A stretch of 64,000 bases of DNA, taken from positions 1 through 64,000 of IMG/VR virus record IMGVR_UViG_3300036715_002161; one strand, given 5' to 3'. Positions within the stretch are counted from its first letter, which is position 1, and each line of letters opens with the position of its first letter. The stretch is from a virus. The translations under genes and the position numbers were made by a program. The notes under the pieces were generated by a model. It had not been told where the DNA came from. It ran no database searches and worked only from the letters and a program-made list of their open reading frames with translations. Below are positions 1-64,000 of this stretch, piece after piece.

Positions 1-2
1 CC

Positions 3-3000
3 TTGACCGAGCAGTTCCCTATTGAGAGCAAGAATTATATCTTACAGGTCAGTAATGTAAAAGCAGATCCTAAGAAGTTTACGGCAAATGATGAAAAGAC
101 GGCCATCCTACAATCCAAGTCTTTGACTTATCCAATTAGAGGAGACCTAACCTTGACCTCCAAGGCCACGGGTAAGGTAGTAGACCATATTACAAACTTC
201 CCTCTTATGGATGCCTTCCATATGACCAGTAAGCATACCCTGCTTTACAAAGGCAATAACTATATTGTTTCCAATCTTCTACAACTGCTTCCTGGAGTCT
301 ATACTCGTACCCGTGAAAATACCGGCGAACTAGAGGCCCACTTTAATACTGACAAGGGAGCTTCTTTTAGAATTGTCCTAGAGCCTAAGACTCAGCTTTT
401 CTACTTGGAGGCAGGTAATTCTGCCAACCCTATTGCCCCATTACTGACAAAAGTCTTCGGCCTTTCGGACTCGGAAATAGAAAAATATATACCAAAAGAA
501 GTCTGGGAAAGTAACAAGGTGGCCACAGCCGGTAAAGAAGATAAGATAATCAAAGCTCTTTACTCTAGGATGGTCTATTCTAAGGATCCTAATGTAACCC
601 TCCCCGTAATGATACAGGAACTTAAGGCCTCTATTGAGAAAACTGAACTACACCCTGAGACCACTAAGGCTCTACTCGGCTCTAGTTTCACCAATATTAC
701 TCCGGCGGTCTTCTTGACCACCTTGAAGAACCTGGTGCAGGTTCACAAAGGGGATAGGATTGAAGATAATCGGGATAGTCTTGAATTCAAAAAAGTCCAG
801 AACTTGCCCGACTTCTTAGCCACACGCTTCCGTAAAGGGCAAGAGTCCGTCCAAAGAATAAAGAATAATCTTCATTTCGGACTTGAAAAGATAGATCAGA
901 ATAATCCTAGAATTAGAGATGCCATTCCTAGTAAGCCTTATAGCAAAGTCTATTCTTCCTATTTACAAAAGAGCTCTTTGATCTCTACCCCATCTGAAAC
1001 CAACTCAATTGAGAGTTTGGAAAATGTCGGTAAGGTAACGATTTTGGGGCCTGAAGAGGGCGGTATTGGAGAGGAAAGGGCTGTCCCAATGGCCGCCCGT
1101 AATATCGACCCAAGTCACCTTGGTATTCTTGACCCGGCCCGTACTCCGGAATCTGGTCATGCAGGTATCGACCAAAGATTTGCCATTAATGCCATGAGGG
1201 ATAAGGCTGGCAAGATGTATGCCGAAGTAAAAGACTTGGCAGGTAAAATCAAACACTTGTCTGTTTTGGAAATGATGAGTTCTGTAATTGGATTCCCTGA
1301 TTCAGTAGAAGGAACTACTGTCCAGGCCCAAGATCATGGAGTCCTGAAACGGGTGCCAACCAAGTCAGTCAACTACTGGGTTTCCGACCCTACTTCAATG
1401 TACACCTACACTACTAACCTGGTCCCCTTCCTCAATAGTAACAGTTCGGGTAGATTGACCATGGCCGGTAAGTCTATTCCCCAGGCCCTTTCATTGGTTG
1501 ACCGAGAGGCTCCTTTGGTTCAGACCGTTATGGCCAACAAACAGACTTTTGCACATTACTTGGGAAGAAAGGTCTCTACCACGTCCAAAGTTGGGGGTAT
1601 AGTAGTCAAAGTAAATGATGAAGAAATACATCTCAAGTCTAAAGATGGATCTATAGAAAAAATTAAGGCAGTAAAGAATCTACCATTCAATATGAAGGGG
1701 TTTTTTGATGATGAGAAACCATTGGTATCCCTAGGACAGGATGTTGATAAATATACTGCCGTATATGAAAACAACTATACTAAGGATGGTCATCTTGCCC
1801 TTGGTAAAAACCTGGAAGTAGCCTATCTACCATGGAAAGGTTATAACCACGAAGATGGTATTGTAATATCCAAGGCTGCCGCCGAAGGGTTGAGTAGTCA
1901 CCATGCCTATAAAGTAGACTACGACGTAGTAATTGACACAGTTGCCAAAAAGAATTTGGTCAAACGTTTCTTCCCAGGTAAGTTTACTCCAGAGCAGTTA
2001 GCCAACTTAGACGACTCAGGGTATGCCAAAGTAGGAGTAGTAGTTCACAATGGTGATCCGGTCTATGCAGTCCTGGAAAAAAGAGAGCCTACTCCAGAGG
2101 ATAGAATACTAGGAAAACTACATAAGTTTCTGGTCAACCCCTATAGGCTGGTTACTGAAATATGGTCACATGAGGAACCTGGTTCTGTAGTAGATTCCCA
2201 TACTTCTGGTAACTCAATTCGTATCCTATTGCGAAGTGTAAAACCTTTGGAGATCGGTGATAAGCTCACGGGCCTTCATGGCAATAAGGGTATTGTATCC
2301 TTGATTCTACCTGACTCCAAGATGCCATATAATAAGGATACCGGCAAGACCGTTGACCTACTATTAAACCCGGCCTCTGTGACCAGTCGTATTAACCTAG
2401 GTCAAGTAATGGAAACCGTGGCCAGTAAGATTGCCGAAAAGACCGGTAAGCCTTATATGGTTAAGAATTACAGTAGTAACAGTAATGTAAAGGATCTTTC
2501 TGCCGAGCTTAAGAGCCATGGATTAAAAGACACTGAAAACCTGGTTGATCCTGAATCAGGCAAGGAATATAATAATATACTTAGTGGTAAACAGTATATT
2601 CTTAAATTGTATAAGACCACAGACAGCAATTATTCTGCCAGGAATGTAGGTGGGTATGATGCCGTTGGTCAGCCCGTCAAAGGTGGTGAAGAAGGCTCTA
2701 AGGCCGTGGGTTATATGGAAGTTCTTGGACTACTAGGCTCTAATGCCAGGCATAACCTGAAAGAGATCGGGACCACAAAGTCAGAAAATAACGAAGAGTA
2801 TTGGTCTAAGTTCATTAGAGGTGAAGCCCTGCCTAAGCCACGGTCTACCTTTGCTACTACTAAATTCTTAGACTATTTAAAAGCTTCTGGTGTCAATGTT
2901 AAAATTAGTAAAGACTCTTTGGTGGCTAGTCCTATGACTGACCATGACATCGTGTCTCAGTCAAACGGTGAAATTACTGAACCTTCAATCCTGAATTCCA

Positions 3001-3263
3001 GAAATCTGGAGCCAGAAGAGGGTGGACTATTCGACCAAGTTATTACTGGGGGTTTGAGGGGAAATAAGTGGAGTCACTATAGATTGGCCGAACCAGTTTT
3101 AAATCCTATTTTTGAGAACCCAGTCAAGAGTATCCTAGGATTAAGCACCAAGGAGTTTAATGATATTAACTCTGGTAAGATTGGGGTGGTCAAAAAAGAC
3201 AATAAATTTCATTTGGTTGATACGGTGAACGAGAATAGGTTTATACGGGAAGTTAAACATTAA
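3..3263 (+). CDS. Phage multisubunit RNA polymerase beta subunit fused to the beta' N-terminal segment (5' end may lie outside the window)
   Basis: Beta motifs GDKLTGLHGNKGIVS, LNPASVTSRINLGQ, RTPESG and YILKL; the C-terminal GEITEPSILNSRNLEPEEGGLFDQVITG...HYRLAEPV resembles the beta' N-terminus. Confidence 0.92.
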   Translation: MTEQFPIESKNYILQVSNVKADPKKFTANDEKTAILQSKSLTYPIRGDLTLTSKATGKVVDHITNFPLMDAFHMTSKHTLLYKGNNYIVSNLLQLLPGVYTRTRENTGELEAHFNTDKGASFRIVLEPKTQLFYLEAGNSANPIAPLLTKVFGLSDSEIEKYIPKEVWESNKVATAGKEDKIIKALYSRMVYSKDPNVTLPVMIQELKASIEKTELHPETTKALLGSSFTNITPAVFLTTLKNLVQVHKGDRIEDNRDSLEFKKVQNLPDFLATRFRKGQESVQRIKNNLHFGLEKIDQNNPRIRDAIPSKPYSKVYSSYLQKSSLISTPSETNSIESLENVGKVTILGPEEGGIGEERAVPMAARNIDPSHLGILDPARTPESGHAGIDQRFAINAMRDKAGKMYAEVKDLAGKIKHLSVLEMMSSVIGFPDSVEGTTVQAQDHGVLKRVPTKSVNYWVSDPTSMYTYTTNLVPFLNSNSSGRLTMAGKSIPQALSLVDREAPLVQTVMANKQTFAHYLGRKVSTTSKVGGIVVKVNDEEIHLKSKDGSIEKIKAVKNLPFNMKGFFDDEKPLVSLGQDVDKYTAVYENNYTKDGHLALGKNLEVAYLPWKGYNHEDGIVISKAAAEGLSSHHAYKVDYDVVIDTVAKKNLVKRFFPGKFTPEQLANLDDSGYAKVGVVVHNGDPVYAVLEKREPTPEDRILGKLHKFLVNPYRLVTEIWSHEEPGSVVDSHTSGNSIRILLRSVKPLEIGDKLTGLHGNKGIVSLILPDSKMPYNKDTGKTVDLLLNPASVTSRINLGQVMETVASKIAEKTGKPYMVKNYSSNSNVKDLSAELKSHGLKDTENLVDPESGKEYNNILSGKQYILKLYKTTDSNYSARNVGGYDAVGQPVKGGEEGSKAVGYMEVLGLLGSNARHNLKEIGTTKSENNEEYWSKFIRGEALPKPRSTFATTKFLDYLKASGVNVKISKDSLVASPMTDHDIVSQSNGEITEPSILNSRNLEPEEGGLFDQVITGGLRGNKWSHYRLAEPVLNPIFENPVKSILGLSTKEFNDINSGKIGVVKKDNKFHLVDTVNENRFIREVKH

Positions 3264-3264
3264 A

Positions 3265-4401
3265 ATGAATAATCAAGAACCGAAAGTATCTGGAGAGGCC
3301 TTTAAGGCTCTACTATCAGGTCTAGACCCGGACAAGAAAATAGCAGAGATTACTGAAGAAATCAAGACGGCCAAGTCAATTTCTAAGAAAGACGAACTTA
3401 TTAAGCGTCTTAAGTATGTATCTGGCCTTAAAGGTTCTGGGCTGACGGCAGAAAACGCCTACATTCTAAATAACATACCAGTCTTACCTCCTACTATGCG
3501 TCCTACGGCCATCATGGGAAACCAGGCCAAGTTTGCTGACATTACCAGCATATATAAAGATCATATGCTGGTCAATAAACCTCTGGGTGAAAACAAGGAC
3601 TTATTGGAAAACTCTGAACTGATAAAAGAGAGGACTGATGCCTATAATGGTGTTAAGGCTATAATGGGCCTAGGGGAGGCTATAAGTCCTAATTCCAAGG
3701 GCAGGGGTGCCCGAGGGCTCTTGGCTCAAATCTCTGGCTCTGGAGGCCCTAAGACAGGCCTATTCCACTCTACTTTATTATCTAAAAAACAAGACTTCAG
3801 TGGTAGGGCCACGATTTCGGCAAATCCAGATCTAGGGTTTAACGAGGCAGCCGTGCCTATAGATATGCTGTGGACACTATATAAATTCCATATACTGAGA
3901 GATTTGGCCAAGCAGGGTCTTGATTATGTTACATCAGAAAAGGCTTGGAGTGATCGTAATACAGTAGCAACCAGCAGTTTTAATAAGGTCATAAAAAACA
4001 TACCTATAATTCTGAATAGGGCACCTACTCTTATGAAGTCTAATATAATTGCAATGATGCCTGTCCCGGTGGAGGGTAGTACTATTGGCATAAACCTCCT
4101 ACACCTCCGTTATTTTGCAGGGGATTTCGACGGTGACGCCTTGTCGATATTTTGCCCAATGTCACCAGAGGCTGTTAAAGAGGCCAAGGACAAGCTACTG
4201 CCCCAGCATCAAATGCATGATTACCGACTTGGTTTGGGTAATTCCCTCATAGGACCACAACACGAATCTATCCTAGGATCTTTCCACCTAACCAACCCGG
4301 CTTCTGGAACCCCTACCAAGTTTAAAACTGAGTCTGATGCCTTGAAGGCTTTCCATGCCGGACACCTGGAGGTTAACTCTCCTGTAGAAATTACTGGATG
4401 A
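3265..4401 (+). CDS. RNA polymerase beta' middle fragment (catalytic)
   Basis: IPVLPPTMRP, LLSKKQDFSGRATI, LNRAPTL and catalytic AGDFDGD (NADFDGD variant). Confidence 0.93.
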   Translation: MNNQEPKVSGEAFKALLSGLDPDKKIAEITEEIKTAKSISKKDELIKRLKYVSGLKGSGLTAENAYILNNIPVLPPTMRPTAIMGNQAKFADITSIYKDHMLVNKPLGENKDLLENSELIKERTDAYNGVKAIMGLGEAISPNSKGRGARGLLAQISGSGGPKTGLFHSTLLSKKQDFSGRATISANPDLGFNEAAVPIDMLWTLYKFHILRDLAKQGLDYVTSEKAWSDRNTVATSSFNKVIKNIPIILNRAPTLMKSNIIAMMPVPVEGSTIGINLLHLRYFAGDFDGDALSIFCPMSPEAVKEAKDKLLPQHQMHDYRLGLGNSLIGPQHESILGSFHLTNPASGTPTKFKTESDALKAFHAGHLEVNSPVEITG

Positions 4402-5339
4402 ACCTGGCCCAACGTAAGGCCTCTTTTATAGCCAAGGCCAAGAAGATCTATGGGGATAAATATGAATACGCAAGGTCAGAATACTTTAGGGCCAAGTCCA
4501 AGGTTACGGTAACTTGTAAAAAACACGGTGACTTTAACATTGTGGCCCATAACCTGATTCGTAAACAAGCCTCTTGTCCTAAGTGCGTCTCCCGTAATAA
4601 GTACGTTTCAGGTCCAGAAAGAGAATTGGCCGAATTCATTTCTGGGCTCGGCTTCGAAGTCATTACTAGTGATAGATCAATTCTCAAAGGCTTTGAAATT
4701 GACCTAGTAATACCTGAGGCCAAATTGGCCATCGAGTTTAATGGAATGTATTTCCACAGCCAACAACGTGGCAAAAGACAAGGGTATCACTTATCTAAGA
4801 CTACTAAGGCAGCAGAGGAGGGATATGACCTGATTCATATATGGGAAGACCAATGGAATACTCGTAAGGATCAGGTAAAGGAGTATTTGGTCAGACACCT
4901 TTCTTTTGATGGGCTAAAAAAAACCAGAATCAAGACTGTTACAGAACTCAGTCAAGCCCAGGCTCTCCTTTTTTTAGATCAGAACAGTATACTAGTAGAA
5001 CCACCTGAGTTTGACCGGGCCTTGGGCCTTTTTAAAAATAAGATTATTGTGGCCAGTATAACATTGGCCGACAACAAAATTACAAGCTATACCTTTCAGG
5101 CCACCGCCCCAAGTAATTCCTTGGAGATTCTCCTAAAAGGACTTGGGCCAGTAGAGGTCAACCTAGACAGGTGTCTCCTAGACCAAAAACACTTTATATC
5201 CCTTGGCTTTGAACTGGTAAGGACTAATAAACCAAAACTGTTTGCCTACTCTCTTAAGTCGGGGCTTAGGGAAATAGGTGAGAGAATGGTTAAGATATGG
5301 GATTGTGGGTCAGTCACACTGAGATTAGTTGGCCCTTAA
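4398..5339 (+). CDS. Putative homing endonuclease (Zn-binding N-terminus plus PD-(D/E)XK/Vsr-like domain)
   Basis: YGDKYEY..KVTVTCKKHGDF..CPKC module, then EIDLVIPEAKLAIEFNGMYFH and LIHIWEDQW. Confidence 0.75.
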   Translation: MNLAQRKASFIAKAKKIYGDKYEYARSEYFRAKSKVTVTCKKHGDFNIVAHNLIRKQASCPKCVSRNKYVSGPERELAEFISGLGFEVITSDRSILKGFEIDLVIPEAKLAIEFNGMYFHSQQRGKRQGYHLSKTTKAAEEGYDLIHIWEDQWNTRKDQVKEYLVRHLSFDGLKKTRIKTVTELSQAQALLFLDQNSILVEPPEFDRALGLFKNKIIVASITLADNKITSYTFQATAPSNSLEILLKGLGPVEVNLDRCLLDQKHFISLGFELVRTNKPKLFAYSLKSGLREIGERMVKIWDCGSVTLRLVGP

Positions 5340-5767
5340 ATTGATTTGACCACTACACCGGATTCTTCGAACATTTTTTTTGATATTTCAAAGGAGTCTT
5401 TCCATACCTGTTGTATGTTTAAAATTGATGGGATATAAACTTCTTTGATACCGGCCTGGATAATCAAACCAGCACAAGAGCTACATGGTGGCAGACCCCA
5501 GACTAGAATACTACAATCACAGGTGCTAGAACCGGCCCTGGCAGCATTGGTTATTGCATTGGCCTCAGCATGAACCGTATAGGCATATTTGCTTTCCTTG
5601 TCATAATACCTGTGGCTTAGGTGTTTTACCCCTCTGGGAAAACCATTCCATCCCTGGCTAACAATGTTTAGTCCTTTTCCAAAAATCAAGGCTCCAACTT
5701 TGGTACCAGGATCTACGGACATATTGGAAATGGCCTTGGCCACACCTATAAAATCAGCTATGTTCAT
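5336..5767 (-). CDS. dCMP/deoxycytidylate deaminase (start at MNIADF inferred; ORF is open to 5833)
   Basis: KVGA, GWNG, HAEANAI and PCSSC Zn-binding motifs. Confidence 0.9.
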   Translation of the reverse strand: MNIADFIGVAKAISNMSVDPGTKVGALIFGKGLNIVSQGWNGFPRGVKHLSHRYYDKESKYAYTVHAEANAITNAARAGSSTCDCSILVWGLPPCSSCAGLIIQAGIKEVYIPSILNIQQVWKDSFEISKKMFEESGVVVKSI

Positions 5768-5904
5768 TAATAAATTTCTTCCAGGTTGTGTAACTACGAA
5801 TGAAACTACGGCGATAGCTTGGTAGTTTGGCATGGCTATATTTGATACCGATTAGGCATGACCTATAGATGGCTGCGCTTCTGGAGGCAAAATCTAAGGC
5901 AGCC

Positions 5905-6537
5905 TTAAGTCCCATGTTGTTCAAGATGACTAAGTGACGTGTCTCCATCTGGTTTTCCTAAGATAATATTAAGGGCATGATCTAGAGTGTAGTTTCGGTT
6001 CTTCAGATACCCAGCCATGGCAGAGTGTCCTATCTGTTTGGCCTTTCGTCTCAGGCCTGCCGTCACTCCTGGCTTTTCATAGACCACAAAAACTACCGGG
6101 TCGGTCTCCCCTTTTTTACTGTAAACTAAGTCCATGAAAAAATATGGAAAATATGTGTCACCCTCAAAATACTTATTAATCATAGTGTAGTAGACGAAGT
6201 CAACTAGGTTGGCCTTTAAGGCCTGTTCGTAGATGGTAGCCCCACCAATAATAAAGGTTTCAAGCTCTGGGAAATTACTGGTTTCTTTAATGGCTGCTGC
6301 CAAAGATTTGACCACTATACACCCCGGGGCAATATAGCCCAAGTCTCTAGTAATGACAATATTAATTCTTTTAGGTAAGGCCCCTTTTAGGGATTCATAT
6401 GTCTTCCGGCCCATGATCACTATTTGTCCAATAGTCTTGGCCTTGAAAAAAGCCATGTCCTCTTTAATATCCCAGGGAATCTTGCCTTTGTTGCCTATAA
6501 TACCATTTTCTGATACTGCTACAATTACATTAATCAT
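5905..6537 (-). CDS. folA: Dihydrofolate reductase with a short C-terminal extension
   Basis: NGIIGNKGKIPW, IMGRKTYES, LPKRINIV, IIGGATIY, GDTYFP. Confidence 0.93.
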   Translation of the reverse strand: MINVIVAVSENGIIGNKGKIPWDIKEDMAFFKAKTIGQIVIMGRKTYESLKGALPKRINIVITRDLGYIAPGCIVVKSLAAAIKETSNFPELETFIIGGATIYEQALKANLVDFVYYTMINKYFEGDTYFPYFFMDLVYSKKGETDPVVFVVYEKPGVTAGLRRKAKQIGHSAMAGYLKNRNYTLDHALNIILGKPDGDTSLSHLEQHGT

Positions 6538-6546
6538 TATATCTCC

Positions 6547-6581
6547 AAAAAAAATACTAGGCCGGGCTTGGCCTAGTATTT
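6547..6581 (-). terminator. Intrinsic terminator
   Basis: AAATACTAGGCC/GGCCTAGTATTT stem next to an A run (U tail on -), downstream of ORF 6584..7264. Confidence 0.75.
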
Positions 6582-6583
6582 AC

Positions 6584-7264
6584 TTAAATACTACCGCAAG
6601 AGTTTTTCTTTGGCCATTTTTTGACACTGACAGCTACGGGCTTAATATGCTCCACTATTGCAACAGGTTTGACTGGCTCCACTATTGCAACAGGTTTGAC
6701 TGGCTCCACTACTGTAACAGGTTTGACTGGCTCCACTACTGTAACAGGTTTGACTGGCTCCACTACTGCAATAGGTTTGACTGGCTCCACTACTGCAATA
6801 GGCTCTGGAAATTTATATCCAGGCTGACAACTAGGAGCATCCTTCATCCGCTTAACCTGGCATAGGACCACTATGGAATCTTCCCTCATGCCACGATTCC
6901 AAAGGTCATCAGATAAACGTAGTGATTTACACTCTTCGTCAGACCAACTGGTCCCAAAATTTAACCCAAAGGCGGTCCCAGAGACACCGCCACCAGAAGT
7001 ACCCATACAGACGGCAGTAGGATACGAGATTATTGCTGCCAAGGCTGGGGTGTTTCTGATTGTAACTTTGGCCGGACTGGTATTGGTCAGGGTTACGGAC
7101 TGGTTACCACCAACCTGACTTTGCCCTTGCCCTTGCCCCTGCCCTTGCCCCTGCCCTTGGCTCATTCCAATATCAATGTCCGAAGACATTGACATGTAAT
7201 TCCCAGGTTGGTTGGCCATCGCCCCTGTGGTCAAAAACATTGCAACAATTACTAGATATTTCAT
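6584..7264 (-). CDS. Secreted protein with a (GQ)n tract and 9-aa Pro-rich repeats
   Basis: Signal peptide [17 protein letters not shown]; GQGQGQ; about six VVEPVKP(I/V)(A/T) units. Confidence 0.75.
6640..6803. repeat. 27-bp coding tandem repeat, about 6 copies
   Basis: Unit CCACTA(T/C)TG(C/T)AA(C/T)AGGTTTGACTGGCT. Confidence 0.9.
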
Positions 7265-7267
7265 TTT

Positions 7268-7999
7268 TTATTTCCTTTGAAGTTGATGTAGTGCTTCTAC
7301 TGCCGTCTTTGCCTTACCTTCTCGGATAAGCTTGGCGGCGGCGTACTCTTGTTGAATTATAACACAGGAACCTGAAGAGCATTCATTACTACTATTGAAG
7401 TCCTCTGCCTCTTTAATTGCCTTGCGGTCAGAATCAGTATTGGGGTGGGACAGAAGATTGATAACTTTAATGCTATCGTCTTCGGTCCAATTACCCCAAC
7501 CATTTTCCTCTAGCTTGGCTATTTTCTTTGCCATTACTGACCCAACCTCTGGAGCAATAGTAGCCTTAGGCCGCCTGTCGGCATTAAGTATATCTACTTC
7601 CTCTTGGGTGAACAGGGGGTCAAGTTTCTGGTCTTCTTCCTTAGCATATCTCAACTGCTCCCGGAGATCATCTAACCTATTGGCCTCTGGTACCAGATTG
7701 GGATACATGGTAGTTATCCGCCATCTGTCAGTAAGGCCCGTAAGGTCGGTGGCTGCCTGGAAAAGGGTGTCCACTCTCTTACTATACCCCTCTACAAACA
7801 TTTCTTGTAGATGTGTTTGCCTTAGAGCACTTTGATATTCTGCATCCAGTCTTTTAAGCTCTTCTAAAGATCTAGCCGAGGATATAGGGGCGGGGGCAGG
7901 TTGAGTCGCTTCAGGGGCTGGAGCAGGACCTTGGCCCTGCTCCTGACGAGCACATCCAGAGGCCATTAATGCTATAAGTATTGCGGCTGCCAATTTCAT
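7268..7999 (-). CDS. Lipoprotein
   Basis: MKLAAAILIALMASGC lipobox-like N-terminus; AGGAG RBS. Confidence 0.7.
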   Translation of the reverse strand: MKLAAAILIALMASGCARQEQGQGPAPAPEATQPAPAPISSARSLEELKRLDAEYQSALRQTHLQEMFVEGYSKRVDTLFQAATDLTGLTDRWRITTMYPNLVPEANRLDDLREQLRYAKEEDQKLDPLFTQEEVDILNADRRPKATIAPEVGSVMAKKIAKLEENGWGNWTEDDSIKVINLLSHPNTDSDRKAIKEAEDFNSSNECSSGSCVIIQQEYAAAKLIREGKAKTAVEALHQLQRK

Positions 8000-8038
8000 T
8001 TTACTACTCCTTGAATTGGGTCGATATTGACCTATGTA

Positions 8039-8068
8039 CTTATACCATTTCTGAGGCTAATATCTAGC
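8039..8068 (-). promoter_or_regulatory. Early sigma70-like promoter
   Basis: TAGATA-N16-TATAAG with an extended TG; recurrent motif upstream of - strand units. Confidence 0.65.
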
Positions 8069-8139
8069 CCAGCTTCCTACTATCTTGACAAAGACCAAGG
8101 CTTCAGCCACATTTTCGCCGGGTTGGGCAGTAACCTGGG

Positions 8140-8475
8140 CTATGCATCAGTTTGGTAGTGCGCTGGATAAAATTTTTCAATTATTTTCCTTTTAAAATTA
8201 ATTCCGTCTTTTGTATAAAAATCGGCAGAAATTAAGGCATTCCTCATCCTCTCTCTGCCAACCGGATTGCTAGTCACAAGCTGCACCTTATCAGGTATAA
8301 ACTTATATTTAAGACCCCAGACTAAAATATCATACCCTGACTCATCTGCGCCCAGGTCGTGGTCCAGACATAGACATTTCCACCCACCAAAGGCAAGCAT
8401 TGCTTTACCAGCTCTTGGGGTACGAGCTATAACATCGACATTAAGATTTCTCAGGTCATCAATCAGCAGCCACAT
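8140..8475 (-). CDS. Cyclic-phosphate-processing receiver-like domain protein
   Basis: LLIDDLR...CLDHDLG...GYD...SNPVGR pattern. Confidence 0.65.
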   Translation of the reverse strand: MWLLIDDLRNLNVDVIARTPRAGKAMLAFGGWKCLCLDHDLGADESGYDILVWGLKYKFIPDKVQLVTSNPVGRERMRNALISADFYTKDGINFKRKIIEKFYPAHYQTDA

Positions 8476-8552
8476 TTGACCTCCTTAAAGGTGAGTGAGA
8501 AAATAGGCTACTGCCCAGGCTGATGATGCTATAGCAAATGCTTCTGGCCAAT

Positions 8553-8969
8553 TCATACTAGTCTATTTCTCCGCTTCAAGGCTATCATTCCTAATCCACA
8601 CAAAATCAGTGCATAGGTTTCTGGTTCGGGCACAGCAGTAGTAGGTAGGTAGCAGTAATTAGCCACTACAAATTCCTCAGACCAAGAGTAACTATAGGCA
8701 GTCTGAATTGCGGAAGCCCCGGTTGAGTTAGCCATTACAAATTCCTCAAACCAAGAGTAACTATAGGCAGTCTGAATTGCGGAGGCCCTGGTTGGGTTAG
8801 CCATTACAAATTCTTTAGGCCAAGAGTAACTATAGGCAGTCTGAATTGCGGGGGCCCCGGTTGAGTTAGCCACTACAAATTCTTTAGGCCAAGAGTAACT
8901 ATAGGCAGTCTGAATTGCGGAGGCCACGGTTGAGATTGATAATAGTATTACTGCAAATAAGATTTTCAT
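8553..8969 (-). CDS. PEP-CTERM sorting-domain protein with four 23-aa repeats
   Basis: Signal peptide; C-terminal VPEPETYALILCGLGMIALKRR. Confidence 0.85.
   Translation of the reverse strand: MKILFAVILLSISTVASAIQTAYSYSWPKEFVVANSTGAPAIQTAYSYSWPKEFVMANPTRASAIQTAYSYSWFEEFVMANSTGASAIQTAYSYSWSEEFVVANYCYLPTTAVPEPETYALILCGLGMIALKRRNRLV
8657..8926. repeat. 69-bp coding tandem repeat, 4 copies
   Basis: CCAAGAGTAACTATAGGCAGTCTGAATTGCGG starts at 8682, 8751, 8820 and 8889. Confidence 0.95.
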
Positions 8970-9245
8970 TTTTTAAGCTGTCCAAAATAAGTTTTTCATT
9001 TAGTAAATACCTAGTATACCTGGCAGGAATAACTTTAACATATGCGGGGTATATAGTAAAATATCCGGATGGATTACCCTTTATCCAAATCGATACCCCC
9101 TTAATGTAGTCATATACTGGTTAATGTAGGTGAAACTTTCTCCTGTACTCAATCCCTCTAAAAACCACTGATCAAGATTTTTACTATATTTGTACGGTTG
9201 TATCCAATAAGATGGATGGAATAGTGCAAACAAAAAAGCTTTCAT
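8966..9245 (-). pseudogene. Small phage gene apparently frameshifted at a G5 run (3' end approximate)
   Basis: MKAFLFALFHPSYWIQ... stops at 9081; one more G at 9096-9100 would continue as GVSIWIKGNPSGY...PARYT. Confidence 0.45.
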
Positions 9246-9334
9246 AATACCCTTTCTTTAGAATATCGTACTAACCTATCCCTAAATGGATGTTAACTGG
9301 TCAGTAGAATTTGTTTAAATCTTACCTGTACCCT

Positions 9335-9547
9335 TTAAAGCCCTACCGAATTACATGGGACGTTGGCTATAGAAATAACCTGATATACTATATGGGTTTG
9401 AGAGGAGATGGTGGCATAACAAAGACCATGCTTATCTTTAAAATAGGTAAGTTCCTCTGTAACATCCGAGGCCACACCGGAGCTTACCTTTTCTGAGACA
9501 GTACATGCAGATAGGAGGATTACCCCTAATAAAAATAGTTTGTTCAT
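9335..9547 (-). CDS. Small lipoprotein
   Basis: MNKLFLLGVILLSAC lipobox; AGGAG RBS. Confidence 0.65.
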   Translation of the reverse strand: MNKLFLLGVILLSACTVSEKVSSGVASDVTEELTYFKDKHGLCYATISSQTHIVYQVISIANVPCNSVGL

Positions 9548-9638
9548 AGATCTCTCCTGGGTCGTCAGTAAAATATTTTGTTCATTTAAATTCATCCGTT
9601 ACCTACTTATATCAAATTCAGGCCGTTATATGTAATAT

Positions 9639-10352
9639 TTAGTCCCCTCTTCTATCCTTAACTGGCTTACCATGGTGCTCTTTATGCTTCCAGACGTCAA
9701 AAGGAAATAGCAAAATTTTCATAATAAAAGAAGGCTCCTTTTGGGTCAAGGTAATACCTGGCAAGTTTAAGTGGTCATGCTCTTTCCTATTCCTAAGTCT
9801 ATTTAATAGTTGGCCCCAAGTCATCAAAGACAGAGGCCAAAGTAAAATTATTGGTCCAGTCAAAAGCAGGGCCATCGACAATATTAATAAGTATATCAAG
9901 ATAGACATTCTCGTAGACATTTGTCCCAGGAGCCAGACTGACTCATTTAAATGAAGGCATAAAAGATCTGCAACTACAGTGATAAACCTGTAAGGTCTTT
10001 GGTTGGACTTATATCGTTTTATCAATATCCACTCGGGATCGGCCTCTCTTCTACCTAGATTTCTATGGTGGGCAAAGTGGAAGTCTCTATATTTCTGCCA
10101 GTCAATACCCATCATACCCATGCCTAGGAAATGGATTAGTCTTGGATTACCATCGACCAATTTATGGGCTGCCATATGACCTATTACCAAGAGTCCGTGC
10201 TGACAAAGGCCAACTACTACCCAGGCAGTGACCCAGGCCACAGGGTGGTTTATCCATAGGGCCAAAACCATTGTTGCTGCAATGATTAAATACTCTGCTC
10301 CTACTTTTAAGTAAGCATTATAAATGTAATCTGTCTTCAATTTAGTCTCCAA
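9639..10352 (-). CDS. Membrane fatty-acid desaturase-like protein
   Basis: His boxes HMAAH, HFAHH and HKEHH with hydrophobic segments. Confidence 0.8.
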   Translation of the reverse strand: METKLKTDYIYNAYLKVGAEYLIIAATMVLALWINHPVAWVTAWVVVGLCQHGLLVIGHMAAHKLVDGNPRLIHFLGMGMMGIDWQKYRDFHFAHHRNLGRREADPEWILIKRYKSNQRPYRFITVVADLLCLHLNESVWLLGQMSTRMSILIYLLILSMALLLTGPIILLWPLSLMTWGQLLNRLRNRKEHDHLNLPGITLTQKEPSFIMKILLFPFDVWKHKEHHGKPVKDRRGD

Positions 10353-10610
10353 ACATAAGTTTCATTATACTATTCCTTCCAGAAGTTTCCTCGCATCGTT
10401 ATAGGTAGTGAGTTCCAACATAACCAACGACATTACATTGGCCACAGTTGCCTCGATCCAAGTGTAGAAGCTCTTGGAAGTTCAAGCCAACCTTTACCTT
10501 TCTCTATTCGCATCGGTGTTGGTAAGGTATCTAACCCGGTCTGGTTACATATCAAGAGCGCATATTTTCCACGTTTGATTCCCATTACGATTATGTTATG
10601 ATTCAGCATC

Positions 10611-10814
10611 TCAGGATCCAATCCTCATCATACCACAATCATTGCAACCATAGGACATATTGTCGTCCCAGAGATTAGAACTGCCGCATTTCCAACATCT
10701 GCCAGTATAGTCTCCGGTCGGTTGACTATGTGGATTCTTTGGTGTGGTTTTTGGACTATCTTCAGGGATTTCATATCCATGTTTAACAGTTGGTGCATAT
10801 TCGTCATAAGTCAT
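10611..10814 (-). CDS. Small Zn-ribbon protein
   Basis: CWKC...CNDC; AGGAAG RBS. Confidence 0.55.
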   Translation of the reverse strand: MTYDEYAPTVKHGYEIPEDSPKTTPKNPHSQPTGDYTGRCWKCGSSNLWDDNMSYGCNDCGMMRIGS

Positions 10815-10907
10815 TTTGTCATCTTCCTAAGTAGGGACAGTTGTCCATCCCACGCCATAAACGGTCCGTCTATAGATCGTAATACCCCTTACGGGTTCAC
10901 CTATAGA

Positions 10908-11090
10908 TCATTTTACTAAACCCATTACTATACTAACTATACCCATAAAACAGAAGGAGAATACTACCCAGGGTAATAAGAGGGTGATACTCAAAAAGGC
11001 GGTTATTTGCCTGACCAATATAAATCTATTATTTTTGGTGAAATAGTATAATGGGAAAAGAATCATTTGTACCATATTTTCATAAGACAT
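10908..11090 (-). CDS. Small membrane protein
   Basis: Hydrophobic 60 aa; AGGAGG RBS. Confidence 0.55.
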   Translation of the reverse strand: MSYENMVQMILFPLYYFTKNNRFILVRQITAFLSITLLLPWVVFSFCFMGIVSIVMGLVK

Positions 11091-11152
11091 TTATTCCTCC
11101 TTTGGAATTTCTAATTATTACTTGTTTGGTCAAAGGTTTCCAGCTGGGAAAT

Positions 11153-11932
11153 TCATATGGCTACCTTGGCGCTTATTGCAGGATGGCTTTGATACGATTC
11201 CAAAGTAAAATCCTCAAATTTGAAATCATCTATACTCCTAACCTCTGGGTTGATCTTCATCTCTGGTAATGGATAAGGAGACCGGGTTAGTTGTAATTGG
11301 ATTTGTTCTTGGTGGTTGTCATAGATATGAGCATCTCCTATTGTATGTATGAATGAACCTGGCTTGAGTCCGGTGACCTGGGCTACCATCATTGTCAAAA
11401 GGGCATAGGAGGCTATGTTGAAGGGAGCGCCAAGTAGGGCGTCGAGCGATCTCTGGTACAGCTGACAACTTAGTTCTCCATCTTGTATATAGAACTGAAA
11501 AAAGGTGTGGCAAGGGGCTAAGGCCATCTTATCGAGATCAGACACATTCCAGGCAGACACAATTAACCGTCTGCTATTGGGATTAGTCTTAATCTCATTT
11601 ATAACCCAGGCCAATTGATCAAAGCCATTCCAATTGCGCCATTGTGCTCCGTAAACTGGGCCAAGGTCACCGTTTTCGTCTGCCCATTCATTCCAAATCC
11701 TTACCCCATTATTAGTAAGGTACTTGGTATTGGTATCACCACTTATTATCCAGAGAAGCTCTAGTATAATGGATTTGAGATGGACTTTCTTGGTAGTAAC
11801 CAAAGGAAATCCGTCGGCTAGGTTAAACCTCATCTGATATCCAAAAATAGAAGTAGTCCCAGTCCCGGTCCTATCTCCCTTTTTCTTACCCTTGTCTACA
11901 ATTTCTTGTAGTAGATCTAAATACTGTTTCAT
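11153..11932 (-). CDS. thyA: Thymidylate synthase (classical)
   Basis: [40 protein letters not shown]. Confidence 0.97.
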
Positions 11933-11948
11933 TTTAATTTTCCAATAT

Positions 11949-11978
11949 TAAAAAAGTCCTGGGAGACTTCCCAGGACC
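11949..11978 (-). terminator. Intrinsic terminator
   Basis: GTCCTGGGA/TCCCAGGAC stem plus an A6 run. Confidence 0.7.
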
Positions 11979-11983
11979 TTTAC

Positions 11984-12676
11984 TTAGGCCAAATCTACAA
12001 GCTTATTACGGATGTCGGTCATTAAACCATTAACCCATATCAAGCCTGGGTGATGCCTTACTGGGGTCTGATGCTTGTGACTTATCTTACCGGTAATCAG
12101 CAAGACATGATCCGCCCGTTTGGCCAATAACCCAAGAGTACTAACGGGTTGGTTGACTTCATAAAAGCCTAGGTTAAAGTCTTTACCAAACTCCGTCTTT
12201 ATCATTTTTTCCTGGCCTGGTAACAGACCGGCTACTACAACCCGTTTCAGTTTAGCCCGTTCAGGATTCTTGGCCATAGGAGACTCGAAGTACATATTCT
12301 CCAAAAGGAGGGCCATACGATCTTCTACTACCTCTTCTATTTCCTCTCGGATTATAAGCCCTAAATAGGTCAGGGCTTGTTCCATTTTCGAAGGTTCTTG
12401 GTGAACTTCTACAGGAGGTTGAGAAATGGCCGCAATAACCCTGGAAGTCAAGGTGTCTGGCAAAGGGTTTATTCTAACCCTGTATTCAAACATGGCCCTG
12501 AAAGGAGACCCCGGCGAAACCCTCTTTTGTCGATCAAGCTTCTTGTCCCTGTACAGCTGGGATAGGTGGCTAGAGATAGCCTCGATTTCCACTTGAGTCT
12601 TACCATTAAAATCCTTACAGGTATACCATCTACCAGGTTCCATAACCTTATAAACTTGTACTTTAGTCATTTTCAT
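11984..12676 (-). CDS. Hypothetical protein, possible N-terminal winged helix
   Basis: 230-aa ORF with an AGGAG RBS; fold is a guess. Confidence 0.6.
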   Translation of the reverse strand: MKMTKVQVYKVMEPGRWYTCKDFNGKTQVEIEAISSHLSQLYRDKKLDRQKRVSPGSPFRAMFEYRVRINPLPDTLTSRVIAAISQPPVEVHQEPSKMEQALTYLGLIIREEIEEVVEDRMALLLENMYFESPMAKNPERAKLKRVVVAGLLPGQEKMIKTEFGKDFNLGFYEVNQPVSTLGLLAKRADHVLLITGKISHKHQTPVRHHPGLIWVNGLMTDIRNKLVDLA

Positions 12677-12854
12677 TGCATACTCCTTTATTAGAAATAT
12701 AACCTCTAAGAAAATCTACGAACGATCCTTTGAGGGCTTCTGCTTGATCCATGCCACATTCTACTGCCAGCCTCCGGAGTTCTTTTTTTACATCTCGGCA
12801 CTTGGCTTGGTAGACTTCGAATTCTATCAGTTTTTCTATAACTTGAACTCTCAT
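12663..12854 (-). CDS. Hypothetical protein
   Basis: ORF overlaps the start of the next gene in the - strand operon. Confidence 0.5.
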   Translation of the reverse strand: MRVQVIEKLIEFEVYQAKCRDVKKELRRLAVECGMDQAEALKGSFVDFLRGYISNKGVCNEND

Positions 12855-12974
12855 CTTCCAAACCTGGCCTTTCTTTCTCTGGTTCTTCTATGGAAAACCC
12901 TTGGGATCTCCGTGGGATCTTTGAAACCAATCAGTAGAAATACCAACGTGGAGATTCCCCAGATCAATAACAGG

Positions 12975-13157
12975 CTATGTACCATATACTATTTCCCCCG
13001 TTTCAGAATTATATACATTCCATTGTTCCTGGGTTTGATCCTCAAACTTCTGGGCCGATTCTATGGCCTTATCCTTGGATTGAAACTCCCAAGGAATACC
13101 GGCCATACATAAAGGCTGTCCAGTATACGGTATCACCTTTCTATTCACATGAAACAT
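12975..13157 (-). CDS. Hypothetical protein
   Basis: AAGGA RBS directly downstream of an early promoter. Confidence 0.55.
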   Translation of the reverse strand: MFHVNRKVIPYTGQPLCMAGIPWEFQSKDKAIESAQKFEDQTQEQWNVYNSETGEIVYGT

Positions 13158-13197
13158 ACTAATTCCTTTATAAACAGAGAAATGTTTCTCTACTATT

Positions 13198-13226
13198 GTT
13201 ATACCAAAATAAGTGTATTTTGACTA
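13198..13226 (-). promoter_or_regulatory. Early sigma70-like promoter
   Basis: TAGTCA-N17-TATAAC with an extended TG and an AT-rich upstream tract. Confidence 0.75.
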
Positions 13227-13247
13227 AAAAAATAAAGGACAAGGTTT

Positions 13248-13275
13248 AAAAAACAGGGCTCTGAATTGAGCCCTG
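13248..13275 (-). terminator. Intrinsic terminator
   Basis: CAGGGCTC/GAGCCCTG plus T6; covaries with the copy at 42531-42558. Confidence 0.85.
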
Positions 13276-13281
13276 CTGTTG

Positions 13282-13581
13282 TTACATAGCTCCGACCGTG
13301 TGGTCATCAAGCGATGCTTGGTCCTCAACCTCCCGTGTTTCTTTAACACGTTTGTAGGTCAAGTATACACTGGTAGAAACCATCAATCCAAGCAGGTACA
13401 GGTACCAGTTGGACTTGAAGTGATTCAAGACCTTAGATGTAAAACCTTCTTCTTGGGTGGCCTTGGCCAACATACCCTCAGCCTCTTTACGAAGGGCCTC
13501 AATTTCGTCAGGGCTGCGGCCAGCTTCTCTGGCAGCTTCCATCAGTTTTTCAACGGCTTGGTCTTTTGTAGTTGCATTCAT
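13282..13581 (-). CDS. Small membrane protein, paralog of 42565..42750
   Basis: Shared FTSKVL.H.KSN and DDHTVGAM; one TM segment; AAGGAG RBS. Confidence 0.75.
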   Translation of the reverse strand: MNATTKDQAVEKLMEAAREAGRSPDEIEALRKEAEGMLAKATQEEGFTSKVLNHFKSNWYLYLLGLMVSTSVYLTYKRVKETREVEDQASLDDHTVGAM

Positions 13582-13677
13582 TTGTAATACTCCTTAGATT
13601 ATATTTGGACAAACGGTATGTTTTATCCTACTATTGTTATACCAAGATATGATACCAATATCTAATTATTTAGGGTT

Positions 13678-13684
13678 TAAAATA
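13678..13684 (+). promoter_or_regulatory. Putative late promoter TAAAATA
   Basis: Recurs at 16380, 26057, 29095, 32366, 55672 and 59527, upstream of + strand units. Confidence 0.55.
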
Positions 13685-13688
13685 TAGA

Positions 13689-15521
13689 ATGACTATCACT
13701 ACTCCAGGATCTTTGGCCATCAAGGCCTCCTTACCAACTCAAAAGTCTAGAGATGTCTATGACCTGGCCCAGCCATTGGACAAGCATGGCATCTCCAATC
13801 TAATTAATAACCTACTGGAAAACGGTGGTCCAGAAGCTCATAATACCATCAATACTCTTACCAAGAAATTCTTCGATACAGCTACTGAAATCGGTGCCAC
13901 AACCCCCCTTGAGGCATATACAAACGAGTCCGATGAAAGACAAGCCACCCTCAAAGAATTTGAATTTAAGGTCAATCAAATACTGGCCAGTAAGCAGACC
14001 AAACAAGAGCAGGCAGCTGCCTTGGGTAAACTTGCAGGAGAATATCAGGGTAGAATAAGTAAGCAGAACTTACAGTACATGTTGGGCAAAGGATCTGTAG
14101 TGGCCCAAATGTCCAATGTAGGAGCACGAGCCACAACTGGTCAGTTGGCCCAGGCTACATACTCCCCCCTGATGGCAGCCGACATCAAGGGTAATCCAAT
14201 TCCAGTAGTAGTAAAACATAGTTTTGCCGAAGGGCTTACTACTGCCGAGCATTTAGCAATGGCCTATTCTGGTAGGGCCAGTACCGTCTTGGCCCAATTG
14301 GCCACCCAGTATCCTGGTGCCTTGTTTAAAAAACTAACTCCTTCTGTTTTTCACGAGGTGATTACCGTCAAAGACTGTGGAACGAAGAACGGTGTTCAAA
14401 TTCCTACCTCAGACAAACTAGCCTCAGTAGGCAAATTTGAGGCCAAGACCAATAAGTTAGTAGACTTAGAGTATCTAAAGAGCAAAATCAATGACGGCCA
14501 AAAATTCTTGCTCCTTAGAAGTAGTCTAACCTGTGAGGCCAAACAAGGACTATGTCAAATGTGTTACGGCCTGGCAGCCAACGGTAGACCTCCAGAAATA
14601 GGCACCAACCCAGGTATTATTGCAGCTCAGAGTATTTCTGAAGTCTTGACCCAGGCAATGTTATCGGTCAAACATACTGGTAGTGGAGCTGGTGCCCGTA
14701 GAAATGCCTATGAGTCGGCTGCTAATCTTCTAAATAACCCAAGACAGAACTTCCAAGACGAAGCCACCCTTTCCACCCTAAACGGCAAAGTTACGGACAT
14801 TAAAAAAACTGCTCTGAATGACACCAATATTTCAGTAAATGGTATTCAGCACTTCGTTGACCGTCATGAAACCCCATTGGTTTCTGTGGGCCAGAAGGTA
14901 AGACTGGGAGACGTTCTCTCTACTGGCGTTACCAACCCTAGACAGTTGGTAGATCTAAAAGGAGCCGGGGCAGGTAGAATCTCTTTGTCTAACCAACTAA
15001 GGGAAGTCTATTCTAGTGGGTCTGGTAAAGGATTGGATCCACGACACTTTGATGTCATTTCTAGAAACATGATCAAGCACGTAGTAGTCCAAGACCCGGG
15101 TCTTAGCGGACTCTTGGTTGGTGACACAGTGGATATTGGTAGTCTGAACCAGCACCTTGCAGAAAACTCCAAAGAAATTGCAGTGGATCAGGCCTTAGGA
15201 AAATCATTGGCCAAAGGTTCTCTAGAACTTACTCCTGGAACAATCCTGGGGCAGAATCATCTGGATTATCTTAAAGATGAAGGAGTCAAGTTGGTTTCAG
15301 TTTCAACAGATAACCTTAAGGTCAAACCTATTGTCCCCGGGCTTCAGACAAATAAGCTATTGGATAAAAACTGGGTTTCTAAATTGGCCTTTAACCATCT
15401 GTCAAAGACAATTCAAGAGGCTGCCTTCTTTAATCATAAATCACCGATACACTCTACAGAGCCTATTACTAGCTATGTAATGGGTAATGAATTTGGAGAT
15501 GGTACTGATGGGAAATACTAG
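13689..15521 (+). CDS. RNA polymerase beta' C-terminal fragment
   Basis: SFAEGLT, DCGT, Zn site LTCEAKQGLCQMCYG, trigger-loop region GIIAAQSISEVLTQAMLSVKHTG, RHFDVI. Confidence 0.92.
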   Translation: MTITTPGSLAIKASLPTQKSRDVYDLAQPLDKHGISNLINNLLENGGPEAHNTINTLTKKFFDTATEIGATTPLEAYTNESDERQATLKEFEFKVNQILASKQTKQEQAAALGKLAGEYQGRISKQNLQYMLGKGSVVAQMSNVGARATTGQLAQATYSPLMAADIKGNPIPVVVKHSFAEGLTTAEHLAMAYSGRASTVLAQLATQYPGALFKKLTPSVFHEVITVKDCGTKNGVQIPTSDKLASVGKFEAKTNKLVDLEYLKSKINDGQKFLLLRSSLTCEAKQGLCQMCYGLAANGRPPEIGTNPGIIAAQSISEVLTQAMLSVKHTGSGAGARRNAYESAANLLNNPRQNFQDEATLSTLNGKVTDIKKTALNDTNISVNGIQHFVDRHETPLVSVGQKVRLGDVLSTGVTNPRQLVDLKGAGAGRISLSNQLREVYSSGSGKGLDPRHFDVISRNMIKHVVVQDPGLSGLLVGDTVDIGSLNQHLAENSKEIAVDQALGKSLAKGSLELTPGTILGQNHLDYLKDEGVKLVSVSTDNLKVKPIVPGLQTNKLLDKNWVSKLAFNHLSKTIQEAAFFNHKSPIHSTEPITSYVMGNEFGDGTDGKY

Positions 15522-16377
15522 TGTTTCCTCGGCCAGGTATAACAAAGTCCAACACTATGCGGTAATTACTCAAAATCTGTTAAAACAATATTTTCCAGAC
15601 CTAGCCCGTATTCCTGACATTGTCTATATTGCCATGGCAATATGGGGACATGAAAGTAGTTTCAATATGTCCTGGAGTAATACTAAATTCTGGGGAGAGA
15701 ACTCTGGCCTCAATGGTAGTAGTTCTATCCATCCAGGGGTAACTCCTTCTAATTTTGGATCACTTATCCCCCAGTATATGAATAGCCCAGCCATTAGGAG
15801 CTTGATTTCTAACGGGTCCACCCCTTCACAAGTACTTATAAATATCAATCAAGGCAGGGCTGCCCACGGGGCCTCTGGGGTAATGGGATGTTACTGTGTA
15901 AAAAACACCGGCCCTAATATAGATATGTTTGGGCACAGCTATTACCGAAAAGTTATCACAGACCTTGGTTTAGAAGTCAATCCTGGGGAAAGTATAATAG
16001 CACTATTTCCTGATAATGATACGGGGTTAACCAGGTCCATTGCAGCTGGATTACTAGTTTTAGATTCTAAATATAAAATTTATCGTAGACACAAAAGATC
16101 GGTCCATGATTCTATAGTCGCAGCCACTATAGCCTATGTTGGTAGGGGAGCGGATATTAATGGATATATCGCCAGTAATAGGGCTATTGATGTAAATAGT
16201 AAAACTGATGGTATTGCCATACTATTGGCCAACTCTAACATAACTAAATCTGGACTAGATGCCTTCAATCAAGTGGCGAACTATAGTGATTCCTTAAAAC
16301 CCGTAGAGGCTGACAGCAAACAGACTACGGTGGCCGCAACAAACAGCACACCTAAAGGGACAATAGGCTGTTCCTAG
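15487..16377 (+). CDS. Putative lysozyme-like/lytic transglycosylase protein
   Basis: AIWGHESSFN and AHGASGVM resemble SLT motifs I and II. Confidence 0.5.
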   Translation: MNLEMVLMGNTSVSSARYNKVQHYAVITQNLLKQYFPDLARIPDIVYIAMAIWGHESSFNMSWSNTKFWGENSGLNGSSSIHPGVTPSNFGSLIPQYMNSPAIRSLISNGSTPSQVLININQGRAAHGASGVMGCYCVKNTGPNIDMFGHSYYRKVITDLGLEVNPGESIIALFPDNDTGLTRSIAAGLLVLDSKYKIYRRHKRSVHDSIVAATIAYVGRGADINGYIASNRAIDVNSKTDGIAILLANSNITKSGLDAFNQVANYSDSLKPVEADSKQTTVAATNSTPKGTIGCS

Positions 16378-16416
16378 GTTAAAATAAGTCTATAATCTTT
16401 TGGACCCTATATTAAT

Positions 16417-18252
16417 ATGGACTTTTCAGCGCAGGCAATTACCAAAATTCTCCAGCTATTTCCCAAGCTTTCTCAATTCATTGTGTCCTTTAAGGACATT
16501 ACTGAGGAAATGAATCGGGAAGGTGACGACACCCAGGCAGGAGTCTGTGTTGTGTCTTTTGGTGGTCAGATGTATTTCATTCCTGTGGTGGCTAAGGCAG
16601 GCGTCGTTCAACCTATTGACTCAATCTTTAACCCGGCTGCCTCAGAATTTCTACCCATGACAAAAGGTTTTGTAGAGAACTTGACCGAAACCCAGTCCTT
16701 GAACCAAATGGGTAAATCTACCAAGATTCCCCAGACAGTAATACAAAATCCAAGCCTACATAACCTGGTGGTACCTCCACGAACAGGTAAGGTGGCATAC
16801 GCCTCTACAGGTAGATTTATTGATCTCCTGGCCTCAAGCTCTAATATGGTCAAGAAGGCCTTTACTGAAGTCCTTAGAAACAATTCTGAAATGGCCAACG
16901 GGCTAGACAGTCACTTTGACATCAGTTCTATTGTTCAAGCCTTGAAAAGTAAAGTGGAATCTGAAACTGGTACAACTCCAGAAGTAAAGGTCATGGTAAT
17001 TACTGGTGGAGACAACCTGTCTGAGCCTGAGATTCAAAGTATCCTGGACAAAGGGTATGCAGTCCGTGGTAAACAAACCAATCCACGAATTGTGGTAGAT
17101 GCCTGCCTATCTGGGGCTGTCAGACAACTGGGGGCACTAGACTCAAATATGACCTTCGAGATTGTCTTGAAGTCAGGAGAAACCCGTCAAGGTACGGTAA
17201 TGAAACAAACCTTACCTACCGATGGCACCGCCAATCCGTTATTTGTCTTATTTTCTAATGGAGATTTTTCTACTACACATAAATCAGTAGGGGCCGGTCA
17301 GGGAGTTCAAGGGCATTCTGTTCTTAAGCAAGTGTTCCAAAACTGTCCTCCTATGGTTCCTAGTCAGGTATTGGGCGGCACCAAGGTAATGATTTTGACT
17401 CCATGTCTAGAAATGGCTGGAGCCTTTAGAGTCAATCGGGCTATGGCCTCCTCTATAGGTATAACATTATACTGTAGATCTTTAGTCACTGACCAGCCTA
17501 TGACCATCAATGCCTATGCAAACTGTACCAATATTACTAAAATTAGCGACGATGAGGTAATCATTCCAGCTGATACCTTGATGGTAGAACTAGGCAAAGA
17601 CATTTATTGTGAACTGGAATGTAATCCAAATACGGCCCAGATGAAAATCCAAATGGCTAGTATGATGCATCTAGGTGACCATGGTGTCATCAGTCATGAC
17701 GGAGTTGAGTTTACCTTTAATAACAAGCCTGTGGCCTCTGCCGCCTCAATGATTGGTAATTTGATTGATCTAGGCATTGACCCTGATATGGCCGAATCCT
17801 TCATGGAAAAAGCTAGGATCAGAAAACAGTTTAAGTTTTTGATGTCTAAAAAGGCCGACTTCAGTACTGGAGATATTCCTACCTTTGGAGAGTTTCCAGG
17901 AGATCCCTCTAACGATTATTCCTTTGGCCCAAGCATGGTTGGTAATACTAACCAGTCCTTCAGTACCAACGATGACCAGACAATCGAAGCCACCTTGTTG
18001 GCCGAGCTATTACAGGCTCCTGATATGAATGAGTATGTGTCAGAATACTTGCCAGACATTAAAACAAGCATAGACCGGTTAGGTAGACTGCTACTACTTT
18101 ACCGGCTGAACATGTCCAAAATGTTTAATGGTAGTAATGCTTCTGAGATTTTGGCCCTGGTTGGTTCACTTAGAAACGTGTATAGATCTTTGGGCGATGC
18201 CTACTTGAAGCTGAGTAGACTTGCATCAGAGCCTAATGAACCCAAAGAATAA
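16417..18252 (+). CDS. Hypothetical head-operon protein
   Basis: 611-aa ORF at the start of the structural operon; K-x-A motifs (GKVA, VKKA, SKKA). Confidence 0.65.
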   Translation: MDFSAQAITKILQLFPKLSQFIVSFKDITEEMNREGDDTQAGVCVVSFGGQMYFIPVVAKAGVVQPIDSIFNPAASEFLPMTKGFVENLTETQSLNQMGKSTKIPQTVIQNPSLHNLVVPPRTGKVAYASTGRFIDLLASSSNMVKKAFTEVLRNNSEMANGLDSHFDISSIVQALKSKVESETGTTPEVKVMVITGGDNLSEPEIQSILDKGYAVRGKQTNPRIVVDACLSGAVRQLGALDSNMTFEIVLKSGETRQGTVMKQTLPTDGTANPLFVLFSNGDFSTTHKSVGAGQGVQGHSVLKQVFQNCPPMVPSQVLGGTKVMILTPCLEMAGAFRVNRAMASSIGITLYCRSLVTDQPMTINAYANCTNITKISDDEVIIPADTLMVELGKDIYCELECNPNTAQMKIQMASMMHLGDHGVISHDGVEFTFNNKPVASAASMIGNLIDLGIDPDMAESFMEKARIRKQFKFLMSKKADFSTGDIPTFGEFPGDPSNDYSFGPSMVGNTNQSFSTNDDQTIEATLLAELLQAPDMNEYVSEYLPDIKTSIDRLGRLLLLYRLNMSKMFNGSNASEILALVGSLRNVYRSLGDAYLKLSRLASEPNEPKE

Positions 18253-18898
18253 GTTTAATCTTACGGTCGATGCCATTAAAGGTTTGGACTCTAGGGTGGA
18301 CTCTATTCTGGAAAATCCAGATGGGGTATTAGGATTACAGTTCAAAGAAGCAAAGGCAGCCTACAACAATCCACTTAAAAAACGATATATAGAAGCCAGT
18401 CTAATCTGTAGCCAGGACTTTGAAAAGATTGCCGAAGTCTTGGAAGTAGACTTGGAGGTATTAAAAGTTTATTCTGAGTTCTTTTTTAGCATAACATCTT
18501 GGGATAGACTGACTAAAATAGATCATATAGACCGAGTTTCTGAAGTAGACCTGGCCGAGGGTAGTCTCAAAAGATGGGCCTTGAATCATGGGCTTGATTT
18601 TATATCCTGGAGACTAGGTAAGACGGCAGAGATTAGTCCTGTTACTGGACTGCAAGACCTGTTTAACATTTGCCTTTTTAAATCCAAAGAGGCAATGTAC
18701 AATTCCTCTACTAGTGAGACCGGTAAGGAAAGTGTTAAATGGGTCAAGCTGAGTACTGACATTTCTAGACTGTTGAAACTTTGGGTGATGGACTCCAATG
18801 CCGCCAGAAAAGACTTAGAAATTGCAATACGAGAAGTACTACCGGAGTTTGATGGTTTGGACTCCATACTAGAAGAGAATTTAGGCAATGACAATTGA
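18236..18898 (+). CDS. Hypothetical protein
   Basis: Long ORF overlapping both neighbours in the operon. Confidence 0.65.
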   Translation: MNPKNKFNLTVDAIKGLDSRVDSILENPDGVLGLQFKEAKAAYNNPLKKRYIEASLICSQDFEKIAEVLEVDLEVLKVYSEFFFSITSWDRLTKIDHIDRVSEVDLAEGSLKRWALNHGLDFISWRLGKTAEISPVTGLQDLFNICLFKSKEAMYNSSTSETGKESVKWVKLSTDISRLLKLWVMDSNAARKDLEIAIREVLPEFDGLDSILEENLGNDN

Positions 18899-19934
18899 TT
18901 TAACACCATCCCTTTTACAGGCAATGTCCGTAAGAGCAGTAACCTCATTTATGAGCAAAGAAGCCTCTTTGACCGAGGCAGTAGCTTACGAAGCAAAGGC
19001 ATCTGAACTTAATCCGGAGCAGACTAAGAGACTTATCGAGGCCTCTAACTCCATTGCCTACCTTAGACAGTTACAAGACAATACTGACCGGACTTTTGAG
19101 TTTCCTGTCTGTAGGTATGAAGACGTACTAAATCATATGATTACTCCAGGAGTGCATGTTCCTAGGGATGCTATAGTACCAGAAGTAATTTCCCCACTTA
19201 GTAAAGTTGCCACTTGGAGCAGCTGTCTGACAGAGCATGAAAAGCTTGCAATGATTTCTAAAGAAGTTATTAGTCAGAAGAGCTACTTGACCAAGCTTTC
19301 CTATGATAAAGAAGAATGTTTTTATAAGATCAATTCAGCAGTAAAAGGTCTGGCCTCTGAAAAGAACCTTATGAGTAAAGTGGCCTATGTAACCAAAGAC
19401 AGCCCAGATGACCTGGCTAGACTTAGGGGTCTTTTGGGTCTTACAAAGTCGGCCTCAGAAAAAGTGTTGTTCAGAGACGCTGATCTTGTCCGGGTTGAAA
19501 AATTGTATGGCTTATTGAAACAGGCCGAAGCCTTGGTGACAGAATATAACTCAGTATCTGCCTCAGTAGGTCGGGCAACAAATGCCCTTGAAAAAACTGC
19601 CGTCTTTGGGTTTGTAGGAGGCCTGATTGGTAAGGGTATAAAAGGGGTTTCTAACCTGGCCGTCAATACTGCCAAAAATATGTCAGCTACTAGTAAGGGT
19701 TTGGACCACATGGTGGGTAAGGTCGGTATACCTAATAGGGAGGCTGCCATCTCCCAATATACAAGTGATGCCGGGATGTATGGAAAAGATGCGGCAGAGG
19801 CCAAACATGGATTTAAACTTACCACAGCCGGGAAACTTGGAGTAGGTGGTATTGTATCGGCCACTGCTGGATTGTCGTTGGCCAAAAAAGAAGATAGCGT
19901 CTGGACCAAACTACATCCAGACACAGGGAATTAA
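18888..19934 (+). CDS. Putative head/internal virion protein
   Basis: Many K-x-A motifs (SKEA, SKVA, EKLA, TKSA, EKTA); Gly-rich C-terminus. Confidence 0.65.
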   Translation: MTIDLTPSLLQAMSVRAVTSFMSKEASLTEAVAYEAKASELNPEQTKRLIEASNSIAYLRQLQDNTDRTFEFPVCRYEDVLNHMITPGVHVPRDAIVPEVISPLSKVATWSSCLTEHEKLAMISKEVISQKSYLTKLSYDKEECFYKINSAVKGLASEKNLMSKVAYVTKDSPDDLARLRGLLGLTKSASEKVLFRDADLVRVEKLYGLLKQAEALVTEYNSVSASVGRATNALEKTAVFGFVGGLIGKGIKGVSNLAVNTAKNMSATSKGLDHMVGKVGIPNREAAISQYTSDAGMYGKDAAEAKHGFKLTTAGKLGVGGIVSATAGLSLAKKEDSVWTKLHPDTGN

Positions 19935-19949
19935 AAAGGAACTTAAGAA

Positions 19950-20450
19950 ATGGAACAACTAATAAAAGAAGCAGTAGAGCAGTTTGAAACCCAGGCAGAG
20001 AAAGAGGCCTTCTTAGACGGCCTTATGGAGAAAGTAGCTTTTACCCTGGACCCAAAATTCACGGCAGAGGCCTTCGGTTCTGCCGGTAAAGGCGTGGCTG
20101 GTCTAGGGATTGCCCTGGCTGGTGCTGCCCTGGCCACTGGAATTTATAAGGCCACAAAAATAGTAAGTAGCTCTGAGCTTAGAACGGCATTTTTCAAATC
20201 TTTAGCCCAGGTTATGAATACCAACAAAATTATTAAGGCTTCTCCTGAAAAGGCCAGGCAGTACGCCGAAACCATTTTCAAGTTCGCCCCCAATGTCGCA
20301 GGAGATCCTAACCTGCTAAGTTCGATTCTTAGTAATGTAATCCAAGGTGAGGGTGTGGATGCTGGAACAATTAAGGCTCTAGTTGACCTAGAAGGTAGAT
20401 ACTTAGATAATAATAGTCCCAGGGGAATCCCTAGTTTTGGAAGGGTTTAA
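19950..20450 (+). CDS. Putative head/internal virion protein
   Basis: IKEA, EKEA and EKVA, then a hydrophobic Gly/Ala segment; AAGGA RBS. Confidence 0.65.
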   Translation: MEQLIKEAVEQFETQAEKEAFLDGLMEKVAFTLDPKFTAEAFGSAGKGVAGLGIALAGAALATGIYKATKIVSSSELRTAFFKSLAQVMNTNKIIKASPEKARQYAETIFKFAPNVAGDPNLLSSILSNVIQGEGVDAGTIKALVDLEGRYLDNNSPRGIPSFGRV

Positions 20451-20455
20451 AGAAA

Positions 20456-21181
20456 ATGAATAAGTATATAGAAAAGATTGCAGTTAGTATGCCTTTAGTA
20501 GGAGCAGCAGTTGGTGGGGTAGCTGGAGCTCTGTCAAACAAAGATCACAGAGTTCGCAATGGGATTATTGGTGCAGGTCTTGGTACATATCTTGGTGAGG
20601 GGGGAGATTCATTAGGGTATAAGGAAGGATATTCAAAGGCTTCGAAAATGAAGTATAATCAAAAGTATTCCTTTGGGCAGGGTGTGGAACACGAAGGTTT
20701 AAATAAAATGAATAAGTATCTAGAAAAGATTGCACTTCGTATGCCTTTAACAGGAGCAGTATTTGGTGGGGTAGCTGGAGCTTTGTCAAACAAAGATCAT
20801 AGAGTTCGCAATGGGCTTATTGGTGCAGCTCTTGGTGGGAGCCTATTGCCCTTAGCAGAAGAAGTGGGAAGTGAAAGAGGATTCTCTGAGGGTCAGGTAA
20901 AGAGTAATCATCCTCTAGCTGAGTCCTTTATAAGTGGTAAGGAGCATGGCAAAAATATTGTACTAGAAAAGTCAGCAGAACTCTCTGGCTTTGGAATGGT
21001 GGACAGTATTACTCACTCTAACCTTAAGGCCAAGTATGATGAATTAGTCAAGAGTCATGCCGCCCTACAAAAGGCCCATACCTACTTAAAGGCTGAGTCT
21101 GGTCTGAATAAACAGATAAGGGATTCTGGGTTGTCCAAATTGGCTGGCCAAATCTCCTTAGGGAAAAGAGATCTGGGTTAA
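20456..21181 (+). CDS. Internally duplicated glycine-zipper protein with MNKY(I/L)EKIA leaders
   Basis: Two copies of MNKY.EKIA..MPL.GA..GGVAGALSNKDHRVRNG.IGA.LG at 20456 and 20708. Confidence 0.7.
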   Translation: MNKYIEKIAVSMPLVGAAVGGVAGALSNKDHRVRNGIIGAGLGTYLGEGGDSLGYKEGYSKASKMKYNQKYSFGQGVEHEGLNKMNKYLEKIALRMPLTGAVFGGVAGALSNKDHRVRNGLIGAALGGSLLPLAEEVGSERGFSEGQVKSNHPLAESFISGKEHGKNIVLEKSAELSGFGMVDSITHSNLKAKYDELVKSHAALQKAHTYLKAESGLNKQIRDSGLSKLAGQISLGKRDLG

Positions 21182-22702
21182 ATGTTTAAACTCCTAGACA
21201 ATTCAGAAGAAACTATTACTATAATCGACCTGGCCGGGCCGGATCAAGGTTTGGTCAAGGCCGCTGCTCATCAGGATTTGGTAGACTATGTAAAAACCAT
21301 TAGACCAAAGGCAGGTAAATCCTATCTCCATATAAATGCAATGGGAGCCGGGGAATACTATGGCTCAAATCGTAATGGTGACTACTTTCCAGAGGCACAG
21401 TTAATCGAATACCATAAGACTTTTGAAACTAGTCCAGCCCATCTTTTCAGACATCATATAAACAAAGATCCAAAAAGGGCCAATGGCGTGGTCTTGCTGG
21501 CAATCTATAATAAAACAATGCACAGGGTTGAACTGATTGTAGAAGCGGACAAATCCTTGACTTCTGACATAGAGGCCCGTATTGCCAGAGGCGATTACCC
21601 AGCCACATCAATGGCCTGTAAAACTCCTTTTGATACTTGTTCTATCTGTAATAATAGAGCTCATACTAGGGCTGAATATTGTAGTCATTTATCCAACGAG
21701 TTAAACCGAGTCTATACAGATGGTCGTAGGGTAATGGCCTTGAACAATGGCCCACTTAAATTCTTTGACATTAGCTTGGTGGTAAAACCTGCTGACCCTA
21801 CTAGTTCCATACTTGTAAAGGTGGCCGGGGAAGACAGGGTAATAGGTTCTGCCGAGATGGCTGACCTGGAAAACTTGGCCGAAGGAGAAAAACGAGCCGA
21901 GCAGTATAAGTTGTCTGAACTTGTGAAAGAGATTAGAGGTGACGTGGTGTCATCAGAAGCCTTGGACAATATTTTGAACAAGACCTCAGATCTTCCAATG
22001 TCCCTGGCCCATTCCTTGAGTGTCTTTAGTCTGGCTGAAGTTTTGAATTCAATGGCAACTGCCGGGATTAGTCCTTCTATAGGGTTCTTGGCCGAACTGA
22101 TTGCCCCTAACCTTAAAGGTGTAGGGCCTGTCGTAGAAGCTATGATGTCGGAGATTCATCCAGATACTATAATGGAGGTTTACAAGGTTGAAAAAAGCCT
22201 AGGACAAAATCCATTGGTTGACCATGCCTTGGCCAAACATCTAGACTCTTCTTCCTTGTTACCTGCATATGTGGAAAAACGGGCTTCTGGCATCGGGTAT
22301 GCAGGACTAGGTCCACATATAGAACCTTTGTATGACCACTCTGTAGCCCAACCTGAACAAAGACCAGACCTGAGCTCCTTTCTAAAAACCAACTATCCAA
22401 TTCTTATGGCTCTGGGTGGTGGGGCCCTTATGGCCAAATGGTACATAAACAAGGAAATAGAGGCTAAACTTCAAAATAATGCTAAAATAGTTATTATAAA
22501 GCAGGCTTCGGATTATCGAGTGGCTTCTGTTCTTAGTAAGAACGGGCTTCCTGAAAGTAATAACGACGCCGAGCCAGTAAATTCCGAGAGGCTTATTTCT
22601 AAGATAATTAGAAGGCTATTTAGGATGAATAAGACTACCGGTAAAATTGCTGGCGGTATTAAAGTTGGAGATATAGTGTATAATGTATCTCAATCAAATT
22701 AA
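21182..22702 (+). CDS. Putative prohead (maturation) protease
   Basis: NRNGDYF, HLFRHH, TSMAC, CSIC..YCSH and FFDISLVVKPAD; located upstream of scaffold-like and capsid genes. Confidence 0.7.
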   Translation: MFKLLDNSEETITIIDLAGPDQGLVKAAAHQDLVDYVKTIRPKAGKSYLHINAMGAGEYYGSNRNGDYFPEAQLIEYHKTFETSPAHLFRHHINKDPKRANGVVLLAIYNKTMHRVELIVEADKSLTSDIEARIARGDYPATSMACKTPFDTCSICNNRAHTRAEYCSHLSNELNRVYTDGRRVMALNNGPLKFFDISLVVKPADPTSSILVKVAGEDRVIGSAEMADLENLAEGEKRAEQYKLSELVKEIRGDVVSSEALDNILNKTSDLPMSLAHSLSVFSLAEVLNSMATAGISPSIGFLAELIAPNLKGVGPVVEAMMSEIHPDTIMEVYKVEKSLGQNPLVDHALAKHLDSSSLLPAYVEKRASGIGYAGLGPHIEPLYDHSVAQPEQRPDLSSFLKTNYPILMALGGGALMAKWYINKEIEAKLQNNAKIVIIKQASDYRVASVLSKNGLPESNNDAEPVNSERLISKIIRRLFRMNKTTGKIAGGIKVGDIVYNVSQSN

Positions 22703-22721
22703 TAATTTAAAGGAAAATTAC

Positions 22722-24317
22722 GTGAATCACAATCTAGACCAATTACTGAAAGACCTGGAAATTGAAACTGGCATGGAAAAGGTAGCTGCCGCTCCAAATG
22801 TAAGCCAAGAACTGGCAGACATCTTAGGAGCCAAAGACGAAATGTCTATGACCAAAAAGGCTCAACTAGAAGGCGAGAAATTGGCCCAGAAACTGATGGA
22901 GAAATTTGCCACAGAAATTAGTAATGGCAATGACCTTATGGTGGCTGAAGCCCCTGCGGCCACTCCGATAGACCCTGGTACGGTTGCAGAAGTTACACAA
23001 GATACTTTACAAAAAGCAATAGATAATGGAGTACAGACAGCCGATCAGGCAGACACGGTTTTCGATGACCAAAAGGATCAGAATATGAATAAACTAGCAA
23101 CAGAAATTACCGAACAAAATGCTGAAATGATGGCAACCCAGGCAGTAGCAGATCCCACTCCAAGTGAAGGTCAACCCAATGAAGTTCTACAGGCAATTAT
23201 CGACAAAACGGTTGCAGCCGGTGGTACCTCAAACAATATTGATGCTGATGCCGTTGAAAAGGCTGCGGCCTGCTCTGCCCTCGTAGAGGCTGGAATGGAT
23301 TTTGAATCAGCAGTTGACCTGGTAAAACAAGCAGAAGTAGCGATCCAGGCTGACGACTTTGAAATGCAAAAACGTGCCGCCCTTGGTGAACTCCTAGAGG
23401 CTGGTATTGACTATGACCAAGCAGTAGAACTTGTAAAAGAGGCTACTGAGGGTATTGTTGACAAAGCTAAGAAATACCTTCCAGCAGCTGGCTTAGTTGC
23501 TGGAGTATTAGCTGGTGAGAAGCTCGGGGGTACTCTTGGGGCTAAACTTGGAGTTAAAGCTTTGGCTCATGATGCGGATGCTTTAGCTAGAGGTAAGCCA
23601 AGAGGACTAGTATTAGATGAGGAATTAGGTGCTAACTTAGGGTCGATTGCTGGCGGAGCAGCTGGGTTATATGCAGGAAGAAAATTAAAAGCAGTTGACC
23701 ACGACTTTGAAATGCAAAAACGTGCCGCCCTCAGTGAACTTCTAGAAGCTGGTGTTGACTATGACCAAGCAGTAGAACTTGTAAAGGAGGCTGCTGAGGG
23801 TATTGTTGACAAAGCTAAGAAATACCTTCCAGCAGCTGGCTTAGTTGCTGGAGCAGCAGTTGGTGCGAAGCTCGGGGCTCCTCTTGGGGGTAAACTTGCA
23901 GTTAAAGCTTTTACTAAAGGGGTCACGGATGCGGATGCTTTGGTTAGAGCTAAGCTAGGAGGACTCCTATTAGGTCCGGTAGTAGGTGCTAACTTAGGTA
24001 TGATTGCTGGCGGAACAGCTGGATTATATGCAGGAAAAAAATTAAAAGCAGTTGACCATGACTTTGAAATGCAAAAACGTGCCGCCCTTAGTGAACTCCT
24101 AGAGGCTGGTATTGACTATGACCAAGCAGTAGAACTTGTAAAAGAGGCTGCTGACGGTATTGTCGACAAAGCTAAAGAAAATGCTATCGTAAACTCAGCA
24201 ATGGAAATGACCAGTCATGACAAGACTGCCGCTCTTGGTGAACTCCTAGAGGCCGGTATTGACTATGATCAAGCAGTAGAACTTGTAAAAGAGGCTTGTG
24301 AATCCTTAGAGGCATGA
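22722..24317 (+). CDS. Acidic repetitive scaffold/core-like head protein (GTG start)
   Basis: AAGGA RBS; repeated K(R/T)AAL(G/S)ELLEAG(I/V)DYDQAVELVKEA. Confidence 0.7.
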   Translation: MNHNLDQLLKDLEIETGMEKVAAAPNVSQELADILGAKDEMSMTKKAQLEGEKLAQKLMEKFATEISNGNDLMVAEAPAATPIDPGTVAEVTQDTLQKAIDNGVQTADQADTVFDDQKDQNMNKLATEITEQNAEMMATQAVADPTPSEGQPNEVLQAIIDKTVAAGGTSNNIDADAVEKAAACSALVEAGMDFESAVDLVKQAEVAIQADDFEMQKRAALGELLEAGIDYDQAVELVKEATEGIVDKAKKYLPAAGLVAGVLAGEKLGGTLGAKLGVKALAHDADALARGKPRGLVLDEELGANLGSIAGGAAGLYAGRKLKAVDHDFEMQKRAALSELLEAGVDYDQAVELVKEAAEGIVDKAKKYLPAAGLVAGAAVGAKLGAPLGGKLAVKAFTKGVTDADALVRAKLGGLLLGPVVGANLGMIAGGTAGLYAGKKLKAVDHDFEMQKRAALSELLEAGIDYDQAVELVKEAADGIVDKAKENAIVNSAMEMTSHDKTAALGELLEAGIDYDQAVELVKEACESLEA

Positions 24318-24652
24318 ACAAGTATTTGGAAAAGATAGCAGAATCTTTAGAGGACAAGGATAAGTCTAGTCCTCTAAAGGTAATGGTTATGATGGGTGCT
24401 GCTTCTCTTCCTCTTCATGCAGCCGGTGCAGCAATAGGCCACAAATTAGGAACTAAATTTCCAGGCATGGCCTTAAAGGTTCCAGAAAGTTTAGCCTCAA
24501 CAACCATGCCCTTTATGAAAAAAACAGTTGGGGAGTTTGCCGACATAGATGCCCCTAGTCTGGGGCAATTTGTAGGGTCTGGAGTGGCAGGCGGCATAGC
24601 TGACTATGCAGTTTTAAAACATGAGCAAAGAAAAAATGAACGAAATCAATAA
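24314..24652 (+). CDS. MNKYLEKIA-leader virion protein
   Basis: Leader motif; Gly/Ala hydrophobic segments. Confidence 0.65.
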   Translation: MNKYLEKIAESLEDKDKSSPLKVMVMMGAASLPLHAAGAAIGHKLGTKFPGMALKVPESLASTTMPFMKKTVGEFADIDAPSLGQFVGSGVAGGIADYAVLKHEQRKNERNQ

Positions 24653-25106
24653 TCTGTTAAAACAGAGTGTCGCCCTAGAGAAAAAAGCATATTCTGAATA
24701 TGTCAAAACTGCAACTTCTGAATCTATTAAATCACTGGTGACGGCTGGCCTCCCCTTTGAAAAAGCTGCCTCTCTTGTTGCAGCAGAGTTTGAAGTATCT
24801 GAAGACATAAGAGACAAAGTTTCTACCATTTCTATGATGGATAAAGTTGCAGAATATGTAGACTTCCTAGAAAGCAAAGTTCAAAATCTTGAAACCACTT
24901 CTAAAGAACAGGCAATCAAAGAGCCGATGACTAAACTAGCCTCTTTTGGCCTGGAAGAAGAAGAGCTTAAAACTTTGTCTGGTCTGGATTCAAAACTGCT
25001 GGAGAAAATTGCAGCAGCCTCAGGTCCCCTGGAAATGGGTCATAGAGTCGGTCCTAGTCTAAACAGGACTGACCCCTTAATTAGCTGGATTCTGGGGACA
25101 GCATGA
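24621..25106 (+). CDS. Putative head protein
   Basis: EKKA, VKTA, EKAA, DKVA, TKLA and EKIA motifs. Confidence 0.65.
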   Translation: MSKEKMNEINNLLKQSVALEKKAYSEYVKTATSESIKSLVTAGLPFEKAASLVAAEFEVSEDIRDKVSTISMMDKVAEYVDFLESKVQNLETTSKEQAIKEPMTKLASFGLEEEELKTLSGLDSKLLEKIAAASGPLEMGHRVGPSLNRTDPLISWILGTA

Positions 25107-26029
25107 ATAAGTATCTGGAAAAAGCTAAGAAATACCTTCCAGCAGCTGGCTTAGTTGCTGGAGCAGCAGTTGGTAGGAAGCTCGGGCCTCCTCTTGTGGC
25201 TAAACTTGGAGTTAAAGCTTTGACTCATGGGGTCACAGATGTGGAGGCTTTAGCTAGAGGTGAGCGAAGAGGACTCCTATTAGGTGAGATATTCGGTGCT
25301 AACTCAGGGATGGTTGCTGGCGGAATAGCTGGGGCCGCAAGTGGTATAGCCATCCAGAAAATGACCAGTCATGATAAGACTGCCGCCCTTGGTGAACTCC
25401 TAGAGTATGGTATTGACTATGACCAAGCAGTAGAGCTTGTAAAAGAGGCTGCTGGGCCAGAATATTTGAAAGACGAAGTAAAGTATGTGGACTCTGTCCT
25501 AGCTAATGAACAAAAAAACAAGCCTAATTCTTTAATAAACATTGCCAAAAAAAGTAACCCCGTTGGCGCAGCACTTGGTGTACTCACAGCTATAGAGGTA
25601 GGTAAGAGGGCCTTCCATGCCATCCAGAAAATGACTAGTCATGATAAGACTGCCGCCCTTAGTGAACTCCTAGAAGCTGGTGTTGACTATGATCAAGCAG
25701 TAGAACTTGTAAAAGAGGCTGCTGGCGGTATTGTTGACAAAGCTAAGGAATACCTTCCAGCAGCTGGATTAGTTACTGGAGCATTAGTTGGTGCGAAGCT
25801 CGGGGTTCCTCTTGGGGCTAAGCTTGGGGCTAACTTTTTGGCTCATGGGGCCACAGGTGCGGATTTTTTAGCTAAGGCTGGCCTAGGACTCATAGGAGGT
25901 ACGGTAGTAGGTACTGGCGTAGGGGTAGGTACTGGTGCAGTAGCTGGGGCATATACAGGAAAAAAATTAAAAGAAGCTATGAAAAACCCAATTTTAAAAC
26001 ATATTGCAGAAAAAGGTAATACTAACTAA
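25103..26029 (+). CDS. Mosaic glycine-zipper head protein
   Basis: MNKYLEK start; modules shared with 22722..24317. Confidence 0.65.
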   Translation: MNKYLEKAKKYLPAAGLVAGAAVGRKLGPPLVAKLGVKALTHGVTDVEALARGERRGLLLGEIFGANSGMVAGGIAGAASGIAIQKMTSHDKTAALGELLEYGIDYDQAVELVKEAAGPEYLKDEVKYVDSVLANEQKNKPNSLINIAKKSNPVGAALGVLTAIEVGKRAFHAIQKMTSHDKTAALSELLEAGVDYDQAVELVKEAAGGIVDKAKEYLPAAGLVTGALVGAKLGVPLGAKLGANFLAHGATGADFLAKAGLGLIGGTVVGTGVGVGTGAVAGAYTGKKLKEAMKNPILKHIAEKGNTN

Positions 26030-26117
26030 ACTAATTACAACTCTTTGTTTTTAGGCTAAAATAATATTATGTAACAACTCCCCAGGTCCGTGACCTGGTT
26101 TTTAAAGGAAAAATAAG

Positions 26118-26810
26118 ATGTTAATGGAATCAAGAGCAGAGGTAATTCGCGGTTGGCCTAATGATGGCGCCCGTGAACGGAATGAAAATGTAGCCTCAGG
26201 CTCATTACTTAATACTGGTGACCTGGTCATCAAACAACCAGATGGTTCAGTAGCCCTGTCTACTGCCACGGCAACCAAACGTGTCGGCCTTGTAGTCCGT
26301 GGCAATGCTCCAGGTCAAGATGCTTCAGCAGCTAATGCTGTTGGTGATTTTTCCTATACGACTCCTGTTACTGCTATGTCCGGTGCTGCCGGTGTAGTAA
26401 CTGTCACCGTGGCAACTACCTCAGGTATGGTAGTTGGCAGCATTGTAACCATCGCCGGTGTTACTCCTGCCGGTTATAATGGTACTTTTGCAGTAACGGG
26501 CTTTACCTCAACAACTTTTACCTATGCAAATGCTACTACTGCTGCCGTTACTGTCCAAGGTAATTCTACTCTAAATCGTGGTTTCAACAACACGGGCAGA
26601 GCCGTTGTTCTGTGGGGCAACTATATCGTTCGTACTACTGGATATGCAGCCGGTGCCTATGTTCCAGGCTCACCTGTTACTTCTACCAATGGTGTATTCT
26701 CTCTGGCTAACGGTACTACTGACCCTGAAGTTGGTTTCGTCCTATCTGTACAAGGCGCTGTCGCTGGTGTTTCAGGTCAGACTGCTCATCTTGTAATTAA
26801 TGCATATTAA
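26118..26810 (+). CDS. Capsid decoration/cement protein with an inserted beta-rich domain
   Basis: Immediately upstream of the MCP; Thr/Gly/Val-rich; AAGGA RBS. Confidence 0.65.
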   Translation: MLMESRAEVIRGWPNDGARERNENVASGSLLNTGDLVIKQPDGSVALSTATATKRVGLVVRGNAPGQDASAANAVGDFSYTTPVTAMSGAAGVVTVTVATTSGMVVGSIVTIAGVTPAGYNGTFAVTGFTSTTFTYANATTAAVTVQGNSTLNRGFNNTGRAVVLWGNYIVRTTGYAAGAYVPGSPVTSTNGVFSLANGTTDPEVGFVLSVQGAVAGVSGQTAHLVINAY

Positions 26811-26824
26811 AAGGACAAACTAAA

Positions 26825-27727
26825 ATGTATAACACTGAAACTCTAAATGTACAAATGATCAATCAGGCTTTTTCTGATAAGATCGAAGCAGGTATGACCA
26901 AGGAAGCTGGCGTTGCCATGACTGCCTTTGTCCGGCAAAGACTGCGTGAAGAATCGTTTGCTCGTAAAATTCTCGAGCCAATGATGATCACGGCTGCTGA
27001 CCTGGATCGTCAATCAACGGACACTCCTACGATCATTGCAGAAAAAGAGCCTGATTCTGTGGCCGTCTCAATGGCCTTCTCTGGCCGTCCTGACAACCGT
27101 TACTTTACCGGTGCTCGTTATCCCGTACAGTTTACCAAGATTTCTAGCCCACGCTTTGAAAAGAGCATGGCTGAACTGGCAACCTATCGTACGGACATCT
27201 CTACGGTTCTGCAACAGAACTCAGTAAAAGACCTACAACGTCAAGAAGATACTAACTTCTTCAGTAGCTGTATGACCATGGCAACCCAGTTTAGTAACTA
27301 CAGTACTATTACTGGTCTTTCCGGTGGCTCTTTGACCGTTCAAGGTCTGATGCAGGCTGTTCGTCTGATGACTAAAAATCAACTGCCAGTTGGTAAAATT
27401 CTGATCAACCAAAGCACCTATGCAGGTCTACTGGCTCAACCAGCTACGACCCTGGGTAGCCCATTGGCTAGCGGTCTGGTTTCTGGTAAAGAGAACCTGG
27501 ATAATTTCTTCGGTTTCCCCTTTGTTGTAACCAACAAAAATGACATCGTTCAAGATAATCGGGTTATGATCTTTACGGCTCCTGAGTATCTAGGTCAGTT
27601 TTATCTACTGAAGGATGCTACGGTTTACCTGGAAAGTCGCTCTGATATAATTTCATTTGAGAGCTATGAATACCTAGGTATTGGTCTTGGTAACACTAAC
27701 GGTGTAGTAGCAGTTGACTTCATCTAA
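26825..27727 (+). CDS. Major capsid protein (HK97-like, inferred)
   Basis: 300 aa, AAGGA RBS, followed by a terminator; VRQRLREESFARKIL and C-terminal YEYLGIGLGN; synteny. Confidence 0.8.
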   Translation: MYNTETLNVQMINQAFSDKIEAGMTKEAGVAMTAFVRQRLREESFARKILEPMMITAADLDRQSTDTPTIIAEKEPDSVAVSMAFSGRPDNRYFTGARYPVQFTKISSPRFEKSMAELATYRTDISTVLQQNSVKDLQRQEDTNFFSSCMTMATQFSNYSTITGLSGGSLTVQGLMQAVRLMTKNQLPVGKILINQSTYAGLLAQPATTLGSPLASGLVSGKENLDNFFGFPFVVTNKNDIVQDNRVMIFTAPEYLGQFYLLKDATVYLESRSDIISFESYEYLGIGLGNTNGVVAVDFI

Positions 27728-27746
27728 TAGCTAAAAAAAACTGTCG

Positions 27747-27777
27747 AAAACGCCCTGGACAAAATTCAGGGCGTTTT
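27747..27777. terminator. Bidirectional intrinsic terminator
   Basis: AAAACGCCCTG/CAGGGCGTTTT between convergent genes. Confidence 0.85.
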
Positions 27778-28070
27778 CCATTTTAATCCTCCGAGTCAAT
27801 CATTTCGGCTAAGTATTCTTCTATGTCATTGTGACGCTTTTCAAATTCGTCCTGATCACCATAGCAGATGTCACTCTCCTTTGCCCAACGAGAATATTCA
27901 TATAATTGTTCCCAGTGTTCTTTAGTCAGCACCATTATCAATCACCTTTTTACATTTACGACATTTACTTTGACTGTGACTAAGAACTACTTTCTTACCA
28001 CACTCATTTGAAATCCGGAATGACTTAGTAATCTCTCCGGTCACAGGGTCAACCACGGTTGACCATATCT

Positions 28071-29027
28071 TTACTTCTCTGTATTTACACTGCATACATC
28101 CATCTCCATTTGTATCTTAAACCTACTCCAAAGTCTTAGAATTTCAGGCTCAACCTCCTGGATTTCTGGGTCAATATTCATACGCAAATATCTAAGAAGC
28201 AGACCTAGATCAGGCCCATCCAATCCTGTCAAACCCCTAACCAAGAACCCATTTATCTTTTGTCTACGGGCCCGGTCCAGATCATACTCCTGTCTTACAT
28301 CTTCTACTAGTCCAGGTAACTCTGGGAACTTGGAAAATAGAATATAACCCGGTATTCTCTTAGGCAGGTCTTTGATATATTCCAGGAACTGGATATAGAC
28401 AGGCCTATGTCTATTACCAGAAATCAGGTTGTCCAGTTGAAATATCTCAGGAGAAAACATAGGGCTGGAGATTATAAAATCGAAGATGTCCTTTAGACTG
28501 ACAAACCCATTTTTATAGGTGTCATAGCTAAGTCCCAAAGAGCCTAGAATTTCTACTGGATCCTTAGATACATAAATAATACCCTTCTTAAGAGTTCCAT
28601 CCATGACCTCAAAAAGGAGTCCTTTGTGGCCATATTTAAATCCATTACTGTGGAAGATAGTTCCCAGCAGGTTGCCTAGGTCATTATAAGATAGATAGTA
28701 GTAGGCTGATTTAAAATCTGAGTCGTCAACCACAATAAAGTCCACCTGTACTTCTTTATATTTGATTGAGAAATAGGGACCGTTTAAACAGATGGCATCG
28801 GTGTTAAAGATTCTCTTCAACAACTCTATAAATACAGGATCCCATCCGGAGATAATTATATCTATATCTCCATGGGATTCTTTGGCTAAGTAACTTGCAG
28901 GTACTCTGAATTTTACGGTGTTGGGTAAATATTTCAGAAGCTTATATTCAATTTCTTCCTTTAAGATGACGTATCTATCGTTAGATACTCTAGTGACACC
29001 AAAGGCTTTTAATGCATTGCCACCCAT
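28071..29027 (-). CDS. Pol beta-superfamily nucleotidyltransferase
   Basis: MGGNALK, KESHGDIDII, VQVDFI, YNDLGNLLG. Confidence 0.75.
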   Translation of the reverse strand: MGGNALKAFGVTRVSNDRYVILKEEIEYKLLKYLPNTVKFRVPASYLAKESHGDIDIIISGWDPVFIELLKRIFNTDAICLNGPYFSIKYKEVQVDFIVVDDSDFKSAYYYLSYNDLGNLLGTIFHSNGFKYGHKGLLFEVMDGTLKKGIIYVSKDPVEILGSLGLSYDTYKNGFVSLKDIFDFIISSPMFSPEIFQLDNLISGNRHRPVYIQFLEYIKDLPKRIPGYILFSKFPELPGLVEDVRQEYDLDRARRQKINGFLVRGLTGLDGPDLGLLLRYLRMNIDPEIQEVEPEILRLWSRFKIQMEMDVCSVNTEK

Positions 29028-29058
29028 TTTAATTTCCTAAAATCTTGTTTGTATATTA

Positions 29059-29101
29059 CTTATACCATAGAATAGGTATTTAATCTAATAGGGTTAAAAT
29101 A
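29059..29101. promoter_or_regulatory. Back-to-back early (-) and late (+) promoters
   Basis: TAGATT-N17-TATAAG on -, TAAAATA at 29095 on +. Confidence 0.6.
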
Positions 29102-29106
29102 TCACT

Positions 29107-29628
29107 ATGAACAAATATCTAAATTGGATTGAAAAAGAGGCCAACCTGCTTACCGGTGTCCTCAGCTCTTTGGGTAGAGCTGGTCTAAAGGCATCCTCAG
29201 GACTTAAATCTATTGCAACAGATGCCCTTGGTGGCCCTAGGATGAACCTAATCAATGAAGCTAAATTCGGCGGCAATGGGACGGCTAGGCAACTTCATAG
29301 TACCAGTCAGGCAATGAACAAATTACCTACTAGACCGGTAGGTGTAAAGTCGATTAATGCCAATTTCAATGCCAACCTAAGAGCACAGAAGAGACTGGTA
29401 AGACCTTTAGCCTCTGCCCCGGCTCCTCTCAAGTCTGATGGTATGGGTGGCTTTGTTCGTAACCCAGAATCTACAGACTTTAAGAATGCCGGTAATGCCA
29501 AACTAGACCAGGCCAGTAAACAAACACTTGACGGTAGACTTAAGCTGGGTGTAGTATCTGGCTTGGGTTTATATGGAGCCCATAAAATTATGTCACCTAG
29601 TGACCAAAATCAATATAGCAACTATTAA
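29107..29628 (+). CDS. Basic virion protein with an MNKYL..IEKEA leader
   Basis: Variant of the leader motif. Confidence 0.6.
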   Translation: MNKYLNWIEKEANLLTGVLSSLGRAGLKASSGLKSIATDALGGPRMNLINEAKFGGNGTARQLHSTSQAMNKLPTRPVGVKSINANFNANLRAQKRLVRPLASAPAPLKSDGMGGFVRNPESTDFKNAGNAKLDQASKQTLDGRLKLGVVSGLGLYGAHKIMSPSDQNQYSNY

Positions 29629-29640
29629 AAGGGAAATAAA

Positions 29641-30018
29641 ATGAGTAAAATTCTAGTAAACAAAACAATCGGTACTGTCCATTTAAACGGTGGTGCCATG
29701 CAGATTGCCCCCGGCGGTACTATTACCATTTCCAATATGGAATCAGAAATCCCAGAAGTAATGAATGCCCTTAGACATGGTATTGTAGAGATGGTTGACA
29801 CCCAGGGTGAAGTAGGTAATGTACCTCTTCCAGAAATGCCTGCCGCCCCCGTCATCGAAAACCCCGGTAAGGTGATCAACGAAGTCGAGGCCCCTAGTCC
29901 AAAACCAAAGGCATCTAAGAAAGTAGTAGACGCTGTTGTAGTTGAAGAAACTACTGATGCTGCTGAAGCTCCTGCTCCTGCTGCTGCTGCTGAAGCTCCT
30001 GCTCCTGCTGCTGAATGA
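29641..30018 (+). CDS. Hypothetical protein with an Ala/Pro-rich tail
   Basis: Purine-rich RBS; duplicated AAEAPAPA. Confidence 0.6.
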   Translation: MSKILVNKTIGTVHLNGGAMQIAPGGTITISNMESEIPEVMNALRHGIVEMVDTQGEVGNVPLPEMPAAPVIENPGKVINEVEAPSPKPKASKKVVDAVVVEETTDAAEAPAPAAAAEAPAPAAE

Positions 30019-30455
30019 TTTCTCCAGTCTTGACCGTAGAAGAAGTCTCGGAATACATTAGAGACAAGGCGGAAAATAACCTCCTCATAGACGGAGTGGA
30101 GTTTTCTCCTACGGTTATTTCTGTGGCAATGGATCTTGCAGTTAGTGAATACAATCTTATCCCACCATTGAGCCTGGCCACAGTAAGTATTTTTCCAAGT
30201 AAGGCCTTACTTATGTCTGGGACACTTTATAAAATGTTCCTAGGTCAGGCGGCTCTTTTGGCTAGAAATACCATGAGCTATTCTGACGGTGGGATAAGTA
30301 TCCCTGTAGAAGAACGATTTCAACTATATGCTACTCTTGGCAACATGTACCAACAAGAGTTCCAGACAAGTGCTAGGGCTTTAAAAACCCACTTAAACCT
30401 GGAATCAGGTTGGGGTAATGTCTCAAGTGAATACGCCTATATACCTGTATGGTAA
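30015..30455 (+). CDS. Head-tail adaptor/neck protein
   Basis: EYIRDK..N.L.DG.EF and YSDGGIS; located between capsid and sheath. Confidence 0.6.
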   Translation: MISPVLTVEEVSEYIRDKAENNLLIDGVEFSPTVISVAMDLAVSEYNLIPPLSLATVSIFPSKALLMSGTLYKMFLGQAALLARNTMSYSDGGISIPVEERFQLYATLGNMYQQEFQTSARALKTHLNLESGWGNVSSEYAYIPVW

Positions 30456-30460
30456 ACTAA

Positions 30461-30940
30461 ATGTCAATACCACAAACACCAATAAGATACTATGTAGAAG
30501 GCGATCCTTATTATTGGTCTATTGATAATAGACCTCTGACAGATTTGGCCGCTAATCAAGCTACTGTAGCTTCTATGCTCAATCTATTTTTAAGCAGAGG
30601 GCTAGTTTCTATAACCTCTACTTCTGGTGCCGTCATTTCCGCCGGTCAAGTTTTGACGGGGAATATACTCAGGTCAGGTCCTTTGGCTGGCTTTTCGGAT
30701 ACAACTGATTCGGCCTTTAATATTTTGGCCATGATTCCCAATGTCTTTGTTGGATTGAATTTAGAATTAGTAGTGGCAAATACCTCAGGATTTACTCAGA
30801 CTTTGCTGGGCGGTTCCAGTGTAACCATCTCTGGGGTGGCCACCATTGCAAGTAATACCAGTAGAAAGTTTATCCTGACAGTTACTAACGTCCTTTCCCC
30901 GGCTCTTACCCTCAAAACCATTTCTTCTGGTGGAGTTTAA
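30461..30940 (+). CDS. Structural protein
   Basis: Ser/Thr/Gly beta-rich ORF in the neck cluster. Confidence 0.55.
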   Translation: MSIPQTPIRYYVEGDPYYWSIDNRPLTDLAANQATVASMLNLFLSRGLVSITSTSGAVISAGQVLTGNILRSGPLAGFSDTTDSAFNILAMIPNVFVGLNLELVVANTSGFTQTLLGGSSVTISGVATIASNTSRKFILTVTNVLSPALTLKTISSGGV

Positions 30941-31792
30941 ATGCTGGCCTTTAGCCCTAGGCCAGATTCTTTTTTAAAATTCCAGGAGATTGGGCTTGGT
31001 CTAAAAAGCCCTACGACGGCTGCAATAAAGGTCAAGATCAATATAGTTTTTTTAAAAGAGGCAGTAGTGGAGTGGGTCATACCAGCTACTTGGAACAACT
31101 GTACCTTTAATGTCTATTCAAGCCCTAATGAACAAGGACCTTTTGTAAAGATTAATACAAGTGCCTTGGTCGGCAATCATTTTGTGGACTCCACAATAAA
31201 GTCCGATTCTAAATACAGAACCAGCTTCTTTGTAGTAGAAGTGGAGTTTCCTACTGGGCAAAAGACAAAGTCGTTCCCGGTGACTTGGGAGAATAAACGT
31301 AGCAGTTGGGTAGAGCTAAGGGCCAAGGAGATCCAACGAAGAGAATCTCTTCTATTGTCTAAATTTACAGGGGTTGATTCCTATATATTTAAAAAGAGGA
31401 CTTTTGGTAAACGATGTAATGTCTGCTGGGATACTGAACTAGAAAAAGTTACTCAAGATCATTGCCAAACCTGTTTGGGCACTTCTTTTATAGGTGGTTA
31501 TTTCCCAGGATTTAAGACCAAGATACAATATGATCCAACCCCTAACCAATCTGTATTGGCCAGTCAGGGTAGTATAGAACAGAATACTATTCCCGCCTGG
31601 ACCGTAGGCTACCCTAAAATAGATACCTTCGATATAATATTTCGAATACCTGATTCTAGTATGTATAGGGTTAATGTTATACAGACTACGGAACTTCAAT
31701 CTGTACTGGTCCGCCAAATGTTACAGATAACCGAACTTGACAAAGAGAGTGTAGAGTTTAATCTAGTCTATAAGGCAATTCAAAATATATGA
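30941..31792 (+). CDS. Putative head-closure/neck protein (Fn3-like plus Zn ribbon)
   Basis: FNVYSS..GPF; RCNVCWD..CQTCLGT. Confidence 0.55.
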   Translation: MLAFSPRPDSFLKFQEIGLGLKSPTTAAIKVKINIVFLKEAVVEWVIPATWNNCTFNVYSSPNEQGPFVKINTSALVGNHFVDSTIKSDSKYRTSFFVVEVEFPTGQKTKSFPVTWENKRSSWVELRAKEIQRRESLLLSKFTGVDSYIFKKRTFGKRCNVCWDTELEKVTQDHCQTCLGTSFIGGYFPGFKTKIQYDPTPNQSVLASQGSIEQNTIPAWTVGYPKIDTFDIIFRIPDSSMYRVNVIQTTELQSVLVRQMLQITELDKESVEFNLVYKAIQNI

Positions 31793-32361
31793 TATTCTCT
31801 CCTGCCTACCTGTCGTCTCGCATCATTAGGCCTTTACGGTATATGTTTGAAAACTATGTAGACCCTGAGCTTAAATGGGATTCTGACGAAGTTAAAAGCA
31901 ATATCGAAATTGACACAATAAATAACTTCAATAAAAAAGTCATTCAGGCCAAGCCTCGTATACTGATTAGCCGAGGTAGCCATATAATTGACAAGACCGG
32001 TCTTTCTGACAATATGATGACTTCAAAAGGGCCCAGGTCTGAACTTGGTCTTACCAAGGAGACTAAACTAGTATTGATAAACGGTACTGTCCAGATATTA
32101 ATCCAGTCAAGATTCGAAGGTACCTGTGAAAAGATTACAGATTATACAGAACACTTTCTGGTTTGGGCGGCACAGTTTTTGTGTAATACTCAAGGATTTA
32201 AAACCTTTGGATTACCTCTTCAGGTAAGTCCTTGTACCCCAAACCGGGAGGATAATGAGATATTCGAAGTCTCCCTTGGTATACCTTGGAGCATGGAAGA
32301 AAGCTGGAGCATAAGTGACGATGCCATAGTTTTGAAAAACATTAACTTTAGTATAGACTAA
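31789..32361 (+). CDS. Putative tail terminator/completion protein
   Basis: Directly upstream of the sheath gene; KPRILISRG. Confidence 0.55.
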   Translation: MIFSPAYLSSRIIRPLRYMFENYVDPELKWDSDEVKSNIEIDTINNFNKKVIQAKPRILISRGSHIIDKTGLSDNMMTSKGPRSELGLTKETKLVLINGTVQILIQSRFEGTCEKITDYTEHFLVWAAQFLCNTQGFKTFGLPLQVSPCTPNREDNEIFEVSLGIPWSMEESWSISDDAIVLKNINFSID

Positions 32362-32396
32362 GAGTTAAAATAAAGTATTATTTAGGAATATAATAA

Positions 32397-35033
32397 ATGT
32401 CTTATATCAAGCCAAGCCCCCAGATTTATCAGGAGTTACAAAACTCCGGTGGTGTAGCCAATTCCACCCCTGATCTGGATACCTGTATTATTGGTCCGCT
32501 GTATAATAACCTGGCCTATGTCCCAGGTAGCTTGGCTAGCCAAATTGAAACGGCGGCCAAATCAACTGTCTATACCACTGGTTCTATGACGGCCAAGTCT
32601 GCCCTGTTGACCGTAACCGCCACTGGTAGTATTGCAGTCGGAGCAGTAGCCCTGGTCCCAGGAGCTGGTCTAGGGGCGGCCACCCTACAGGCAATAGTCC
32701 TAGGGATTGCAGGTAATGTAATTACTCTAGATACTGTAGCCAGTACCACTGTGACTGATGTACTTGTCTCTACTAAAGCTTCTATTACAAATCCACAGGC
32801 GTCCAATACTTTCTCTCTACCCAATCAAATCCCAGGTCAGATGGTAGATGCTTCCTCGATTAACTTGGTAGTAAGCAATGCTAAAGTTCAGACTATGCTC
32901 ACCGGTTTTCTAGGGCAATCAGGCTCTAGTCTATTATCTGTCCTAATTCCCAGTGGTATTACAGGAACCGGTACTGGCGGAACTAACTCTCTGACACTGA
33001 ATAGTGTATCGAGTGCTAATAAACTAGTTGTTGGTGATGTAATCTCTGTGGCAGGTACCACTTTTGCAGGTGGTGGGTCCTCAGCTATTATTACATCTAA
33101 AACTAGTACTGTATTGACCCTATCAGCTGCCCTGGTAGGCACAGTAAATACTGCCGCCGTCACAAAGACGATTCCGTCTAACTTGAACAGTGTGACCAAT
33201 ACCCTTAGAGCTGAACCAGGTGATACACTAAGCCTATCTTATGTAAATACTTCTGGCTCTTCAGTACTGTACAGTTCAGTTATTAGAAGTGTAGTTACCT
33301 CTACAGGTAACAGTGGCACTATGTCTACTATCAATGCATTTGATCAAATGCCTGCTGATATGAGTTTTGTAGGTGTAGGTACCATTTCACTAAGTACTCC
33401 TACGACACTGACCTTAGTATCTAATCCAGGTTTTGCCGCCGGGCAAAAAATAGTTGTATCTGGAGCTGGCACGAGTGGTTCTGACCTAGTTACTGATATT
33501 ACTGGTTTGTCAGGTCTGACCTTAACTCTTCTTGCCGGGGCAAGTACTGCCGTAGCAGGGGCCGCCGTTATTAGTAGTCCTACCGTCTCTTTGATGGTCT
33601 TAAAGTCATATCAGGATTTGGTCGTTCCAATTACACGTCCAATTTCAGGCGGAACCTCATATAACACTACTGCCACTGGAACTACCGGTAATGTAGTAAT
33701 TAATCCCAACCCAGAAGTTAATTTTGGACAGATTGCCTCAGGCGATGTTTACTTCGGCTACAGAGCTCTTCGTACCGACAAGACCAATCAGATCCTTACT
33801 ATAAATAACGCAAGTGATGCAGCAGGCCAACTTGGTGATCTTACAGATGCCAACCCTCTGGGTCTAGGATGTATAATGGCCTTGGCCAATACTACTGGCC
33901 GTATCAAGGCTATTGCAGTTGGAAGTGAAGATCTTTTTGGATATGAACAAGCTTTATTTACCAGTCAGGCAGAACGACTATATTGTATCGTACCATTGAC
34001 CCAAGACCCCTCTATTCTAGAGGCATGTAGTCTACATGCAATAGAACAGTCTACACCAGACAAAGCAGCCTGGAGAGTGGTAGTTGTTAATAAGGCTATT
34101 CCACAGAATTTAGATATTGGTGCCGCCTCTGCGACCAATCCTACTGTTGGGGCTTCTATAGCCCTGTCAGGTAGTAGCTATGTTCTTACCTCTACGGCCT
34201 CAACCTTTATAAGTGATGGTATCTCTGCCGGAGATACGGTCAAAGTGGTTGCAACCAGTCTAGGGGCTACAAACCTTTCTTATACTGTCCTATCTATTGT
34301 CAGTAATCAGCAATTGGTTATTTCAGCCACTTCCGGAGCTACAGCAGTACAGTTATACATTTCCCGCCCCTTGACCCGTAGCCAACAGGCCGCCGAGGTT
34401 GCTGCAAGTGCCCATAACTATAATTCTAACCGTACTTGGATGGTTGGTCCCGATGTAGCTGGTATTGAAGTAGATGGAGTGGTAAAGAATCTTCCAGGTT
34501 ATTATATTGCATGTGCCCATGCCGGTCTTGTTTCAGGTCTACCCGTTCAACAAGGTATGACCAACATCGGTGTTGCAGGTATTACCAATCTAGTCCATTC
34601 CAACTATTATTTTTCCAAGGACGACCTCAATACAATGGCCGCAGCCGGTGTATGTATGTATGTCCAAGATAGTCAGACGGGTACACCTTATATTAGACAT
34701 GCTCTTACCACGGATACTACAGTTCTAGAGTATCGTGAACAGCTTGTTGTAAAAAACTGGGACTTCCTGTCTTACTTTTATTATGATCTGGTTAAGTCCT
34801 TTATCGGAACCTGGAATACCACTACGGCAACCTTTGGTATTATTCGCCAAACCATTGATGCAGGCTCTGCCCTATTGAAGAGTAAGCCTCTTCCCAGAAT
34901 TGGTCCTCCCTTGATTGATGCAAAAATTAAAAGCATGGGACAAGATCCGGTTAACAAAGATACTGGTAATGTAGTTATGTCAGTCAGTGTAGTTTATCCA
35001 TTAAACTATCTGAATATTTATTTAGTTATTTAA
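32397..35033 (+). CDS. Contractile tail sheath protein with large beta-rich insertions
   Basis: MSYIKP start; C-terminal LYCIVPLT, PGYYIACAHAG, YIRHALTTD, VVYPLNYLNI. Confidence 0.85.
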   Translation: MSYIKPSPQIYQELQNSGGVANSTPDLDTCIIGPLYNNLAYVPGSLASQIETAAKSTVYTTGSMTAKSALLTVTATGSIAVGAVALVPGAGLGAATLQAIVLGIAGNVITLDTVASTTVTDVLVSTKASITNPQASNTFSLPNQIPGQMVDASSINLVVSNAKVQTMLTGFLGQSGSSLLSVLIPSGITGTGTGGTNSLTLNSVSSANKLVVGDVISVAGTTFAGGGSSAIITSKTSTVLTLSAALVGTVNTAAVTKTIPSNLNSVTNTLRAEPGDTLSLSYVNTSGSSVLYSSVIRSVVTSTGNSGTMSTINAFDQMPADMSFVGVGTISLSTPTTLTLVSNPGFAAGQKIVVSGAGTSGSDLVTDITGLSGLTLTLLAGASTAVAGAAVISSPTVSLMVLKSYQDLVVPITRPISGGTSYNTTATGTTGNVVINPNPEVNFGQIASGDVYFGYRALRTDKTNQILTINNASDAAGQLGDLTDANPLGLGCIMALANTTGRIKAIAVGSEDLFGYEQALFTSQAERLYCIVPLTQDPSILEACSLHAIEQSTPDKAAWRVVVVNKAIPQNLDIGAASATNPTVGASIALSGSSYVLTSTASTFISDGISAGDTVKVVATSLGATNLSYTVLSIVSNQQLVISATSGATAVQLYISRPLTRSQQAAEVAASAHNYNSNRTWMVGPDVAGIEVDGVVKNLPGYYIACAHAGLVSGLPVQQGMTNIGVAGITNLVHSNYYFSKDDLNTMAAAGVCMYVQDSQTGTPYIRHALTTDTTVLEYREQLVVKNWDFLSYFYYDLVKSFIGTWNTTTATFGIIRQTIDAGSALLKSKPLPRIGPPLIDAKIKSMGQDPVNKDTGNVVMSVSVVYPLNYLNIYLVI

Positions 35034-35045
35034 TAGGAAATTAAC

Positions 35046-35717
35046 ATGGCTGTAGAATCAGTAAATGATAGATTAGGCACTACCGTAGGTGCGGGCTTTG
35101 CTCCAGACTTTGACTGGAAAGGCAACTACGTATCCAGCCTTAATGATGATGGTCTTGAGCGATTTAGTCAATATTCGGCTTCACCAGATAGTACTCTGCT
35201 TTTGGCGGGGCCTGCCCGGTTTTCGGCAATTAGCTCACCCACGGTGTCCTTGACCCCAATCGGTCTAGTAGATGGTATTGGTATCCAACAGAATCCAAGC
35301 CTTAGTAGACTTTATGAGATTGGTTCTAACCGCAGTTTCTTCACTCGTGGTAAAACCGTCTCAAGTGTAAGCTTTAGTAAGATGTTGGCCGACCAGGCAA
35401 ACATCTTGGCCGCATGTACCCAAAATTCATATAAGCCTGTTACCGATTCTACTGGTACCAAAGCTCCGGGTAATAATACCAATCCAGAGATTCAAATGAA
35501 CTTGGACTCAGAAGTTTTTGGGGTTCCATTCGGCCTTCTATTAGTATTCAAGTCTAGGGGTGGTGATGACTCTGGTACAGGTAAAATCCTGACGGCTATC
35601 TACTTAGAAAATTGCATGTTTGCCAACTATAGTTTTAGTATAAGCTCAGGCCAACCTGTAATCATGGACTCTGTGGCAATGGAATATGATCGAACCGTTC
35701 CAGTCTCTCTGGTCTAA
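35046..35717 (+). CDS. Tail tube protein
   Basis: Follows the sheath; RLYEIGS, IYLENC, MEYDR. Confidence 0.75.
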   Translation: MAVESVNDRLGTTVGAGFAPDFDWKGNYVSSLNDDGLERFSQYSASPDSTLLLAGPARFSAISSPTVSLTPIGLVDGIGIQQNPSLSRLYEIGSNRSFFTRGKTVSSVSFSKMLADQANILAACTQNSYKPVTDSTGTKAPGNNTNPEIQMNLDSEVFGVPFGLLLVFKSRGGDDSGTGKILTAIYLENCMFANYSFSISSGQPVIMDSVAMEYDRTVPVSLV

Positions 35718-35727
35718 AAAGAAAAGT

Positions 35728-35757
35728 AAAAACCCGTAGCTTTTACGGGTTTTTTTT
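35728..35757 (+). terminator. Intrinsic terminator
   Basis: AAAAACCCGTA/TACGGG followed by T8. Confidence 0.85.
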
Positions 35758-35770
35758 CGGGGTAATTAAA

Positions 35771-36808
35771 TTGAGTATTTTAAATAGTTCTTTCAGATCT
35801 GATTCTGGCATGATGGAGGCCATAGTTACCTCTGTAGATCCCATTAAGTTCTTGTGTGACTGTAAAACCCTTAAAGGACAACGTCTACGAGGTGTTACCT
35901 GGCTACTTTCCAGCAGAACAGACAGCTTCACCCCAACTTCTGGAGACAGAGTGTTAATAACTACTGCTACCTCATATCCTTTAATACTAGGTCTAATTCC
36001 AGCCATAGGGCCTTCAGTTGATTTTTCTTCACAAATAGGTACCACAGGTCCCTCTACGGACCAAGGATCAGCTACAGGCCTTTCTAGTGGCTTTCAAAGC
36101 AATCCGTATAAACCAGCAGATTTTACTGCCGGAGATCATATCCAGACTAACTTGTCAGGAGGATTGGTAGGACTTCTGAGAGAGGGTACTGCTCTGGTAA
36201 GGGCAAGTCCCCTGGCCCAAATAATAGTCTCTAGGTGGGATGATCTGGTGAGAGTGGTTGGCCGCAACTATGATCTGATGTGTGATTTCAGTAGTGAGAC
36301 CATAGCCAATATATATGGCAGGCTATATAGATATTATGGATTTAACCGGGATTTAACCGGATCTAAGAATAGTCATTTTGAGTACACTGAAATCCATGGA
36401 GATGTAGCCGCAGGAGAACACTGTAAGGACGCACCTTTTGGAACACCTAAGCCAATACCCAGCCCAATTTCTATAGTAATTAAAAAAAGACTGATAGGTG
36501 CGGGTAGTGCTGGGGATGTAATGGTAGAAACCCTGGATGAATCTGGGGAAATGATAATTGTAATCGGTAACAGTACTCAGACGGCAAATGCCGGTACGAT
36601 AATAGACCGGGTCGGGACTTCGACTAGGACTACTGTAGCCAATCAAATACAGGACATTGTATCCAACTCTTCAGTAACCATCAATCCAAGTTCAATTTCA
36701 ATAAACTTCAATGATGTTTCCACGGCCATCTTTGATTCAACCGGGGTTAGAATAGAATCTCATAGTCATTATATGAGAGTGGATACTTCCGGAGTTCATT
36801 TTGGCTAA
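35771..36808 (+). CDS. Baseplate spike (gpV/Vgr OB-fold-like)
   Basis: EAIVTSVDP...PTSGDRVLI...PLILG; beta-strand-rich C-terminus. Confidence 0.6.
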   Translation: MSILNSSFRSDSGMMEAIVTSVDPIKFLCDCKTLKGQRLRGVTWLLSSRTDSFTPTSGDRVLITTATSYPLILGLIPAIGPSVDFSSQIGTTGPSTDQGSATGLSSGFQSNPYKPADFTAGDHIQTNLSGGLVGLLREGTALVRASPLAQIIVSRWDDLVRVVGRNYDLMCDFSSETIANIYGRLYRYYGFNRDLTGSKNSHFEYTEIHGDVAAGEHCKDAPFGTPKPIPSPISIVIKKRLIGAGSAGDVMVETLDESGEMIIVIGNSTQTANAGTIIDRVGTSTRTTVANQIQDIVSNSSVTINPSSISINFNDVSTAIFDSTGVRIESHSHYMRVDTSGVHFG

Positions 36809-36838
36809 AACTAGGCCTCCCAATAGGGAGGATAGTTT
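36807..36838. terminator. Terminator between convergent units
   Basis: AAACTA.CCTCCC/GGGAGG.TAGTTT. Confidence 0.6.
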
Positions 36839-37028
36839 AGGTTAATTAAAAGGTACTACAAACCTCTGTACTGCTTTATTGTAAAGATCCGGTACTTCCA
36901 CAAGATGGTATCCTTTCAGAGGTATAGGCCTCAGGGAAATGCTAGCCATAACATTTGAGAAATCCCTAAGACTTCTATCTACTATTCTTATACCAAAAAT
37001 CAGAGTCCTTATTTAAAACCTTGGTAAC

Positions 37029-37433
37029 TTATATTGAGCTGATCAGTTCCTCTGGAATTTCAACCTCATCACCAAGTTTGCTGGCAACGTAGCAGCGCAT
37101 GGCTGTTATGAGTGGGGTGGGCCCAAACTTAATCCAATTTCCTTCGTAGTTGTGTATGTGACATTCACATTGGCTTTCTAGTCTGTATGCTTCAAGCCAT
37201 GTATGCTGTGTAAGCCCTTTGATGCGATCAATAATAGGCCCGCCTTGTTCCCAGTCGGTTGAAGGATTGAAATACACACGACTTCCGCCGTGATCTGGGT
37301 CGCCCCCAACACAGATAAGAAGCCACTTGCCCTCAATCAATTTGACATTACCAATTGGGTACATGGCATCTTCACACTTCGCCACCGCCCAATCCAGGGC
37401 TAGTCCGGTTAGTTCTTCTGTTTTCATTTTCAT
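37029..37433 (-). CDS. NinX/DUF2591-like protein, paralog 1
   Basis: LTGLALDWAVAK..PSTDWEQGGPII..GPTPLI.AMRCYVASKLGDEVEIP. Confidence 0.75.
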   Translation of the reverse strand: MKMKTEELTGLALDWAVAKCEDAMYPIGNVKLIEGKWLLICVGGDPDHGGSRVYFNPSTDWEQGGPIIDRIKGLTQHTWLEAYRLESQCECHIHNYEGNWIKFGPTPLITAMRCYVASKLGDEVEIPEELISSI

Positions 37434-38020
37434 TTCAGCTCCTCCGGCATTTCAACTTCTTCACCAAGCCTGCTGGCAACATAGTATCGTAGGGCAGCAA
37501 TGAGTAGGGTTTCCCCATAGCTTATCCTTCCATATAAATAACCTCGGGCTTGCCACTTCCCTGCAATCCAGTTCGCCCCTATCTTCTCACGCTCAATAAT
37601 AGGCCCGCCTTGTTCCCAATAAGTGGATGGATTCCATGGCATCCACAAGTCCCAGTGATCTGGTAACTCGTTACCGTCTTCAGTTTGTCCCCTTACTTCC
37701 ATACTTCCACCTATGCTGAATCTAACCTTGCGATTATCACACTTTGCCACAGCCCAATTTAGAGCAGTGCCTGTTAGTTCTGCTATTTTGATTTTCATTT
37801 CAATCCCCCTTATCCCGTCTAGGTCCTCAACCCATATACTAGTATGGTTATTGGCCCATACATTCCCAATGCAGAGCAGCTTCCCACTCTCTGTCCTGGG
37901 GCAACAATCCATGCTTTTGTTTTCCCATATGTAGCAGCCTAAGCACTTGCCCTTGATGGGAGTAGGCATTGTCTTGAGACTCACCTCCCTGACTATAGTA
38001 ACGTTCGTTTTGATTTTCAT
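37430..38020 (-). CDS. Cys-rich module fused to NinX/DUF2591-like paralog 2
   Basis: N-terminus resembles 39077..39526; internal MKIKIAELTG at 37798. Confidence 0.7.
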   Translation of the reverse strand: MKIKTNVTIVREVSLKTMPTPIKGKCLGCYIWENKSMDCCPRTESGKLLCIGNVWANNHTSIWVEDLDGIRGIEMKIKIAELTGTALNWAVAKCDNRKVRFSIGGSMEVRGQTEDGNELPDHWDLWMPWNPSTYWEQGGPIIEREKIGANWIAGKWQARGYLYGRISYGETLLIAALRYYVASRLGEEVEMPEELK

Positions 38021-38505
38021 TTCAGTTCCTCAGGTATTTCAACTTCTTCACCAAGTGTGTTGGCAACATAACATCGTAGGGCAGCAATGAGTGGAGTTGG
38101 GCCGACATATGTGTCACTTTTGTAAAGTATTATAGATTTGTCTTCGTGCCAGGTAGTGTAGCTCCAATCCCAGGATTGCGATTCTATTGTTGCTACCCAG
38201 TAGTTGCACGGCTTACCTAAATCACGGGAACACTGAAAGATACCAATACCCTCACGCTCAATAATAGGCCACATATCAGCGCCCGTGTACTCAACGGGAT
38301 TACCGAATAGACCTACAGGCTTGCCGTTCAGCAAGAAACGATGCTCCCCTACCTTGTTCTTGTAGGTAGTGTTTGGATTGATGTCATCCCAGTTCCACAC
38401 CTGGGGCACTCTTTCGTTCATTACAACGGCTACTTGCATACCTTCTGCTTTGGCCATCAGCCAGTCGAGCTGCAACTTGGTTGCGTCTGCTACTTTTATT
38501 TTCAT
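38017..38505 (-). CDS. NinX/DUF2591-like paralog 3
   Basis: QLDWLMAK...PIIERE...GPTPLIAALRCYVA..LGEEVEIP. Confidence 0.7.
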   Translation of the reverse strand: MKIKVADATKLQLDWLMAKAEGMQVAVVMNERVPQVWNWDDINPNTTYKNKVGEHRFLLNGKPVGLFGNPVEYTGADMWPIIEREGIGIFQCSRDLGKPCNYWVATIESQSWDWSYTTWHEDKSIILYKSDTYVGPTPLIAALRCYVANTLGEEVEIPEELK

Positions 38506-38559
38506 AGGTAACCCTCCAGAGCCTAGTCTATTTCAACTTCTTGTGCATAGAGTCCGACC

Positions 38560-38844
38560 TCATGTTTTCAACTCCAGATTATGAAGTAAAGTTTCAACTG
38601 CGCACAGCGTCTCCCATGTCGGCGCTTTAGACGTCCCCACTTCCCCGCCGATGCATTCATTCGCCAGCTTGCTTAAGGCCGCCAGCATATCCGGTGCCGC
38701 CGCGATTAAGTGGGCATTTGCTTTTTCGGTTGCTAGAGGAAGCTCCATGTTGTCACATTGACAGATAATACCAATCCCATCCCGTGCGTAAACACGGTGA
38801 GGGTTGGTGCCTTTGACGACCCAGGGGCCTGGTGTATGTCTCAT
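38560..38844 (-). CDS. Conserved phage protein (HTPGPW...ANAHLIAAAPD type)
   Basis: Recognisable motifs; ATGA coupling; GGAG RBS. Confidence 0.7.
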   Translation of the reverse strand: MRHTPGPWVVKGTNPHRVYARDGIGIICQCDNMELPLATEKANAHLIAAAPDMLAALSKLANECIGGEVGTSKAPTWETLCAVETLLHNLELKT

Positions 38845-39080
38845 GTTTTCACTCCATCTAAGATATTCGTTGCATCCCCGGCGGTGATGATGCCCATTAA
38901 ACGCAGTGCAATTACGTTTGGCACTGTTGCCGCAATCCATACGTCATACATACCCGAGGTCCAGTTAGGGTGCTTGCTCTTTTTTATCAGGTCGGGAAGT
39001 TGGGCGATGCCTTTGTCGTTGGCGGCAAAGTGAATGTCCACGCCACGCCGAAAGCCCACGCAGAAAATATCAGGGTTCAT
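38841..39080 (-). CDS. Hypothetical protein
   Basis: ATGA-coupled at both ends; GAGGAG RBS. Confidence 0.6.
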   Translation of the reverse strand: MNPDIFCVGFRRGVDIHFAANDKGIAQLPDLIKKSKHPNWTSGMYDVWIAATVPNVIALRLMGIITAGDATNILDGVKT

Positions 39081-39526
39081 TTCGACTCCTCAATGAGCCC
39101 GCGCCACGGGGCGTGCTTGTACTTTGTGCTCTGATCATGGTGCTTGCACCCGAACTCGTATATCGCATTCTGCTTGCCACAGCCCCAGATGTACCAGACC
39201 TCACCGTCGAAGTAGTGATAGTTATTATCATCATCTTGGACATCGAATAGAGTGTCAGGTATTACTGAGAACTGGCGCTGATACAGGCCTGGTTCTTGGG
39301 GCAGGGTGTATCCGTCCTGCCAACTACTGACCACATAGACTGGCGTGGCCTCAACCCAAACAATATCTTCCTCTTCCTCTTGGCAGATCAAGTGTCCGTC
39401 CTTCCCCCCGGAGCAGTCCTTGGTGTTGTAGTTCTCAAACAGGTAACAGCCGAAGCATAGGCCCTTCCTGGGGGCTGGCATTTTCTTGAGACTCACACCT
39501 TTGATCGTAATAGTTTTGGTTTTCAT
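39077..39526 (-). CDS. Hypothetical protein
   Basis: ATGA-coupled; N-terminal Cys module shared with 37430..38020. Confidence 0.6.
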   Translation of the reverse strand: MKTKTITIKGVSLKKMPAPRKGLCFGCYLFENYNTKDCSGGKDGHLICQEEEEDIVWVEATPVYVVSSWQDGYTLPQEPGLYQRQFSVIPDTLFDVQDDDNNYHYFDGEVWYIWGCGKQNAIYEFGCKHHDQSTKYKHAPWRGLIEESK

Positions 39527-39894
39527 TTCAGATCCTCTGGAATTTCCACTTCGTCACCCAGCTTGCTGGCAACGTAACAGCGCATGGCTGCGATTATAGG
39601 CGTGGGGCCATAACTCCACAGTGCTTTTCTATCTCTATACGTACGTGCTCCCCATCCGGCTGTACCGTTAGGATCTCTTATGATGTCTATGCTTTCCCGC
39701 TCAATAATCGGCCCGACTTCTTCCCAACCCAGGAACGGCGTGTAGCAGGCTGGAGATGGTAGCTCAGGTACAACAATCTGATCACTTGCATAGTGTATCC
39801 CTATTGTTTCTCCCCACACCAAGTGTGGCATCTCTATCATGCAGACGGAATAGCAAAGGGCCTTTCCCGATAGTTCTGCTGTTTTGATTTTCAT
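39523..39894 (-). CDS. NinX/DUF2591-like paralog 4
   Basis: MKIKTAELSGKAL...GPIIERE...GPTPIIAAMRCYVASKLGDEVEIP. Confidence 0.75.
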   Translation of the reverse strand: MKIKTAELSGKALCYSVCMIEMPHLVWGETIGIHYASDQIVVPELPSPACYTPFLGWEEVGPIIERESIDIIRDPNGTAGWGARTYRDRKALWSYGPTPIIAAMRCYVASKLGDEVEIPEDLK

Positions 39895-40002
39895 TCTAAG
39901 TCCTTGAAGCAAAGTGTAGCGTAGTGGGTTCAGCCTCTCCAGCATGTTTTGATATCAAATTAGTGGGGTACTTTTCATCTTCAGTTCTCCTATGGTCAGT
40001 CT

Positions 40003-40605
40003 TTAGGACCTTTCCATATCTCTTGCAGTCTCTTGCCATGGCGCTCGGCCTTCACACATTTTGATGAACATCGCTTTTTGAGCTTCTTCCTCAGTATCCC
40101 TATCAGAAGCCCATAGAGTAGCCTGCTCTGCTGCTTGTGGAGCATACTTCGAAGTAACCCAGACAGCAGCGCGAGAAGCATCCCATTCATCGGCGTTCTG
40201 TGCAGCGCGAGCTGCATCCCTAGCAGCAACCCACGCATCAGTTAAGTCCATATCTGTAGCCCTTCCATTGGCGTATAACGTTGCTATGTCCAGAGCTATT
40301 AAGCTATGTGGACTAGTCATCAAGTGTTGTACCCTTCTAGCACACCAAACAGCAAATAGACGTGCGTCTCTTTCTATACCTGGGATACAGCGGAGCGCCC
40401 ATAATGCGTTATCTAGACAGTTACTATGTACTATTGAAGACAGTAGTATATCTCCCTTATGTGCGTAACGTATATAGGATTTTCTAATGGAATCTTTGCA
40501 GGTGAAGGGGAGTCCCTGAAGGCTTCTAACTACCTTGTTATAACTTTCAAAATAGGCTCCTTTTTTACGTAGATCGGAAAGGGTTACTGTAATAGGATAG
40601 TTCAT
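40003..40605 (-). CDS. Ala-rich helical phage protein, paralog of 43814..44395
   Basis: ALWAL..RLFAVWCARRVQHLMT..AA repeats..MCEGRAPWQ. Confidence 0.7.
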   Translation of the reverse strand: MNYPITVTLSDLRKKGAYFESYNKVVRSLQGLPFTCKDSIRKSYIRYAHKGDILLSSIVHSNCLDNALWALRCIPGIERDARLFAVWCARRVQHLMTSPHSLIALDIATLYANGRATDMDLTDAWVAARDAARAAQNADEWDASRAAVWVTSKYAPQAAEQATLWASDRDTEEEAQKAMFIKMCEGRAPWQETARDMERS

Positions 40606-40624
40606 TTTAGTTCCTCTGCTATCG

Positions 40625-40645
40625 CTGGTTATCTCTACGTTAGAC
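40625..40645 (+). mobile_element. attC-like right half-site
   Basis: GGTTATCTCTAC-GTTAGAC resembles the L'-R' arm of the site at 51360. Confidence 0.5.
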
Positions 40646-40647
40646 TC

Positions 40648-40923
40648 CTAAACCAGCGAGTATCCGTCCTCAAAAGCTTTTGCTGGTGAATATGACTGAT
40701 ACCCGTCCTCATATACAACATAGTAGCCGCCCACATCAGGACTGTGCTTTTGCATATATTCATGCGGCACACGAAACGGTTCATACCTCGTGTTGGCTGG
40801 GTGAATCATCATGCTGCCGTCACTCTCATTTCCTGGTTGAGTCGGGTCAACCATGTTGTAAATTTTCAGCGCCCACACTTCCTTGTGGCATCTGTACTTT
40901 GGCATTTCTAAGCTTGCATTCAT
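40648..40923 (-). CDS. Conserved phage protein (GYYVVYEDGY.SYSP..FE.GY type)
   Basis: Motif recognition; AAGGA RBS. Confidence 0.65.
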   Translation of the reverse strand: MNASLEMPKYRCHKEVWALKIYNMVDPTQPGNESDGSMMIHPANTRYEPFRVPHEYMQKHSPDVGGYYVVYEDGYQSYSPAKAFEDGYSLV

Positions 40924-40960
40924 GGTATTTCCTTTGTTGCGCCACACTTCAAGGGCAGTG

Positions 40961-41022
40961 GGCTAACCCTACGTTCGAGCGGACGCTGGTAAAGCGTCAT
41001 GCCCCTCAACTACACGTTATGG
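40961..41022 (+). mobile_element. attC-like site, 62 bp
   Basis: GGCTAAC-CCTAC-GTTCGAG...CTCAAC-TACAC-GTTATGG. Confidence 0.85.
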
Positions 41023-41262
41023 CACACGAACCACTACGCGCCACTTGAATATAAAAAATCCACGCATCTCTACGTGCCCGATCTTTCCTTTTACCATTTC
41101 GTTAAAGCTTTCTACGGTCATCCATCCGTCTATGTCCGTCTTGATCGCCTTGGCTGCTTGAGATACATCCAAGATAATTACTTCTGATAATCCCCATCCG
41201 CAGCGATGGAATAGACATACGTCGCCTTTCTTGTATGCCACTTGTGCTGTTTCGAGTTTCAT
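41017..41262 (-). CDS. Hypothetical cassette protein
   Basis: Stop codon lies in the R' box of the attC at 40961. Confidence 0.6.
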   Translation of the reverse strand: MKLETAQVAYKKGDVCLFHRCGWGLSEVIILDVSQAAKAIKTDIDGWMTVESFNEMVKGKIGHVEMRGFFIFKWRVVVRVP

Positions 41263-41263
41263 T

Positions 41264-41521
41264 TCAATCCCCCTCTATGGTTGTTAAGTTAATTTGGAAA
41301 TACTCAGCCAGCTCGGACCTATTTCTCATTACACTAAAGTAGGTACTGCCAATATTACAATCTTCAGGTTTGGGATAATCGGGGAACTCACCGTCCCAGT
41401 TAACCACGGCTATCTCTGTGCGCCACTGCAAAGCCTGCCCATCAGTCTTGAATAATCGCAGTAGCGTGCAGTACTTAGTAATCCACTGTGCTACTACTAC
41501 GCTTTGCTGTTCTTCACTCAT
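41264..41521 (-). CDS. Hypothetical protein, paralog of 47600..47854
   Basis: MSEEQQSVV..QWRTEIAV.NW..EFPD..AEYFQ..EGD. Confidence 0.65.
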   Translation of the reverse strand: MSEEQQSVVVAQWITKYCTLLRLFKTDGQALQWRTEIAVVNWDGEFPDYPKPEDCNIGSTYFSVMRNRSELAEYFQINLTTIEGD

Positions 41522-41522
41522 G

Positions 41523-41747
41523 TCAGCTTTCCTTTGTTACCGCCGAAAAGAACCTGTCGCCTTTACCTGTAGGCTGTACAGTCATTGGGTCAAATCCCAT
41601 CTTCTCGCCAAGTTTGGCCCAGGCTGCATTTGCGTTTTCCTGAACGCTACGCACCGTGGCACATTGGAGCGCGATCATCGGTACTGGCCTCATTGCGTCA
41701 AACAGCGCAGTAAGATCATCGGCTGTCATTTCATAGTTTGTCCGCAT
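41523..41747 (-). CDS. Conserved small phage protein
   Basis: QENANAAWAKLGEKMGFD; AAGGA RBS. Confidence 0.65.
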   Translation of the reverse strand: MRTNYEMTADDLTALFDAMRPVPMIALQCATVRSVQENANAAWAKLGEKMGFDPMTVQPTGKGDRFFSAVTKES

Positions 41748-41759
41748 TTCGTTTCCTTT

Positions 41760-42086
41760 TCAAATTGCTCGTGTCTTCAAAACCTCGCCTGCTTCAAGTA
41801 ATGCAGCAGGATCGTATGCTATACCCACGGACCCATCAGCCCTGCGAATGACCAGTCTAGCGAAAAGGTTGGCAATTTTTCTGAGTCGCTCAATCTCGGC
41901 TGCCTCATCTCGCAAAGTGAGAAGGTCTGCAATCGCATTGGAGTACTTGTTAATGGCATTGACGGCATCATTGTGGTGTACCCCAAACATATCACCGTCG
42001 TCAAAGGCGAAGGCTATCTTTGCTAACTTCTCCGCATCTTTCAGTGCGGCTATCGCCCTGTTAATTACTTCGTTCTTTGTGTCCAT
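41760..42086 (-). CDS. Hypothetical protein
   Basis: GGAG RBS directly beside an attC. Confidence 0.6.
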   Translation of the reverse strand: MDTKNEVINRAIAALKDAEKLAKIAFAFDDGDMFGVHHNDAVNAINKYSNAIADLLTLRDEAAEIERLRKIANLFARLVIRRADGSVGIAYDPAALLEAGEVLKTRAI

Positions 42087-42096
42087 ATTTTCTCCG

Positions 42097-42150
42097 ATTT
42101 AACCTGGCAGTCTAGCTGACCCTTACAAGTTGCTCACTTTTGCGTTAGGC
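42097..42150 (+). mobile_element. attC-like site, 54 bp
   Basis: ATTTAAC-CTGGC-AGTCTAGC...GCTCACT-TTTGC-GTTAGGC. Confidence 0.75.
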
Positions 42151-42405
42151 CAACTCAAATACATGGAATATTAGGTAGCCTCCGTGAATCCCATAGGTTC
42201 CCACGTACTCGCCCGGACCGTCATGTATTAGATTGCCTGTGCCGTAGGTGGCAAAGTTGCGGGGCACGATAGGTTCCATCTCATCCACTAAAGCCCACAG
42301 TTGTGGTATGCCGTCTTGTGCTTGCACCTTAAGTAGCTTCGCACCCTTGTGGATGTGTAGGGTTTGCAAGTCAGTAACTGTCAGCGTCCATTTCAAAATT
42401 TTCAT
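42145..42405 (-). CDS. Conserved small phage protein
   Basis: MKILKWTL..GAKLL.VQ.Q..LWA.VD..GTG..YVGT..FHVFE; stop lies in attC R'. Confidence 0.7.
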   Translation of the reverse strand: MKILKWTLTVTDLQTLHIHKGAKLLKVQAQDGIPQLWALVDEMEPIVPRNFATYGTGNLIHDGPGEYVGTYGIHGGYLIFHVFELA

Positions 42406-42454
42406 GTTCTCTCCAAGGTTATGCGGGCCATTACTAATATAAATAGAGAGTATC

Positions 42455-42846
42455 TCTCTACTATTGTTATACCAAAATAAGTGTACTTTGACTAAAAAAA
42501 ATAAAGGACCTGGTAAGGTCACCCTTATTTAAAAAACAGCGCTCTGAATTGAGCGCTGCTGTTGTTACATAGCTCCGACCGTGTGGTCATCAAACACCTC
42601 TGATAGACTGGTCTTCAGATACTGTTCTACCTTGTAACACCCATAGGCCGTGATAGAAAGCCCCAGTATACTCAGATAGGTGTCATAGTTGGACTTAAGG
42701 TGATCCAAGACCTTAGATGTAAAACTTGCTTCTTTGGCAGGTGCATTCATTTGTAATACTCCTTATATTATATTTGGACAAACGGTATGTTTTATCCTAC
42801 TATTGTTATACCAAAATAAGTGTACTTTGACTAAAAAAATAAAGGG
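42455..42846 (-). repeat. Promoter-ORF-terminator-promoter module, copy 2
   Basis: Matches 13186-13648; two copies of the TAGTCA-N17-TATAAC promoter; terminator at 42531-42558. Confidence 0.9.
42565..42750 (-). CDS. Small membrane protein, paralog of 13282..13581
   Basis: FTSKVLDHLKSN..DDHTVGAM. Confidence 0.7.
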   Translation of the reverse strand: MNAPAKEASFTSKVLDHLKSNYDTYLSILGLSITAYGCYKVEQYLKTSLSEVFDDHTVGAM

Positions 42847-42895
42847 CCTAGAGTAGTGACCAAGGTTTTACTTGGTAAGGTCTACCACTATTTAA

Positions 42896-42941
42896 AAACC
42901 CTGACCCGCAAAAGCTTCATCCGGTTAACTCTATGTTATGT
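42896..42941 (+). mobile_element. Truncated attC-like site
   Basis: CCGCAAAAGC..ATCCGGTTAACTCTAT-GTTATGT matches the centre and right arm of the site at 51360; R'' missing. Confidence 0.6.
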
Positions 42942-43202
42942 GTCACTTGGTACGTTGGTTATTTCAGCATTATAGCGAGTATTCCATCGCTCTATTGCCT
43001 GCTCTTTGTCACGCCCGATCCGTTCGATCATCCGGCTTGGGCCAGGGGCTTCAGCGCACCAATGCCGCACCGAAACGCTGACCGGGTCGCTATACCTCAT
43101 GCCAACCCAGACTCTCCCGTTGTCTTTGAATTCGGTTATACCGCCGGGACAAAACGGGCACGGTAGCAACCGCTTCAAATCTTCATCCTTAGCTTCTATC
43201 AT
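42936..43202 (-). CDS. Lar-like (restriction alleviation family) Zn protein
   Basis: LLPCPFCPG...AIERWNTR. Confidence 0.6.
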   Translation of the reverse strand: MIEAKDEDLKRLLPCPFCPGGITEFKDNGRVWVGMRYSDPVSVSVRHWCAEAPGPSRMIERIGRDKEQAIERWNTRYNAEITNVPSDT

Positions 43203-43357
43203 TTCAGCCTCCTATCATCTGTCTGCACCTCTTGCAGTCTCTTGCCACAGTGCATTTTATTATCCGATGGTGTGCCCTCGCTTATGTCAAAAAGGTTTCC
43301 GCATCCGGTAACCCAAAAGCCATTATTGTCTTCAACCCAGTTACACTGTTCACTCAT
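43199..43357 (-). CDS. Small Zn-ribbon protein
   Basis: CNWVEDN..WVTGCGN; paralog of the next ORF. Confidence 0.55.
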   Translation of the reverse strand: MSEQCNWVEDNNGFWVTGCGNLFDISEGTPSDNKMHCGKRLQEVQTDDRRLK

Positions 43358-43539
43358 TTCAATTGTTCCTTTGTTAGAAGGCTCTCGCCACAGTATGGGC
43401 ATACACGTGAGTGCCTCTCTGACCGGTTTCCCCTGACGAACCCAAAGCAGTTTCCGCAGGTGCTAACCCAAAAACCTTCTCCGTCGTTGTCTTCGACCCA
43501 TGTATATGTTTTGTCTTCATGCAGTAGTGTATCCATCAT
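43354..43539 (-). CDS. Small Zn-ribbon protein
   Basis: WVEDN..WVSTCGNC..CPYCG; AAGGAG RBS. Confidence 0.6.
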   Translation of the reverse strand: MMDTLLHEDKTYTWVEDNDGEGFWVSTCGNCFGFVRGNRSERHSRVCPYCGESLLTKEQLK

Positions 43540-43547
43540 TTCTCCTT

Positions 43548-43583
43548 TTCAAAGTGCCTCACTTCAAAGGTAGGCGGTTAACC
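43548..43583 (-). repeat. Dispersed 36-bp leader element B
   Basis: TTYAAAGTGCCKCACTTYAARGGTAGGCGGYTAACC; other copies at 48990-49025, 49338-49373, 49615-49651, diverged 40939-40968, partial 47375-47390. Confidence 0.85.
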
Positions 43584-43817
43584 TTAGCCACCTATGCGCC
43601 GGTACTCCATGCATACAGTATCTGTGACCGTCTGCATGGTTGCTATCTTCCCTATATACATTGGCTGTATATGTGTGCGATACACAGGATTCACGCATTC
43701 CCAGTCGCCTTTCTTAAGTTCAAATGTTGGCTGATTGATTTCTTTCCATAAGCCAACACTAACAACAGCAAAGATGCCTGTTAAGATAACTACTATAATC
43801 CATTCCATACGATTCAT
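43584..43817 (-). CDS. Small membrane-anchored protein
   Basis: N-terminal TM segment; GAGGAG RBS; ATGA coupling. Confidence 0.6.
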   Translation of the reverse strand: MNRMEWIIVVILTGIFAVVSVGLWKEINQPTFELKKGDWECVNPVYRTHIQPMYIGKIATMQTVTDTVCMEYRRIGG

Positions 43818-44395
43818 ATTTTCTCCTCTGTTTGCCATGGCGCTCGGCCTTCACACATTTTGATGAACATCGATTTCTGAGCATCTTCCTCAGAAGCTCC
43901 AGTAGCAGCCCTAGCAGCAAACGCAGCAGCCCCCGCAGCAGCCTTAGCAGCCCTAGCAGCAAACGCAGCAGCAAACGCAGCAGTCCCTTCAGTAGTCCAC
44001 GCAGCAGCATTCGCAGCAGTCCACGCAGCAGCCAATTCAGAATCCGTAGCCTCTCCATTGGCATAGCGCTCAGCTACGTCTGGCGCGGCTATGCTGCGTG
44101 GATCAGTCATCAAGTGTTGCACCCTCCTAGCACACCAAACAGCAAATAGGCGGGAGTCCCTTTCTGTACCTGGAATACATAGGAGAGCCCACAGGGCATC
44201 ACCCAGGCAATTACTAGAGACTATGGAAGCCAACGGTAGAGGCCCCCTATGTTCGTAGCTGATGTAGTATTCTCGGGTGGAATCCAGGCTGGTGAACGGG
44301 AGTCCCTGAAGGCTTCTAACTACCTTGTTATATCCATTAAAGCAGGCTCTTTTTTTACTTAGGGAGGAAAGGGTTATTGTTAGCGGGTAGTTCAT
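43814..44395 (-). CDS. Ala-rich helical phage protein, paralog of 40003..40605
   Basis: Shared N- and C-termini. Confidence 0.7.
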   Translation of the reverse strand: MNYPLTITLSSLSKKRACFNGYNKVVRSLQGLPFTSLDSTREYYISYEHRGPLPLASIVSSNCLGDALWALLCIPGTERDSRLFAVWCARRVQHLMTDPRSIAAPDVAERYANGEATDSELAAAWTAANAAAWTTEGTAAFAAAFAARAAKAAAGAAAFAARAATGASEEDAQKSMFIKMCEGRAPWQTEEKI

Positions 44396-44461
44396 AGTGG
44401 TGTTCCTTGAATGTTATCTGGCAGCATCTTGGCGCGTCTTCTGTACCGGGCAATTAACTTA

Positions 44462-44959
44462 TTACTTGGGCGTAGTGTAGAGCGGGAGACAAAAACTCTC
44501 ATTCCAACCATCAGTCGTCTTTGCAAAAGAGTGGTAATGCCAATCTCCTGCATCGTCCACTAGGAATCGAGAATAGCCATAAGGCTTACTCTGTACTTTG
44601 TAGGCGGCAATGCGCTCTTCAAGCACCGCCGCGTAGCCGTCCATGCAACGGGCTTGGTTGCGCAACCGTGACTGTTCGGCTTCCGACAGATCGGCAAACT
44701 GAATCGTATGAAAGAAGGTAGATAACTTTATCAGCTTCTTGTCGAGTTCGGCCTTCTCAGTTAAAACGCGTTTATGGACGTAGGTTTTGAATGCGTCTTC
44801 TGGCCGATGATTGATCTCTTCCATTTGTGCTATTAGTGCTTCTCTGAGTACAATGATGGCTGGACGGCATTTCTTTTCCCATATTCTGTAGTAACTGCCG
44901 CCCAGTATAGATATTTCTTCTAGCGCCTCAAGCGCCAGTTCCATTGCTTTCTTGCTCAT
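44462..44959 (-). CDS. Mosaic protein: MSKKAMELALEALE module plus crAss001_48-like helical domain
   Basis: RVLTEKAELDKKLIKL..F..Q...M..Y..VL.ERI; GGAG RBS. Confidence 0.6.
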   Translation of the reverse strand: MSKKAMELALEALEEISILGGSYYRIWEKKCRPAIIVLREALIAQMEEINHRPEDAFKTYVHKRVLTEKAELDKKLIKLSTFFHTIQFADLSEAEQSRLRNQARCMDGYAAVLEERIAAYKVQSKPYGYSRFLVDDAGDWHYHSFAKTTDGWNESFCLPLYTTPK

Positions 44960-44960
44960 A

Positions 44961-45518
44961 TCAATCTCCATAAGGTAGTCCATCTGTAAGCGCATTGCCA
45001 GCGTTTCCTTGCTGCTCCGGGTTGTTCGGGTTAGGCGACACACCATTAGTATTGAGCACATTTATAGGTATCCCAATGCAGGCATTAACGCAGGCCGCAA
45101 TCCGCTTAGCGTCGGACTCAGAAATTGCGTAGCCGATTTTCTCTCCCGGTGGGCAGACATACCAGCCATCTATATCCTCACCATATCCCCATATCGTGCC
45201 GCCTAACCCTACATTCGAGAGCGACTCCCCAAAAGCGTAGCTCGCCATCGCGGCGCGCAACATTTCAACTTCGGCATTCGAGTCGGACTCACCCTGCTGC
45301 TTGATTGCTTCAACAGTCGAAGCGTGACAACCCATGCGTTCGCAGCCACCTACAAACCCTTCTAATGAGCAGCCATCTTCAAACTCTGGGCCATTATCTT
45401 GTTGAGTGATCGCTTCCTTAAGTGCGGCGATGGCAGCATCACTTTTAGGAATCGCCCGCGTCTGCTCACGGTGATATTCCAGCGCCTCAAGTGCCTGTTC
45501 CATTGCTTTCTTGCTCAT
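44961..45518 (-). CDS. Mosaic protein that reads through an attC-like site
   Basis: MSKKAMEQALEALE start; internal SNAEVE...SLSNVGLG; AKRIAACVNAC. Confidence 0.6.
   Translation of the reverse strand: MSKKAMEQALEALEYHREQTRAIPKSDAAIAALKEAITQQDNGPEFEDGCSLEGFVGGCERMGCHASTVEAIKQQGESDSNAEVEMLRAAMASYAFGESLSNVGLGGTIWGYGEDIDGWYVCPPGEKIGYAISESDAKRIAACVNACIGIPINVLNTNGVSPNPNNPEQQGNAGNALTDGLPYGD
45201..45282 (+). mobile_element. Degenerate attC-like site inside a coding sequence
   Basis: GCCTAACCCTACATTCGAGAG is identical to the left arm of the site at 49876; R' degenerate (ATTCGAG). Confidence 0.65.
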
Positions 45519-45519
45519 T

Positions 45520-45780
45520 TCAATCTCCATAGGGTAGTCCATCCGTAAGTGCGTTGCCAGCGTTAGCCACCTCATTCTCATAATCTGGCGGGTCCACGAA
45601 ATAAAAATTTCTCGGCAAAGGTGCAAGGCCATCAAGTTTTGCAGCAAGCATCCAGAGAAGTTTTTCCCGAACTACAACGCCATCCACTTCAGTAACAAAG
45701 TGGTCGCCCTCTTGCCACACAAATACAGGAAACCTTCCACAGTACGTTAGGTGCAGCGTTATTGCTTCGTTTTTGTTCAT
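45520..45780 (-). CDS. Hypothetical protein
   Basis: GGAG RBS; C-terminal NAGNALTDGLPYGD shared with 44961..45518. Confidence 0.6.
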   Translation of the reverse strand: MNKNEAITLHLTYCGRFPVFVWQEGDHFVTEVDGVVVREKLLWMLAAKLDGLAPLPRNFYFVDPPDYENEVANAGNALTDGLPYGD

Positions 45781-45882
45781 GTTTTACTCCGTTGTTAGCC
45801 GTGGTCGAACTATTCAATCGCCGCCATAGCGAATTTCTTACGAATCGCATCAATACAATCACATGGGGTTGTATCTGGCATC

Positions 45883-46182
45883 TTATCCAACTCTATCACC
45901 TAAGTAGAGTGGGCGGCAAAGAGAGACATTCCAACCCTCAGTTGTCATTGCAATAGAATGTAAACGCCGATAACCTAGATCGTCTAACATGTATCTAGCA
46001 TAGCCGAACGGCTCATCCAGCTGCTTGATCGCTTCTTTGAGTACATCTGTGGCTGTGCATCCATAGAATAGAGCTTCTTGCAGGACCGACATTCCAGCAT
46101 TTGATCCTGAGTGCTTATGTGCTATAGTTGCGTCCCATTTTTCTAAGGCATCAAGCGCCAGTTCCATTGCTTTCTTGCTCAT
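45883..46182 (-). CDS. MSKKAMELAL-module protein
   Basis: Third copy of the N-terminal module; C-terminus resembles 44462..44959. Confidence 0.6.
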   Translation of the reverse strand: MSKKAMELALDALEKWDATIAHKHSGSNAGMSVLQEALFYGCTATDVLKEAIKQLDEPFGYARYMLDDLGYRRLHSIAMTTEGWNVSLCRPLYLGDRVG

Positions 46183-46382
46183 TTCAATCTCCCTGGGGTA
46201 GTATCAATGGTTAGCGCCAACTCTTGCAAGTCTGCCATTACTTCTTTATTCATGGCTATACACCAGGCAGCGAATCTGTAGCGAGTCCAGCGCATAGGTG
46301 CATCGTCGTCAATAATCTGGCACAAAGCCCATGCAATGCGGTCTTTTGTACTTGCGGTTTCTTTGTCGTATGGTATGTACAT
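46179..46382 (-). CDS. Hypothetical protein
   Basis: RBS present; ATGA coupling. Confidence 0.55.
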   Translation of the reverse strand: MYIPYDKETASTKDRIAWALCQIIDDDAPMRWTRYRFAAWCIAMNKEVMADLQELALTIDTTPGRLK

Positions 46383-46407
46383 ATCAATCCCCTTGGTTAT
46401 GGGTTAC

Positions 46408-47076
46408 TTACAGGGTTTCTTTAAAGTGCTTCATTGTAACTGGGCAGACGGCAGTCGCCAGTTCCAGTAAAGCCTCAGCGTACACCCGGATTTCGTACTG
46501 GGCATGTGCATGAAGTCGAAGACGCAAGAAGTGCATGAGGTTGTGTAGGTCGACCGAGGCAAACATATGGCTGTAGGTACCCGTAGTGAGTACTGACCTG
46601 GCTAGCTCTCTTGGACAGCCTTCCCTGATGAGGCTCTGGTATACCTCAAAGCATGAGTTGTTGGCAGCATCGATAGTCAGCTGGAATTTGCTGGCTAATG
46701 GATGTACTTCCTCAGTCCTCATTTGTTTATTGTCCTTGCTTTGCGTGGTTATTTGAGCCAGCTCCGGTACGTAGTACTCTTCTGGTAGCTCTGCGTACCT
46801 AGCACTAACTTCATTGTAGCTCCAGGTGCGGTGGCGGTGCCACTGTCTCAATACGAAGATGGGGGCCTTCACCTCAAAGGTGAACTGCACCGACTCAAAG
46901 GGGCTTGTGTGTTTGTTATTCAGCAGGTACTTGATGAGCTTCTCATCCTTACCCGAATCCTCTCCTGTGCGCCACTCCGCTGCATAGCTTACGCGAGCTG
47001 CCCGCACTATGGATAGATCACTGCCCATACTATCTACTAGCCTGACTAACCCACGGTCCAATACTTTGAATTCCAT
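46408..47076 (-). CDS. thyX: Flavin-dependent thymidylate synthase
   Basis: AARVSY, HTSPFE, RQWHRHRTWSYNEVSARY, ELARSVL, HAQYEIR. Confidence 0.95.
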   Translation of the reverse strand: MEFKVLDRGLVRLVDSMGSDLSIVRAARVSYAAEWRTGEDSGKDEKLIKYLLNNKHTSPFESVQFTFEVKAPIFVLRQWHRHRTWSYNEVSARYAELPEEYYVPELAQITTQSKDNKQMRTEEVHPLASKFQLTIDAANNSCFEVYQSLIREGCPRELARSVLTTGTYSHMFASVDLHNLMHFLRLRLHAHAQYEIRVYAEALLELATAVCPVTMKHFKETL

Positions 47077-47096
47077 TTTAATCTCCTGTAGTTCGT

Positions 47097-47333
47097 TCAC
47101 GTTGGGGCTGTCTCTGATTGGGGAATATCAAGGAATCTCACATGCTCTAAAGGTACATTGCTTATAGTTCCATCTGGCCACTCAACAATTGCAGTTGTGT
47201 AGTTACCCGCACAAGTCGCGAACTCTTCGTAGTTCACGCCGAATTGATGAAACATCGCTTCGCCCTTTTCCTCCAGTCTCCATACACCGCTGGGGAACTG
47301 CTTTTTAAGCTCACTTACCATTACTTTACGCAT
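47097..47333 (-). CDS. Conserved small phage protein
   Basis: FHQFGVNYEEF...GNYTTAIVE..DG. Confidence 0.7.
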   Translation of the reverse strand: MRKVMVSELKKQFPSGVWRLEEKGEAMFHQFGVNYEEFATCAGNYTTAIVEWPDGTISNVPLEHVRFLDIPQSETAPT

Positions 47334-47370
47334 TTCATTTCCTTTCTTTCATCTTGGTGCATATCACGGG

Positions 47371-47598
47371 TTAGGGGTAGGCGGCTAACCTTACTTTGGG
47401 GCGTAGCGGGCACCATTTTGGTATCGCCTGTTTATTATCGTTCCATTTGCGCAGAGCTATACGCTTGTTGTGATGTGCTTTGCATGTCCACTCATCTATT
47501 GACTCGAATACATCCGCTTTGTGGAAGCGTTTGCTCTCATGATTAGGGCACCACCCGCAGTCCGCCACTGTCCTTATAAACTGTACTGTTTCAGTCAT
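47371..47598 (-). CDS. Cys-rich small protein
   Basis: CGWCP..C..IPKWCPL. Confidence 0.6.
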   Translation of the reverse strand: MTETVQFIRTVADCGWCPNHESKRFHKADVFESIDEWTCKAHHNKRIALRKWNDNKQAIPKWCPLRPKVRLAAYP

Positions 47599-47599
47599 T

Positions 47600-47854
47600 T
47601 CAATCCCCCTCCATGGTTGTGAAGAAAGTTTGGAAATACTCGGCCCGCTCAGTCATATTGCTCATTAGATAAAAGTATATGCAGCCAATATCACAATATT
47701 CAGGTTCAGGATCATCAGGGAACTCATCGGCCCAGTTAGCCACGGCTATCTCTGTGCGCCACTGAAAAGCCTGCTCCTTAGTCTTGAACACCCGCACCTC
47801 TGTGCTATCTACTGTTTTGTATAATGCTACTACGCTTTGCTGTTCTTCACTCAT
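47600..47854 (-). CDS. Paralog of 41264..41521
   Basis: Shared motifs. Confidence 0.65.
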   Translation of the reverse strand: MSEEQQSVVALYKTVDSTEVRVFKTKEQAFQWRTEIAVANWADEFPDDPEPEYCDIGCIYFYLMSNMTERAEYFQTFFTTMEGD

Positions 47855-47881
47855 GTCAACTTACCTTTGAACGCTGTGATT

Positions 47882-48073
47882 CTATTCATGCTCGGCCCTG
47901 GCCTCAAGTACCCTGTAGTCCTTACTGTACTGATCGTTTAATTCCCCCCACAGTGGGTCATCTGCTGTGAGTTTGGTAGGCTTATGCGCCCAAATCTCAT
48001 TTGTTATCGCTGCACCCACTATACCTCCCATGACCATTGAGACCGAAGCCAAAAGCAAATCGTGGTTAATCAT
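47882..48073 (-). CDS. Small membrane protein
   Basis: TM segment; GGAG RBS. Confidence 0.5.
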   Translation of the reverse strand: MINHDLLLASVSMVMGGIVGAAITNEIWAHKPTKLTADDPLWGELNDQYSKDYRVLEARAEHE

Positions 48074-48293
48074 TTTCTACTCCGTAACTTGGTGTAAAAC
48101 AAGTTGAACAAACGCAGCACACGCAACATTCAATATCTGGCCGATCATTATCCTCAAAGCTTTTAATGTCTTGCTCAGTATATCCTGCATCTTTCCGGTT
48201 TTTTGCACTCCAGTCACCACTCCCTCCACCCCAATCAGAATCAAGGCGAAAGTGTCCAATTCTTGTGCTTTTACAGTTAGGGCAAATCTGCAT
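48066..48293 (-). CDS. Zn-ribbon protein, paralog of the N-terminus of 51623..52048
   Basis: MQICPNCKSTRIG...RPDIECCVCCVCSTCFTPS. Confidence 0.65.
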   Translation of the reverse strand: MQICPNCKSTRIGHFRLDSDWGGGSGDWSAKNRKDAGYTEQDIKSFEDNDRPDIECCVCCVCSTCFTPSYGVEND

Positions 48294-48540
48294 AACTCTC
48301 TCCTATTAAGCTAGATGGACTGAAGTATTTAATAAGCGAAAACATGGCATCTTTGTCTTGCGACCATTTGCACTTCACAATAACCTGGGTTGTCGTGTTC
48401 TCGCCTTCCTTGGGTCGCAGCACCTTTAACGCTTTTGCCCAGCCATACCTTGGATGGTCTTTGTGCCTGTAGCTTTTGTCAATCACTATGTCTTTTGCTC
48501 TCATCATTTTCTCCGTCCTGTAGCTCAATACTTCAAACAT
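48277..48540 (-). CDS. Hypothetical protein
   Basis: Overlap-coupled ORF. Confidence 0.55.
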   Translation of the reverse strand: MFEVLSYRTEKMMRAKDIVIDKSYRHKDHPRYGWAKALKVLRPKEGENTTTQVIVKCKWSQDKDAMFSLIKYFSPSSLIGESYADLP

Positions 48541-48976
48541 CGCTTTCCTCCACTAAGCCCTGAGGTGTCGGCAGCTTAGTGGTGTCCACTCCGAAGCAAC
48601 TTTGCATGAAGCGTGTAGTCGCTGCGTTGGCCTCGTCGGGCAGTATGCCTTCGTACAGCATATTCATCGCAATCTCGCAGTGCCATCCCCACGCATATTT
48701 GGGGTCATCTCGCATTTCACTCTTCAAGATTTCGAGCGCCGCCTCAATGCGACTTGGTGTCTTGGTGTCGCCATCTAGGCTGCACCGCGCCGGCCATTGA
48801 GAGAACGGTTCGCAGGTGCTGTCAACCCCGCGCAGTTCCATAAAAGCTTTGATTTCTTCAGCCATCGGGGCAGAGTTGTTGGCCGAAGCAGTCAAAGGCT
48901 TGTTACGCATTGTAAGATAGTCGCCGAAGTCTAACAGCACTCCCGCAACAATGTGATCCAGTCGTTCAAGGCTCAT
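48533..48976 (-). CDS. Hypothetical two-module protein
   Basis: IVAGVLLDFGDYLT; YAWGWHCEIAM..FMQSCFGVD. Confidence 0.6.
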   Translation of the reverse strand: MSLERLDHIVAGVLLDFGDYLTMRNKPLTASANNSAPMAEEIKAFMELRGVDSTCEPFSQWPARCSLDGDTKTPSRIEAALEILKSEMRDDPKYAWGWHCEIAMNMLYEGILPDEANAATTRFMQSCFGVDTTKLPTPQGLVEESDV

Positions 48977-49024
48977 AGTTTAATTTCCTTTTAAAGTTCC
49001 GCACTTTGAAGGTAGGCGGCTAAC

Positions 49025-49324
49025 CTACCAAATAGCAACCAACTTTCGTCCGTTTGCTTTGTCGCCATCTATCAGTTCAATCCTAACGCCAGGAACAAAA
49101 GTAATTGCTTCGGCTACATTATCACCTTGCTGCGTAGTTACTTGTACAACACACCCAACACCATCAATCTGCATTGCCTTTGTTGACTTCATCCACCCTT
49201 GCGCCGTGGAGGATGCTTTGCAAATAAGCTGGAATGTATCACCATTGCCAAACACTTTCAAGTCGTTAATATTCGCAGTTGCTCCTTTCACCTCTGTGAT
49301 GTCCATCAATTTAGGTTCTGTCAT
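49025..49324 (-). CDS. Conserved phage protein
   Basis: VFGNGDTFQLICKASS..GWMKSTKAM..GCVVQVTTQ; RBS follows element B. Confidence 0.7.
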   Translation of the reverse strand: MTEPKLMDITEVKGATANINDLKVFGNGDTFQLICKASSTAQGWMKSTKAMQIDGVGCVVQVTTQQGDNVAEAITFVPGVRIELIDGDKANGRKLVAIW

Positions 49325-49417
49325 CTTACTTTCCTCTTTCAAAATGCCGCACTTCAAAGGTAGGCGGTTAACCTCTTGCTCCGTATCAAATACGTTCAAG
49401 CGGATTATGTAGCACTG

Positions 49418-49600
49418 TCATTTCGGCTTAGTGGCGTCTCCGATGTTCTTCATCACACCTTTGAGTGCAGTAGCGGTATGAGGCTCATCCTTATCGGTGA
49501 GTGCTCCTCCCATTGTTATCACGTCAGCGACAATCGCAACAGGTGTTTCGACAACAACACCAATAACTGCCTTGGTCAAATTCTCAAGTAATCCAAACAT
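49418..49600 (-). CDS. Small hydrophobic protein, paralog of 50241..50435
   Basis: MFG.L.NLTKA....TPVA.V.D..T. Confidence 0.65.
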   Translation of the reverse strand: MFGLLENLTKAVIGVVVETPVAIVADVITMGGALTDKDEPHTATALKGVMKNIGDATKPK

Positions 49601-49674
49601 AGTCTATTCATCCTTTTAAAGTGCCTCACTTCAAGGGTAGGAGGCTAAACCATTTTCTCGGTATCTGGTGCATA

Positions 49675-49935
49675 TCACGGGTTAGGCCACTCTGCCACGG
49701 TGGTAACGTCCTTCGATGCTCCGCACCGTATGCACAAATAGCCTGTGGTAGCCCACTTCAACCCGTCGCTGTCTGGTTGCAGGTCTAACATTCCACATGT
49801 GACCGACCATCGGTGCAAACCAAGCCAACAAAGCATCGGCGTGTACCCAACTTTTGCCGCCAACGATTGCTTCTGGCCTAACCCTACATTCGAGAGGGAC
49901 GCTCCTTCAGCAGTTTCATTATTGTTTGAGTTCAT
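49675..49935 (-). CDS. Cassette protein starting inside an attC loop
   Basis: N-terminal SLSNVGLG is encoded by the attC arm; LCWLGLHRW..CIRCG. Confidence 0.6.
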   Translation of the reverse strand: MNSNNNETAEGASLSNVGLGQKQSLAAKVGYTPMLCWLGLHRWSVTCGMLDLQPDSDGLKWATTGYLCIRCGASKDVTTVAEWPNP

Positions 49936-49964
49936 CAGTCGCGCCCCTCAATTCAGCGTTAGCC
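49876..49964 (+). mobile_element. attC-like site, 89 bp
   Basis: GCCTAAC-CCTAC-ATT[C]GAGAGGG[A]CGC...GCGCCCCTCAAT-TCAGC-GTTAGCC. Confidence 0.9.
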
Positions 49965-50203
49965 ACCTCAAACTGAGATCCGTGGTAAACCTCTTTATTC
50001 GTGTAGTCTGAGATTTGCCACATTCCAGACCCTTCGTTAAACCACCACGCTAGATCTGGATAATTATCGTCCGGCTTGCTTAACTGGAATAGCGTCCCAC
50101 CTACTTTCCTTAGGTGCGTAGCTGCGGCACGTCTAGTGGCTAACACTTTGGTCAAGCGGGACTGGCCGTCAGCGGCTTCGGTTGTTTCTTGTGTTTCACT
50201 CAT
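49919..50203 (-). CDS. Cassette protein starting in one attC loop and stopping in the next
   Basis: N-terminal GQSRLTKVLA and C-terminal ANAELRGA are attC-encoded. Confidence 0.65.
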   Translation of the reverse strand: MSETQETTEAADGQSRLTKVLATRRAAATHLRKVGGTLFQLSKPDDNYPDLAWWFNEGSGMWQISDYTNKEVYHGSQFEVANAELRGATDELKQ

Positions 50204-50251
50204 TGCTTATCTCCTGTTGTTGCGGCCAGCCCCTTACCTTCTACGTTATGT
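50138..50251 (+). mobile_element. attC-like site, 114 bp
   Basis: GGCTAAC-ACTTT-GGT[C]AAGCGGG[A]CTGGCCG...CGGCCAGCCCCTTACC-TTCTAC-GTTATGT. Confidence 0.9.
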
Positions 50252-50435
50252 CACTATCTATGGCCTTGTTAACGCTCTTTCCAGCCGCATTAAGTAAGTC
50301 GCCAGTGCGTCCGAATGGGTGGTCATCCTCATGGTCAGCACTTGCGAATAATGTCAATATATCAACTACGAGTGCGACTGGTGTTAATGCCACGGCAACT
50401 GCTGCCTTTGTCAAATTTCTAAGTATTCCAAACAT
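50241..50435 (-). CDS. Small hydrophobic cassette protein
   Basis: Paralog of 49418..49600; stop lies within an attC. Confidence 0.65.
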   Translation of the reverse strand: MFGILRNLTKAAVAVALTPVALVVDILTLFASADHEDDHPFGRTGDLLNAAGKSVNKAIDSDIT

Positions 50436-50454
50436 TTTTCTCTTTCAAAGTTAT

Positions 50455-50472
50455 ACCTAACCCGCGTTAGGT
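50455..50472 (+). mobile_element. Collapsed attC (R''-R' only)
   Basis: Perfect inverted repeat ACCTAAC-CCGC-GTTAGGT. Confidence 0.6.
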
Positions 50473-50921
50473 GCTTCCAAATGCTGAAGCTCCAGATAAA
50501 AACGGTGATACTCGGCAATCCGCTCGACGTCCTTCGGGCGCACGCCCTTTAGTCGGCGAATGTCGCTGTTGTGGCGCAGGTCTGCCATCTTCACCATCAC
50601 TGCGTCAGGATTTGCTTTTACTCGTGCCTTGTAGTCGTCGTATGCCTCGCCATCAACCTTGGTGAGCGCCACGATGCCGGCAATTACGCGCTCGGAAAAA
50701 CCGTTGTAGCGCAGCGTTCCGACGCCATCCTCTACACGCTTAAATGTGTCTTCCACAAGGTCGTGCCCAAGGGCAATACACATCAGTTCCTCGTCGTCGG
50801 TCTTCAAGTAATGCATCACCTTCAGCGGGTGCAGGATGTACGGGTTTCCACCCTTGTCAAACTGGCCGTCATGTCGGTTTGTCGCCAGCACAAGCATTCT
50901 GGAAAGCTGCTCGCCTTTCAT
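50457..50921 (-). CDS. HD-domain protein, small alarmone hydrolase (RelA/SpoT HD)-like
   Basis: H.GQ.DK.G.PYILHP, GHDLVED, ALTK, VKMADLRHN. Confidence 0.85.
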   Translation of the reverse strand: MKGEQLSRMLVLATNRHDGQFDKGGNPYILHPLKVMHYLKTDDEELMCIALGHDLVEDTFKRVEDGVGTLRYNGFSERVIAGIVALTKVDGEAYDDYKARVKANPDAVMVKMADLRHNSDIRRLKGVRPKDVERIAEYHRFYLELQHLEAPNAG

Positions 50922-50953
50922 TTGTCGCCACCTTTCTCTGTAGTTGCCGCCGC

Positions 50954-51005
50954 ACCTAACAAGTCGTTGCAGGCGGCGGCCAGCCCTTTACCCCCTACGT
51001 TAGCG
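50954..51005 (+). mobile_element. attC-like site, 52 bp, apparently hybrid
   Basis: ACCTAAC-AAGTC-GTTGCAG...; right arm CGGCCAGCCCTTTACCCCCTAC-GTTAGCG resembles the site at 50138. Confidence 0.75.
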
Positions 51006-51338
51006 TCCATCATCTTCACGCATGATGTCGCCGTTGAGTTCGATCCGTTTACGGTCAAGCTGGCGGACTGTTTCGATCACATCGCTTGCCCAAAAAACCT
51101 CGGCCTGGGTGTACTTAGTGCCATATTCTCTGTTTATAATCTGAGCCTTGTACTCGGCAGCAAACCAAGACCGCCCAGCAAAGGTATATGCCACGGCAGC
51201 CAACCCGGCGGTAATCGCCAAAAGGAATCCGAGCACCCCAGCCATAGTGCCTATGCCGTCATAGGTTTCTCTGCTGTACCACATCAGTGCTACTGCAATA
51301 ACGCTAGCTGCAATAATTGCTACAAGTATTAAAATCAT
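51000..51338 (-). CDS. Two-TM membrane cassette protein
   Basis: AAGGAG RBS; stop lies in attC R'. Confidence 0.65.
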   Translation of the reverse strand: MILILVAIIAASVIAVALMWYSRETYDGIGTMAGVLGFLLAITAGLAAVAYTFAGRSWFAAEYKAQIINREYGTKYTQAEVFWASDVIETVRQLDRKRIELNGDIMREDDGR

Positions 51339-51359
51339 CTTTATCTCCTTCAAAGTTAT

Positions 51360-51422
51360 GCCTAACCCTACGTTAAACCCGGACTCCGCAAAAGCGCGTA
51401 TCCGATTAACTCTACGTTATGC
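51360..51422 (+). mobile_element. attC-like site, 63 bp
   Basis: GCCTAAC-CCTAC-GTTAAACCCGGA...TCCGATTAAC-TCTAC-GTTATGC. Confidence 0.85.
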
Positions 51423-51626
51423 GTCACTTGGTGTATAATCTGCGTTAGGCGCCTTCCAGTTTTCATAATTAGCTCTTATGCGGTTGCATCGGTGACAATC
51501 GCACATAGCATCGTATGACTCATAGTTGCTAGTTGCTTTCAGGTAGGATATCCACTCGTGAACGGCAGCTAACCCGGCGTTCGAGCGCACGGGCAACGGC
51601 GCGGCTTCTTTTTCAGCTTCGTTCAT
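51417..51626 (-). CDS. Cassette protein starting inside an attC loop
   Basis: LPVRSNAGLA is attC-encoded; CDCHRC. Confidence 0.6.
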   Translation of the reverse strand: MNEAEKEAAPLPVRSNAGLAAVHEWISYLKATSNYESYDAMCDCHRCNRIRANYENWKAPNADYTPSDA

Positions 51627-51671
51627 GGTTTCTCCTCGCGCCGTTCCCCGGCGCTCAACTTTGCGTTAGGC
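51567..51671 (+). mobile_element. attC-like site, 105 bp (clearest example)
   Basis: AGCTAAC-CCGGC-GTT[C]GAGCGC[A]CGGG.AACGGCGCG...CGCGCCGTT.CCCGGCGCTCAAC-TTTGC-GTTAGGC. Confidence 0.93.
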
Positions 51672-52048
51672 ATCACCTCCCACCAAGTCTGTGGAGCGTA
51701 TCTTTCAAGCGGGGAATCGAAGTCCCCCAAGTACAATTTGCCATCGTCGCCCTGCAAAACAGTGTGGTATTGGTCACGGTCATGTGAATTAAACAATGTG
51801 TCCCCTGCCTTGATTTCAGTTCCGTTCTTGTCTTGCATTGCGTCACTTGGTGTAAAACAAGTTGAACATACGCAGCACACGCAACATTCAATATCTGGCC
51901 GCTCGTTATCCTCAAAGCTTTTAACGTCTTGCTCGGTATACCCTGCGTCTTTCCCGTTTTCTGCACCCCAATAACCGCTCCCTCCATAATTATGATTGAT
52001 GCTAAGGCGTCCAATTCTTGTGCTTTTACAGTTAGGGCAAATTTGCAT
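51623..52048 (-). CDS. Chimeric protein: Zn-ribbon module plus YopX-like DKNGTEIKAGD module
   Basis: First half is near-identical to 48066..48293; C-terminal PNAKLSAG is attC-encoded. Confidence 0.65.
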   Translation of the reverse strand: MQICPNCKSTRIGRLSINHNYGGSGYWGAENGKDAGYTEQDVKSFEDNERPDIECCVCCVCSTCFTPSDAMQDKNGTEIKAGDTLFNSHDRDQYHTVLQGDDGKLYLGDFDSPLERYAPQTWWEVMPNAKLSAGERREEKP

Positions 52049-52071
52049 AACTCTCTCCTATTTAACACCGT

Positions 52072-52099
52072 GCCTAACAAATCATTCCAGGCGTTATAC
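52072..52099 (+). mobile_element. Internally deleted attC-like site
   Basis: GCCTAAC-AAATC-ATTCCAGGC-GTTATAC. Confidence 0.6.
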
Positions 52100-52471
52100 C
52101 TTGCCCAAAATATGAGACAGTGCCCAGTATTCTGGGTTGAAAAACGCCGCCACAATCCCCTGCGCTGATCCAATCACTACCACCTGAGTGGTAATAAAAT
52201 AAACAGCTGTTGCAATCCATGCCAAAACTGCGCCTTCGTGTTCCCATTCAGCTTCTGGGTATTTATTATATTCAGTCTTAGCTGGTTTTGTGGTTTTATC
52301 TTTAACAAACCGCATCAAGACAATTGCCAATATCACCATCACGATGTCCGTAACTAAATCAATGCCACCACTTATAGGCGCTTGGTGCAGCAAAACATCC
52401 CACAAATGCTGTGCTGTTGTTCCAAGCTTCTCGGCCAGTTTCTCAATCAGCGCTGTTGTTTTATCGTCCAT
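52094..52471 (-). CDS. Conserved two-TM phage membrane protein
   Basis: IEKLAEKLGTTAQHLW..L..QA...FNPEYWAL; stop lies in R'. Confidence 0.75.
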   Translation of the reverse strand: MDDKTTALIEKLAEKLGTTAQHLWDVLLHQAPISGGIDLVTDIVMVILAIVLMRFVKDKTTKPAKTEYNKYPEAEWEHEGAVLAWIATAVYFITTQVVVIGSAQGIVAAFFNPEYWALSHILGKV

Positions 52472-52579
52472 CTTTATCTCCAGTTAAAAGGTATACAAAT
52501 CATTCTAGGTGACGGGCGAAAATCCGCCATCCTCTGAGTTAATGCTTGTTGCGTATCACGGATTAGCCTTTACAATTTT

Positions 52580-52786
52580 CTAGATTTCCCGCGCCGCATT
52601 AGCCCATGCTTCATCCTCAGTTCTGCCAAGTCCTAATAGTCTACGGGAGAATCTTTCTGGCCAATACCTCTCGTTAAGCCATTTTTTTTGGTCGGGGCTT
52701 ATGTACCATACACTCCATTCACCAGTGCTTTCATGCTCTATGCTGGCCTGAGGGTAGAGAATTAATACCTTGTCTTTACTATTCAC
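52580..52786 (-). CDS. Hypothetical protein
   Basis: MNSKDKVL..YP.A...G.TEDEAW.NA; ATGA coupling. Confidence 0.6.
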   Translation of the reverse strand: MNSKDKVLILYPQASIEHESTGEWSVWYISPDQKKWLNERYWPERFSRRLLGLGRTEDEAWANAAREI

Positions 52787-53139
52787 TCTCGTCTCCGGTA
52801 GGCCTGAATATCATCCCGCATGAATGCATTCTGTAATACATAAAAGAAAAACCGAGACACAATTCCCAACCCGATTAATGCTACCCAGCTTTTAACTTCA
52901 AGGCCAAACCCAAAAGTCCACGCGGCAACGGCAATCGCAAGATCAATCGTGTATGTAACCCACGCCCTGAAGAATCTAAACGTATTACTCGGGGCTGGCG
53001 CTGAACCCAGCATCTCACTTTTTAGTTCAACACCAAACCTGGCAATCATTCCTGCCTGCCGCTCATTAAATCCTGCCGTCCGTGCTTCGGCATAGGTCCC
53101 AAATTTCACTGCATTCTCCTTACTTATACCAAAAACCAA
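52783..53139 (-). CDS. Membrane protein (true start probably downstream of 53139)
   Basis: Two hydrophobic segments; the annotated start overlaps the promoter. Confidence 0.5.
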   Translation of the reverse strand: MVFGISKENAVKFGTYAEARTAGFNERQAGMIARFGVELKSEMLGSAPAPSNTFRFFRAWVTYTIDLAIAVAAWTFGFGLEVKSWVALIGLGIVSRFFFYVLQNAFMRDDIQAYRRRE

Positions 53140-53151
53140 GGTCTATGTTTA
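53123..53151 (-). promoter_or_regulatory. Early promoter driving the cassette region
   Basis: TAAACA-N17-TATAAG with an extended TG. Confidence 0.6.
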
Positions 53152-54120
53152 AAACTCTGGTAACTCTACTATTTCTGGGTTAAGTGCGTCCTTCAACTTA
53201 TCAAATAAGGGCTCTGCTCCCTGCGGATTCAATTGGTTAAACCACCCCAACCTTCCCGTTAGGTAGTTTTTAAACTCTCCAGAGGTCATACTATTCTTGA
53301 CCGCCTCAGGTTCAAGTCCATAAAGACTTACGTTGTGAACCATGGCCCGAAGCTTTTTACGCTCATGTCTGATCAGATTAGTTTTCTGATTTACTACTAC
53401 CCCACATACATAGTGTCGATTCTTTTTGGTCATAACCTTGGTTTTGGCATTATTAATCTTAAAGCCAAAAGTGGTCAAGGTCTGTTTAATAAAAGCCAAG
53501 ACCTCGCCTATTTCCATTCTCCCAGTGGAGGAAATAGTAATGTCATCGGCATAGATCGTCAAGGTAAGATCTCTTTCTCTACAGTACGATTCTAAGATGG
53601 GGCCAAAAGTCTTAGCTATTACCAGGTTACTAATCTTAGGGCTTGTAATGGCTCCTTGTGGGACAAAGAATTTATAAGTACAAAGTTCAGAAATCAGTCT
53701 TGCTGGTTTAGGACCAAATCCATCATCAGTAAAGATTTTCATCAAATGGTCTTGATGTATACTGGTAAAGAAGTCATTAAGATCGACGCTTACTACTACG
53801 CTTTTGCCCACATGACTCTGAGCCATCTTAGGTATAGATCTGGCCTTTTCAAAAGCATGAATATATCCAGGTATATCATAAGTACTCAAGACTCTGCTAA
53901 GTAGTCTATATTGAACTAATCTCATTTGCCCAGAAGGATTGTAGATATTCCTAAAGCCTCCAGATCTTTTAGGAATCCGAAAGAAGCTGTAATGTTCTAA
54001 TTTGTTCAGACCAAGCCAAGTCAGCCTCCGAGCATTCCCCACTTCCAATATCTGAGATAATTCCAGGTTTGTCTCTGGTCGCACGAACGGGGGTGGAGGT
54101 AACTGCATTTGATCCGACAT
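53149..54120 (-). CDS. Retron-type reverse transcriptase (323 aa from MSDQ)
   Basis: FRIPKRSGGFRNI, MAQSH (region X variant), DLNDFFTSI, PQGAITSPKISN, YADD, VCGVVVN (region Y variant); AGGA RBS before 54120. Confidence 0.92.
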   Translation of the reverse strand: MSDQMQLPPPPFVRPETNLELSQILEVGNARRLTWLGLNKLEHYSFFRIPKRSGGFRNIYNPSGQMRLVQYRLLSRVLSTYDIPGYIHAFEKARSIPKMAQSHVGKSVVVSVDLNDFFTSIHQDHLMKIFTDDGFGPKPARLISELCTYKFFVPQGAITSPKISNLVIAKTFGPILESYCRERDLTLTIYADDITISSTGRMEIGEVLAFIKQTLTTFGFKINNAKTKVMTKKNRHYVCGVVVNQKTNLIRHERKKLRAMVHNVSLYGLEPEAVKNSMTSGEFKNYLTGRLGWFNQLNPQGAEPLFDKLKDALNPEIVELPEF

Positions 54121-54377
54121 AAACTTTCCTTTTAAGTAATTGTAATCCAGAGGCTGGGTATAGTTTTTTGTTATAAGATAAAAAACCATTTTTAAGAACA
54201 GAGGGGGTCATATCTAAATGAACAAATAATCTAGACTCTACCCCTATAACTACTCGGAAATAATCCCAGGCCTCATCCTGCTGATTAAAAATGGCGAAAG
54301 TATTCTTTTTGTATACAAGATCTGGGCTTTGACCTTTATATCCTTTCGGATGGATGGCCGTTTCAACCGTCATAAGA
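54121..54377 (-). ncRNA. Candidate msr/msd-like structured RNA upstream of the RT
   Basis: 10-bp inverted repeat 54186-54195/54285-54294 encloses hairpin 54204-54244; ATCC-GAAA-GGAT hairpin at 54340-54351. Confidence 0.45.
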
Positions 54378-54920
54378 CTATCCTCTAAGTTTATATATTG
54401 ATATTAAATTCTCTGCCTGGGCACGAGCATCTGACCCGGCATGATGGGCTAACATTGGTCTTGTATGTATCCAACCTCTGGCCAGGTTGGAATCTTTAAA
54501 CTCAGCCAAGACCGTGCGATAGCATCTGTTGTTTCTAAAAGACCAAGGTACAGAGTAATTAATACTAGTGTAGGCATTGGCCAAAATTACATTATCAAAA
54601 TCAGACCCATTACCCCAAACTTTAATCTCTGAGCTGGAGCTATAAGAGAAGAAAAACTCAGAGAAATCGGCCAAGGCATCAGGCAGGCTTACTCCATGCT
54701 TGAATTCCGCCCTAGCGGCATCGGACTGTTCTAACCACCAAAGAACAGTGTCTGCATCCATTGTTCCACCACACTCTACGGAACTAATCAGGCTAACCTT
54801 CCTATAAAAATCCATTCCTATGGTAAAATTCTTCAGGTCTACCTCTATTGCTCCGATTGCAGTGATTGCAGCATTCGGGCCAGTGCCCATTGTTTCTAAG
54901 TCTAGTACTAGGTTTTTCAT
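54378..54920 (-). CDS. DEDDh 3'-5' exonuclease (exonuclease VIII/RNase AS-like)
   Basis: LDLETMG, WGNGSDFDNVIL, RCYRT, HHAGSDA. Confidence 0.88.
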   Translation of the reverse strand: MKNLVLDLETMGTGPNAAITAIGAIEVDLKNFTIGMDFYRKVSLISSVECGGTMDADTVLWWLEQSDAARAEFKHGVSLPDALADFSEFFFSYSSSSEIKVWGNGSDFDNVILANAYTSINYSVPWSFRNNRCYRTVLAEFKDSNLARGWIHTRPMLAHHAGSDARAQAENLISIYKLRG

Positions 54921-55051
54921 ACTGCTACCTTACGGTCTTCAAAAAGCTTTTCTAAGAGGCCAGCACCAAATGTACAGATTTGAGCTATTAGAGAAGCTAT
55001 TTGAATGATTACTTTGAAAGATGAATAAACTGACTGTAAAAAGACCCACAT
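54917..55051 (-). CDS. 44-aa hydrophobic peptide (not in the ORF track)
   Basis: MWVFLQSVYSSFKVIIQIASLIAQICTFGAGLLEKLFEDRKVAV; AAGGA RBS; ATGA overlap with the exonuclease. Confidence 0.5.
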   Translation of the reverse strand: MWVFLQSVYSSFKVIIQIASLIAQICTFGAGLLEKLFEDRKVAV

Positions 55052-55115
55052 ATAATATTCCTTAGAGTTGAAAAAAAAGAGGTACGAGTTTGGCTAGCAT
55101 AACGTCCTCAAAATG

Positions 55116-55143
55116 CTTATACCAAAAAAACTTGAAATGTCTA
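55116..55143 (-). promoter_or_regulatory. Early promoter of the exonuclease-RT operon
   Basis: TAGACA-N16-TATAAG with an extended TG. Confidence 0.65.
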
Positions 55144-55159
55144 GGTACCCCTTTTTAGG

Positions 55160-55666
55160 TTTGTCAAAGCCCTTTTCCAAACTTTTCGTTTGAAATCAAG
55201 TACTTACCTTCCCAACTGACAAACTGACAAACTTTCTTGAAAAAAATGCCCCCACCTCTATATAAAAAGCTCTATTAGAACGAAAGTATGACAACCTCTA
55301 TATATATATATAATATAATATAATATAATATATATATATAGAACAAGGGGTTAGCTCTTTTTTGTAGAGACCCAGGCTTTTCCTTTTATAGAGGTTGGCA
55401 AATAATTTTATGCTGTAGACAGAAAAGATGTGCCATTTTCACGAAAAGTTTTGTCAGTTTGTCAATAATGGGGTTAAGTGCTTGATTTTAAAAAGAAATC
55501 CAACTGACAAAACTATTTTCCCATTTGTCAATAACTGACAAAGTATAGATAACTCTTTGTTTTAATTAACTTTTTTAATTTGTCCATTTTGTCAATAAAA
55601 TCCAAAAATTGACAAACTGACAAAATGCCTCTGACAGACTTTTGGAGTTTTGTCAGTAATTTGTCA
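55160..55666. other. Origin-like palindromic region with TGACAAA iterons, two IHF-consensus sites and a central (TA/TAA) tract
   Basis: Inverted arms 55193-55250/55432-55488; AATCAAGTACTTA and its inverted AATCAAGCACTTA match WATCAANNNNTTR; AT core at 55297-55342. Confidence 0.65.
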
Positions 55667-55683
55667 TAGACTAAAATAATGCA

Positions 55684-56088
55684 ATGACTGATGTATTGCT
55701 TACCCGACAACTTCACCAGGCCGACAGGGCCGGTAGACACTACGACTACCGAATTGTAATTGGTGACAAGGCCTTGTCTTGGGCCACTAAAAAAGAAATG
55801 CCCGACCCAGGGAAATCCATTGTCTTATGGGAACAACCGGTTCATACTGCCTCTTATGCTCTTACAGAGAATCTGGTAATTCCCAAGGGTAACTACGGAG
55901 CTGGTACTACAGAGCTCCAGTTTGTAAGAAAGGCTACTATGGAAGACCACGGTAAGGATACTTATACTTTGAATGTCAAAGATGGGTCTAGATTTTTGTT
56001 GAAGAAGATACCAGCCTACGGAGAAACGGCCTGGCTGTTTAAAAATATGCCTAATAAATACTTAGAGAAGCTATCTCACTATGCGTAA
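55684..56088 (+). CDS. LigD 3'-phosphoesterase (PE) domain protein
   Basis: H.A..AGRHYDYRI..ALSWA..K..P; H...Y...IPKGNYGAG. Confidence 0.8.
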   Translation: MTDVLLTRQLHQADRAGRHYDYRIVIGDKALSWATKKEMPDPGKSIVLWEQPVHTASYALTENLVIPKGNYGAGTTELQFVRKATMEDHGKDTYTLNVKDGSRFLLKKIPAYGETAWLFKNMPNKYLEKLSHYA

Positions 56089-56776
56089 ATCCAGAAGACC
56101 AAAAACCTCCTTGAGAGAGTCACCCTATTCACTACCAGAACAGGCATATCATAGAGAGCCTGAACCGATAAGACCTAAGACGGCAAACCAGGATAGATAC
56201 ATCAAAGCAATCAAGACGGGTAAGGTAATCTTTGGTACCGGCTCTGCCGGGTCTGGTAAAAGCTTTATTGCAGCCTCCATGGCTGCCGATATGATTCGTA
56301 ACGGGGAATTCAGCAAGTTACTGATCATTCGACCAGCAGTAGGGGCCCAGGAGGACCTTGGATTTATACCCGGGGAATTGGAAGAGAAGTATGCCCCTTA
56401 TATTTTCCCAATTAAGGAAATCCTATACGAACGGCTGGGCAAGAGCCAGACAGATTATATGCTTAAGGTTGGTAAGATTGAAGGTGCCCCGATTGCCTTC
56501 CTTAGAGGTAGGACTTTTAAGGATTGTGTCGTCCTTGTGGATGAAGCTCAGAATATTACTCCCGGACAGATGAAACTAATACTTACTCGTATCGGAGAAA
56601 ACTGCAAAATGATTATTACTGGTGACTCAAGCCAAAGGGATCTGACTGGCAAGTCAGGATTAAATGATGCCATAGAAAAGATTGGCTGGATTCCTCAGGT
56701 TAAGGTAGTTACCTTTACGGCTGCTGATGTTGTCCGGTCTGGTATTTGTGGAGATATTGTTTCCAGCTATGAATAA
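56081..56776 (+). CDS. phoH: PhoH-family ATPase
   Basis: GSAGSGKS, RPAV, LGFIPG, FLRGRTF, DEAQN, LTRIG, GDSSQ.D. Confidence 0.93.
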   Translation: MRKSRRPKTSLRESPYSLPEQAYHREPEPIRPKTANQDRYIKAIKTGKVIFGTGSAGSGKSFIAASMAADMIRNGEFSKLLIIRPAVGAQEDLGFIPGELEEKYAPYIFPIKEILYERLGKSQTDYMLKVGKIEGAPIAFLRGRTFKDCVVLVDEAQNITPGQMKLILTRIGENCKMIITGDSSQRDLTGKSGLNDAIEKIGWIPQVKVVTFTAADVVRSGICGDIVSSYE

Positions 56777-58340
56777 GTACCTAGAAAAAATAGCCTTGGA
56801 CTTAATGGGTCTTACTCATCCCTTAAAGCCTTCAGTCTTAAAGGCTGGAGCCTTGAAATTTAAAAGTCTGAGGGCTGCTGACACCTTTAAAATTCCCGCT
56901 AAAGTAATGGGTTTAGACAAGGCTGCTGCCGACCTTTCTCCTAGACAGGAAAAAGCCTTGAAGAAGATGGATGACACAGGCGGAGTAATTCTCAACCATT
57001 CTACTGGTAGTGGTAAAACTAGAGTCTTTTTAGTTGCCGCCCAGAGAGCTTTAGAGGCCAATCCCAACAAAAGGGCCTTACTAGTGGCCCCGGCCAGTCT
57101 GACTAATAACGTCGACAAAGAGATCTTAAAACACAATATTAAGCTAGACCGGGACAGATTGGATGTACTGTCTTATGAAAAGGCCGTCATTGACTCTGAC
57201 AAGCTTTCAAAAAATAAGTATGCCTTGGCTATTGCTGATGAAGCCCAGAAGCTCCGCAATATAGGAACCAAAAGACACTCCGTTATTTCTGAGCTTTTTA
57301 AAGACTCTGACAAAAGACTGTTGGCCTCGGCCACTCCTGACTACAATAATGTTTCTGATATCGGGGCCATGGTAAACTTGGCCGCTGGTAGCAAGGTTAT
57401 GCCTGAGGGAAAGCAAGCCTTTGACGAAAGGTATGTTGATAAAAAGATGGTCTCGGCCCCTATTCTACAACGTATCTTTGGTGCCCCGCCAAAAGAAGTC
57501 TCCAATATTAAAAATAAAAAAGAGCTGGCCTCAGTGGTCAATAAATATTCTGACTACTACAACAGCAGCGAAGACCCAGAGTCGGCCAAGCATTTTGCCC
57601 GCAAAGAAGAGAAGGTCATAGACGTCAAGATGAGTGCCCTTCAGCACCGTCTTTATAAGTATTCGGAAGATAGTCTACCTTGGCACCTCAAGATTAAAAT
57701 CCGGGCTGGTATGCCTTTAGATAAAAAAGACTCTGCCCAGATACAGGCCTTTAGTTCTAACATTAGACAAATCTCTAATTCTACCAGGAAGTACCTGCCT
57801 AATTACGAAGATCCTACTCCCAAGATTAAGGCCGCAGTAGATAGTCTGGAAAAAGACTACCGGACAAACAAGGAATTCCGTGGAGTGGTCTACTCCAATT
57901 TCCTGGAGGCTGGCCTTAATGACTACTCAAGAGAATTGACCAAAAGAAAGATACCACATAATATATTTACCGGTTCTTTGAACAAAAATCAAAAAAGCGC
58001 AATGGAAGAAGAGTATAATACTGGCAAGGTACCGGTCTTATTGATTTCTAGTTCTGGTGCCGAAGGACTTAACCTTTTAAAAACCAGGAAGCTTCAGATC
58101 CTGGAAAATCACTGGAATGAGTCTAAGATTAAACAGGTAATGGGTAGATCTATTAGATATGATTCTCATAAAGATTTACCAGAGAAAGATCGGGTAGTAG
58201 AAATTGAAAGATATAACTCAGTCTTCCCCGATGGAATCCTTGGCAAGTCTAGGAGTAATAGTATTGATACCTATATGATGCATAATGCAGCCCACAAACA
58301 AAGTCTGTCAGATCAGATGAATAAACTATATGATAGGTGA
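56769..58340 (+). CDS. SNF2-like SF2 helicase with an MNKYLEKIA leader
   Basis: HSTGSGKT, DEAQ, SATP, SSSGAEGLNL, QVMGRSIR. Confidence 0.88.
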   Translation: MNKYLEKIALDLMGLTHPLKPSVLKAGALKFKSLRAADTFKIPAKVMGLDKAAADLSPRQEKALKKMDDTGGVILNHSTGSGKTRVFLVAAQRALEANPNKRALLVAPASLTNNVDKEILKHNIKLDRDRLDVLSYEKAVIDSDKLSKNKYALAIADEAQKLRNIGTKRHSVISELFKDSDKRLLASATPDYNNVSDIGAMVNLAAGSKVMPEGKQAFDERYVDKKMVSAPILQRIFGAPPKEVSNIKNKKELASVVNKYSDYYNSSEDPESAKHFARKEEKVIDVKMSALQHRLYKYSEDSLPWHLKIKIRAGMPLDKKDSAQIQAFSSNIRQISNSTRKYLPNYEDPTPKIKAAVDSLEKDYRTNKEFRGVVYSNFLEAGLNDYSRELTKRKIPHNIFTGSLNKNQKSAMEEEYNTGKVPVLLISSSGAEGLNLLKTRKLQILENHWNESKIKQVMGRSIRYDSHKDLPEKDRVVEIERYNSVFPDGILGKSRSNSIDTYMMHNAAHKQSLSDQMNKLYDR

Positions 58341-58651
58341 CTATGAATTCAATTTGTAGAATAGGTGATATTGTAACCGGCACATGTCTAGTAAGTACCA
58401 CTGGACACCCAAGAAGTTTTACCGGGACTTGGACTACTGGAAGTCAAGTGGTTTTTGCTGACAACATAGGGGTAGTCAGACTTGGGGACTCTGGTATTAC
58501 TGATTGTAATCATACTTTTATAGCAATAACTGGATCTCCTTATAGCACCGTAGAAGGACTGCCTTTGATCAAGGTAGGGGATACTGTTGAAGTAATAGGT
58601 GGTGGTACCGGAACTGCAATAACTGGTAGCCCTATGGGAGACTCCTTCTAA
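58337..58651 (+). CDS. PAAR-like spike tip protein
   Basis: RIGD..C..H..TGS; RLGD..C.H..ITGS; KVGD..ITGS. Confidence 0.75.
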   Translation: MTMNSICRIGDIVTGTCLVSTTGHPRSFTGTWTTGSQVVFADNIGVVRLGDSGITDCNHTFIAITGSPYSTVEGLPLIKVGDTVEVIGGGTGTAITGSPMGDSF

Positions 58652-59529
58652 TGTTTACTAGGGCCAAATACAAACAAGGACAAGACTGGACCTCTTTGGA
58701 AAATCCGGCGGCATCGGTCAAACTGGACGGTGGTCATTATTTTTTGGCAATAGACAACCATGGAGAAGCCAAGTTTATCAGTCGTCGTAAAGGGGTTAAG
58801 GGTAATTACCCAGAAAGACAGGCAAGCCTACCTCACCTGTCTGGTCCTTACCCAGAAGACTTTAGAGGAAACGTATTTTCGGTCGAGCTTATCCATACTG
58901 GCCACCACCCAGGTCCAGAATCCCATCCTCAGGCCTCTGGAATTTTAAATAGTCTACCAGATAGGGCAATGGCCACCCAAGTTGCCACAGGCCCAATTAG
59001 GGCAGTCTTATTAGATGTAATACACCCCGCCCTTCCTACTTATGGTCAGAAGATCTCATATTTGAAATCCCTGGAAACCCAGTATAATAAACCAAATGTA
59101 TTATATGCTATACCAGTAGAAACTAATCCCAGTAGAATTGCTGACCTTATTGACTCTACTCGCAGTGAAGGTAGAGAGGGTGTAATCATTACCTCAATGA
59201 CCGCCCCCGAGACTAATAACCCTAGGATAAAAATAAAGCACTGTCAGACTTATAACTTGGTAGTGACTGGAATCACTCAGGAGGTAGGTCAAGACACGCG
59301 GCCAAAAGAATCAGCCGGGGCCTTGATTGTATCGGACTCTACTGGTAGAGAAGTAGCCTCGGTAGGCACTGGTCTAAGTCATGATCTTCGTAAAGAAATA
59401 TGGAAAAACAAACCAGCCTGGATTGGTAAACTTATTCAGGTCAAGACCTTCGGCCTTAAGGTAAACCGACTTGCTTCCCCTGTATTCAATGGGGATGCCG
59501 ATGGTGAAGTTGATACCATACCGAGCTAA
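58651..59529 (+). CDS. Minimal ATP-dependent DNA ligase
   Basis: VKLDG, SRR, EGVII, KIK and an OB fold with VGTGLS. Confidence 0.85.
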   Translation: MFTRAKYKQGQDWTSLENPAASVKLDGGHYFLAIDNHGEAKFISRRKGVKGNYPERQASLPHLSGPYPEDFRGNVFSVELIHTGHHPGPESHPQASGILNSLPDRAMATQVATGPIRAVLLDVIHPALPTYGQKISYLKSLETQYNKPNVLYAIPVETNPSRIADLIDSTRSEGREGVIITSMTAPETNNPRIKIKHCQTYNLVVTGITQEVGQDTRPKESAGALIVSDSTGREVASVGTGLSHDLRKEIWKNKPAWIGKLIQVKTFGLKVNRLASPVFNGDADGEVDTIPS

Positions 59530-59538
59530 AATAGTCCT

Positions 59539-60093
59539 ATGACAGAATTAGAATCAAAAATAATTGAGCAGATTATCCAGGCCTATAAAAATCAGGGAGT
59601 GAACCCTAGAAAAATAATGGATAACCCTATTTTTCTACACCTGCCCCTGGCATCAAAAATAGAAGTAATTAAGCAATATAGCTTGGCCTTGAGGTCTAAT
59701 CCAGAAACCTCTGCCGCCAATACAGCCATACAGGCACTTAAATCTGGGCTGTCGGGAGCCGTCCTGTCTGCTGGCATATCTGGCCTCAGTCAGAAGACAA
59801 AACTGCTGAGTCCATTAGTAAGAGGCCCAAAAGGGTTTAATTCAACTAACCTTGCATATGCCGCTGGAATCGGGGCAAGTCTAGGTATTATTAAAAGTTT
59901 AGTCTTTTCGCAAATGAAAAGAATGGATGACCAAAGATTTAGCAATATGGTGGCCAATAATTCCCCAGAGACGGTACTTGGTATCAATTATACAACTGGA
60001 AAACTAAATCCAGAATCAGTAAATTCAAACCCTATTATTTCTCAACTGAGTTTGATGAACAATGTATTACATGGCGAGATACATAGAGGATGA
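59539..60093 (+). CDS. Hypothetical glycine-zipper protein
   Basis: ORF directly after the TAAAATA motif. Confidence 0.6.
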   Translation: MTELESKIIEQIIQAYKNQGVNPRKIMDNPIFLHLPLASKIEVIKQYSLALRSNPETSAANTAIQALKSGLSGAVLSAGISGLSQKTKLLSPLVRGPKGFNSTNLAYAAGIGASLGIIKSLVFSQMKRMDDQRFSNMVANNSPETVLGINYTTGKLNPESVNSNPIISQLSLMNNVLHGEIHRG

Positions 60094-60118
60094 ACCTCAT
60101 TAATAAGGTAAATATAGG

Positions 60119-60976
60119 ATGTTAGCACACAATTTAAAGGAGATCCTTACACTGATCCCAGAAGCCTCCGAACTAGTAAAACAGGCTTCTATAGAAGAAG
60201 AGTTCCCTACAAATAATAAGGACTCGGTCTGCGCCTCCTACCTACGTATGAATTACTTGACCAAGGTGGCCAATCTAAATATTGCCCCAGAGACTAAATC
60301 TAAGATTATCAAGGCAGCCTCTTTGTATCAAGTAAGAGACAGACTGGACACGATGTCTAGAAAGTTTAATCCATCGCTTGAAAAGACGGCCAGTCAAAAG
60401 GCCGATGAATTAATTATTGAATTTGAAGACAGCGTTGGCAATCCTTTGGGCTTAGAAAAAATAGCCTCTTTGGCCGAAGCAATTGTTGACCAGGATTTAA
60501 ACCTATATAATAATCCTATGGTAGACTTATATGCCGTAAAGGGTTGGTTAAATAAAGAGGCCGCAGTAAAGACCTTAGCCAACCGCTTCTATCAGACCAA
60601 AGATCAAGACTTTGTCAAAATTGCCCGTATGGTTTTGGACAATGTAAGAGAAGACGACCAGAGTCAAATTAGACAAGTCTGCCGGACTGTGACCCAGTTG
60701 GATAAACGAGCAGGCCTAGACCTTATTGGGTTCAACTTCTATAAAGAGGCCCTTATTACAAAAGAAGCTGCCTTTAAGTCAGTATTAAAGATTAAGCTTT
60801 TAAACAAAGAAATTCCATACGAGACTATTGCCAAATTTGGCAAAGAGCGTATTGGTCAAGTCTTGGGTAGTTCTGTCTCAGAAGGTATGAATGACGACCC
60901 CGTCAATAATAAGTATCTTATCGAGTCCCTACCTAAAGATTTACAGACAGTCTTGGTAAAGGTATTAAATGTCTGA
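60119..60976 (+). CDS. Putative virion protein rich in K-x-A motifs
   Basis: VKQA, TKVA, IKAA, EKTA, EKIA, NKEA, DKRA, TKEA. Confidence 0.65.
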   Translation: MLAHNLKEILTLIPEASELVKQASIEEEFPTNNKDSVCASYLRMNYLTKVANLNIAPETKSKIIKAASLYQVRDRLDTMSRKFNPSLEKTASQKADELIIEFEDSVGNPLGLEKIASLAEAIVDQDLNLYNNPMVDLYAVKGWLNKEAAVKTLANRFYQTKDQDFVKIARMVLDNVREDDQSQIRQVCRTVTQLDKRAGLDLIGFNFYKEALITKEAAFKSVLKIKLLNKEIPYETIAKFGKERIGQVLGSSVSEGMNDDPVNNKYLIESLPKDLQTVLVKVLNV

Positions 60977-61502
60977 CCTTGGATTAGCCTCCTTAAAGGA
61001 TATTAGAGATAACCTGGACCGTATATTTGGTGAGGGTCTTTGGGAAAACCTTGAGACGGAAACCATTTCTCTTACCTTGGATGTTGTCCTAGACCCTTTG
61101 GCCAGAGACAAAATCTCTTTGTTAAGGGTATTGGCTCATGACCCCGACCTATTTTTTGAAGATCCTATGGTATTTCTACATGGTGTAGAGGTTATTAATA
61201 ATAATGTGGCCGACTTCGATTTCCTGCCCGTCCCCTCTACCTTGGAGGCAATATATGCCATTGACCAGGTCAATGAACTTATTGACGAACCGGTTAAAGT
61301 CTCTGACTTTTCTCTTGGGGTAAAAAAAACCTTGGCCAACATTTTGGTCCAAGATGGATTTTCCCACATACCAAGCCAACTCTCTGGGGTACCCTTGGGT
61401 TGGATAACCAACTTTCCGGAGACACAAGATAAGACAGATGTTTCAAACCGGGACTTGGCAATTAAGGCCTACTCTAAACATATGATGGATGAGCAAAAAT
61501 AA
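60969..61502 (+). CDS. Hypothetical protein
   Basis: Overlap-coupled acidic ORF. Confidence 0.6.
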   Translation: MSDLGLASLKDIRDNLDRIFGEGLWENLETETISLTLDVVLDPLARDKISLLRVLAHDPDLFFEDPMVFLHGVEVINNNVADFDFLPVPSTLEAIYAIDQVNELIDEPVKVSDFSLGVKKTLANILVQDGFSHIPSQLSGVPLGWITNFPETQDKTDVSNRDLAIKAYSKHMMDEQK

Positions 61503-61906
61503 TGGAATACATGTTAGGTCAACCCATTACCATAGTATTTCCCAGTCAAGGATTAATTTCAGGTCTTACTAGTTTCCCAGATCTTAGAATTTTTGTAGAT
61601 GGTGTCCTGACACCTGAAACAGTAACTTTTAGGGACTTGAGCAATGGGTTATATTCTATGTCTTTTAACTCCAATGCTTCTGGTGCCTATACCGTGTACA
61701 TTCAAGGAGCCATTCAAACTAGGTTCAATGTTGTAACCCGTGATGTCTATAGCTTCCTTAGAAATATAGAAGATGAGGCCATAGGCAGTTGGACTTGGAA
61801 TAAAGTAACCGGAGTAATGTCTATTATAAGACAAGATAGTTCTATTCTCGGTACATTTAAAATAATTGACACAGCAGACTCCTCTTCCAGAGAGCGTCTA
61901 GGCTAA
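61502..61906 (+). CDS. Hypothetical Ig-like structural protein
   Basis: NGLYSMSF...GAYTVYI; followed by a terminator. Confidence 0.55.
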   Translation: MEYMLGQPITIVFPSQGLISGLTSFPDLRIFVDGVLTPETVTFRDLSNGLYSMSFNSNASGAYTVYIQGAIQTRFNVVTRDVYSFLRNIEDEAIGSWTWNKVTGVMSIIRQDSSILGTFKIIDTADSSSRERLG

Positions 61907-61946
61907 AAAAATCCCGAAAGTATTTTCCGGGATTAGGGATTTTTTC
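61905..61946. terminator. Bidirectional terminator
   Basis: AAAAAAATCCCG...CGGGATT/GGGATTTTTT between convergent genes. Confidence 0.65.
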
Positions 61947-62834
61947 TTAGGCCGCCAACAAAATAGCCTTATCAAATTCTATAGAAGCTATTTTCATCAG
62001 AGTATCAATATTTGATCCGGGAAGGGTATAACCGCTCTGCCAGGAGTCTTGACTTACTAATTCTCTCAAGTATTTAAAATCTGTATGCCTATAAATACAC
62101 CCAGAGTCTAACCCGATGTCAATTCTGTGGTAATCAATATCTTTGGCATAGTAGATATTTTGTACCACAGAAAAAGCCGTGGCCGCAACCAAAACATTAA
62201 TAGCCATAGTCTGATCCAGGTCAGCGCAGCTGGCCGTAGAAGTAGTCTCAACCATCTGATTAAAATAGTCTACATCCATATACAGAGAAGGTACTCTAAC
62301 ACTAAAGGGGACACTCTTATTACTTATAAGTTTTTCCAAGATTTCTCCAGAGGCTTGACATGCACTTGGACTACTAGTCCCCATTACTTTTACCTGGCCA
62401 TAATTATCTCCATTACCAGTATCTATGATTATGCCTACCACTGAATTGGCGGAAATCCATGCCTGAATATCTTTCCTAGAGGATACCGAGTCTACACATA
62501 GTATGTGTAATGCTACTTCACCATACTCCATAGTATTAGACTGTGAATCTGTAATTGAGGTAGTCTCTGCCTTAATATTAATATCATAGGCTTTGGCATA
62601 CCGAGCAGCTAATACCTCTGACTTATATTTACCGACGTCAGAAGTCACAAAATTTTGTCTACTTAAATTTTTAGCCTCTACAGTGTCAAAATCAAAAAGG
62701 ACAATCTCCGGATTAATTACATGTGGCAGACTTTTAAGAAACTGAGCCACCAATGGAACCAGTCTAGAACCAGTTCCACCACATCCATGTATGTATACTT
62801 TGTTAGGAAATAGGCTTGAAGTGTTATATATCAT
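61947..62834 (-). CDS. ThiF/E1-like adenylyltransferase (PRTRC-like)
   Basis: GCGGTGS, DFDTVEAKNLSRQNF, CVDS, DTGN, SCADLDQ. Confidence 0.9.
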   Translation of the reverse strand: MIYNTSSLFPNKVYIHGCGGTGSRLVPLVAQFLKSLPHVINPEIVLFDFDTVEAKNLSRQNFVTSDVGKYKSEVLAARYAKAYDINIKAETTSITDSQSNTMEYGEVALHILCVDSVSSRKDIQAWISANSVVGIIIDTGNGDNYGQVKVMGTSSPSACQASGEILEKLISNKSVPFSVRVPSLYMDVDYFNQMVETTSTASCADLDQTMAINVLVAATAFSVVQNIYYAKDIDYHRIDIGLDSGCIYRHTDFKYLRELVSQDSWQSGYTLPGSNIDTLMKIASIEFDKAILLAA

Positions 62835-62841
62835 TTCTTAT

Positions 62842-63837
62842 TTATCCTATAAATCCGTTGGTCGCATAGTGTCTTCTGCCATTTTCTGTCAGATTCTGAT
62901 AGGCTTCATTAATAATAAGTTTTAGATTTTCATCATTGTGATGATTGTCCATTACAAAATCAAGGGCATCTCCGATTATATATTCATAGTCATCATCCCC
63001 TAGTCCTACGGGATCAATGTCTTCCAGTCGTCTACGTCTACCACCATTATCAAAATCTACGGGAGGGATAATATAATCATCCTCTTGAAAGCCATACAGC
63101 TTAGAGCTTTCCTGGTCATAAAAAGGAGTGATCTGTCCGTATTTGGGGGGATAATTATGTGGCTCCGGAACAGAAATTTGATCTAGCCAGGTAGGATCGA
63201 TTTGTACTATGTCCAAAGAGGGTATCTCAAAGATCTCATCAACTTGTACTGGATAGTTAAGTTCACGGAAGTTGAACCGGAACACCATGGTAGGCTCCTT
63301 GTCCAGATTACCAATTACTCCTGAATAATAGATACAGCCTTTATCATTATTATTGTCTGTACCACTAAAGAAGCTACTCATTGTATTATGGGAGTGCATG
63401 TCTAAGACAATAATACTGCCTGATGGTAGAGTGCTTGCATCATACGAAAAAGATACTGCCGCCTTTGATACCGTCTGTTTCGGGACCGAGACATGATACC
63501 CCTTTTCTTTTGTCCATAAGACAAAACAGTGGGCTTCATATTCAGCCTTCTTATGAGTAATTACTTCTTTAAAAAACTTGGTGATTTGATGGAGAATAGA
63601 CTTTGGGATTTTGCCATCTGGTAAGAAGTTCAGTTCCTCTTTTAATTTGTCTCCGTCACCAACTGCTTCTGCCGGTAGGCTTGGGATTTTCAGGCGGACA
63701 CTACGACCACCTACCAGGTTTTGATGTTTTAGAAACCCATCAGAAGTCGTTACATAGATGGTTGAATAGGATCCGACTACATCTTTGAATTCATCTTCTG
63801 AACAAACACAGGAGACATATGGTACAAGAATTTTCAT
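62842..63837 (-). CDS. JAB/MPN+ metallopeptidase (PRTRC protein A-like)
   Basis: EAH...VPKQTVS...DMHSHNTMSSFFSGTD. Confidence 0.88.
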   Translation of the reverse strand: MKILVPYVSCVCSEDEFKDVVGSYSTIYVTTSDGFLKHQNLVGGRSVRLKIPSLPAEAVGDGDKLKEELNFLPDGKIPKSILHQITKFFKEVITHKKAEYEAHCFVLWTKEKGYHVSVPKQTVSKAAVSFSYDASTLPSGSIIVLDMHSHNTMSSFFSGTDNNNDKGCIYYSGVIGNLDKEPTMVFRFNFRELNYPVQVDEIFEIPSLDIVQIDPTWLDQISVPEPHNYPPKYGQITPFYDQESSKLYGFQEDDYIIPPVDFDNGGRRRRLEDIDPVGLGDDDYEYIIGDALDFVMDNHHNDENLKLIINEAYQNLTENGRRHYATNGFIG

Positions 63838-63850
63838 TTTTAAGTCCTCG

Positions 63851-64000
63851 TCATGCTAATTGGTGTAAAGTTGGCAATATTTCACTCAGGTCATTCGCCA
63901 CAGGAGTTGGAGCTAGATGTGGACTATCCCGTAGCATATAGTACGGAAAGGTTTCGGCATCTTCTAGGATTTTATACCAGGAGGAAACATTGCCTCTGAA
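63851..64000 (-). CDS. C-terminal end of an upstream gene, possibly prokaryotic E2-like (partial)
   Basis: Open frame ...SSWYKILEDAETFPYYML...HQLA*; located upstream of JAB and E1. Confidence 0.4.
   Translation of the reverse strand, partial: FRGNVSSWYKILEDAETFPYYMLRDSPHLAPTPVANDLSEILPTLHQLA

Follow-up and report, generated by a model that had tools for sequence, protein, structure and literature searches.

An integrase-less cluster of betaproteobacterial-type attC sites among reversed genes in a large uncultured phage

Why would a phage genome hold a run of integron-type attC sites among genes that all read against them, with no integrase in sight? The question is raised by the window analysed here (64,000 nucleotides, positions 1 to 64,000 of IMG/VR record IMGVR_UViG_3300036715_002161), in which a first-pass annotation had described seven complete and seven partial sites. 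The record (138,036 bp, CheckV completeness 78%) belongs to a large, uncultured phage with a multisubunit RNA polymerase of its own.

Two covariance models were used. Model R2 is free of window sequence, its 16 attCs all coming from three complete bacterial integrons with a divergent intI next to the array; model R1 was trained on phage sites, with site 40961-41022 among its training members and sites 49876, 50138 and 51567 outside the training set. When the entire record was searched on both strands, R2 gave six matches, all on the + strand and all within 40.9-51.7 kb, and the remaining 125 kb outside the 13-kb array gave none at E ≤ 1. Vibrio-type attCs were not recovered by R1, and just one was recovered by R2. 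A strict rule-based scan, which demanded R boxes and a spacer of 4-7 nt followed by stem segments of 3, 6 and 4 bp separated by bulges, with one more bulge allowed in the middle of the 6-bp segment, found three matches in the whole record (49876, 51360 and 51567); when 40-53 kb was dinucleotide-shuffled 100 times, the mean was 0.11 and the maximum 1. The integron-type identity of the sites is thus supported by a model of purely bacterial origin, and their claimed co-orientation stands, since every model match lies on the + strand. The census of sites had to be revised. Five of the seven sites called complete were confirmed by R2; 42097 was matched marginally and by R1 only, and 50954 was not matched. 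Among the seven called partial, 45201 was matched by both models, 50455 and 52072 appeared just at E about 1-2, and 40625, 42896, 49391 and 52491 matched no model and are fragments read by eye. Instead of a clean 14-site array, the region therefore contains five sites in good condition, another that is half decayed, a marginal one and several (about six) fragments, about half of the sites being decayed or collapsed. The stretches at 42-45 kb and 45-49.8 kb hold many genes and no intact sites.

The best attC (51360-51422, +; R'' GCCTAAC, R' GTTATGC; R2 67.8 bits) is 80-90% identical to attCs of Gallionella- and Sideroxydans-type integrons, and the TTA in its R' is the TAA stop of ORF 51417-51626. 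The same arrangement is seen at site 40961-41022 (+; R'' GGCTAAC, R' GTTATGG; R2 40.3 bits, R1 59.4 bits), which is 80-82% identical to bacterial attCs and supplies the TAA stop of ORF 41017-41262. At three sites, gene signals lie within the variable loop. The 36-nt loop of 49876-49964 (+; R2 47.7 bits, R1 55.7 bits; 12/13 pairs and bulges C, A and A in the strict scan) holds the stop of ORF 49919-50203 together with the RBS and start of ORF 49675-49935; the 56-nt loop of 50138-50251 (+; R2 37.6 bits, R1 38.6 bits; spacers of 5 and 6 nt; bulges C, C and A) contains the start codon of ORF 49919-50203 along with its RBS; and the loop of 51567-51671 (+; 5-nt spacers; R2 32.0 bits, R1 30.9 bits; 13/13 stem pairs in the strict scan) carries a GAGGAG RBS as well as the ATGA by which ORFs 51623-52048 and 51417-51626 overlap.

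The remaining sites are degraded to different extents. Half-decayed site 45201-45275 (+; R1 31.5 bits, R2 26.9 bits) keeps an intact left arm, with a degenerate right arm, an R' without G and many non-pairs in the alignment; it sits within a 185-aa ORF (44961-45518), in which the attC arm is translated as SLSNVGLG. The marginal, short-stemmed attC-like site 42097-42150 (+; R' GTTAGGC; R1 17.9 bits, E 0.0055-0.058; no R2 match at E ≤ 1) provides the stop of ORF 42145-42405 through the TTA of its R'. By eye against 51360, the fragment at 42896-42940 (+) retains stem, right arm, spacer and R' without R'', and the promoter-like repeat comes after it. The element at 50954-51003 (+), unmatched by both R1 and R2, reads as a hybrid: a GC-rich hairpin around CCTAACAAGTCGTT, unrelated to attC, is fused to the right arm of an attC with its spacer and R' (GTTAGCG). 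In the collapsed site 52072-52099 (+; R1 10.8 bits, E 2), an R''-like GCCTAAC and an R'-like GTTATAC stand 14 nt apart with no L stem between them in the sequence. Several ORFs cross R' boxes or include translated attC arms, which is compatible with decay and with use alike.

The sites in the array have unpaired spacers of 5/5 or 5/6 nt and extrahelical bases at positions 16, (20) and 23/24, the first and last bulges being separated by 6 bp and all lying on the arm that bears AAC in the top strand, a geometry that fits the attC description in the available text of Nivina et al. 2016 (PMC5027507). Alignment of 14 phage sites revealed compensatory changes at 13 of 22 pairs, and 85.8% of cells were paired, compared with 31-44% when the partner was slid. 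The two unpaired bases first read in site 51567, C51582 and A51589, were confirmed, but sites 49876 and 50138, for which two had also been claimed, bear three. In four of five sites, the bottom-strand fold was better than the top-strand fold (−12.8 against −6.1 kcal/mol at 49876-49964); the bottom-strand DNA fold of 51567-51671 reached −31.0 kcal/mol (z −5.1).

Between 37 and 54 kb, every RBS-bearing ORF is on the minus strand, as are the Pfam-supported ORFs (ThyX, HD, NinX, DUF7352 and crAss001_48-like), in agreement with the earlier statement that all array genes read along the bottom strand. These genes continue a minus-strand operon on both flanks, and the cargo between the sites (NinX, ThyX, crAss001_48-like and DUF7352) is phage-like, as proposed. 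The ThyX gene (46408-47076, −; PF02511, 2.7e-54) lies inside the array with no intact attC adjoining; the contig that carries it is roughly twice as deep as the neighbouring ones, with ends at 46391 and 47055-47084 in all four metagenomic runs. Domain searches found no toxin-antitoxin families among the array genes. The reversed design is common to six other phage contigs: the gaps of the phage contigs gave 0 top-strand, 23 bottom-strand and 11 undecided orientations (L149 was excluded, being identical to L148), and those of bacterial arrays gave 27, 5 and 44, respectively (Fisher's exact test on decided gaps, p = 6e-11). As strand controls, all six scanner matches in the Vibrio phage integron MK672802 fell on the cassette coding strand, and two array-region matches in the published Tetrasphaera phage TJE1 fell on the gene strand; a third strict match in TJE1 lies elsewhere, within the terminase gene, on the opposite strand.

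A repeat search identified a conserved 38-nt leader, with R''-like GGTTAACC at its end, in five copies, one at 43547-43584 (+) and the others at 40932, 48989, 49337 and 49614, each between an attC (or what is left of one) and the following gene's RBS. The leader is confined to this record and two other phage contigs, L020 and L088, and is absent from the bacterial integron loci examined. A promoter-like 50-nt repeat at 42458-42507 (−) has a second copy at 42797-42846 (94% identity), and its 28-nt core occurs three times in the record, twice in the array. This repeat hints at the phage early promoters to which transcription had been attributed; sigma-70 consensus matches were at chance (22 found, 25.7 expected). 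The terminator scan located a strong terminator at 42535-42560 (−) and flagged none of the attCs, except for a weak stem inside 50138.

Consistent with the first reading, no integrase is visible: neither PF00589 nor PF00239 was detected in this phage record, and the tyrosine recombinase PF00589 was absent from all 11 phage records searched, two of them rated 100% complete. Given that the present record is 78% complete, an integrase could sit in the missing portion. A pattern scan of species-representative genomes returned 28 loci, nearly all in Gallionellaceae, Thiobacillus, Nitrotoga or other proteobacterial genomes; 20 of them had R1-confirmed attCs, as many as 14 per 8 kb, and the TIGR02249 integron integrase was present in all five such genomes tested (471-503 bits, cut-off 265). 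The integrons of the Gallionella, Sideroxydans, Sideroxyarcus, Thiobacillus and Nitrotoga type (loci L105-L140), on which we found no paper, and the phage have attCs of one sequence and structure family, scored alike by R1 and R2 (up to 87.8 bits) and with the same bulge pattern and 63-nt modal length. The phage sites thus belong to the attC family of Gallionella/Sideroxydans/Thiobacillus-type chromosomal integrons, a type known here from iron- and sulfur-oxidising bacteria. The arrays themselves differ: in the bacterial ones (L117, L121 and L130) intI adjoins the array in a divergent layout and ORFs are mostly on the top strand, whereas the phage arrays lack both intI and a recognised attI, and their decided ORFs are on the bottom strand without exception. 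No cargo genes were shared with the sampled bacterial arrays. Because of the shared attC family, the host is probably a Gallionella, Sideroxydans or Thiobacillus-like betaproteobacterium, and because that family is found in intI-bearing chromosomal integrons, a host integrase acting in trans, as first suggested, is the most economical reading of these sequences.

Comparison with relatives revealed mosaicism of cassette size. The 94-aa ORF 49919-50203 (−) is kept as far as ...FEVAN, the Asn codon AAC of which is the R' crossover triplet, and the last 12 residues of the ORF come from the adjoining attC; its body is common to seven homologs, whose tails diverge right after this Asn, and three of the seven tails read ELRG, the translated attC arm. 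The 91-aa ORF 40648-40923 (−) travels with attC 40961-41022, located upstream of it in the sense direction, and the two are kept together in L088 (79% amino acid identity for the ORF; 88.8% nucleotide identity over 375 nt). The block shared with L020 corresponds to window 49964-50250, from R' to R', and includes site 50138 and its ORF; the block shared with L088 stops at the R' GTTATG. Between contigs L046 and L072 one cassette is swapped, homology being lost within or just after the first R' and resuming exactly at G|TTAGAATCC. Gene shuffling, as proposed earlier, is supported by these blocks and this swap. Breakpoints at GTT were found at the right-hand ends and in the L046/L072 swap, but the L020 and L088 blocks differ on their left side, with homology beginning 6-9 nt past G|TT.

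The four metagenomic runs were examined as contigs, in which rare excision products are not visible. They contain 78-95% of the sampled words of the array region, and the array is broken into many short contigs in all four. In every run, both sides of the core 51364-51418 (AAC to GTT) have loose ends, and alternative joints lie at 51415 (three runs) and 51417 (one run); these lead to neighbours without attC and are therefore not the product of a simple attC × attC exchange. The core 40965-41021 was seen in other contexts in three of the four runs, and other genomes from these samples also carry attC cores, at greater depth. A large number of alternative joints lie not at attC sites but at conserved RBS/start sequences (CATTTCAATC), so some of the mosaicism is explained by homologous recombination or assembly-graph effects. 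One low-depth contig of run X1 links 52490 to 42919 via letters resembling an attC left half. No site was found in eight loci of distant backbone relatives (helicase 46-49% identical), so the array is not a lineage trait.

We consider it likely that the region is a CALIN, an attC cluster with no integrase, in the early/accessory block of a large phage, whose cassettes are exchanged by a host integron integrase in trans. During infection, this enzyme would fold the bottom strand and cut at AA|C, and cassettes would be exchanged, deleted or inserted between phage genomes, possibly also with host arrays. In the phage, genes are coded on the recombinogenic bottom strand, so that the cassette as the integrase defines it would comprise, in this order, an attC, a short RBS-bearing leader and the ORF, the stop of which is often a TAA, the TTA of the following R' box (G|TTA) read on the other strand. 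As for the reversal, our guess is that attC-bearing units may insert at GTTA core-like sites, which may arise antisense to TAA-C stop codons; reversal would also put the folding strand on the non-template strand. Exchange is presumably ongoing in this phage, even with so many sites decayed.

It is unlikely that the attCs are instead relics or co-opted hairpins, acquired in past exchange with host arrays and no longer recombining, that persist as RNA hairpins in a polycistronic early transcript, acting as stabilisers, weak terminators or translation couplers. The decay of about half of the window's sites would suit this explanation, as would the RBSs, start and stop codons within the loops of 49876, 50138 and 51567, the ORFs that translate attC arms, and the more stable bottom-strand fold, which is carried by the sense RNA; the available sections of Qi et al. 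2023 (PMC9892861) also give attCs as thought to hold weak terminators. However, bulged bases, unpaired spacers and R boxes have no obvious RNA role, yet they are kept with compensatory changes in the 14 phage sites and in the arrays of several unrelated phages; the L046/L072 swap breaks at G|TT, and the terminator scan passes over every attC, save that weak stem inside 50138.

We also doubt strongly that the shuffling is due to general or phage-encoded homologous recombination between 60-nt attCs or other short repeats rather than to an integron integrase. Such a process should scatter breaks through the attC, whereas the right-hand L046/L072 break is exactly at G|TT, the left-hand one lies inside the first attC's R' or immediately past it, the L020 and L088 blocks have their right ends at R', and seven protein tails diverge past the AAC codon; nor would it give any reason for the conservation of integrase-specific bulges. 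In its favour are the 80-90% identity of attCs of this family, enough for short homology, the many metagenomic joints at RBS/start repeats and paralogous gene segments instead of attCs, and a YqaJ-type exonuclease in L060. Very improbable is an assembly chimera, in which a piece of bacterial integron array was joined into a phage contig through repeated attCs. The fragmentation of the region into many short contigs in four runs and the deeper attC cores in other genomes of the same samples would allow it, but the genes between the sites are phage-type, the minus-strand operon continues on both sides, gene orientation is opposite to that of bacterial arrays, no cargo is shared with bacterial loci, the four runs hold most of the region's sampled words, and six other phage contigs have the same design.

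In chromosomal integrons, reverse-oriented cassettes typically carry toxin-antitoxin genes with their own promoter. Like them, the phage array has ORFs that read against the attC top strand and so need a promoter other than Pc; but the bacterial ones are a scattered minority among forward cassettes, whereas the whole phage array is reversed and would be read from phage promoters. The PeSLs of T4-type phages, reportedly termed 'mobile regulatory cassettes' by Arbiol, Comeau and Krisch in 2010, resemble the array in their small accessory genes, hyperplastic phage region and repeated promoter/stem-loop elements at recombination breakpoints. They are, however, promoter-plus-hairpin repeats thought to work by homologous recombination, without R boxes or bulged bases and unrelated to integron sites.

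Closest are the 17 integrase-less attC clusters in phages reported by Qi, Rajabal, Ghaly, Tetu and Gillings (2023, Front Microbiol; PMC9892861), in whose available sections IntI1 recombined five of six phage attCs at G|TTRRRY. This kind of array is therefore already known, and the first-pass suggestion that it had not been described does not hold. We found no published account of systematic reversal, on which Supplementary Tables S1 and S2 of Qi et al. could bear, or of a host-type match of phage attCs. As far as the available sections of that paper go, its CALINs and the present array share co-oriented attCs between small ORFs, the lack of an integrase, a probably virulent phage, and methylase or other accessory cargo. 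Those CALINs have two or three sites in a layout described as typical of bacterial arrays, with both array-region matches of TJE1 on the gene strand, whereas in the present array and six related-family phage contigs all decided cassettes are reversed, some of the present sites overlap coding sequence, and the attC type can be traced to a specific bacterial integron family.

The genuineness of the attC sites was assessed with a strict scanner, which we built to the attC geometry laid out in the available text of PMC5027507. A match needed an R'' box with AAC at its end, then 4-7 unpaired nucleotides as spacer, followed by paired stretches of 3, 6 and 4 bp set apart by two bulges, with a further bulge allowed in the middle of the 6-bp stretch, and finally the mirror arm, which closes with GTT. 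The scan of the whole record gave three matches, 49876-49964, 51360-51422 and 51567-51671, with the plus strand as the top strand in all of them; 100 dinucleotide shuffles of the 40-53-kb region gave a mean of 0.11 matches and a maximum of 1. Positive controls served to check its strand assignment. In the integron of Vibrio phage MK672802, 6/6 matches were on the strand that codes for the cassettes, downstream of intIA; in Tetrasphaera phage TJE1 two matches flanked orf2 and orf3, both on the gene strand, and a third strict match fell within the terminase gene, on the other strand.

The sites carry partly complementary R'' (RYYYAAC) and R' (GTTRRRY) boxes with invariant AAC and GTT, and these columns are invariant in 14 of the 14 phage sites aligned; the decayed site at 45201, whose R' box reads CTTCGGC, is the exception to this rule. 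Between their R and L boxes, both arms have a central spacer of 5-6 unpaired nt, described as characteristic of attC in the part of PMC5027507 available; its length is 5/5 at 49876 and 51567, 5/6 at 50138 and, at 51360, 6/6 in the scanner's reading or 5/5 in that of the model. The extrahelical bases of attC belong to the bottom strand, in the arm opposite AAC, usually with G at position 16, an optional base at 20 and T at 23/24, the first and last being separated by a 6-bp stem. Correspondingly, the top-strand bulges read C..A in 51567, C,A,A in 49876, C,C,A in 50138 and, by the scanner, A,C,C in 51360, and the eight strict matches of L060, another phage contig, have bulges of C,x,A (six) or G,x,A (two). 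Compensatory changes occur in 13 of the 22 base pairs of the 14-site alignment, in which 85.8% of cells are paired, compared with 31-44% when the partners are slid. In 4/5 window sites the fold of the minus strand is the more stable of the two, as Nivina et al. 2016 describe for bottom strands (PMC5027507, available text).

A covariance model trained on 14 phage attCs (R1) found seven sites in the record, a result that is partly circular because two of the training sequences come from the window. To remove this circularity, a second model (R2) was built from 16 bona fide integron attCs of three bacterial arrays abutting an integron integrase. Searched against the 138 kb, R2 returned six sites of 26.9-67.8 bits, all on the plus strand and all within 40,961-51,671, and nothing else at E <= 1; a covariance-model search was among the checks proposed in the first-pass annotation. 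These sites are 51360-51422 (67.8 bits), 49876-49964 (47.7 bits), 40961 (40.3 bits), 50138-50251 (37.6 bits), 51567-51671 (32.0 bits) and 45201 (26.9 bits), the last with a decayed right arm and located within a 185-aa ORF whose frame translates the attC left arm. The site at 42097 was matched by R1 only (E 0.0055-0.058), and 50954 and the remaining sites listed as partial are fragments or collapsed R''-R' pairs. Thus the kind and orientation originally assigned to the sites hold, but the original list makes the array look larger and less eroded than it is. R1 missed the Vibrio-type attCs of MK672802 and is therefore a family model rather than a general attC model. At the collapsed sites (98-157 in phage contig L020, 52072-99 and 50455-72 in the window), R'-like and R''-like boxes stand only a few bases apart, as though the hairpin interior had been deleted; hairpin slippage or a side reaction of the integrase is a possible cause.

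The statement that no integrase is visible was borne out over the whole IMG/VR virus record, of which the window is bases 1-64000 and which is linear, 138,036 bp long and 78% complete according to CheckV: neither a tyrosine recombinase (PF00589) nor a serine recombinase was found in it, and tyrosine recombinases were absent from all 11 phage records searched. A complete integron, with intI, attI and Pc at the array head, is accordingly not present, no tyrosine recombinase being encoded in the record, and below 40.6 kb, the upstream side with respect to the top strand, there are only small minus-strand phage ORFs. For clusters of attC sites lacking an integron integrase (CALINs), the available text of PMC9892861 gives a minimum of two sites; here, five to six lie within 10.7 kb, four of them within 1.8 kb, with no PF00589 match in 138 kb.

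The orientation of the cassettes was determined by calling the longest ORF with a ribosome-binding site (RBS) on each strand in every gap between adjacent attCs; strand calling from GC3, with GC at about 50%, carried no information and was replaced by this RBS-requiring call. The phage set (the window, L060, L088, L153, L148 and L046, with L149 left out as identical to L148) gave 0 top-strand, 23 bottom-strand and 11 undecided gaps, whereas the bacterial arrays gave 27 top, 5 bottom and 44 undecided (Fisher's exact test on decided gaps only, p = 6e-11). At the five bacterial gaps called as bottom-strand, neither strand has a gene supported by Pfam. The canonical cassette, with its ORF on the top strand and attC downstream, is therefore not the layout found here, since every ORF of the window reads along the bottom strand and, in the sense direction, each attC stands in front of an ORF; the inversion of every gene, as first noted, held throughout the decided phage gaps. 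The top-strand layout is typical of integrons and does not define attC. Among the compared contigs, L060 is of lambdoid type (YqaJ, DnaB, NinB) with 12 sites in 5 kb and two bottom-strand genes with Pfam support, a DUF7352 homolog and MT-A70; the L088 record contains a portal gene, and the L153 and L148 records have a completeness rating of 100%, terminal repeats being present in one of the two. Several unrelated phages that share this attC family consistently show the reversal, in contrast to the bacterial arrays, which suggests that phages are subject to different selection or to a different insertion mechanism and are not passive carriers of host-array pieces.

Genes and sites are interlocked. 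In a survey of 40 phage sites with a long bottom-strand frame upstream, the stop codon was the TAA complementary to TTA of R' at 12 sites, lay inside the attC at 20 (7 nt in for eight of those) and just before it at 8. RBSs and start codons lie within the loops of 49876, 50138 and 51567, and the ORFs 49919-50203 and 51623-52048 read through the R' box into the neighboring site. Five genes are preceded by a conserved 38-nt leader with an R''-like box at its end, which is specific to the window phage and its cassette relatives.

The record encodes pieces of a multisubunit RNA polymerase, and by its SNF2 helicase the closest isolated phage is Salmonella phage Arash (40.6% identity); other relatives of the helicase are only distant (46-49%) and lack attC. 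The flanking protein 35771-36808 has no IMG/VR relative, and no isolated phage genome matched the array by megablast. Between 37 and 54 kb every RBS-bearing ORF is on the minus strand and the G+C content is 47-50%, compared with 40-44% elsewhere. Among the recognizable cargo are ThyX, an HD-domain protein, NinX, DUF7352 and a crAss001_48-like protein. Neither Rfam at gathering thresholds nor ARAGORN, searching for tRNAs, found a match in the window, and a sigma-70 promoter scan gave matches at chance level. A 28-nt promoter-like motif with the extended -10-like TGGTATAAC, missed by this consensus scan, occurs in three copies in the record with at most one mismatch (42832, 42493 and 13225, all on the minus strand), and may represent a class of phage promoter.

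Several repeats were also observed. A 69-nt tandem repeat at 8659-8934 (four copies, 92% identity) has the word GTTAGCC in each copy; it was not matched by the attC models and is unrelated to them. GCAGCA-type 9/12-nt periodic repeats at 43881-44039 and 40166-40237, within the paralogous ORFs 43814-44395 and 40003-40605 (193-200 aa), would encode Ala-rich low-complexity stretches. Within the array, segments with 67-95% identity are duplicated (44918-45005, 45477-45564 and 46141-46228; 41259-41536 and 47595-47869; 48083-48307 and 51841-52062), three ORFs have a common N-terminus (MSKKAMEQALEALE...), and the ORFs 48066-48293 and 51623-52048 have a zinc-ribbon-like N-terminal module in common.

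Directly upstream of the array in the sense direction, a 346-aa reverse transcriptase is encoded at 53149-54189 on the minus strand. NCBIfam places it among retron reverse transcriptases (St85 family, 3.3e-56, below the cut-off of the model), and with this placement its reading as part of a diversity-generating retroelement (DGR) or a group II intron was dropped. Since a 49% identical homolog is present in the distant relative L096, at a locus without attC, the enzyme is probably unrelated to the attCs and looks like part of the phage backbone rather than of the cassette system.

To trace the origin of the sites, a 21-nt consensus pattern was scanned over one genome per prokaryotic species, and 28 loci were obtained, almost all from Gallionella, Sideroxydans, Sideroxyarcus, Thiobacillus, Nitrotoga or other proteobacterial genomes. 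R1 confirmed attCs in 20 of these, up to 14 in 8 kb. The TIGR02249 integron integrase was found in 5/5 such genomes tested, at 471-503 bits (cut-off 265), and in three loci (L117, L121 and L130) intI adjoins the array in the canonical divergent layout. The site 51360 is 80-90% identical to bacterial attCs of this family. Judged by sequence, the phage sites are thus members of one host-lineage attC family. Since chromosomal integron attCs are conserved within lineages, according to the available text of Qi et al. 2023 (PMC9892861), this points to a betaproteobacterial iron or sulfur oxidizer as the host, as we infer.

Exchange of cassettes was examined in relatives found with two 15-nt motif scans of IMG/VR, which gave 29 and 66 single-match loci (chance level by our own rough estimate), and of these only L020, L046, L060, L072 and L088 proved related. 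A scan of IMG/VR with the alignment A2 returned only the L020 contig, and a metagenome scan with it returned no relative. L020 shares with window 49964-50250 a block of 90% identity, running from R' of one site to R' of the next, with different neighbors; the block shared with L088 comprises the ORF 40648-40923 and the attC in front of it, and its homology ends at the R' GTTATG. At their left ends, homology in both blocks begins 6-9 nt past the crossover point G|TT, not exactly there. The cleanest case is that of the related phages L046 and L072, whose flanks are 87-94% identical and in which one cassette has been replaced: the sequences cease to match just past R' of the first attC and match again exactly from G|TTAGAATCC of the second. 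The breaks at or beside G|TT in L046/L072, L020 and L088, and the protein tails described next, are indirect evidence for recombination of a folded bottom strand by an IntI integrase, which cuts attC at AA|C. In seven homologs of the ORF 49919-50203, conservation extends as far as an Asn codon, the AAC of R'; beyond it they have at least four unrelated tails, three of them a translated attC arm; homologs of the ORF 51623-52048 cover only its N-terminal 40-50%, so their tails are not comparable.

Four public runs, from microbial-mat and sediment metagenomes, contain the array region, and in their contigs, the only data used, the array is split into many short pieces. The attC cores 51364-51418 and 40965-41021 were found there with different flanks, and alternative joints were seen at 51415 (three runs) and 51417 (one run). 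The evidence for exchange from these joints is mixed, because the products at 51415 and 51417 lack attC and many other joints lie at conserved RBS/start repeats. Some joints link paralogous array segments; the joint from 51427 to 52091 and several others were left unused, having unknown letters between the sides and short sides. At 46391-47084, the ThyX contig has about twice the depth of its neighbors, 6-10 differences, and ends just beyond the gene in 4/4 runs, which suggests that this module is also present in another, more abundant genome of the same communities.

Taken together, the array of this large phage is a genuine CALIN whose attCs are of a host-lineage type and whose cassettes run back to front; in the genome of this phage the array is partly eroded. 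It most likely depends on a host integron integrase; the enzyme, present-day activity and the reason for the reversal are points that we infer. As a tentative and rather unlikely proposal, phages of integron-bearing bacteria may keep accessory genes as mirror-image integron cassettes, a distinct form of the system adapted to phages. The attC units would have been seeded at core-like GTTA sites, which arise on the antisense strand from TAA-C stop codons; each phage gene would then become a cassette with its attC in front. The reversal would put the recombinogenic strand on the non-template strand, probably the lagging-template strand, and the stress-induced integrase of the host would shuffle phage genes at a high rate during infection. 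If the host attI took up such a cassette from a phage, its gene would lie antisense to Pc and hence stay silent in the host.

Integrons are seen as bacterial devices. If the proposal is true, phages would draw on host integrases and might also supply new cassettes, which bears on where integron cassettes come from. Should host integrases shuffle phage genes, integron activity would enter phage-host arms races and phage mosaicism; if not, the arrays show the extent to which attC hairpins are built into translation signals and coding sequence. Through the tie to one bacterial integron family, a host can also be predicted for an uncultured 140-180-kb phage, and the phage array and this family form a concrete candidate enzyme-substrate pair.

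The first-pass annotation was aware of no description of such an array; the belief that it is undescribed is wrong, because phage attC clusters without an integrase were already published by Qi et al. 2023 (PMC9892861), whose available text reports three integrons, one In0 and 17 CALINs from 10,705 phage genomes, and IntI1-dependent recombination of 5/6 virulent-phage attCs. No statement on reversed cassettes was found in the main text of that paper, as far as available, and a literature search turned up no account of phage cassettes in reverse orientation, nor of integrons in Gallionella-type bacteria. The arrays of Qi et al. 2023 are called typical in layout in the same available text, whereas the window array is reversed. 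Similarly, the two array-region matches of TJE1 are forward in our own scan, unlike the reversed cassettes of the window.

Follow-up and report, generated by a model that had tools for sequence, protein, structure and literature searches.

A probable integron-type cassette cluster in a jumbo-type phage, with genes on the attC bottom strand and candidate translation starts in attC loops

Results

attC sites and genes at the locus

The window analyzed here is a stretch of 64,000 nucleotides (positions 1 to 64,000 of IMG/VR virus record IMGVR_UViG_3300036715_002161). Its region between 40.9 and 52.1 kb carries plus-strand hairpins interspersed with minus-strand genes (Table 1). These hairpins are attC sites, and the plus strand of the window corresponds to their canonical top strand. 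Inverted R″ (RYYYAAC) and R′ (GTTRRRY) boxes were found in all five well-formed window sites, with CTAAC and GTTA invariant in their alignment (A1). Site 51567..51671 is organized in the order R″ AGCTAAC, 5-nt spacer, L″, long loop, L′, 5-nt spacer and R′ GTTAGGC, and its L″ contains one extra C and one extra A, equivalent to an extrahelical G and T on the bottom strand. In the three sites recovered by a strict scanner, unpaired spacers of 5 and 5–6 nt separate the R box from the L″/L′ stem, and the extra top-strand bases are CA (51567), CAA (49876) and CCA (50138). Single-base bulges are confined to the minus-strand 3′ arm; the bulge pattern of sites 51360 and 40961 is less regular. The scanner demanded the core boxes, spacers of 4–7 nt, a stem of at least 9 bp and bulges restricted to one arm. 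Applied to the whole 138-kb record it returned three plus-strand sites, all within 49.8–51.7 kb, and one weak minus-strand site.

Table 1. Sites and genes of the array. Bit scores and E-values refer to R1, a covariance model built from five window sites.
Feature	Position	Strand	Remarks
attC	51567..51671	+ (top strand = +)	well-formed; 77.5 bits
attC	50138..50251	+	well-formed; three extra top-strand bases in L″; 77.6 bits
attC	49876..49964	+	well-formed; 92.4 bits
Short attC (63 nt)	51360..51422	+	59 bits
Short attC	40961..41022	+	56.4 bits; R′ TTA is the stop of ORF 41017..41262
Weaker attC	42097..42150	+	23.5 bits, E 0.003–0.005; ORF 42145..42522 stops on its R′ TTA
Collapsed mini-site (R′ box, four bases, R″ box)	50455..50472	+	weak; 11.9 bits, E 1.5
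Degenerate site	50954..51005	+	weak; 8.8 bits, E 8.2; R′ TTA is the stop of ORF 51000..51353
Collapsed site	52072..52099	+	weak; 9.1 bits; ORF 52094..52471 stops on its R′-like TTA
Remnant R′ end of a degenerate site similar to 51360	42923..42941	+	weak; 8.9 bits
ORF	51623..52048	-	141 aa
ORF	51417..51626	-	69 aa; core from near residue 23
HD-domain phosphohydrolase-like cassette gene	50457..50921	-	marks the minus strand as coding strand
ORF	50241..50435	-	64 aa; sole clear third-frame gene
ORF	49919..50203	-	94 aa; leader encoded in attC 50138-50251
ORF	49675..49935	-	86 aa; start codon in loop of attC 49876-49964; ends ...WPNP just past GCCTAAC box

A covariance model (R1) was built from five plus-strand window sites, with site 42097..42150 left out of the training set. 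It detected six sites at E < 0.01 in the window, all on the plus strand and all in 40.9–51.7 kb, and no sites at E ≤ 1 in the remaining 74 kb of the record. On 50 kb of plasmid R100 (NC_002134) its sole match below E = 1 was the aadA1 attC (36 bits, E 2.9e-6), on the aadA1 sense strand. Bacterial loci, mostly from Beta- and Gammaproteobacteria, yielded 59 matches in co-oriented arrays, distributed over 22 of 26 loci. In an alignment of 25 sites, which was fitted to the model, 88.9% of the cells are paired and 62 cells are compensatory, versus 21.4 in shuffles (none of 500 reached the observed number) and at most 14 in slid controls. RNA fold Z-scores of the five window sites (−5.3, −1.4, −3.5, −1.9 and −0.4) are not uniformly exceptional, and searches of the window with Rfam at gathering thresholds and with tRNA scans gave no matches.

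The weak sites show features of their own. The collapsed form of mini-site 50455..50472 was found in locus L008 as well, one arm of the degenerate site 50954..51005 is similar to site 50138, and the TTA of the remnant at 42923..42941 is the stop codon of ORF 42936..43202. The HD-domain gene continues through the mini-site (...PNAG) and stops on a TAG within it.

Gene strand and cassette boundaries

All cassette genes of the window are located on the attC bottom strand. Of 35 intervals in bacterial arrays, 30 had the longest ORF on the top strand and five on the bottom strand, whereas in the phage and related viral contigs (L004 and L006 being viral by their IMG/VR label) it lay on the bottom strand in 12 of 18 intervals and on the top strand in five, with one tie. 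Pfam matches to SIR2_2, Trypsin_2 and DUF938 were located on the top strand of bacterial intervals; an HD domain, a C5 methylase and a pentapeptide protein were encoded on the bottom strand of viral intervals. As the attC top strand is the plus strand of the window, the genes run opposite to the canonical orientation, and each of them has the G|TT crossover immediately behind its ...TAA. With genes on the bottom strand, the unit thus consists of an attC followed by its gene and ends ...TAA|C at the crossover.

A crossover at this position had been proposed to leave the start of each gene in place, and two DNA comparisons bear this out. Positions 41021-40647 of the window match L006:2960-3334 with 88.8% identity over 375 nt; the match comprises the attC and the gene downstream of it, so that site 40961 and gene 40648..40947 form one unit that is found in both, and the upstream genes are unrelated. 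Likewise, window attC 50138 recurs together with its gene in L008 (90% amino-acid identity), both neighbors being different; here the homology begins at CATAAC and stops just before the next box. The homology breaks in these comparisons do not coincide precisely with the crossover but are found up to about 5 nt from it.

When 49600-52100 was compared with GenBank phages by blastn, the HD-domain gene alone gave a match, and the array is present in no known phage of that collection. A scan of metagenome contigs with the alignment of the family of ORF 49919..50203 (A3) produced 153 matches to the pattern, and none of these encodes a relative. Four DNA metagenome runs but no RNA runs contain the region. 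Their contigs show numerous alternative joins and loose ends at the borders of attC 51360 and attC 40961; run X1 is not independent and could be the sample of origin. These joins, which were called on contigs only, at a likeness threshold of 90 and with short sides of 21–39 nt, are a weak hint of population mosaicism. Two of the population joins (short sides 21–32 nt) have no attC at the junction.

Leaders and tails of the cassette proteins

In the sequence-only reading the site arms were translated as SLSNVGLG, QSRLTKVLA and VRSNAGLA at N-termini and as ANAELRG and PNAKLSA at C-termini, and all five peptides are present in the translations. In ORF 51623..52048 a Cys-rich gene (paralog 48066..48293) is fused to a cassette gene of roughly 58 aa (MQDKNG...WWEV), and the last 15 residues of the ORF, PNAKLSAGERREEKP, are encoded by the attC of its neighbor, 51567-51671. 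Loop and L″/R″ arm of the same attC encode residues 1 to about 22 of ORF 51417..51626. Beyond an internal GCCTAAC box this protein continues with the tail ADYTPSDA, which is terminated by the R′ TAA of site 51360. In ORF 49919..50203 the core reaches to ...FEVAN, on the R′ box of attC 49876-49964; this neighboring site supplies the tail, AELRGATDELKQ. For ORF 50241..50435, the last codon and the TAG stop lie 3–5 nt past the crossover of attC 50138-50251.

Homologs were compared in three families. The family of ORF 49919..50203 (A3) retains the attC-encoded leader in seven of seven homologs, and in all seven the tail after ...xN is different. All 15 database homologs of the second half of ORF 51623..52048 (family A4) have different tails of 6–40 aa after WWE(V/K), with (H/P)N at the tail boundary in eight. 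In the family of ORF 51417..51626 (A5) the leader is present in the three closest of 14 homologs and missing from the other 11; these three have three different endings. The cores are kept in all three families, and the tails diverge directly after the Asn encoded by the box (AAC). A swap of the C-terminal tail with the neighbor, which had been predicted from the window, is in agreement with these data. Tails that are identical regardless of the neighbor were looked for in A3, A4 and A5, and since the tails differ in each family this objection does not refute tail swapping.

Absence of an integrase and the state of the sites

The 138-kb record, at 78% completeness, gave no match to the tyrosine recombinase family PF00589. 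At the head of the array a retron-type reverse transcriptase occupies the place of intI. ORF 35771-36808, which adjoins the array, was considered as an integrase and ruled out. L004 was considered as a complete integron and rejected, as the recombinase next to its array (3626-4759) is only a weak XerC match and has no match to an NCBIfam integron-integrase family. With no tyrosine recombinase on the record and the L004 recombinase not an integron integrase, no enzyme is tied to the sites. Clusters of attC sites lacking an integrase (CALINs) are recognized by at least two co-oriented attC with no integrase nearby, and the window contains six plus-strand sites at E < 0.01. Spacings between sites range from 173 to about 1100 nt in 49.8–51.7 kb, with larger multi-gene gaps elsewhere. 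As the record lacks intI, the region is classed as a CALIN and not as an integron.

What is observed directly is the structure and polarity of the sites, the inversion of the gene strand, the limits of the units and the dependence of the tails on the neighbor. On this basis, we consider 40.9–52.1 kb of this jumbo-type phage to be an integrase-less integron-type cassette cluster with all genes on the attC bottom strand, a reading to which, together with the model of cassette exchange given in the Discussion, we assign a probability of roughly 0.7. Sites at E < 0.01 occur at only six of about 45 gene junctions in 37–53 kb. Many genes of this region show plain head-to-tail coupling, several of the sites have degenerated or collapsed, and a large part of the region may have lost the ability to recombine.

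The latter features would also be expected if the sites were fossils of cassettes captured from bacterial integrons, with no integrase acting on the phage copies now. Reshuffling would then proceed via homologous or illegitimate recombination between the 55–120-nt hairpins and boxes, and the overlaps of genes would reflect genome compaction. In T4-type phages, repeated stem-loop modules are thought to act in such recombination. Besides the lacking integrase, the decayed sites and the many junctions without a site, this explanation is favored by the fusion of two genes in ORF 51623..52048, which has no attC between them, and by the joins 47602>51415 and 48077>51417, which have short fillers and no attC. 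It accounts less well for the fact that the whole attC stays with the downstream gene in two of two DNA comparisons, with breaks close to R′ at both ends, and for the divergence of tails immediately behind the AAC codon, seen in three families. Furthermore, the best sites retain extrahelical bases and covarying stems, which argues for continued selection on the fold, and phage attC sites recombine with IntI1 according to section 3.4 of Qi et al. (2023, PMC9892861). We regard fossil sites as an unlikely explanation.

Translation starts, stops and reading frames at the sites

All starts, stops and ribosome-binding sites that had been read from the loops of sites 51567, 50138 and 49876 are present in the sequence. 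On the minus strand, the loop of site 51567 contains GAGGAG (51632-51637), followed after five bases by ATGA (51623-51626), in which TGA (51623-51625) stops ORF 51623..52048 and ATG (51624-51626) starts ORF 51417..51626. In the loop of site 50138, AGGAGA (50210-50215) precedes the ATG of ORF 49919..50203 (50201-50203). The loop of site 49876 carries the ATG of ORF 49675..49935 (49933-49935) and, 14 nt on, the TAA of ORF 49919..50203 (49919-49921); the probable Shine-Dalgarno sequence is GAGGGG. It is located within the L-box stem, and the Shine-Dalgarno sequence of L002:487-579 is also part of a stem; those of sites 51567 and 50138 are placed inside the open loop or at its margin. The hairpins may gate access to these sequences, as had been suggested.

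We searched for a Shine-Dalgarno sequence plus ATG or GTG within the site, followed by an ORF of at least 45 codons. Long viral sites carried such a start in six of ten cases on the bottom strand and in one of ten on the top strand, with the reservation that L008 and window site 50138 are the same cassette, so that six of ten really amounts to five independent sites of nine. Long bacterial sites did not carry one on either strand (0/11). The loop sequences are related across the window, L002, L004 and L008 (ATGAA...GAAAC, with leaders rich in N, E and T). Short sites have a Shine-Dalgarno sequence and ATG 10–40 nt past the site instead; the gene after site 51360, for example, has its ATG 22 nt past the site, with GGAGAT upstream.

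The loop starts could nevertheless be unused, with true initiation beyond the sites and ORFs that are open through the arms by chance. In all three window genes an in-frame GTG or TTG is found downstream of the loop ATG; however, none of these alternatives is preceded by a Shine-Dalgarno sequence, whereas every loop start has one at 5–9 nt. The leader missing from most A5 homologs and the stem-bound Shine-Dalgarno sequence at 49876 also point toward unused starts. The bias toward long viral sites and their bottom strand, the relatedness of the loop sequences and the starts placed just past the short sites make this explanation improbable. The loop starts are probably used, as judged from their sequence context. 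Even less can be said for hairpins that are plain terminators or regulatory stem-loops unconnected with integrons, an idea already close to refuted: they are intergenic and some fold well, but no T-run follows the stems, the core boxes, spacers and one-sided bulges of attC are present, and R1 singles out the aadA1 attC in 50 kb and finds co-oriented arrays in most bacterial loci.

With respect to stop codons, the earlier observation that genes 41017, 42145, 42936, 51000, 51417 and 52094 stop on the TAA of the ...TAAC box holds; for ORF 51417..51626 this is the R′ TTA of site 51360 at 51417-51419. Considering 26 viral sites, nine upstream genes stop on the R′ TAA, seven continue in the AAC frame and one in the third frame; six genes stop before the site, and three cases are ambiguous or lack an ORF. 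The reading-frame bias across R′ that had been suggested for examination is mild: the distribution of 9/7/1 among 17 genes is suggestive only. Starts and stops overlap at 51567 (ATGA), 49876 (17 nt) and L008 (ATGA), and at none of the other sites. That coupling would be preserved after shuffling follows only from the logic of the sequence, for one of the three entering frames and at two window sites. We also considered whether stops in all three frames within 23 nt of the beginning of the site, read on the gene strand, are a phage adaptation, and rejected this as a firm claim. The number of frames closed is 1.49 in bacterial versus 1.77 in viral sites, and because early stops are common in bacterial sites the feature is largely intrinsic to the site family.

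Discussion

A model of cassette exchange

The observations can be combined in the following model. The crossover would be set by attC polarity, at G|TT in R′ on the top strand and thus AA|C on the gene strand. Read in gene direction, the mobile unit would comprise C, the attC, a short leader or none, the gene and ...RYYYAA. As attC precedes the gene in this unit, it lies 5′ of its own gene on the mRNA, and the Shine-Dalgarno sequence and start codon could shift into the terminal loop, which is tolerant of sequence changes. The first 15–22 codons could then pass through the L″/R″ arm, and this leader would always move with its gene. The final three bases of the unit are usually TAA, and a gene in that frame would end with its own cassette. 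In the other two frames AAC would be read as Asn (or as xTA ACx), and the gene would enter the attC of the next unit. Its stop would be the first one offered there, at offsets 8, 10 or 14 or in the loop; as the stop then lies in the next unit, the last 1–40 residues and the stop codon vary with the neighbor. We infer that shuffling is carried out by a host integron integrase acting on the folded minus strand of the phage, and overlaps such as ATGA may result in translational coupling.

A more tentative extension, which we find somewhat doubtful, is that phages keep and exchange a pool of mirror-image cassettes of their own, in which attC, present on the mRNA as its recombinogenic bottom strand, serves as recombination site, as a portable initiation module with leader peptide and as a three-frame stop for any gene inserted upstream. 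If so, a cassette would be expressed wherever the host integrase inserts it in a phage operon, and short C-terminal tails would be gained or lost, sometimes with fusions, as a by-product.

The inverted layout changes the beginning and the end of a cassette: the recombination site becomes part of the coding and initiation sequence, and protein C-termini become dependent on gene order. It would provide a concrete route by which phages could shuffle small accessory genes with a host enzyme, and it has a bearing on how cassettes arise and on why attC loops vary so much in length. It is also a warning for annotation, as the first 15–22 and last 1–40 residues are site-encoded and may lack function.

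Relation to known integron systems

Integron cassettes are classically promoterless, consist of a gene followed by its attC, and are read from Pc. R100 and 30 of the 35 bacterial intervals conform to this arrangement, with a top-strand gene and the attC after it. The phage sites share the order of elements with the aadA1 attC (In2/Tn21, R100), namely RYYYAAC, spacer, L″ with an extra C and an extra A, loop, L′, spacer and GTTRRRY. The phage gene, however, occupies the bottom strand; the attC precedes it and its 3′ end abuts the crossover.

Clusters of attC sites without integrase have been published for phage genomes (Qi, Rajabal, Ghaly, Tetu and Gillings 2023, Front Microbiol, PMC9892861), and IntI1 recombined five of six phage attC sites tested there at G|TT. 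As in the present case, those attC and cassettes reside in virulent or uncharacterized phages with the integrase not nearby. Bottom-strand genes, loop starts and neighbor-dependent tails distinguish our array from those in the abstract, section 3.4 and related passages of that paper, although its supplementary tables may bear on this point. In searches of open-access papers and bioRxiv we found no description of bottom-strand cassette genes with starts in attC loops. Phage attC clusters and the borrowing of stop codons at attI1 are therefore already known, and the inverted layout was not found in this literature.

According to the sections of PMC8876359 on this subject, the reading frames ORF-11 and ORF-18 at attI1 (Hanau-Bercot and others) span the crossover and receive their stop from the neighboring cassette, in the core site (ORF-11) or further in (ORF-18), which couples translation to the next gene. 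These are leader peptides of 11–18 aa at the attI of class 1 integrons and lie on the canonical strand, whereas the predicted phage frames are full-length genes at attC x attC junctions on the opposite strand. The same source reports that attC hairpins act as translation barriers which are relieved by short ORFs inside attC (Jacquier et al. 2009; related: PMC11511950). In both systems the attC structure is placed in the mRNA, where it affects, or in the phage may affect, ribosome passage and expression of the next cassette; in the case of Jacquier et al., as given there, it is a top-strand fold downstream of the gene, and in the phage it is a bottom-strand fold that holds the predicted initiation region.

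Inversion as such also occurs in bacteria, as in five of the 35 intervals above. The toxin-antitoxin cassettes of sedentary chromosomal integrons are often inverted. They possess their own promoter, as described in the relevant part of PMC13108822, and share with the phage cassettes an expression that is independent of Pc. They form a minority among canonical cassettes, whereas the cassettes of the phage arrays are inverted as a rule and carry ordinary small phage genes. The ‘reverse’ integron of Treponema denticola likewise departs from the geometry of the class 1 model; as outlined in PMC4909258, it is intI that is inverted relative to the array there, while in the phage each gene is inverted relative to its own attC.

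Identity and orientation of the attC sites

The linear 138-kb IMG/VR virus record whose first 64 kb form the window has an estimated completeness of 78% and carries, in the window, split multisubunit RNA-polymerase genes of the type carried by jumbo phages. From ~37 to 53 kb small minus-strand genes follow one another in a run with a G+C content of 0.45-0.50, compared to ~0.42 elsewhere. The reverse transcriptase at the head of this run scores 190.7 bits against its best-matching family, below the cut-off of 235, and 65 bits against a group II intron model; an Rfam group II intron was not found. No tyrosine recombinase was found on the 138-kb record (estimated to be 78% complete).

In + orientation the five best sites consist of RYYYAAC, a spacer of 5 nt, a stem arm bearing 1-3 extra bases (C, then C or A), a variable-length loop, the second stem arm, a spacer of 5-6 nt and GTTRRRY. 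A strict scanner run over the whole 138 kb yielded three + strand sites, all in 49.8-51.7 kb, and one weak site on the other strand. A covariance model (R1) trained on five window sites in + orientation recovered these and one untrained site at 42097-42150 (E 0.003), with weak matches at 45201, 50455, 52072, 42923 and 50954. All window matches, strong or weak, lie on the + strand within the array, the remaining 74 kb of the record gave no match at E ≤ 1, and many gene junctions of the small-gene region carry no site at all. In an independent test on 50 kb of plasmid R100, the aadA1 attC was the sole match below E = 1 (36 bits, E 2.9e-6) and it was matched on the sense strand of aadA1. The phage + strand therefore is the canonical top strand of attC, which places the phage genes antisense to the canonical layout. 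In an alignment of 25 sites, 88.9% of the cells are paired, 11 of 16 pairs show double-sided changes and 62 cells are compensatory; shuffles gave 21 such cells and slid controls no more than 14. The alignment was fitted to the model, which favours the covariation result. RNA folds of the sites gave Z-scores of -5.3 to -0.4 and are not uniformly better than those of shuffled sequences.

Gene strand in viral and bacterial arrays

A 17-nt motif taken from the sites led to six IMG/VR loci. R1 places co-oriented arrays of 9 sites in L004 and of about 15 in L006; it also matches sites in L002, L001 and, found later, L008. With the reverse-complement motif 26 bacterial loci were obtained, 22 of which are matched by R1 (59 sites in total). 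They belong mostly to Gallionellaceae, Burkholderiales, Methylococcaceae, Stutzerimonas, Acidithiobacillus and Lysobacter, groups known for chromosomal integrons. Of the 35 bacterial intervals between adjacent sites, 30 have their longest ORF on the top strand, and three top-strand ORFs contain Pfam domains. In contrast, of 18 intervals in viral arrays 12 have it on the bottom strand, 5 have it on the top strand and 1 is a tie; the top-strand cases in the window are spurious ORFs overlying Pfam-supported minus-strand genes. An HD domain, a C5 methylase and a pentapeptide protein all map to the bottom strand of viral arrays. Within one and the same site family, gene polarity is thus opposite between bacterial and viral contigs. 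One of the five bacterial intervals with the longer ORF on the bottom strand (L028:4951-5514; 187 aa, no Pfam match) has the layout of a phage cassette: the ORF starts 38 nt past one site and ends 4 nt short of the next.

Boundaries of the cassette unit

Crossover at G|TT in the R' box (top strand) would release a unit that reads, in gene direction, C, attC, gene, ...RYYYAA. Window positions 41021-40647 are 88.8% identical to L006:2960-3334 over 375 nt spanning the whole attC and the following gene; the homology begins with CATAAC and stops 4-5 nt short of the next ...TAA box, and the genes upstream are unrelated. The attC at 50138 and its gene are found again in L008, where the upstream gene differs and ends on the box TAA, and where the downstream neighbour is different as well: a collapsed mini-site and, behind it, a homolog of window gene 47371..47598. 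The recurrence of attC plus downstream gene in both loci argues that an attC belongs to the gene behind it, as predicted from the bulge-defined polarity.

The collapsed mini-sites (window 50455-50472 and L008:3245-3262) consist of an R' box, the four bases GCGG and an R'' box; they resemble an attC minus everything between the spacers, and genes read through them. At 51417-51450 two R' boxes stand 27 nt apart, and the stretch they enclose equals the final codons of genes of the Cys-rich family; it looks like a cassette shrunk to its 3' end.

Translation signals inside the sites

The sequence-only reading held that attC sites contain translation signals and that crossover at G|TT would keep the start of a gene but could exchange its C-terminal tail. 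All starts, stops, ribosome-binding sites and peptides it listed were found in the sequence where it had placed them: the loops of three sites carry the signals compiled in the table, the five terminal peptides are present in the translations, and six other genes stop on the TAA of a ...TAAC box.

Translation signals in attC loops, and the reverse transcriptase gene at the head of the array
Feature	Coordinates	Strand or location	Content
attC loop	51567-51671	gene strand	GAGGAG, five bases, ATGA; TGA ends ORF 51623..52048, ATG starts ORF 51417..51626
attC loop	50138-50251	gene strand	AGGAGA and ATG of ORF 49919..50203
attC loop	49876-49964	gene strand	ATG of ORF 49675..49935; 14 nt on, TAA of ORF 49919..50203
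Reverse transcriptase, retron-type	53149-54189	head of array/small-gene run	best NCBIfam match: retron St85 family

Six of 10 viral sites of 85 nt or more contain, on the gene strand, a Shine-Dalgarno (SD) sequence plus an ATG or GTG that opens an ORF of at least 45 codons (5 of 9 independent sites, as L008 repeats window site 50138). The opposite strand shows this pattern in one of the 10, and none of the 11 long bacterial sites shows it on either of its strands. The loop sequences are mutually related and the leaders they encode are N/E/T-rich. Short sites have SD and ATG 10-40 nt beyond the site instead.

The upstream genes at 26 viral sites divide as follows: nine stop on the box TAA, seven continue in the AAC (Asn) frame, one continues in the third frame and six end before reaching the site; three cases are ambiguous or lack an ORF. 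Thus, 8 of the 23 genes that could be assessed use a stop codon of the adjacent unit. Within 23 nt, 1.77 frames are closed on the gene strand of viral sites versus 0.96 on the top strand; for bacterial sites these values are 1.49 and 0.86. Because the bacterial sites nearly equal the viral ones, early frame closure is mostly a property of the site family. By logic, translational coupling would follow for upstream genes entering sites 51567 or 49876 in the AAC frame, and not otherwise. The hairpins had also been suggested to gate access to the ribosome-binding site. Judged by the position of the SD, such gating of initiation is possible at site 49876 and at L002:487-579, where the SD lies in the stem, and less likely where it sits in the loop.

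A 38-nt module is present just upstream of genes in five copies (40932-40969, 43547-43584, 48989-49026, 49337-49374 and 49614-49651) and also occurs in L008. In each copy an R''-like GGTTA(A/G)CC and a small hairpin accompany an AAAGGA(G) ribosome-binding site; the module may be a 5' leader remaining after attC loss or a phage promoter module.

Leaders and tails in protein families

All seven homologs of ORF 49919..50203 keep the attC-encoded leader motif ahead of the conserved core, and in all of them the core ends with ...FEV(x)xN, after which the sequences differ: ELRG is common to three, which have similar neighbouring arms, before these diverge, and the remaining tails are GYAPSK..., SV, GLSSGETPP and AHD.

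The 15 homologs of ORF 51623..52048 (141 aa) match its second half only. In this ORF a Cys-rich gene, paralogous to 48066..48293, is fused in frame with a cassette gene of about 58 aa, and no attC lies between the two parts. The cassette core ends with WWEV and is followed by (H/P)N in 8 of 15 homologs and by tails of 6-40 aa that differ in all 15. The join sits exactly where other copies read ...TPSDA, stop, attC, and two database homologs are fused to different upstream ORFs.

For ORF 51417..51626, 26 matches were obtained and 14 aligned. The attC-encoded leader is present in the three closest homologs; the 11 remoter ones are leaderless and start 7-12 residues ahead of the core. After WK(A/P)xN the family ends with V-stop, with a 36-aa run-on or, in the window, with ADYTPSDA, the ending normally seen in the Cys-rich family, here followed by a second box.

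Homologs clearly do not keep identical tails whatever their neighbour, since the tails diverge after the core in three protein families. The core of the proposal is supported in both parts: the start travels with the gene, as seen from the leader in 7/7 members of the ORF 49919..50203 family and from attC plus gene units recurring in L006 and L008, and a gene's tail and stop can be supplied by its neighbour.

Phage CALINs (attC clusters lacking an integron integrase) and their IntI1-mediated recombination have been reported (Qi et al. 2023, PMC9892861), and a review (PMC8876359) describes both an influence of attC hairpins on translation and ORF-11 and ORF-18 of attI1, whose frame spans the crossover and takes its stop from the neighbour. 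What is new is the joint occurrence of three features: genes on the attC bottom strand throughout viral arrays, predicted initiation regions in the loops and neighbour-dependent tails. In the main texts of open-access papers and preprints, no description of such arrays was found.

Sites and neighbours in metagenomes

The region is present in four DNA metagenome runs, one of which may be the source sample; mats and sediments are the kind of sample in which this phage occurs. Among the contigs of these runs there are many alternative joins, whose sides are short and two of which lack an attC, and attC 51360 and attC 40961 each have loose ends on either edge. In all four runs the summed contig depth in the bin 51126-51676 is 2-7 times that of the flanks. 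Joins, loose ends and depth bump fit sites that are common to several contexts, and the bump fits the presence of attC 51360 and/or attC 51567 in many contexts in those communities.

A ThyX-like gene (46388-47089) is 99% identical in two other IMG/VR contigs (L003:5955-6657 and L005), where its downstream neighbours differ from those in the window; a 31-nt junction segment (46386-46416) is found again in L003. The HD-domain gene 50457-50921 shows 72-87% DNA identity to phosphohydrolase genes of enterobacterial, Acinetobacter and Ralstonia phages, and the rest of the region around it matches nothing. Several pairs of paralogous genes and a 92-nt repeat that spans gene junctions in four copies (40003-40605 and 43814-44395; 41264-41521 and 47600-47854; 37029-39604) also belong to the small-gene region and have no attC between them. 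Elsewhere in the window, plus-strand genes at 6609-6824, 8659-9001 and 23343-25976 contain in-frame tandem repeats of 27 nt (six copies) and 69 nt (four copies) and a family of repeated 100-240-nt blocks, and genes for a ThiF (E1-like) and a JAB-domain protein adjoin at 61947-63837.
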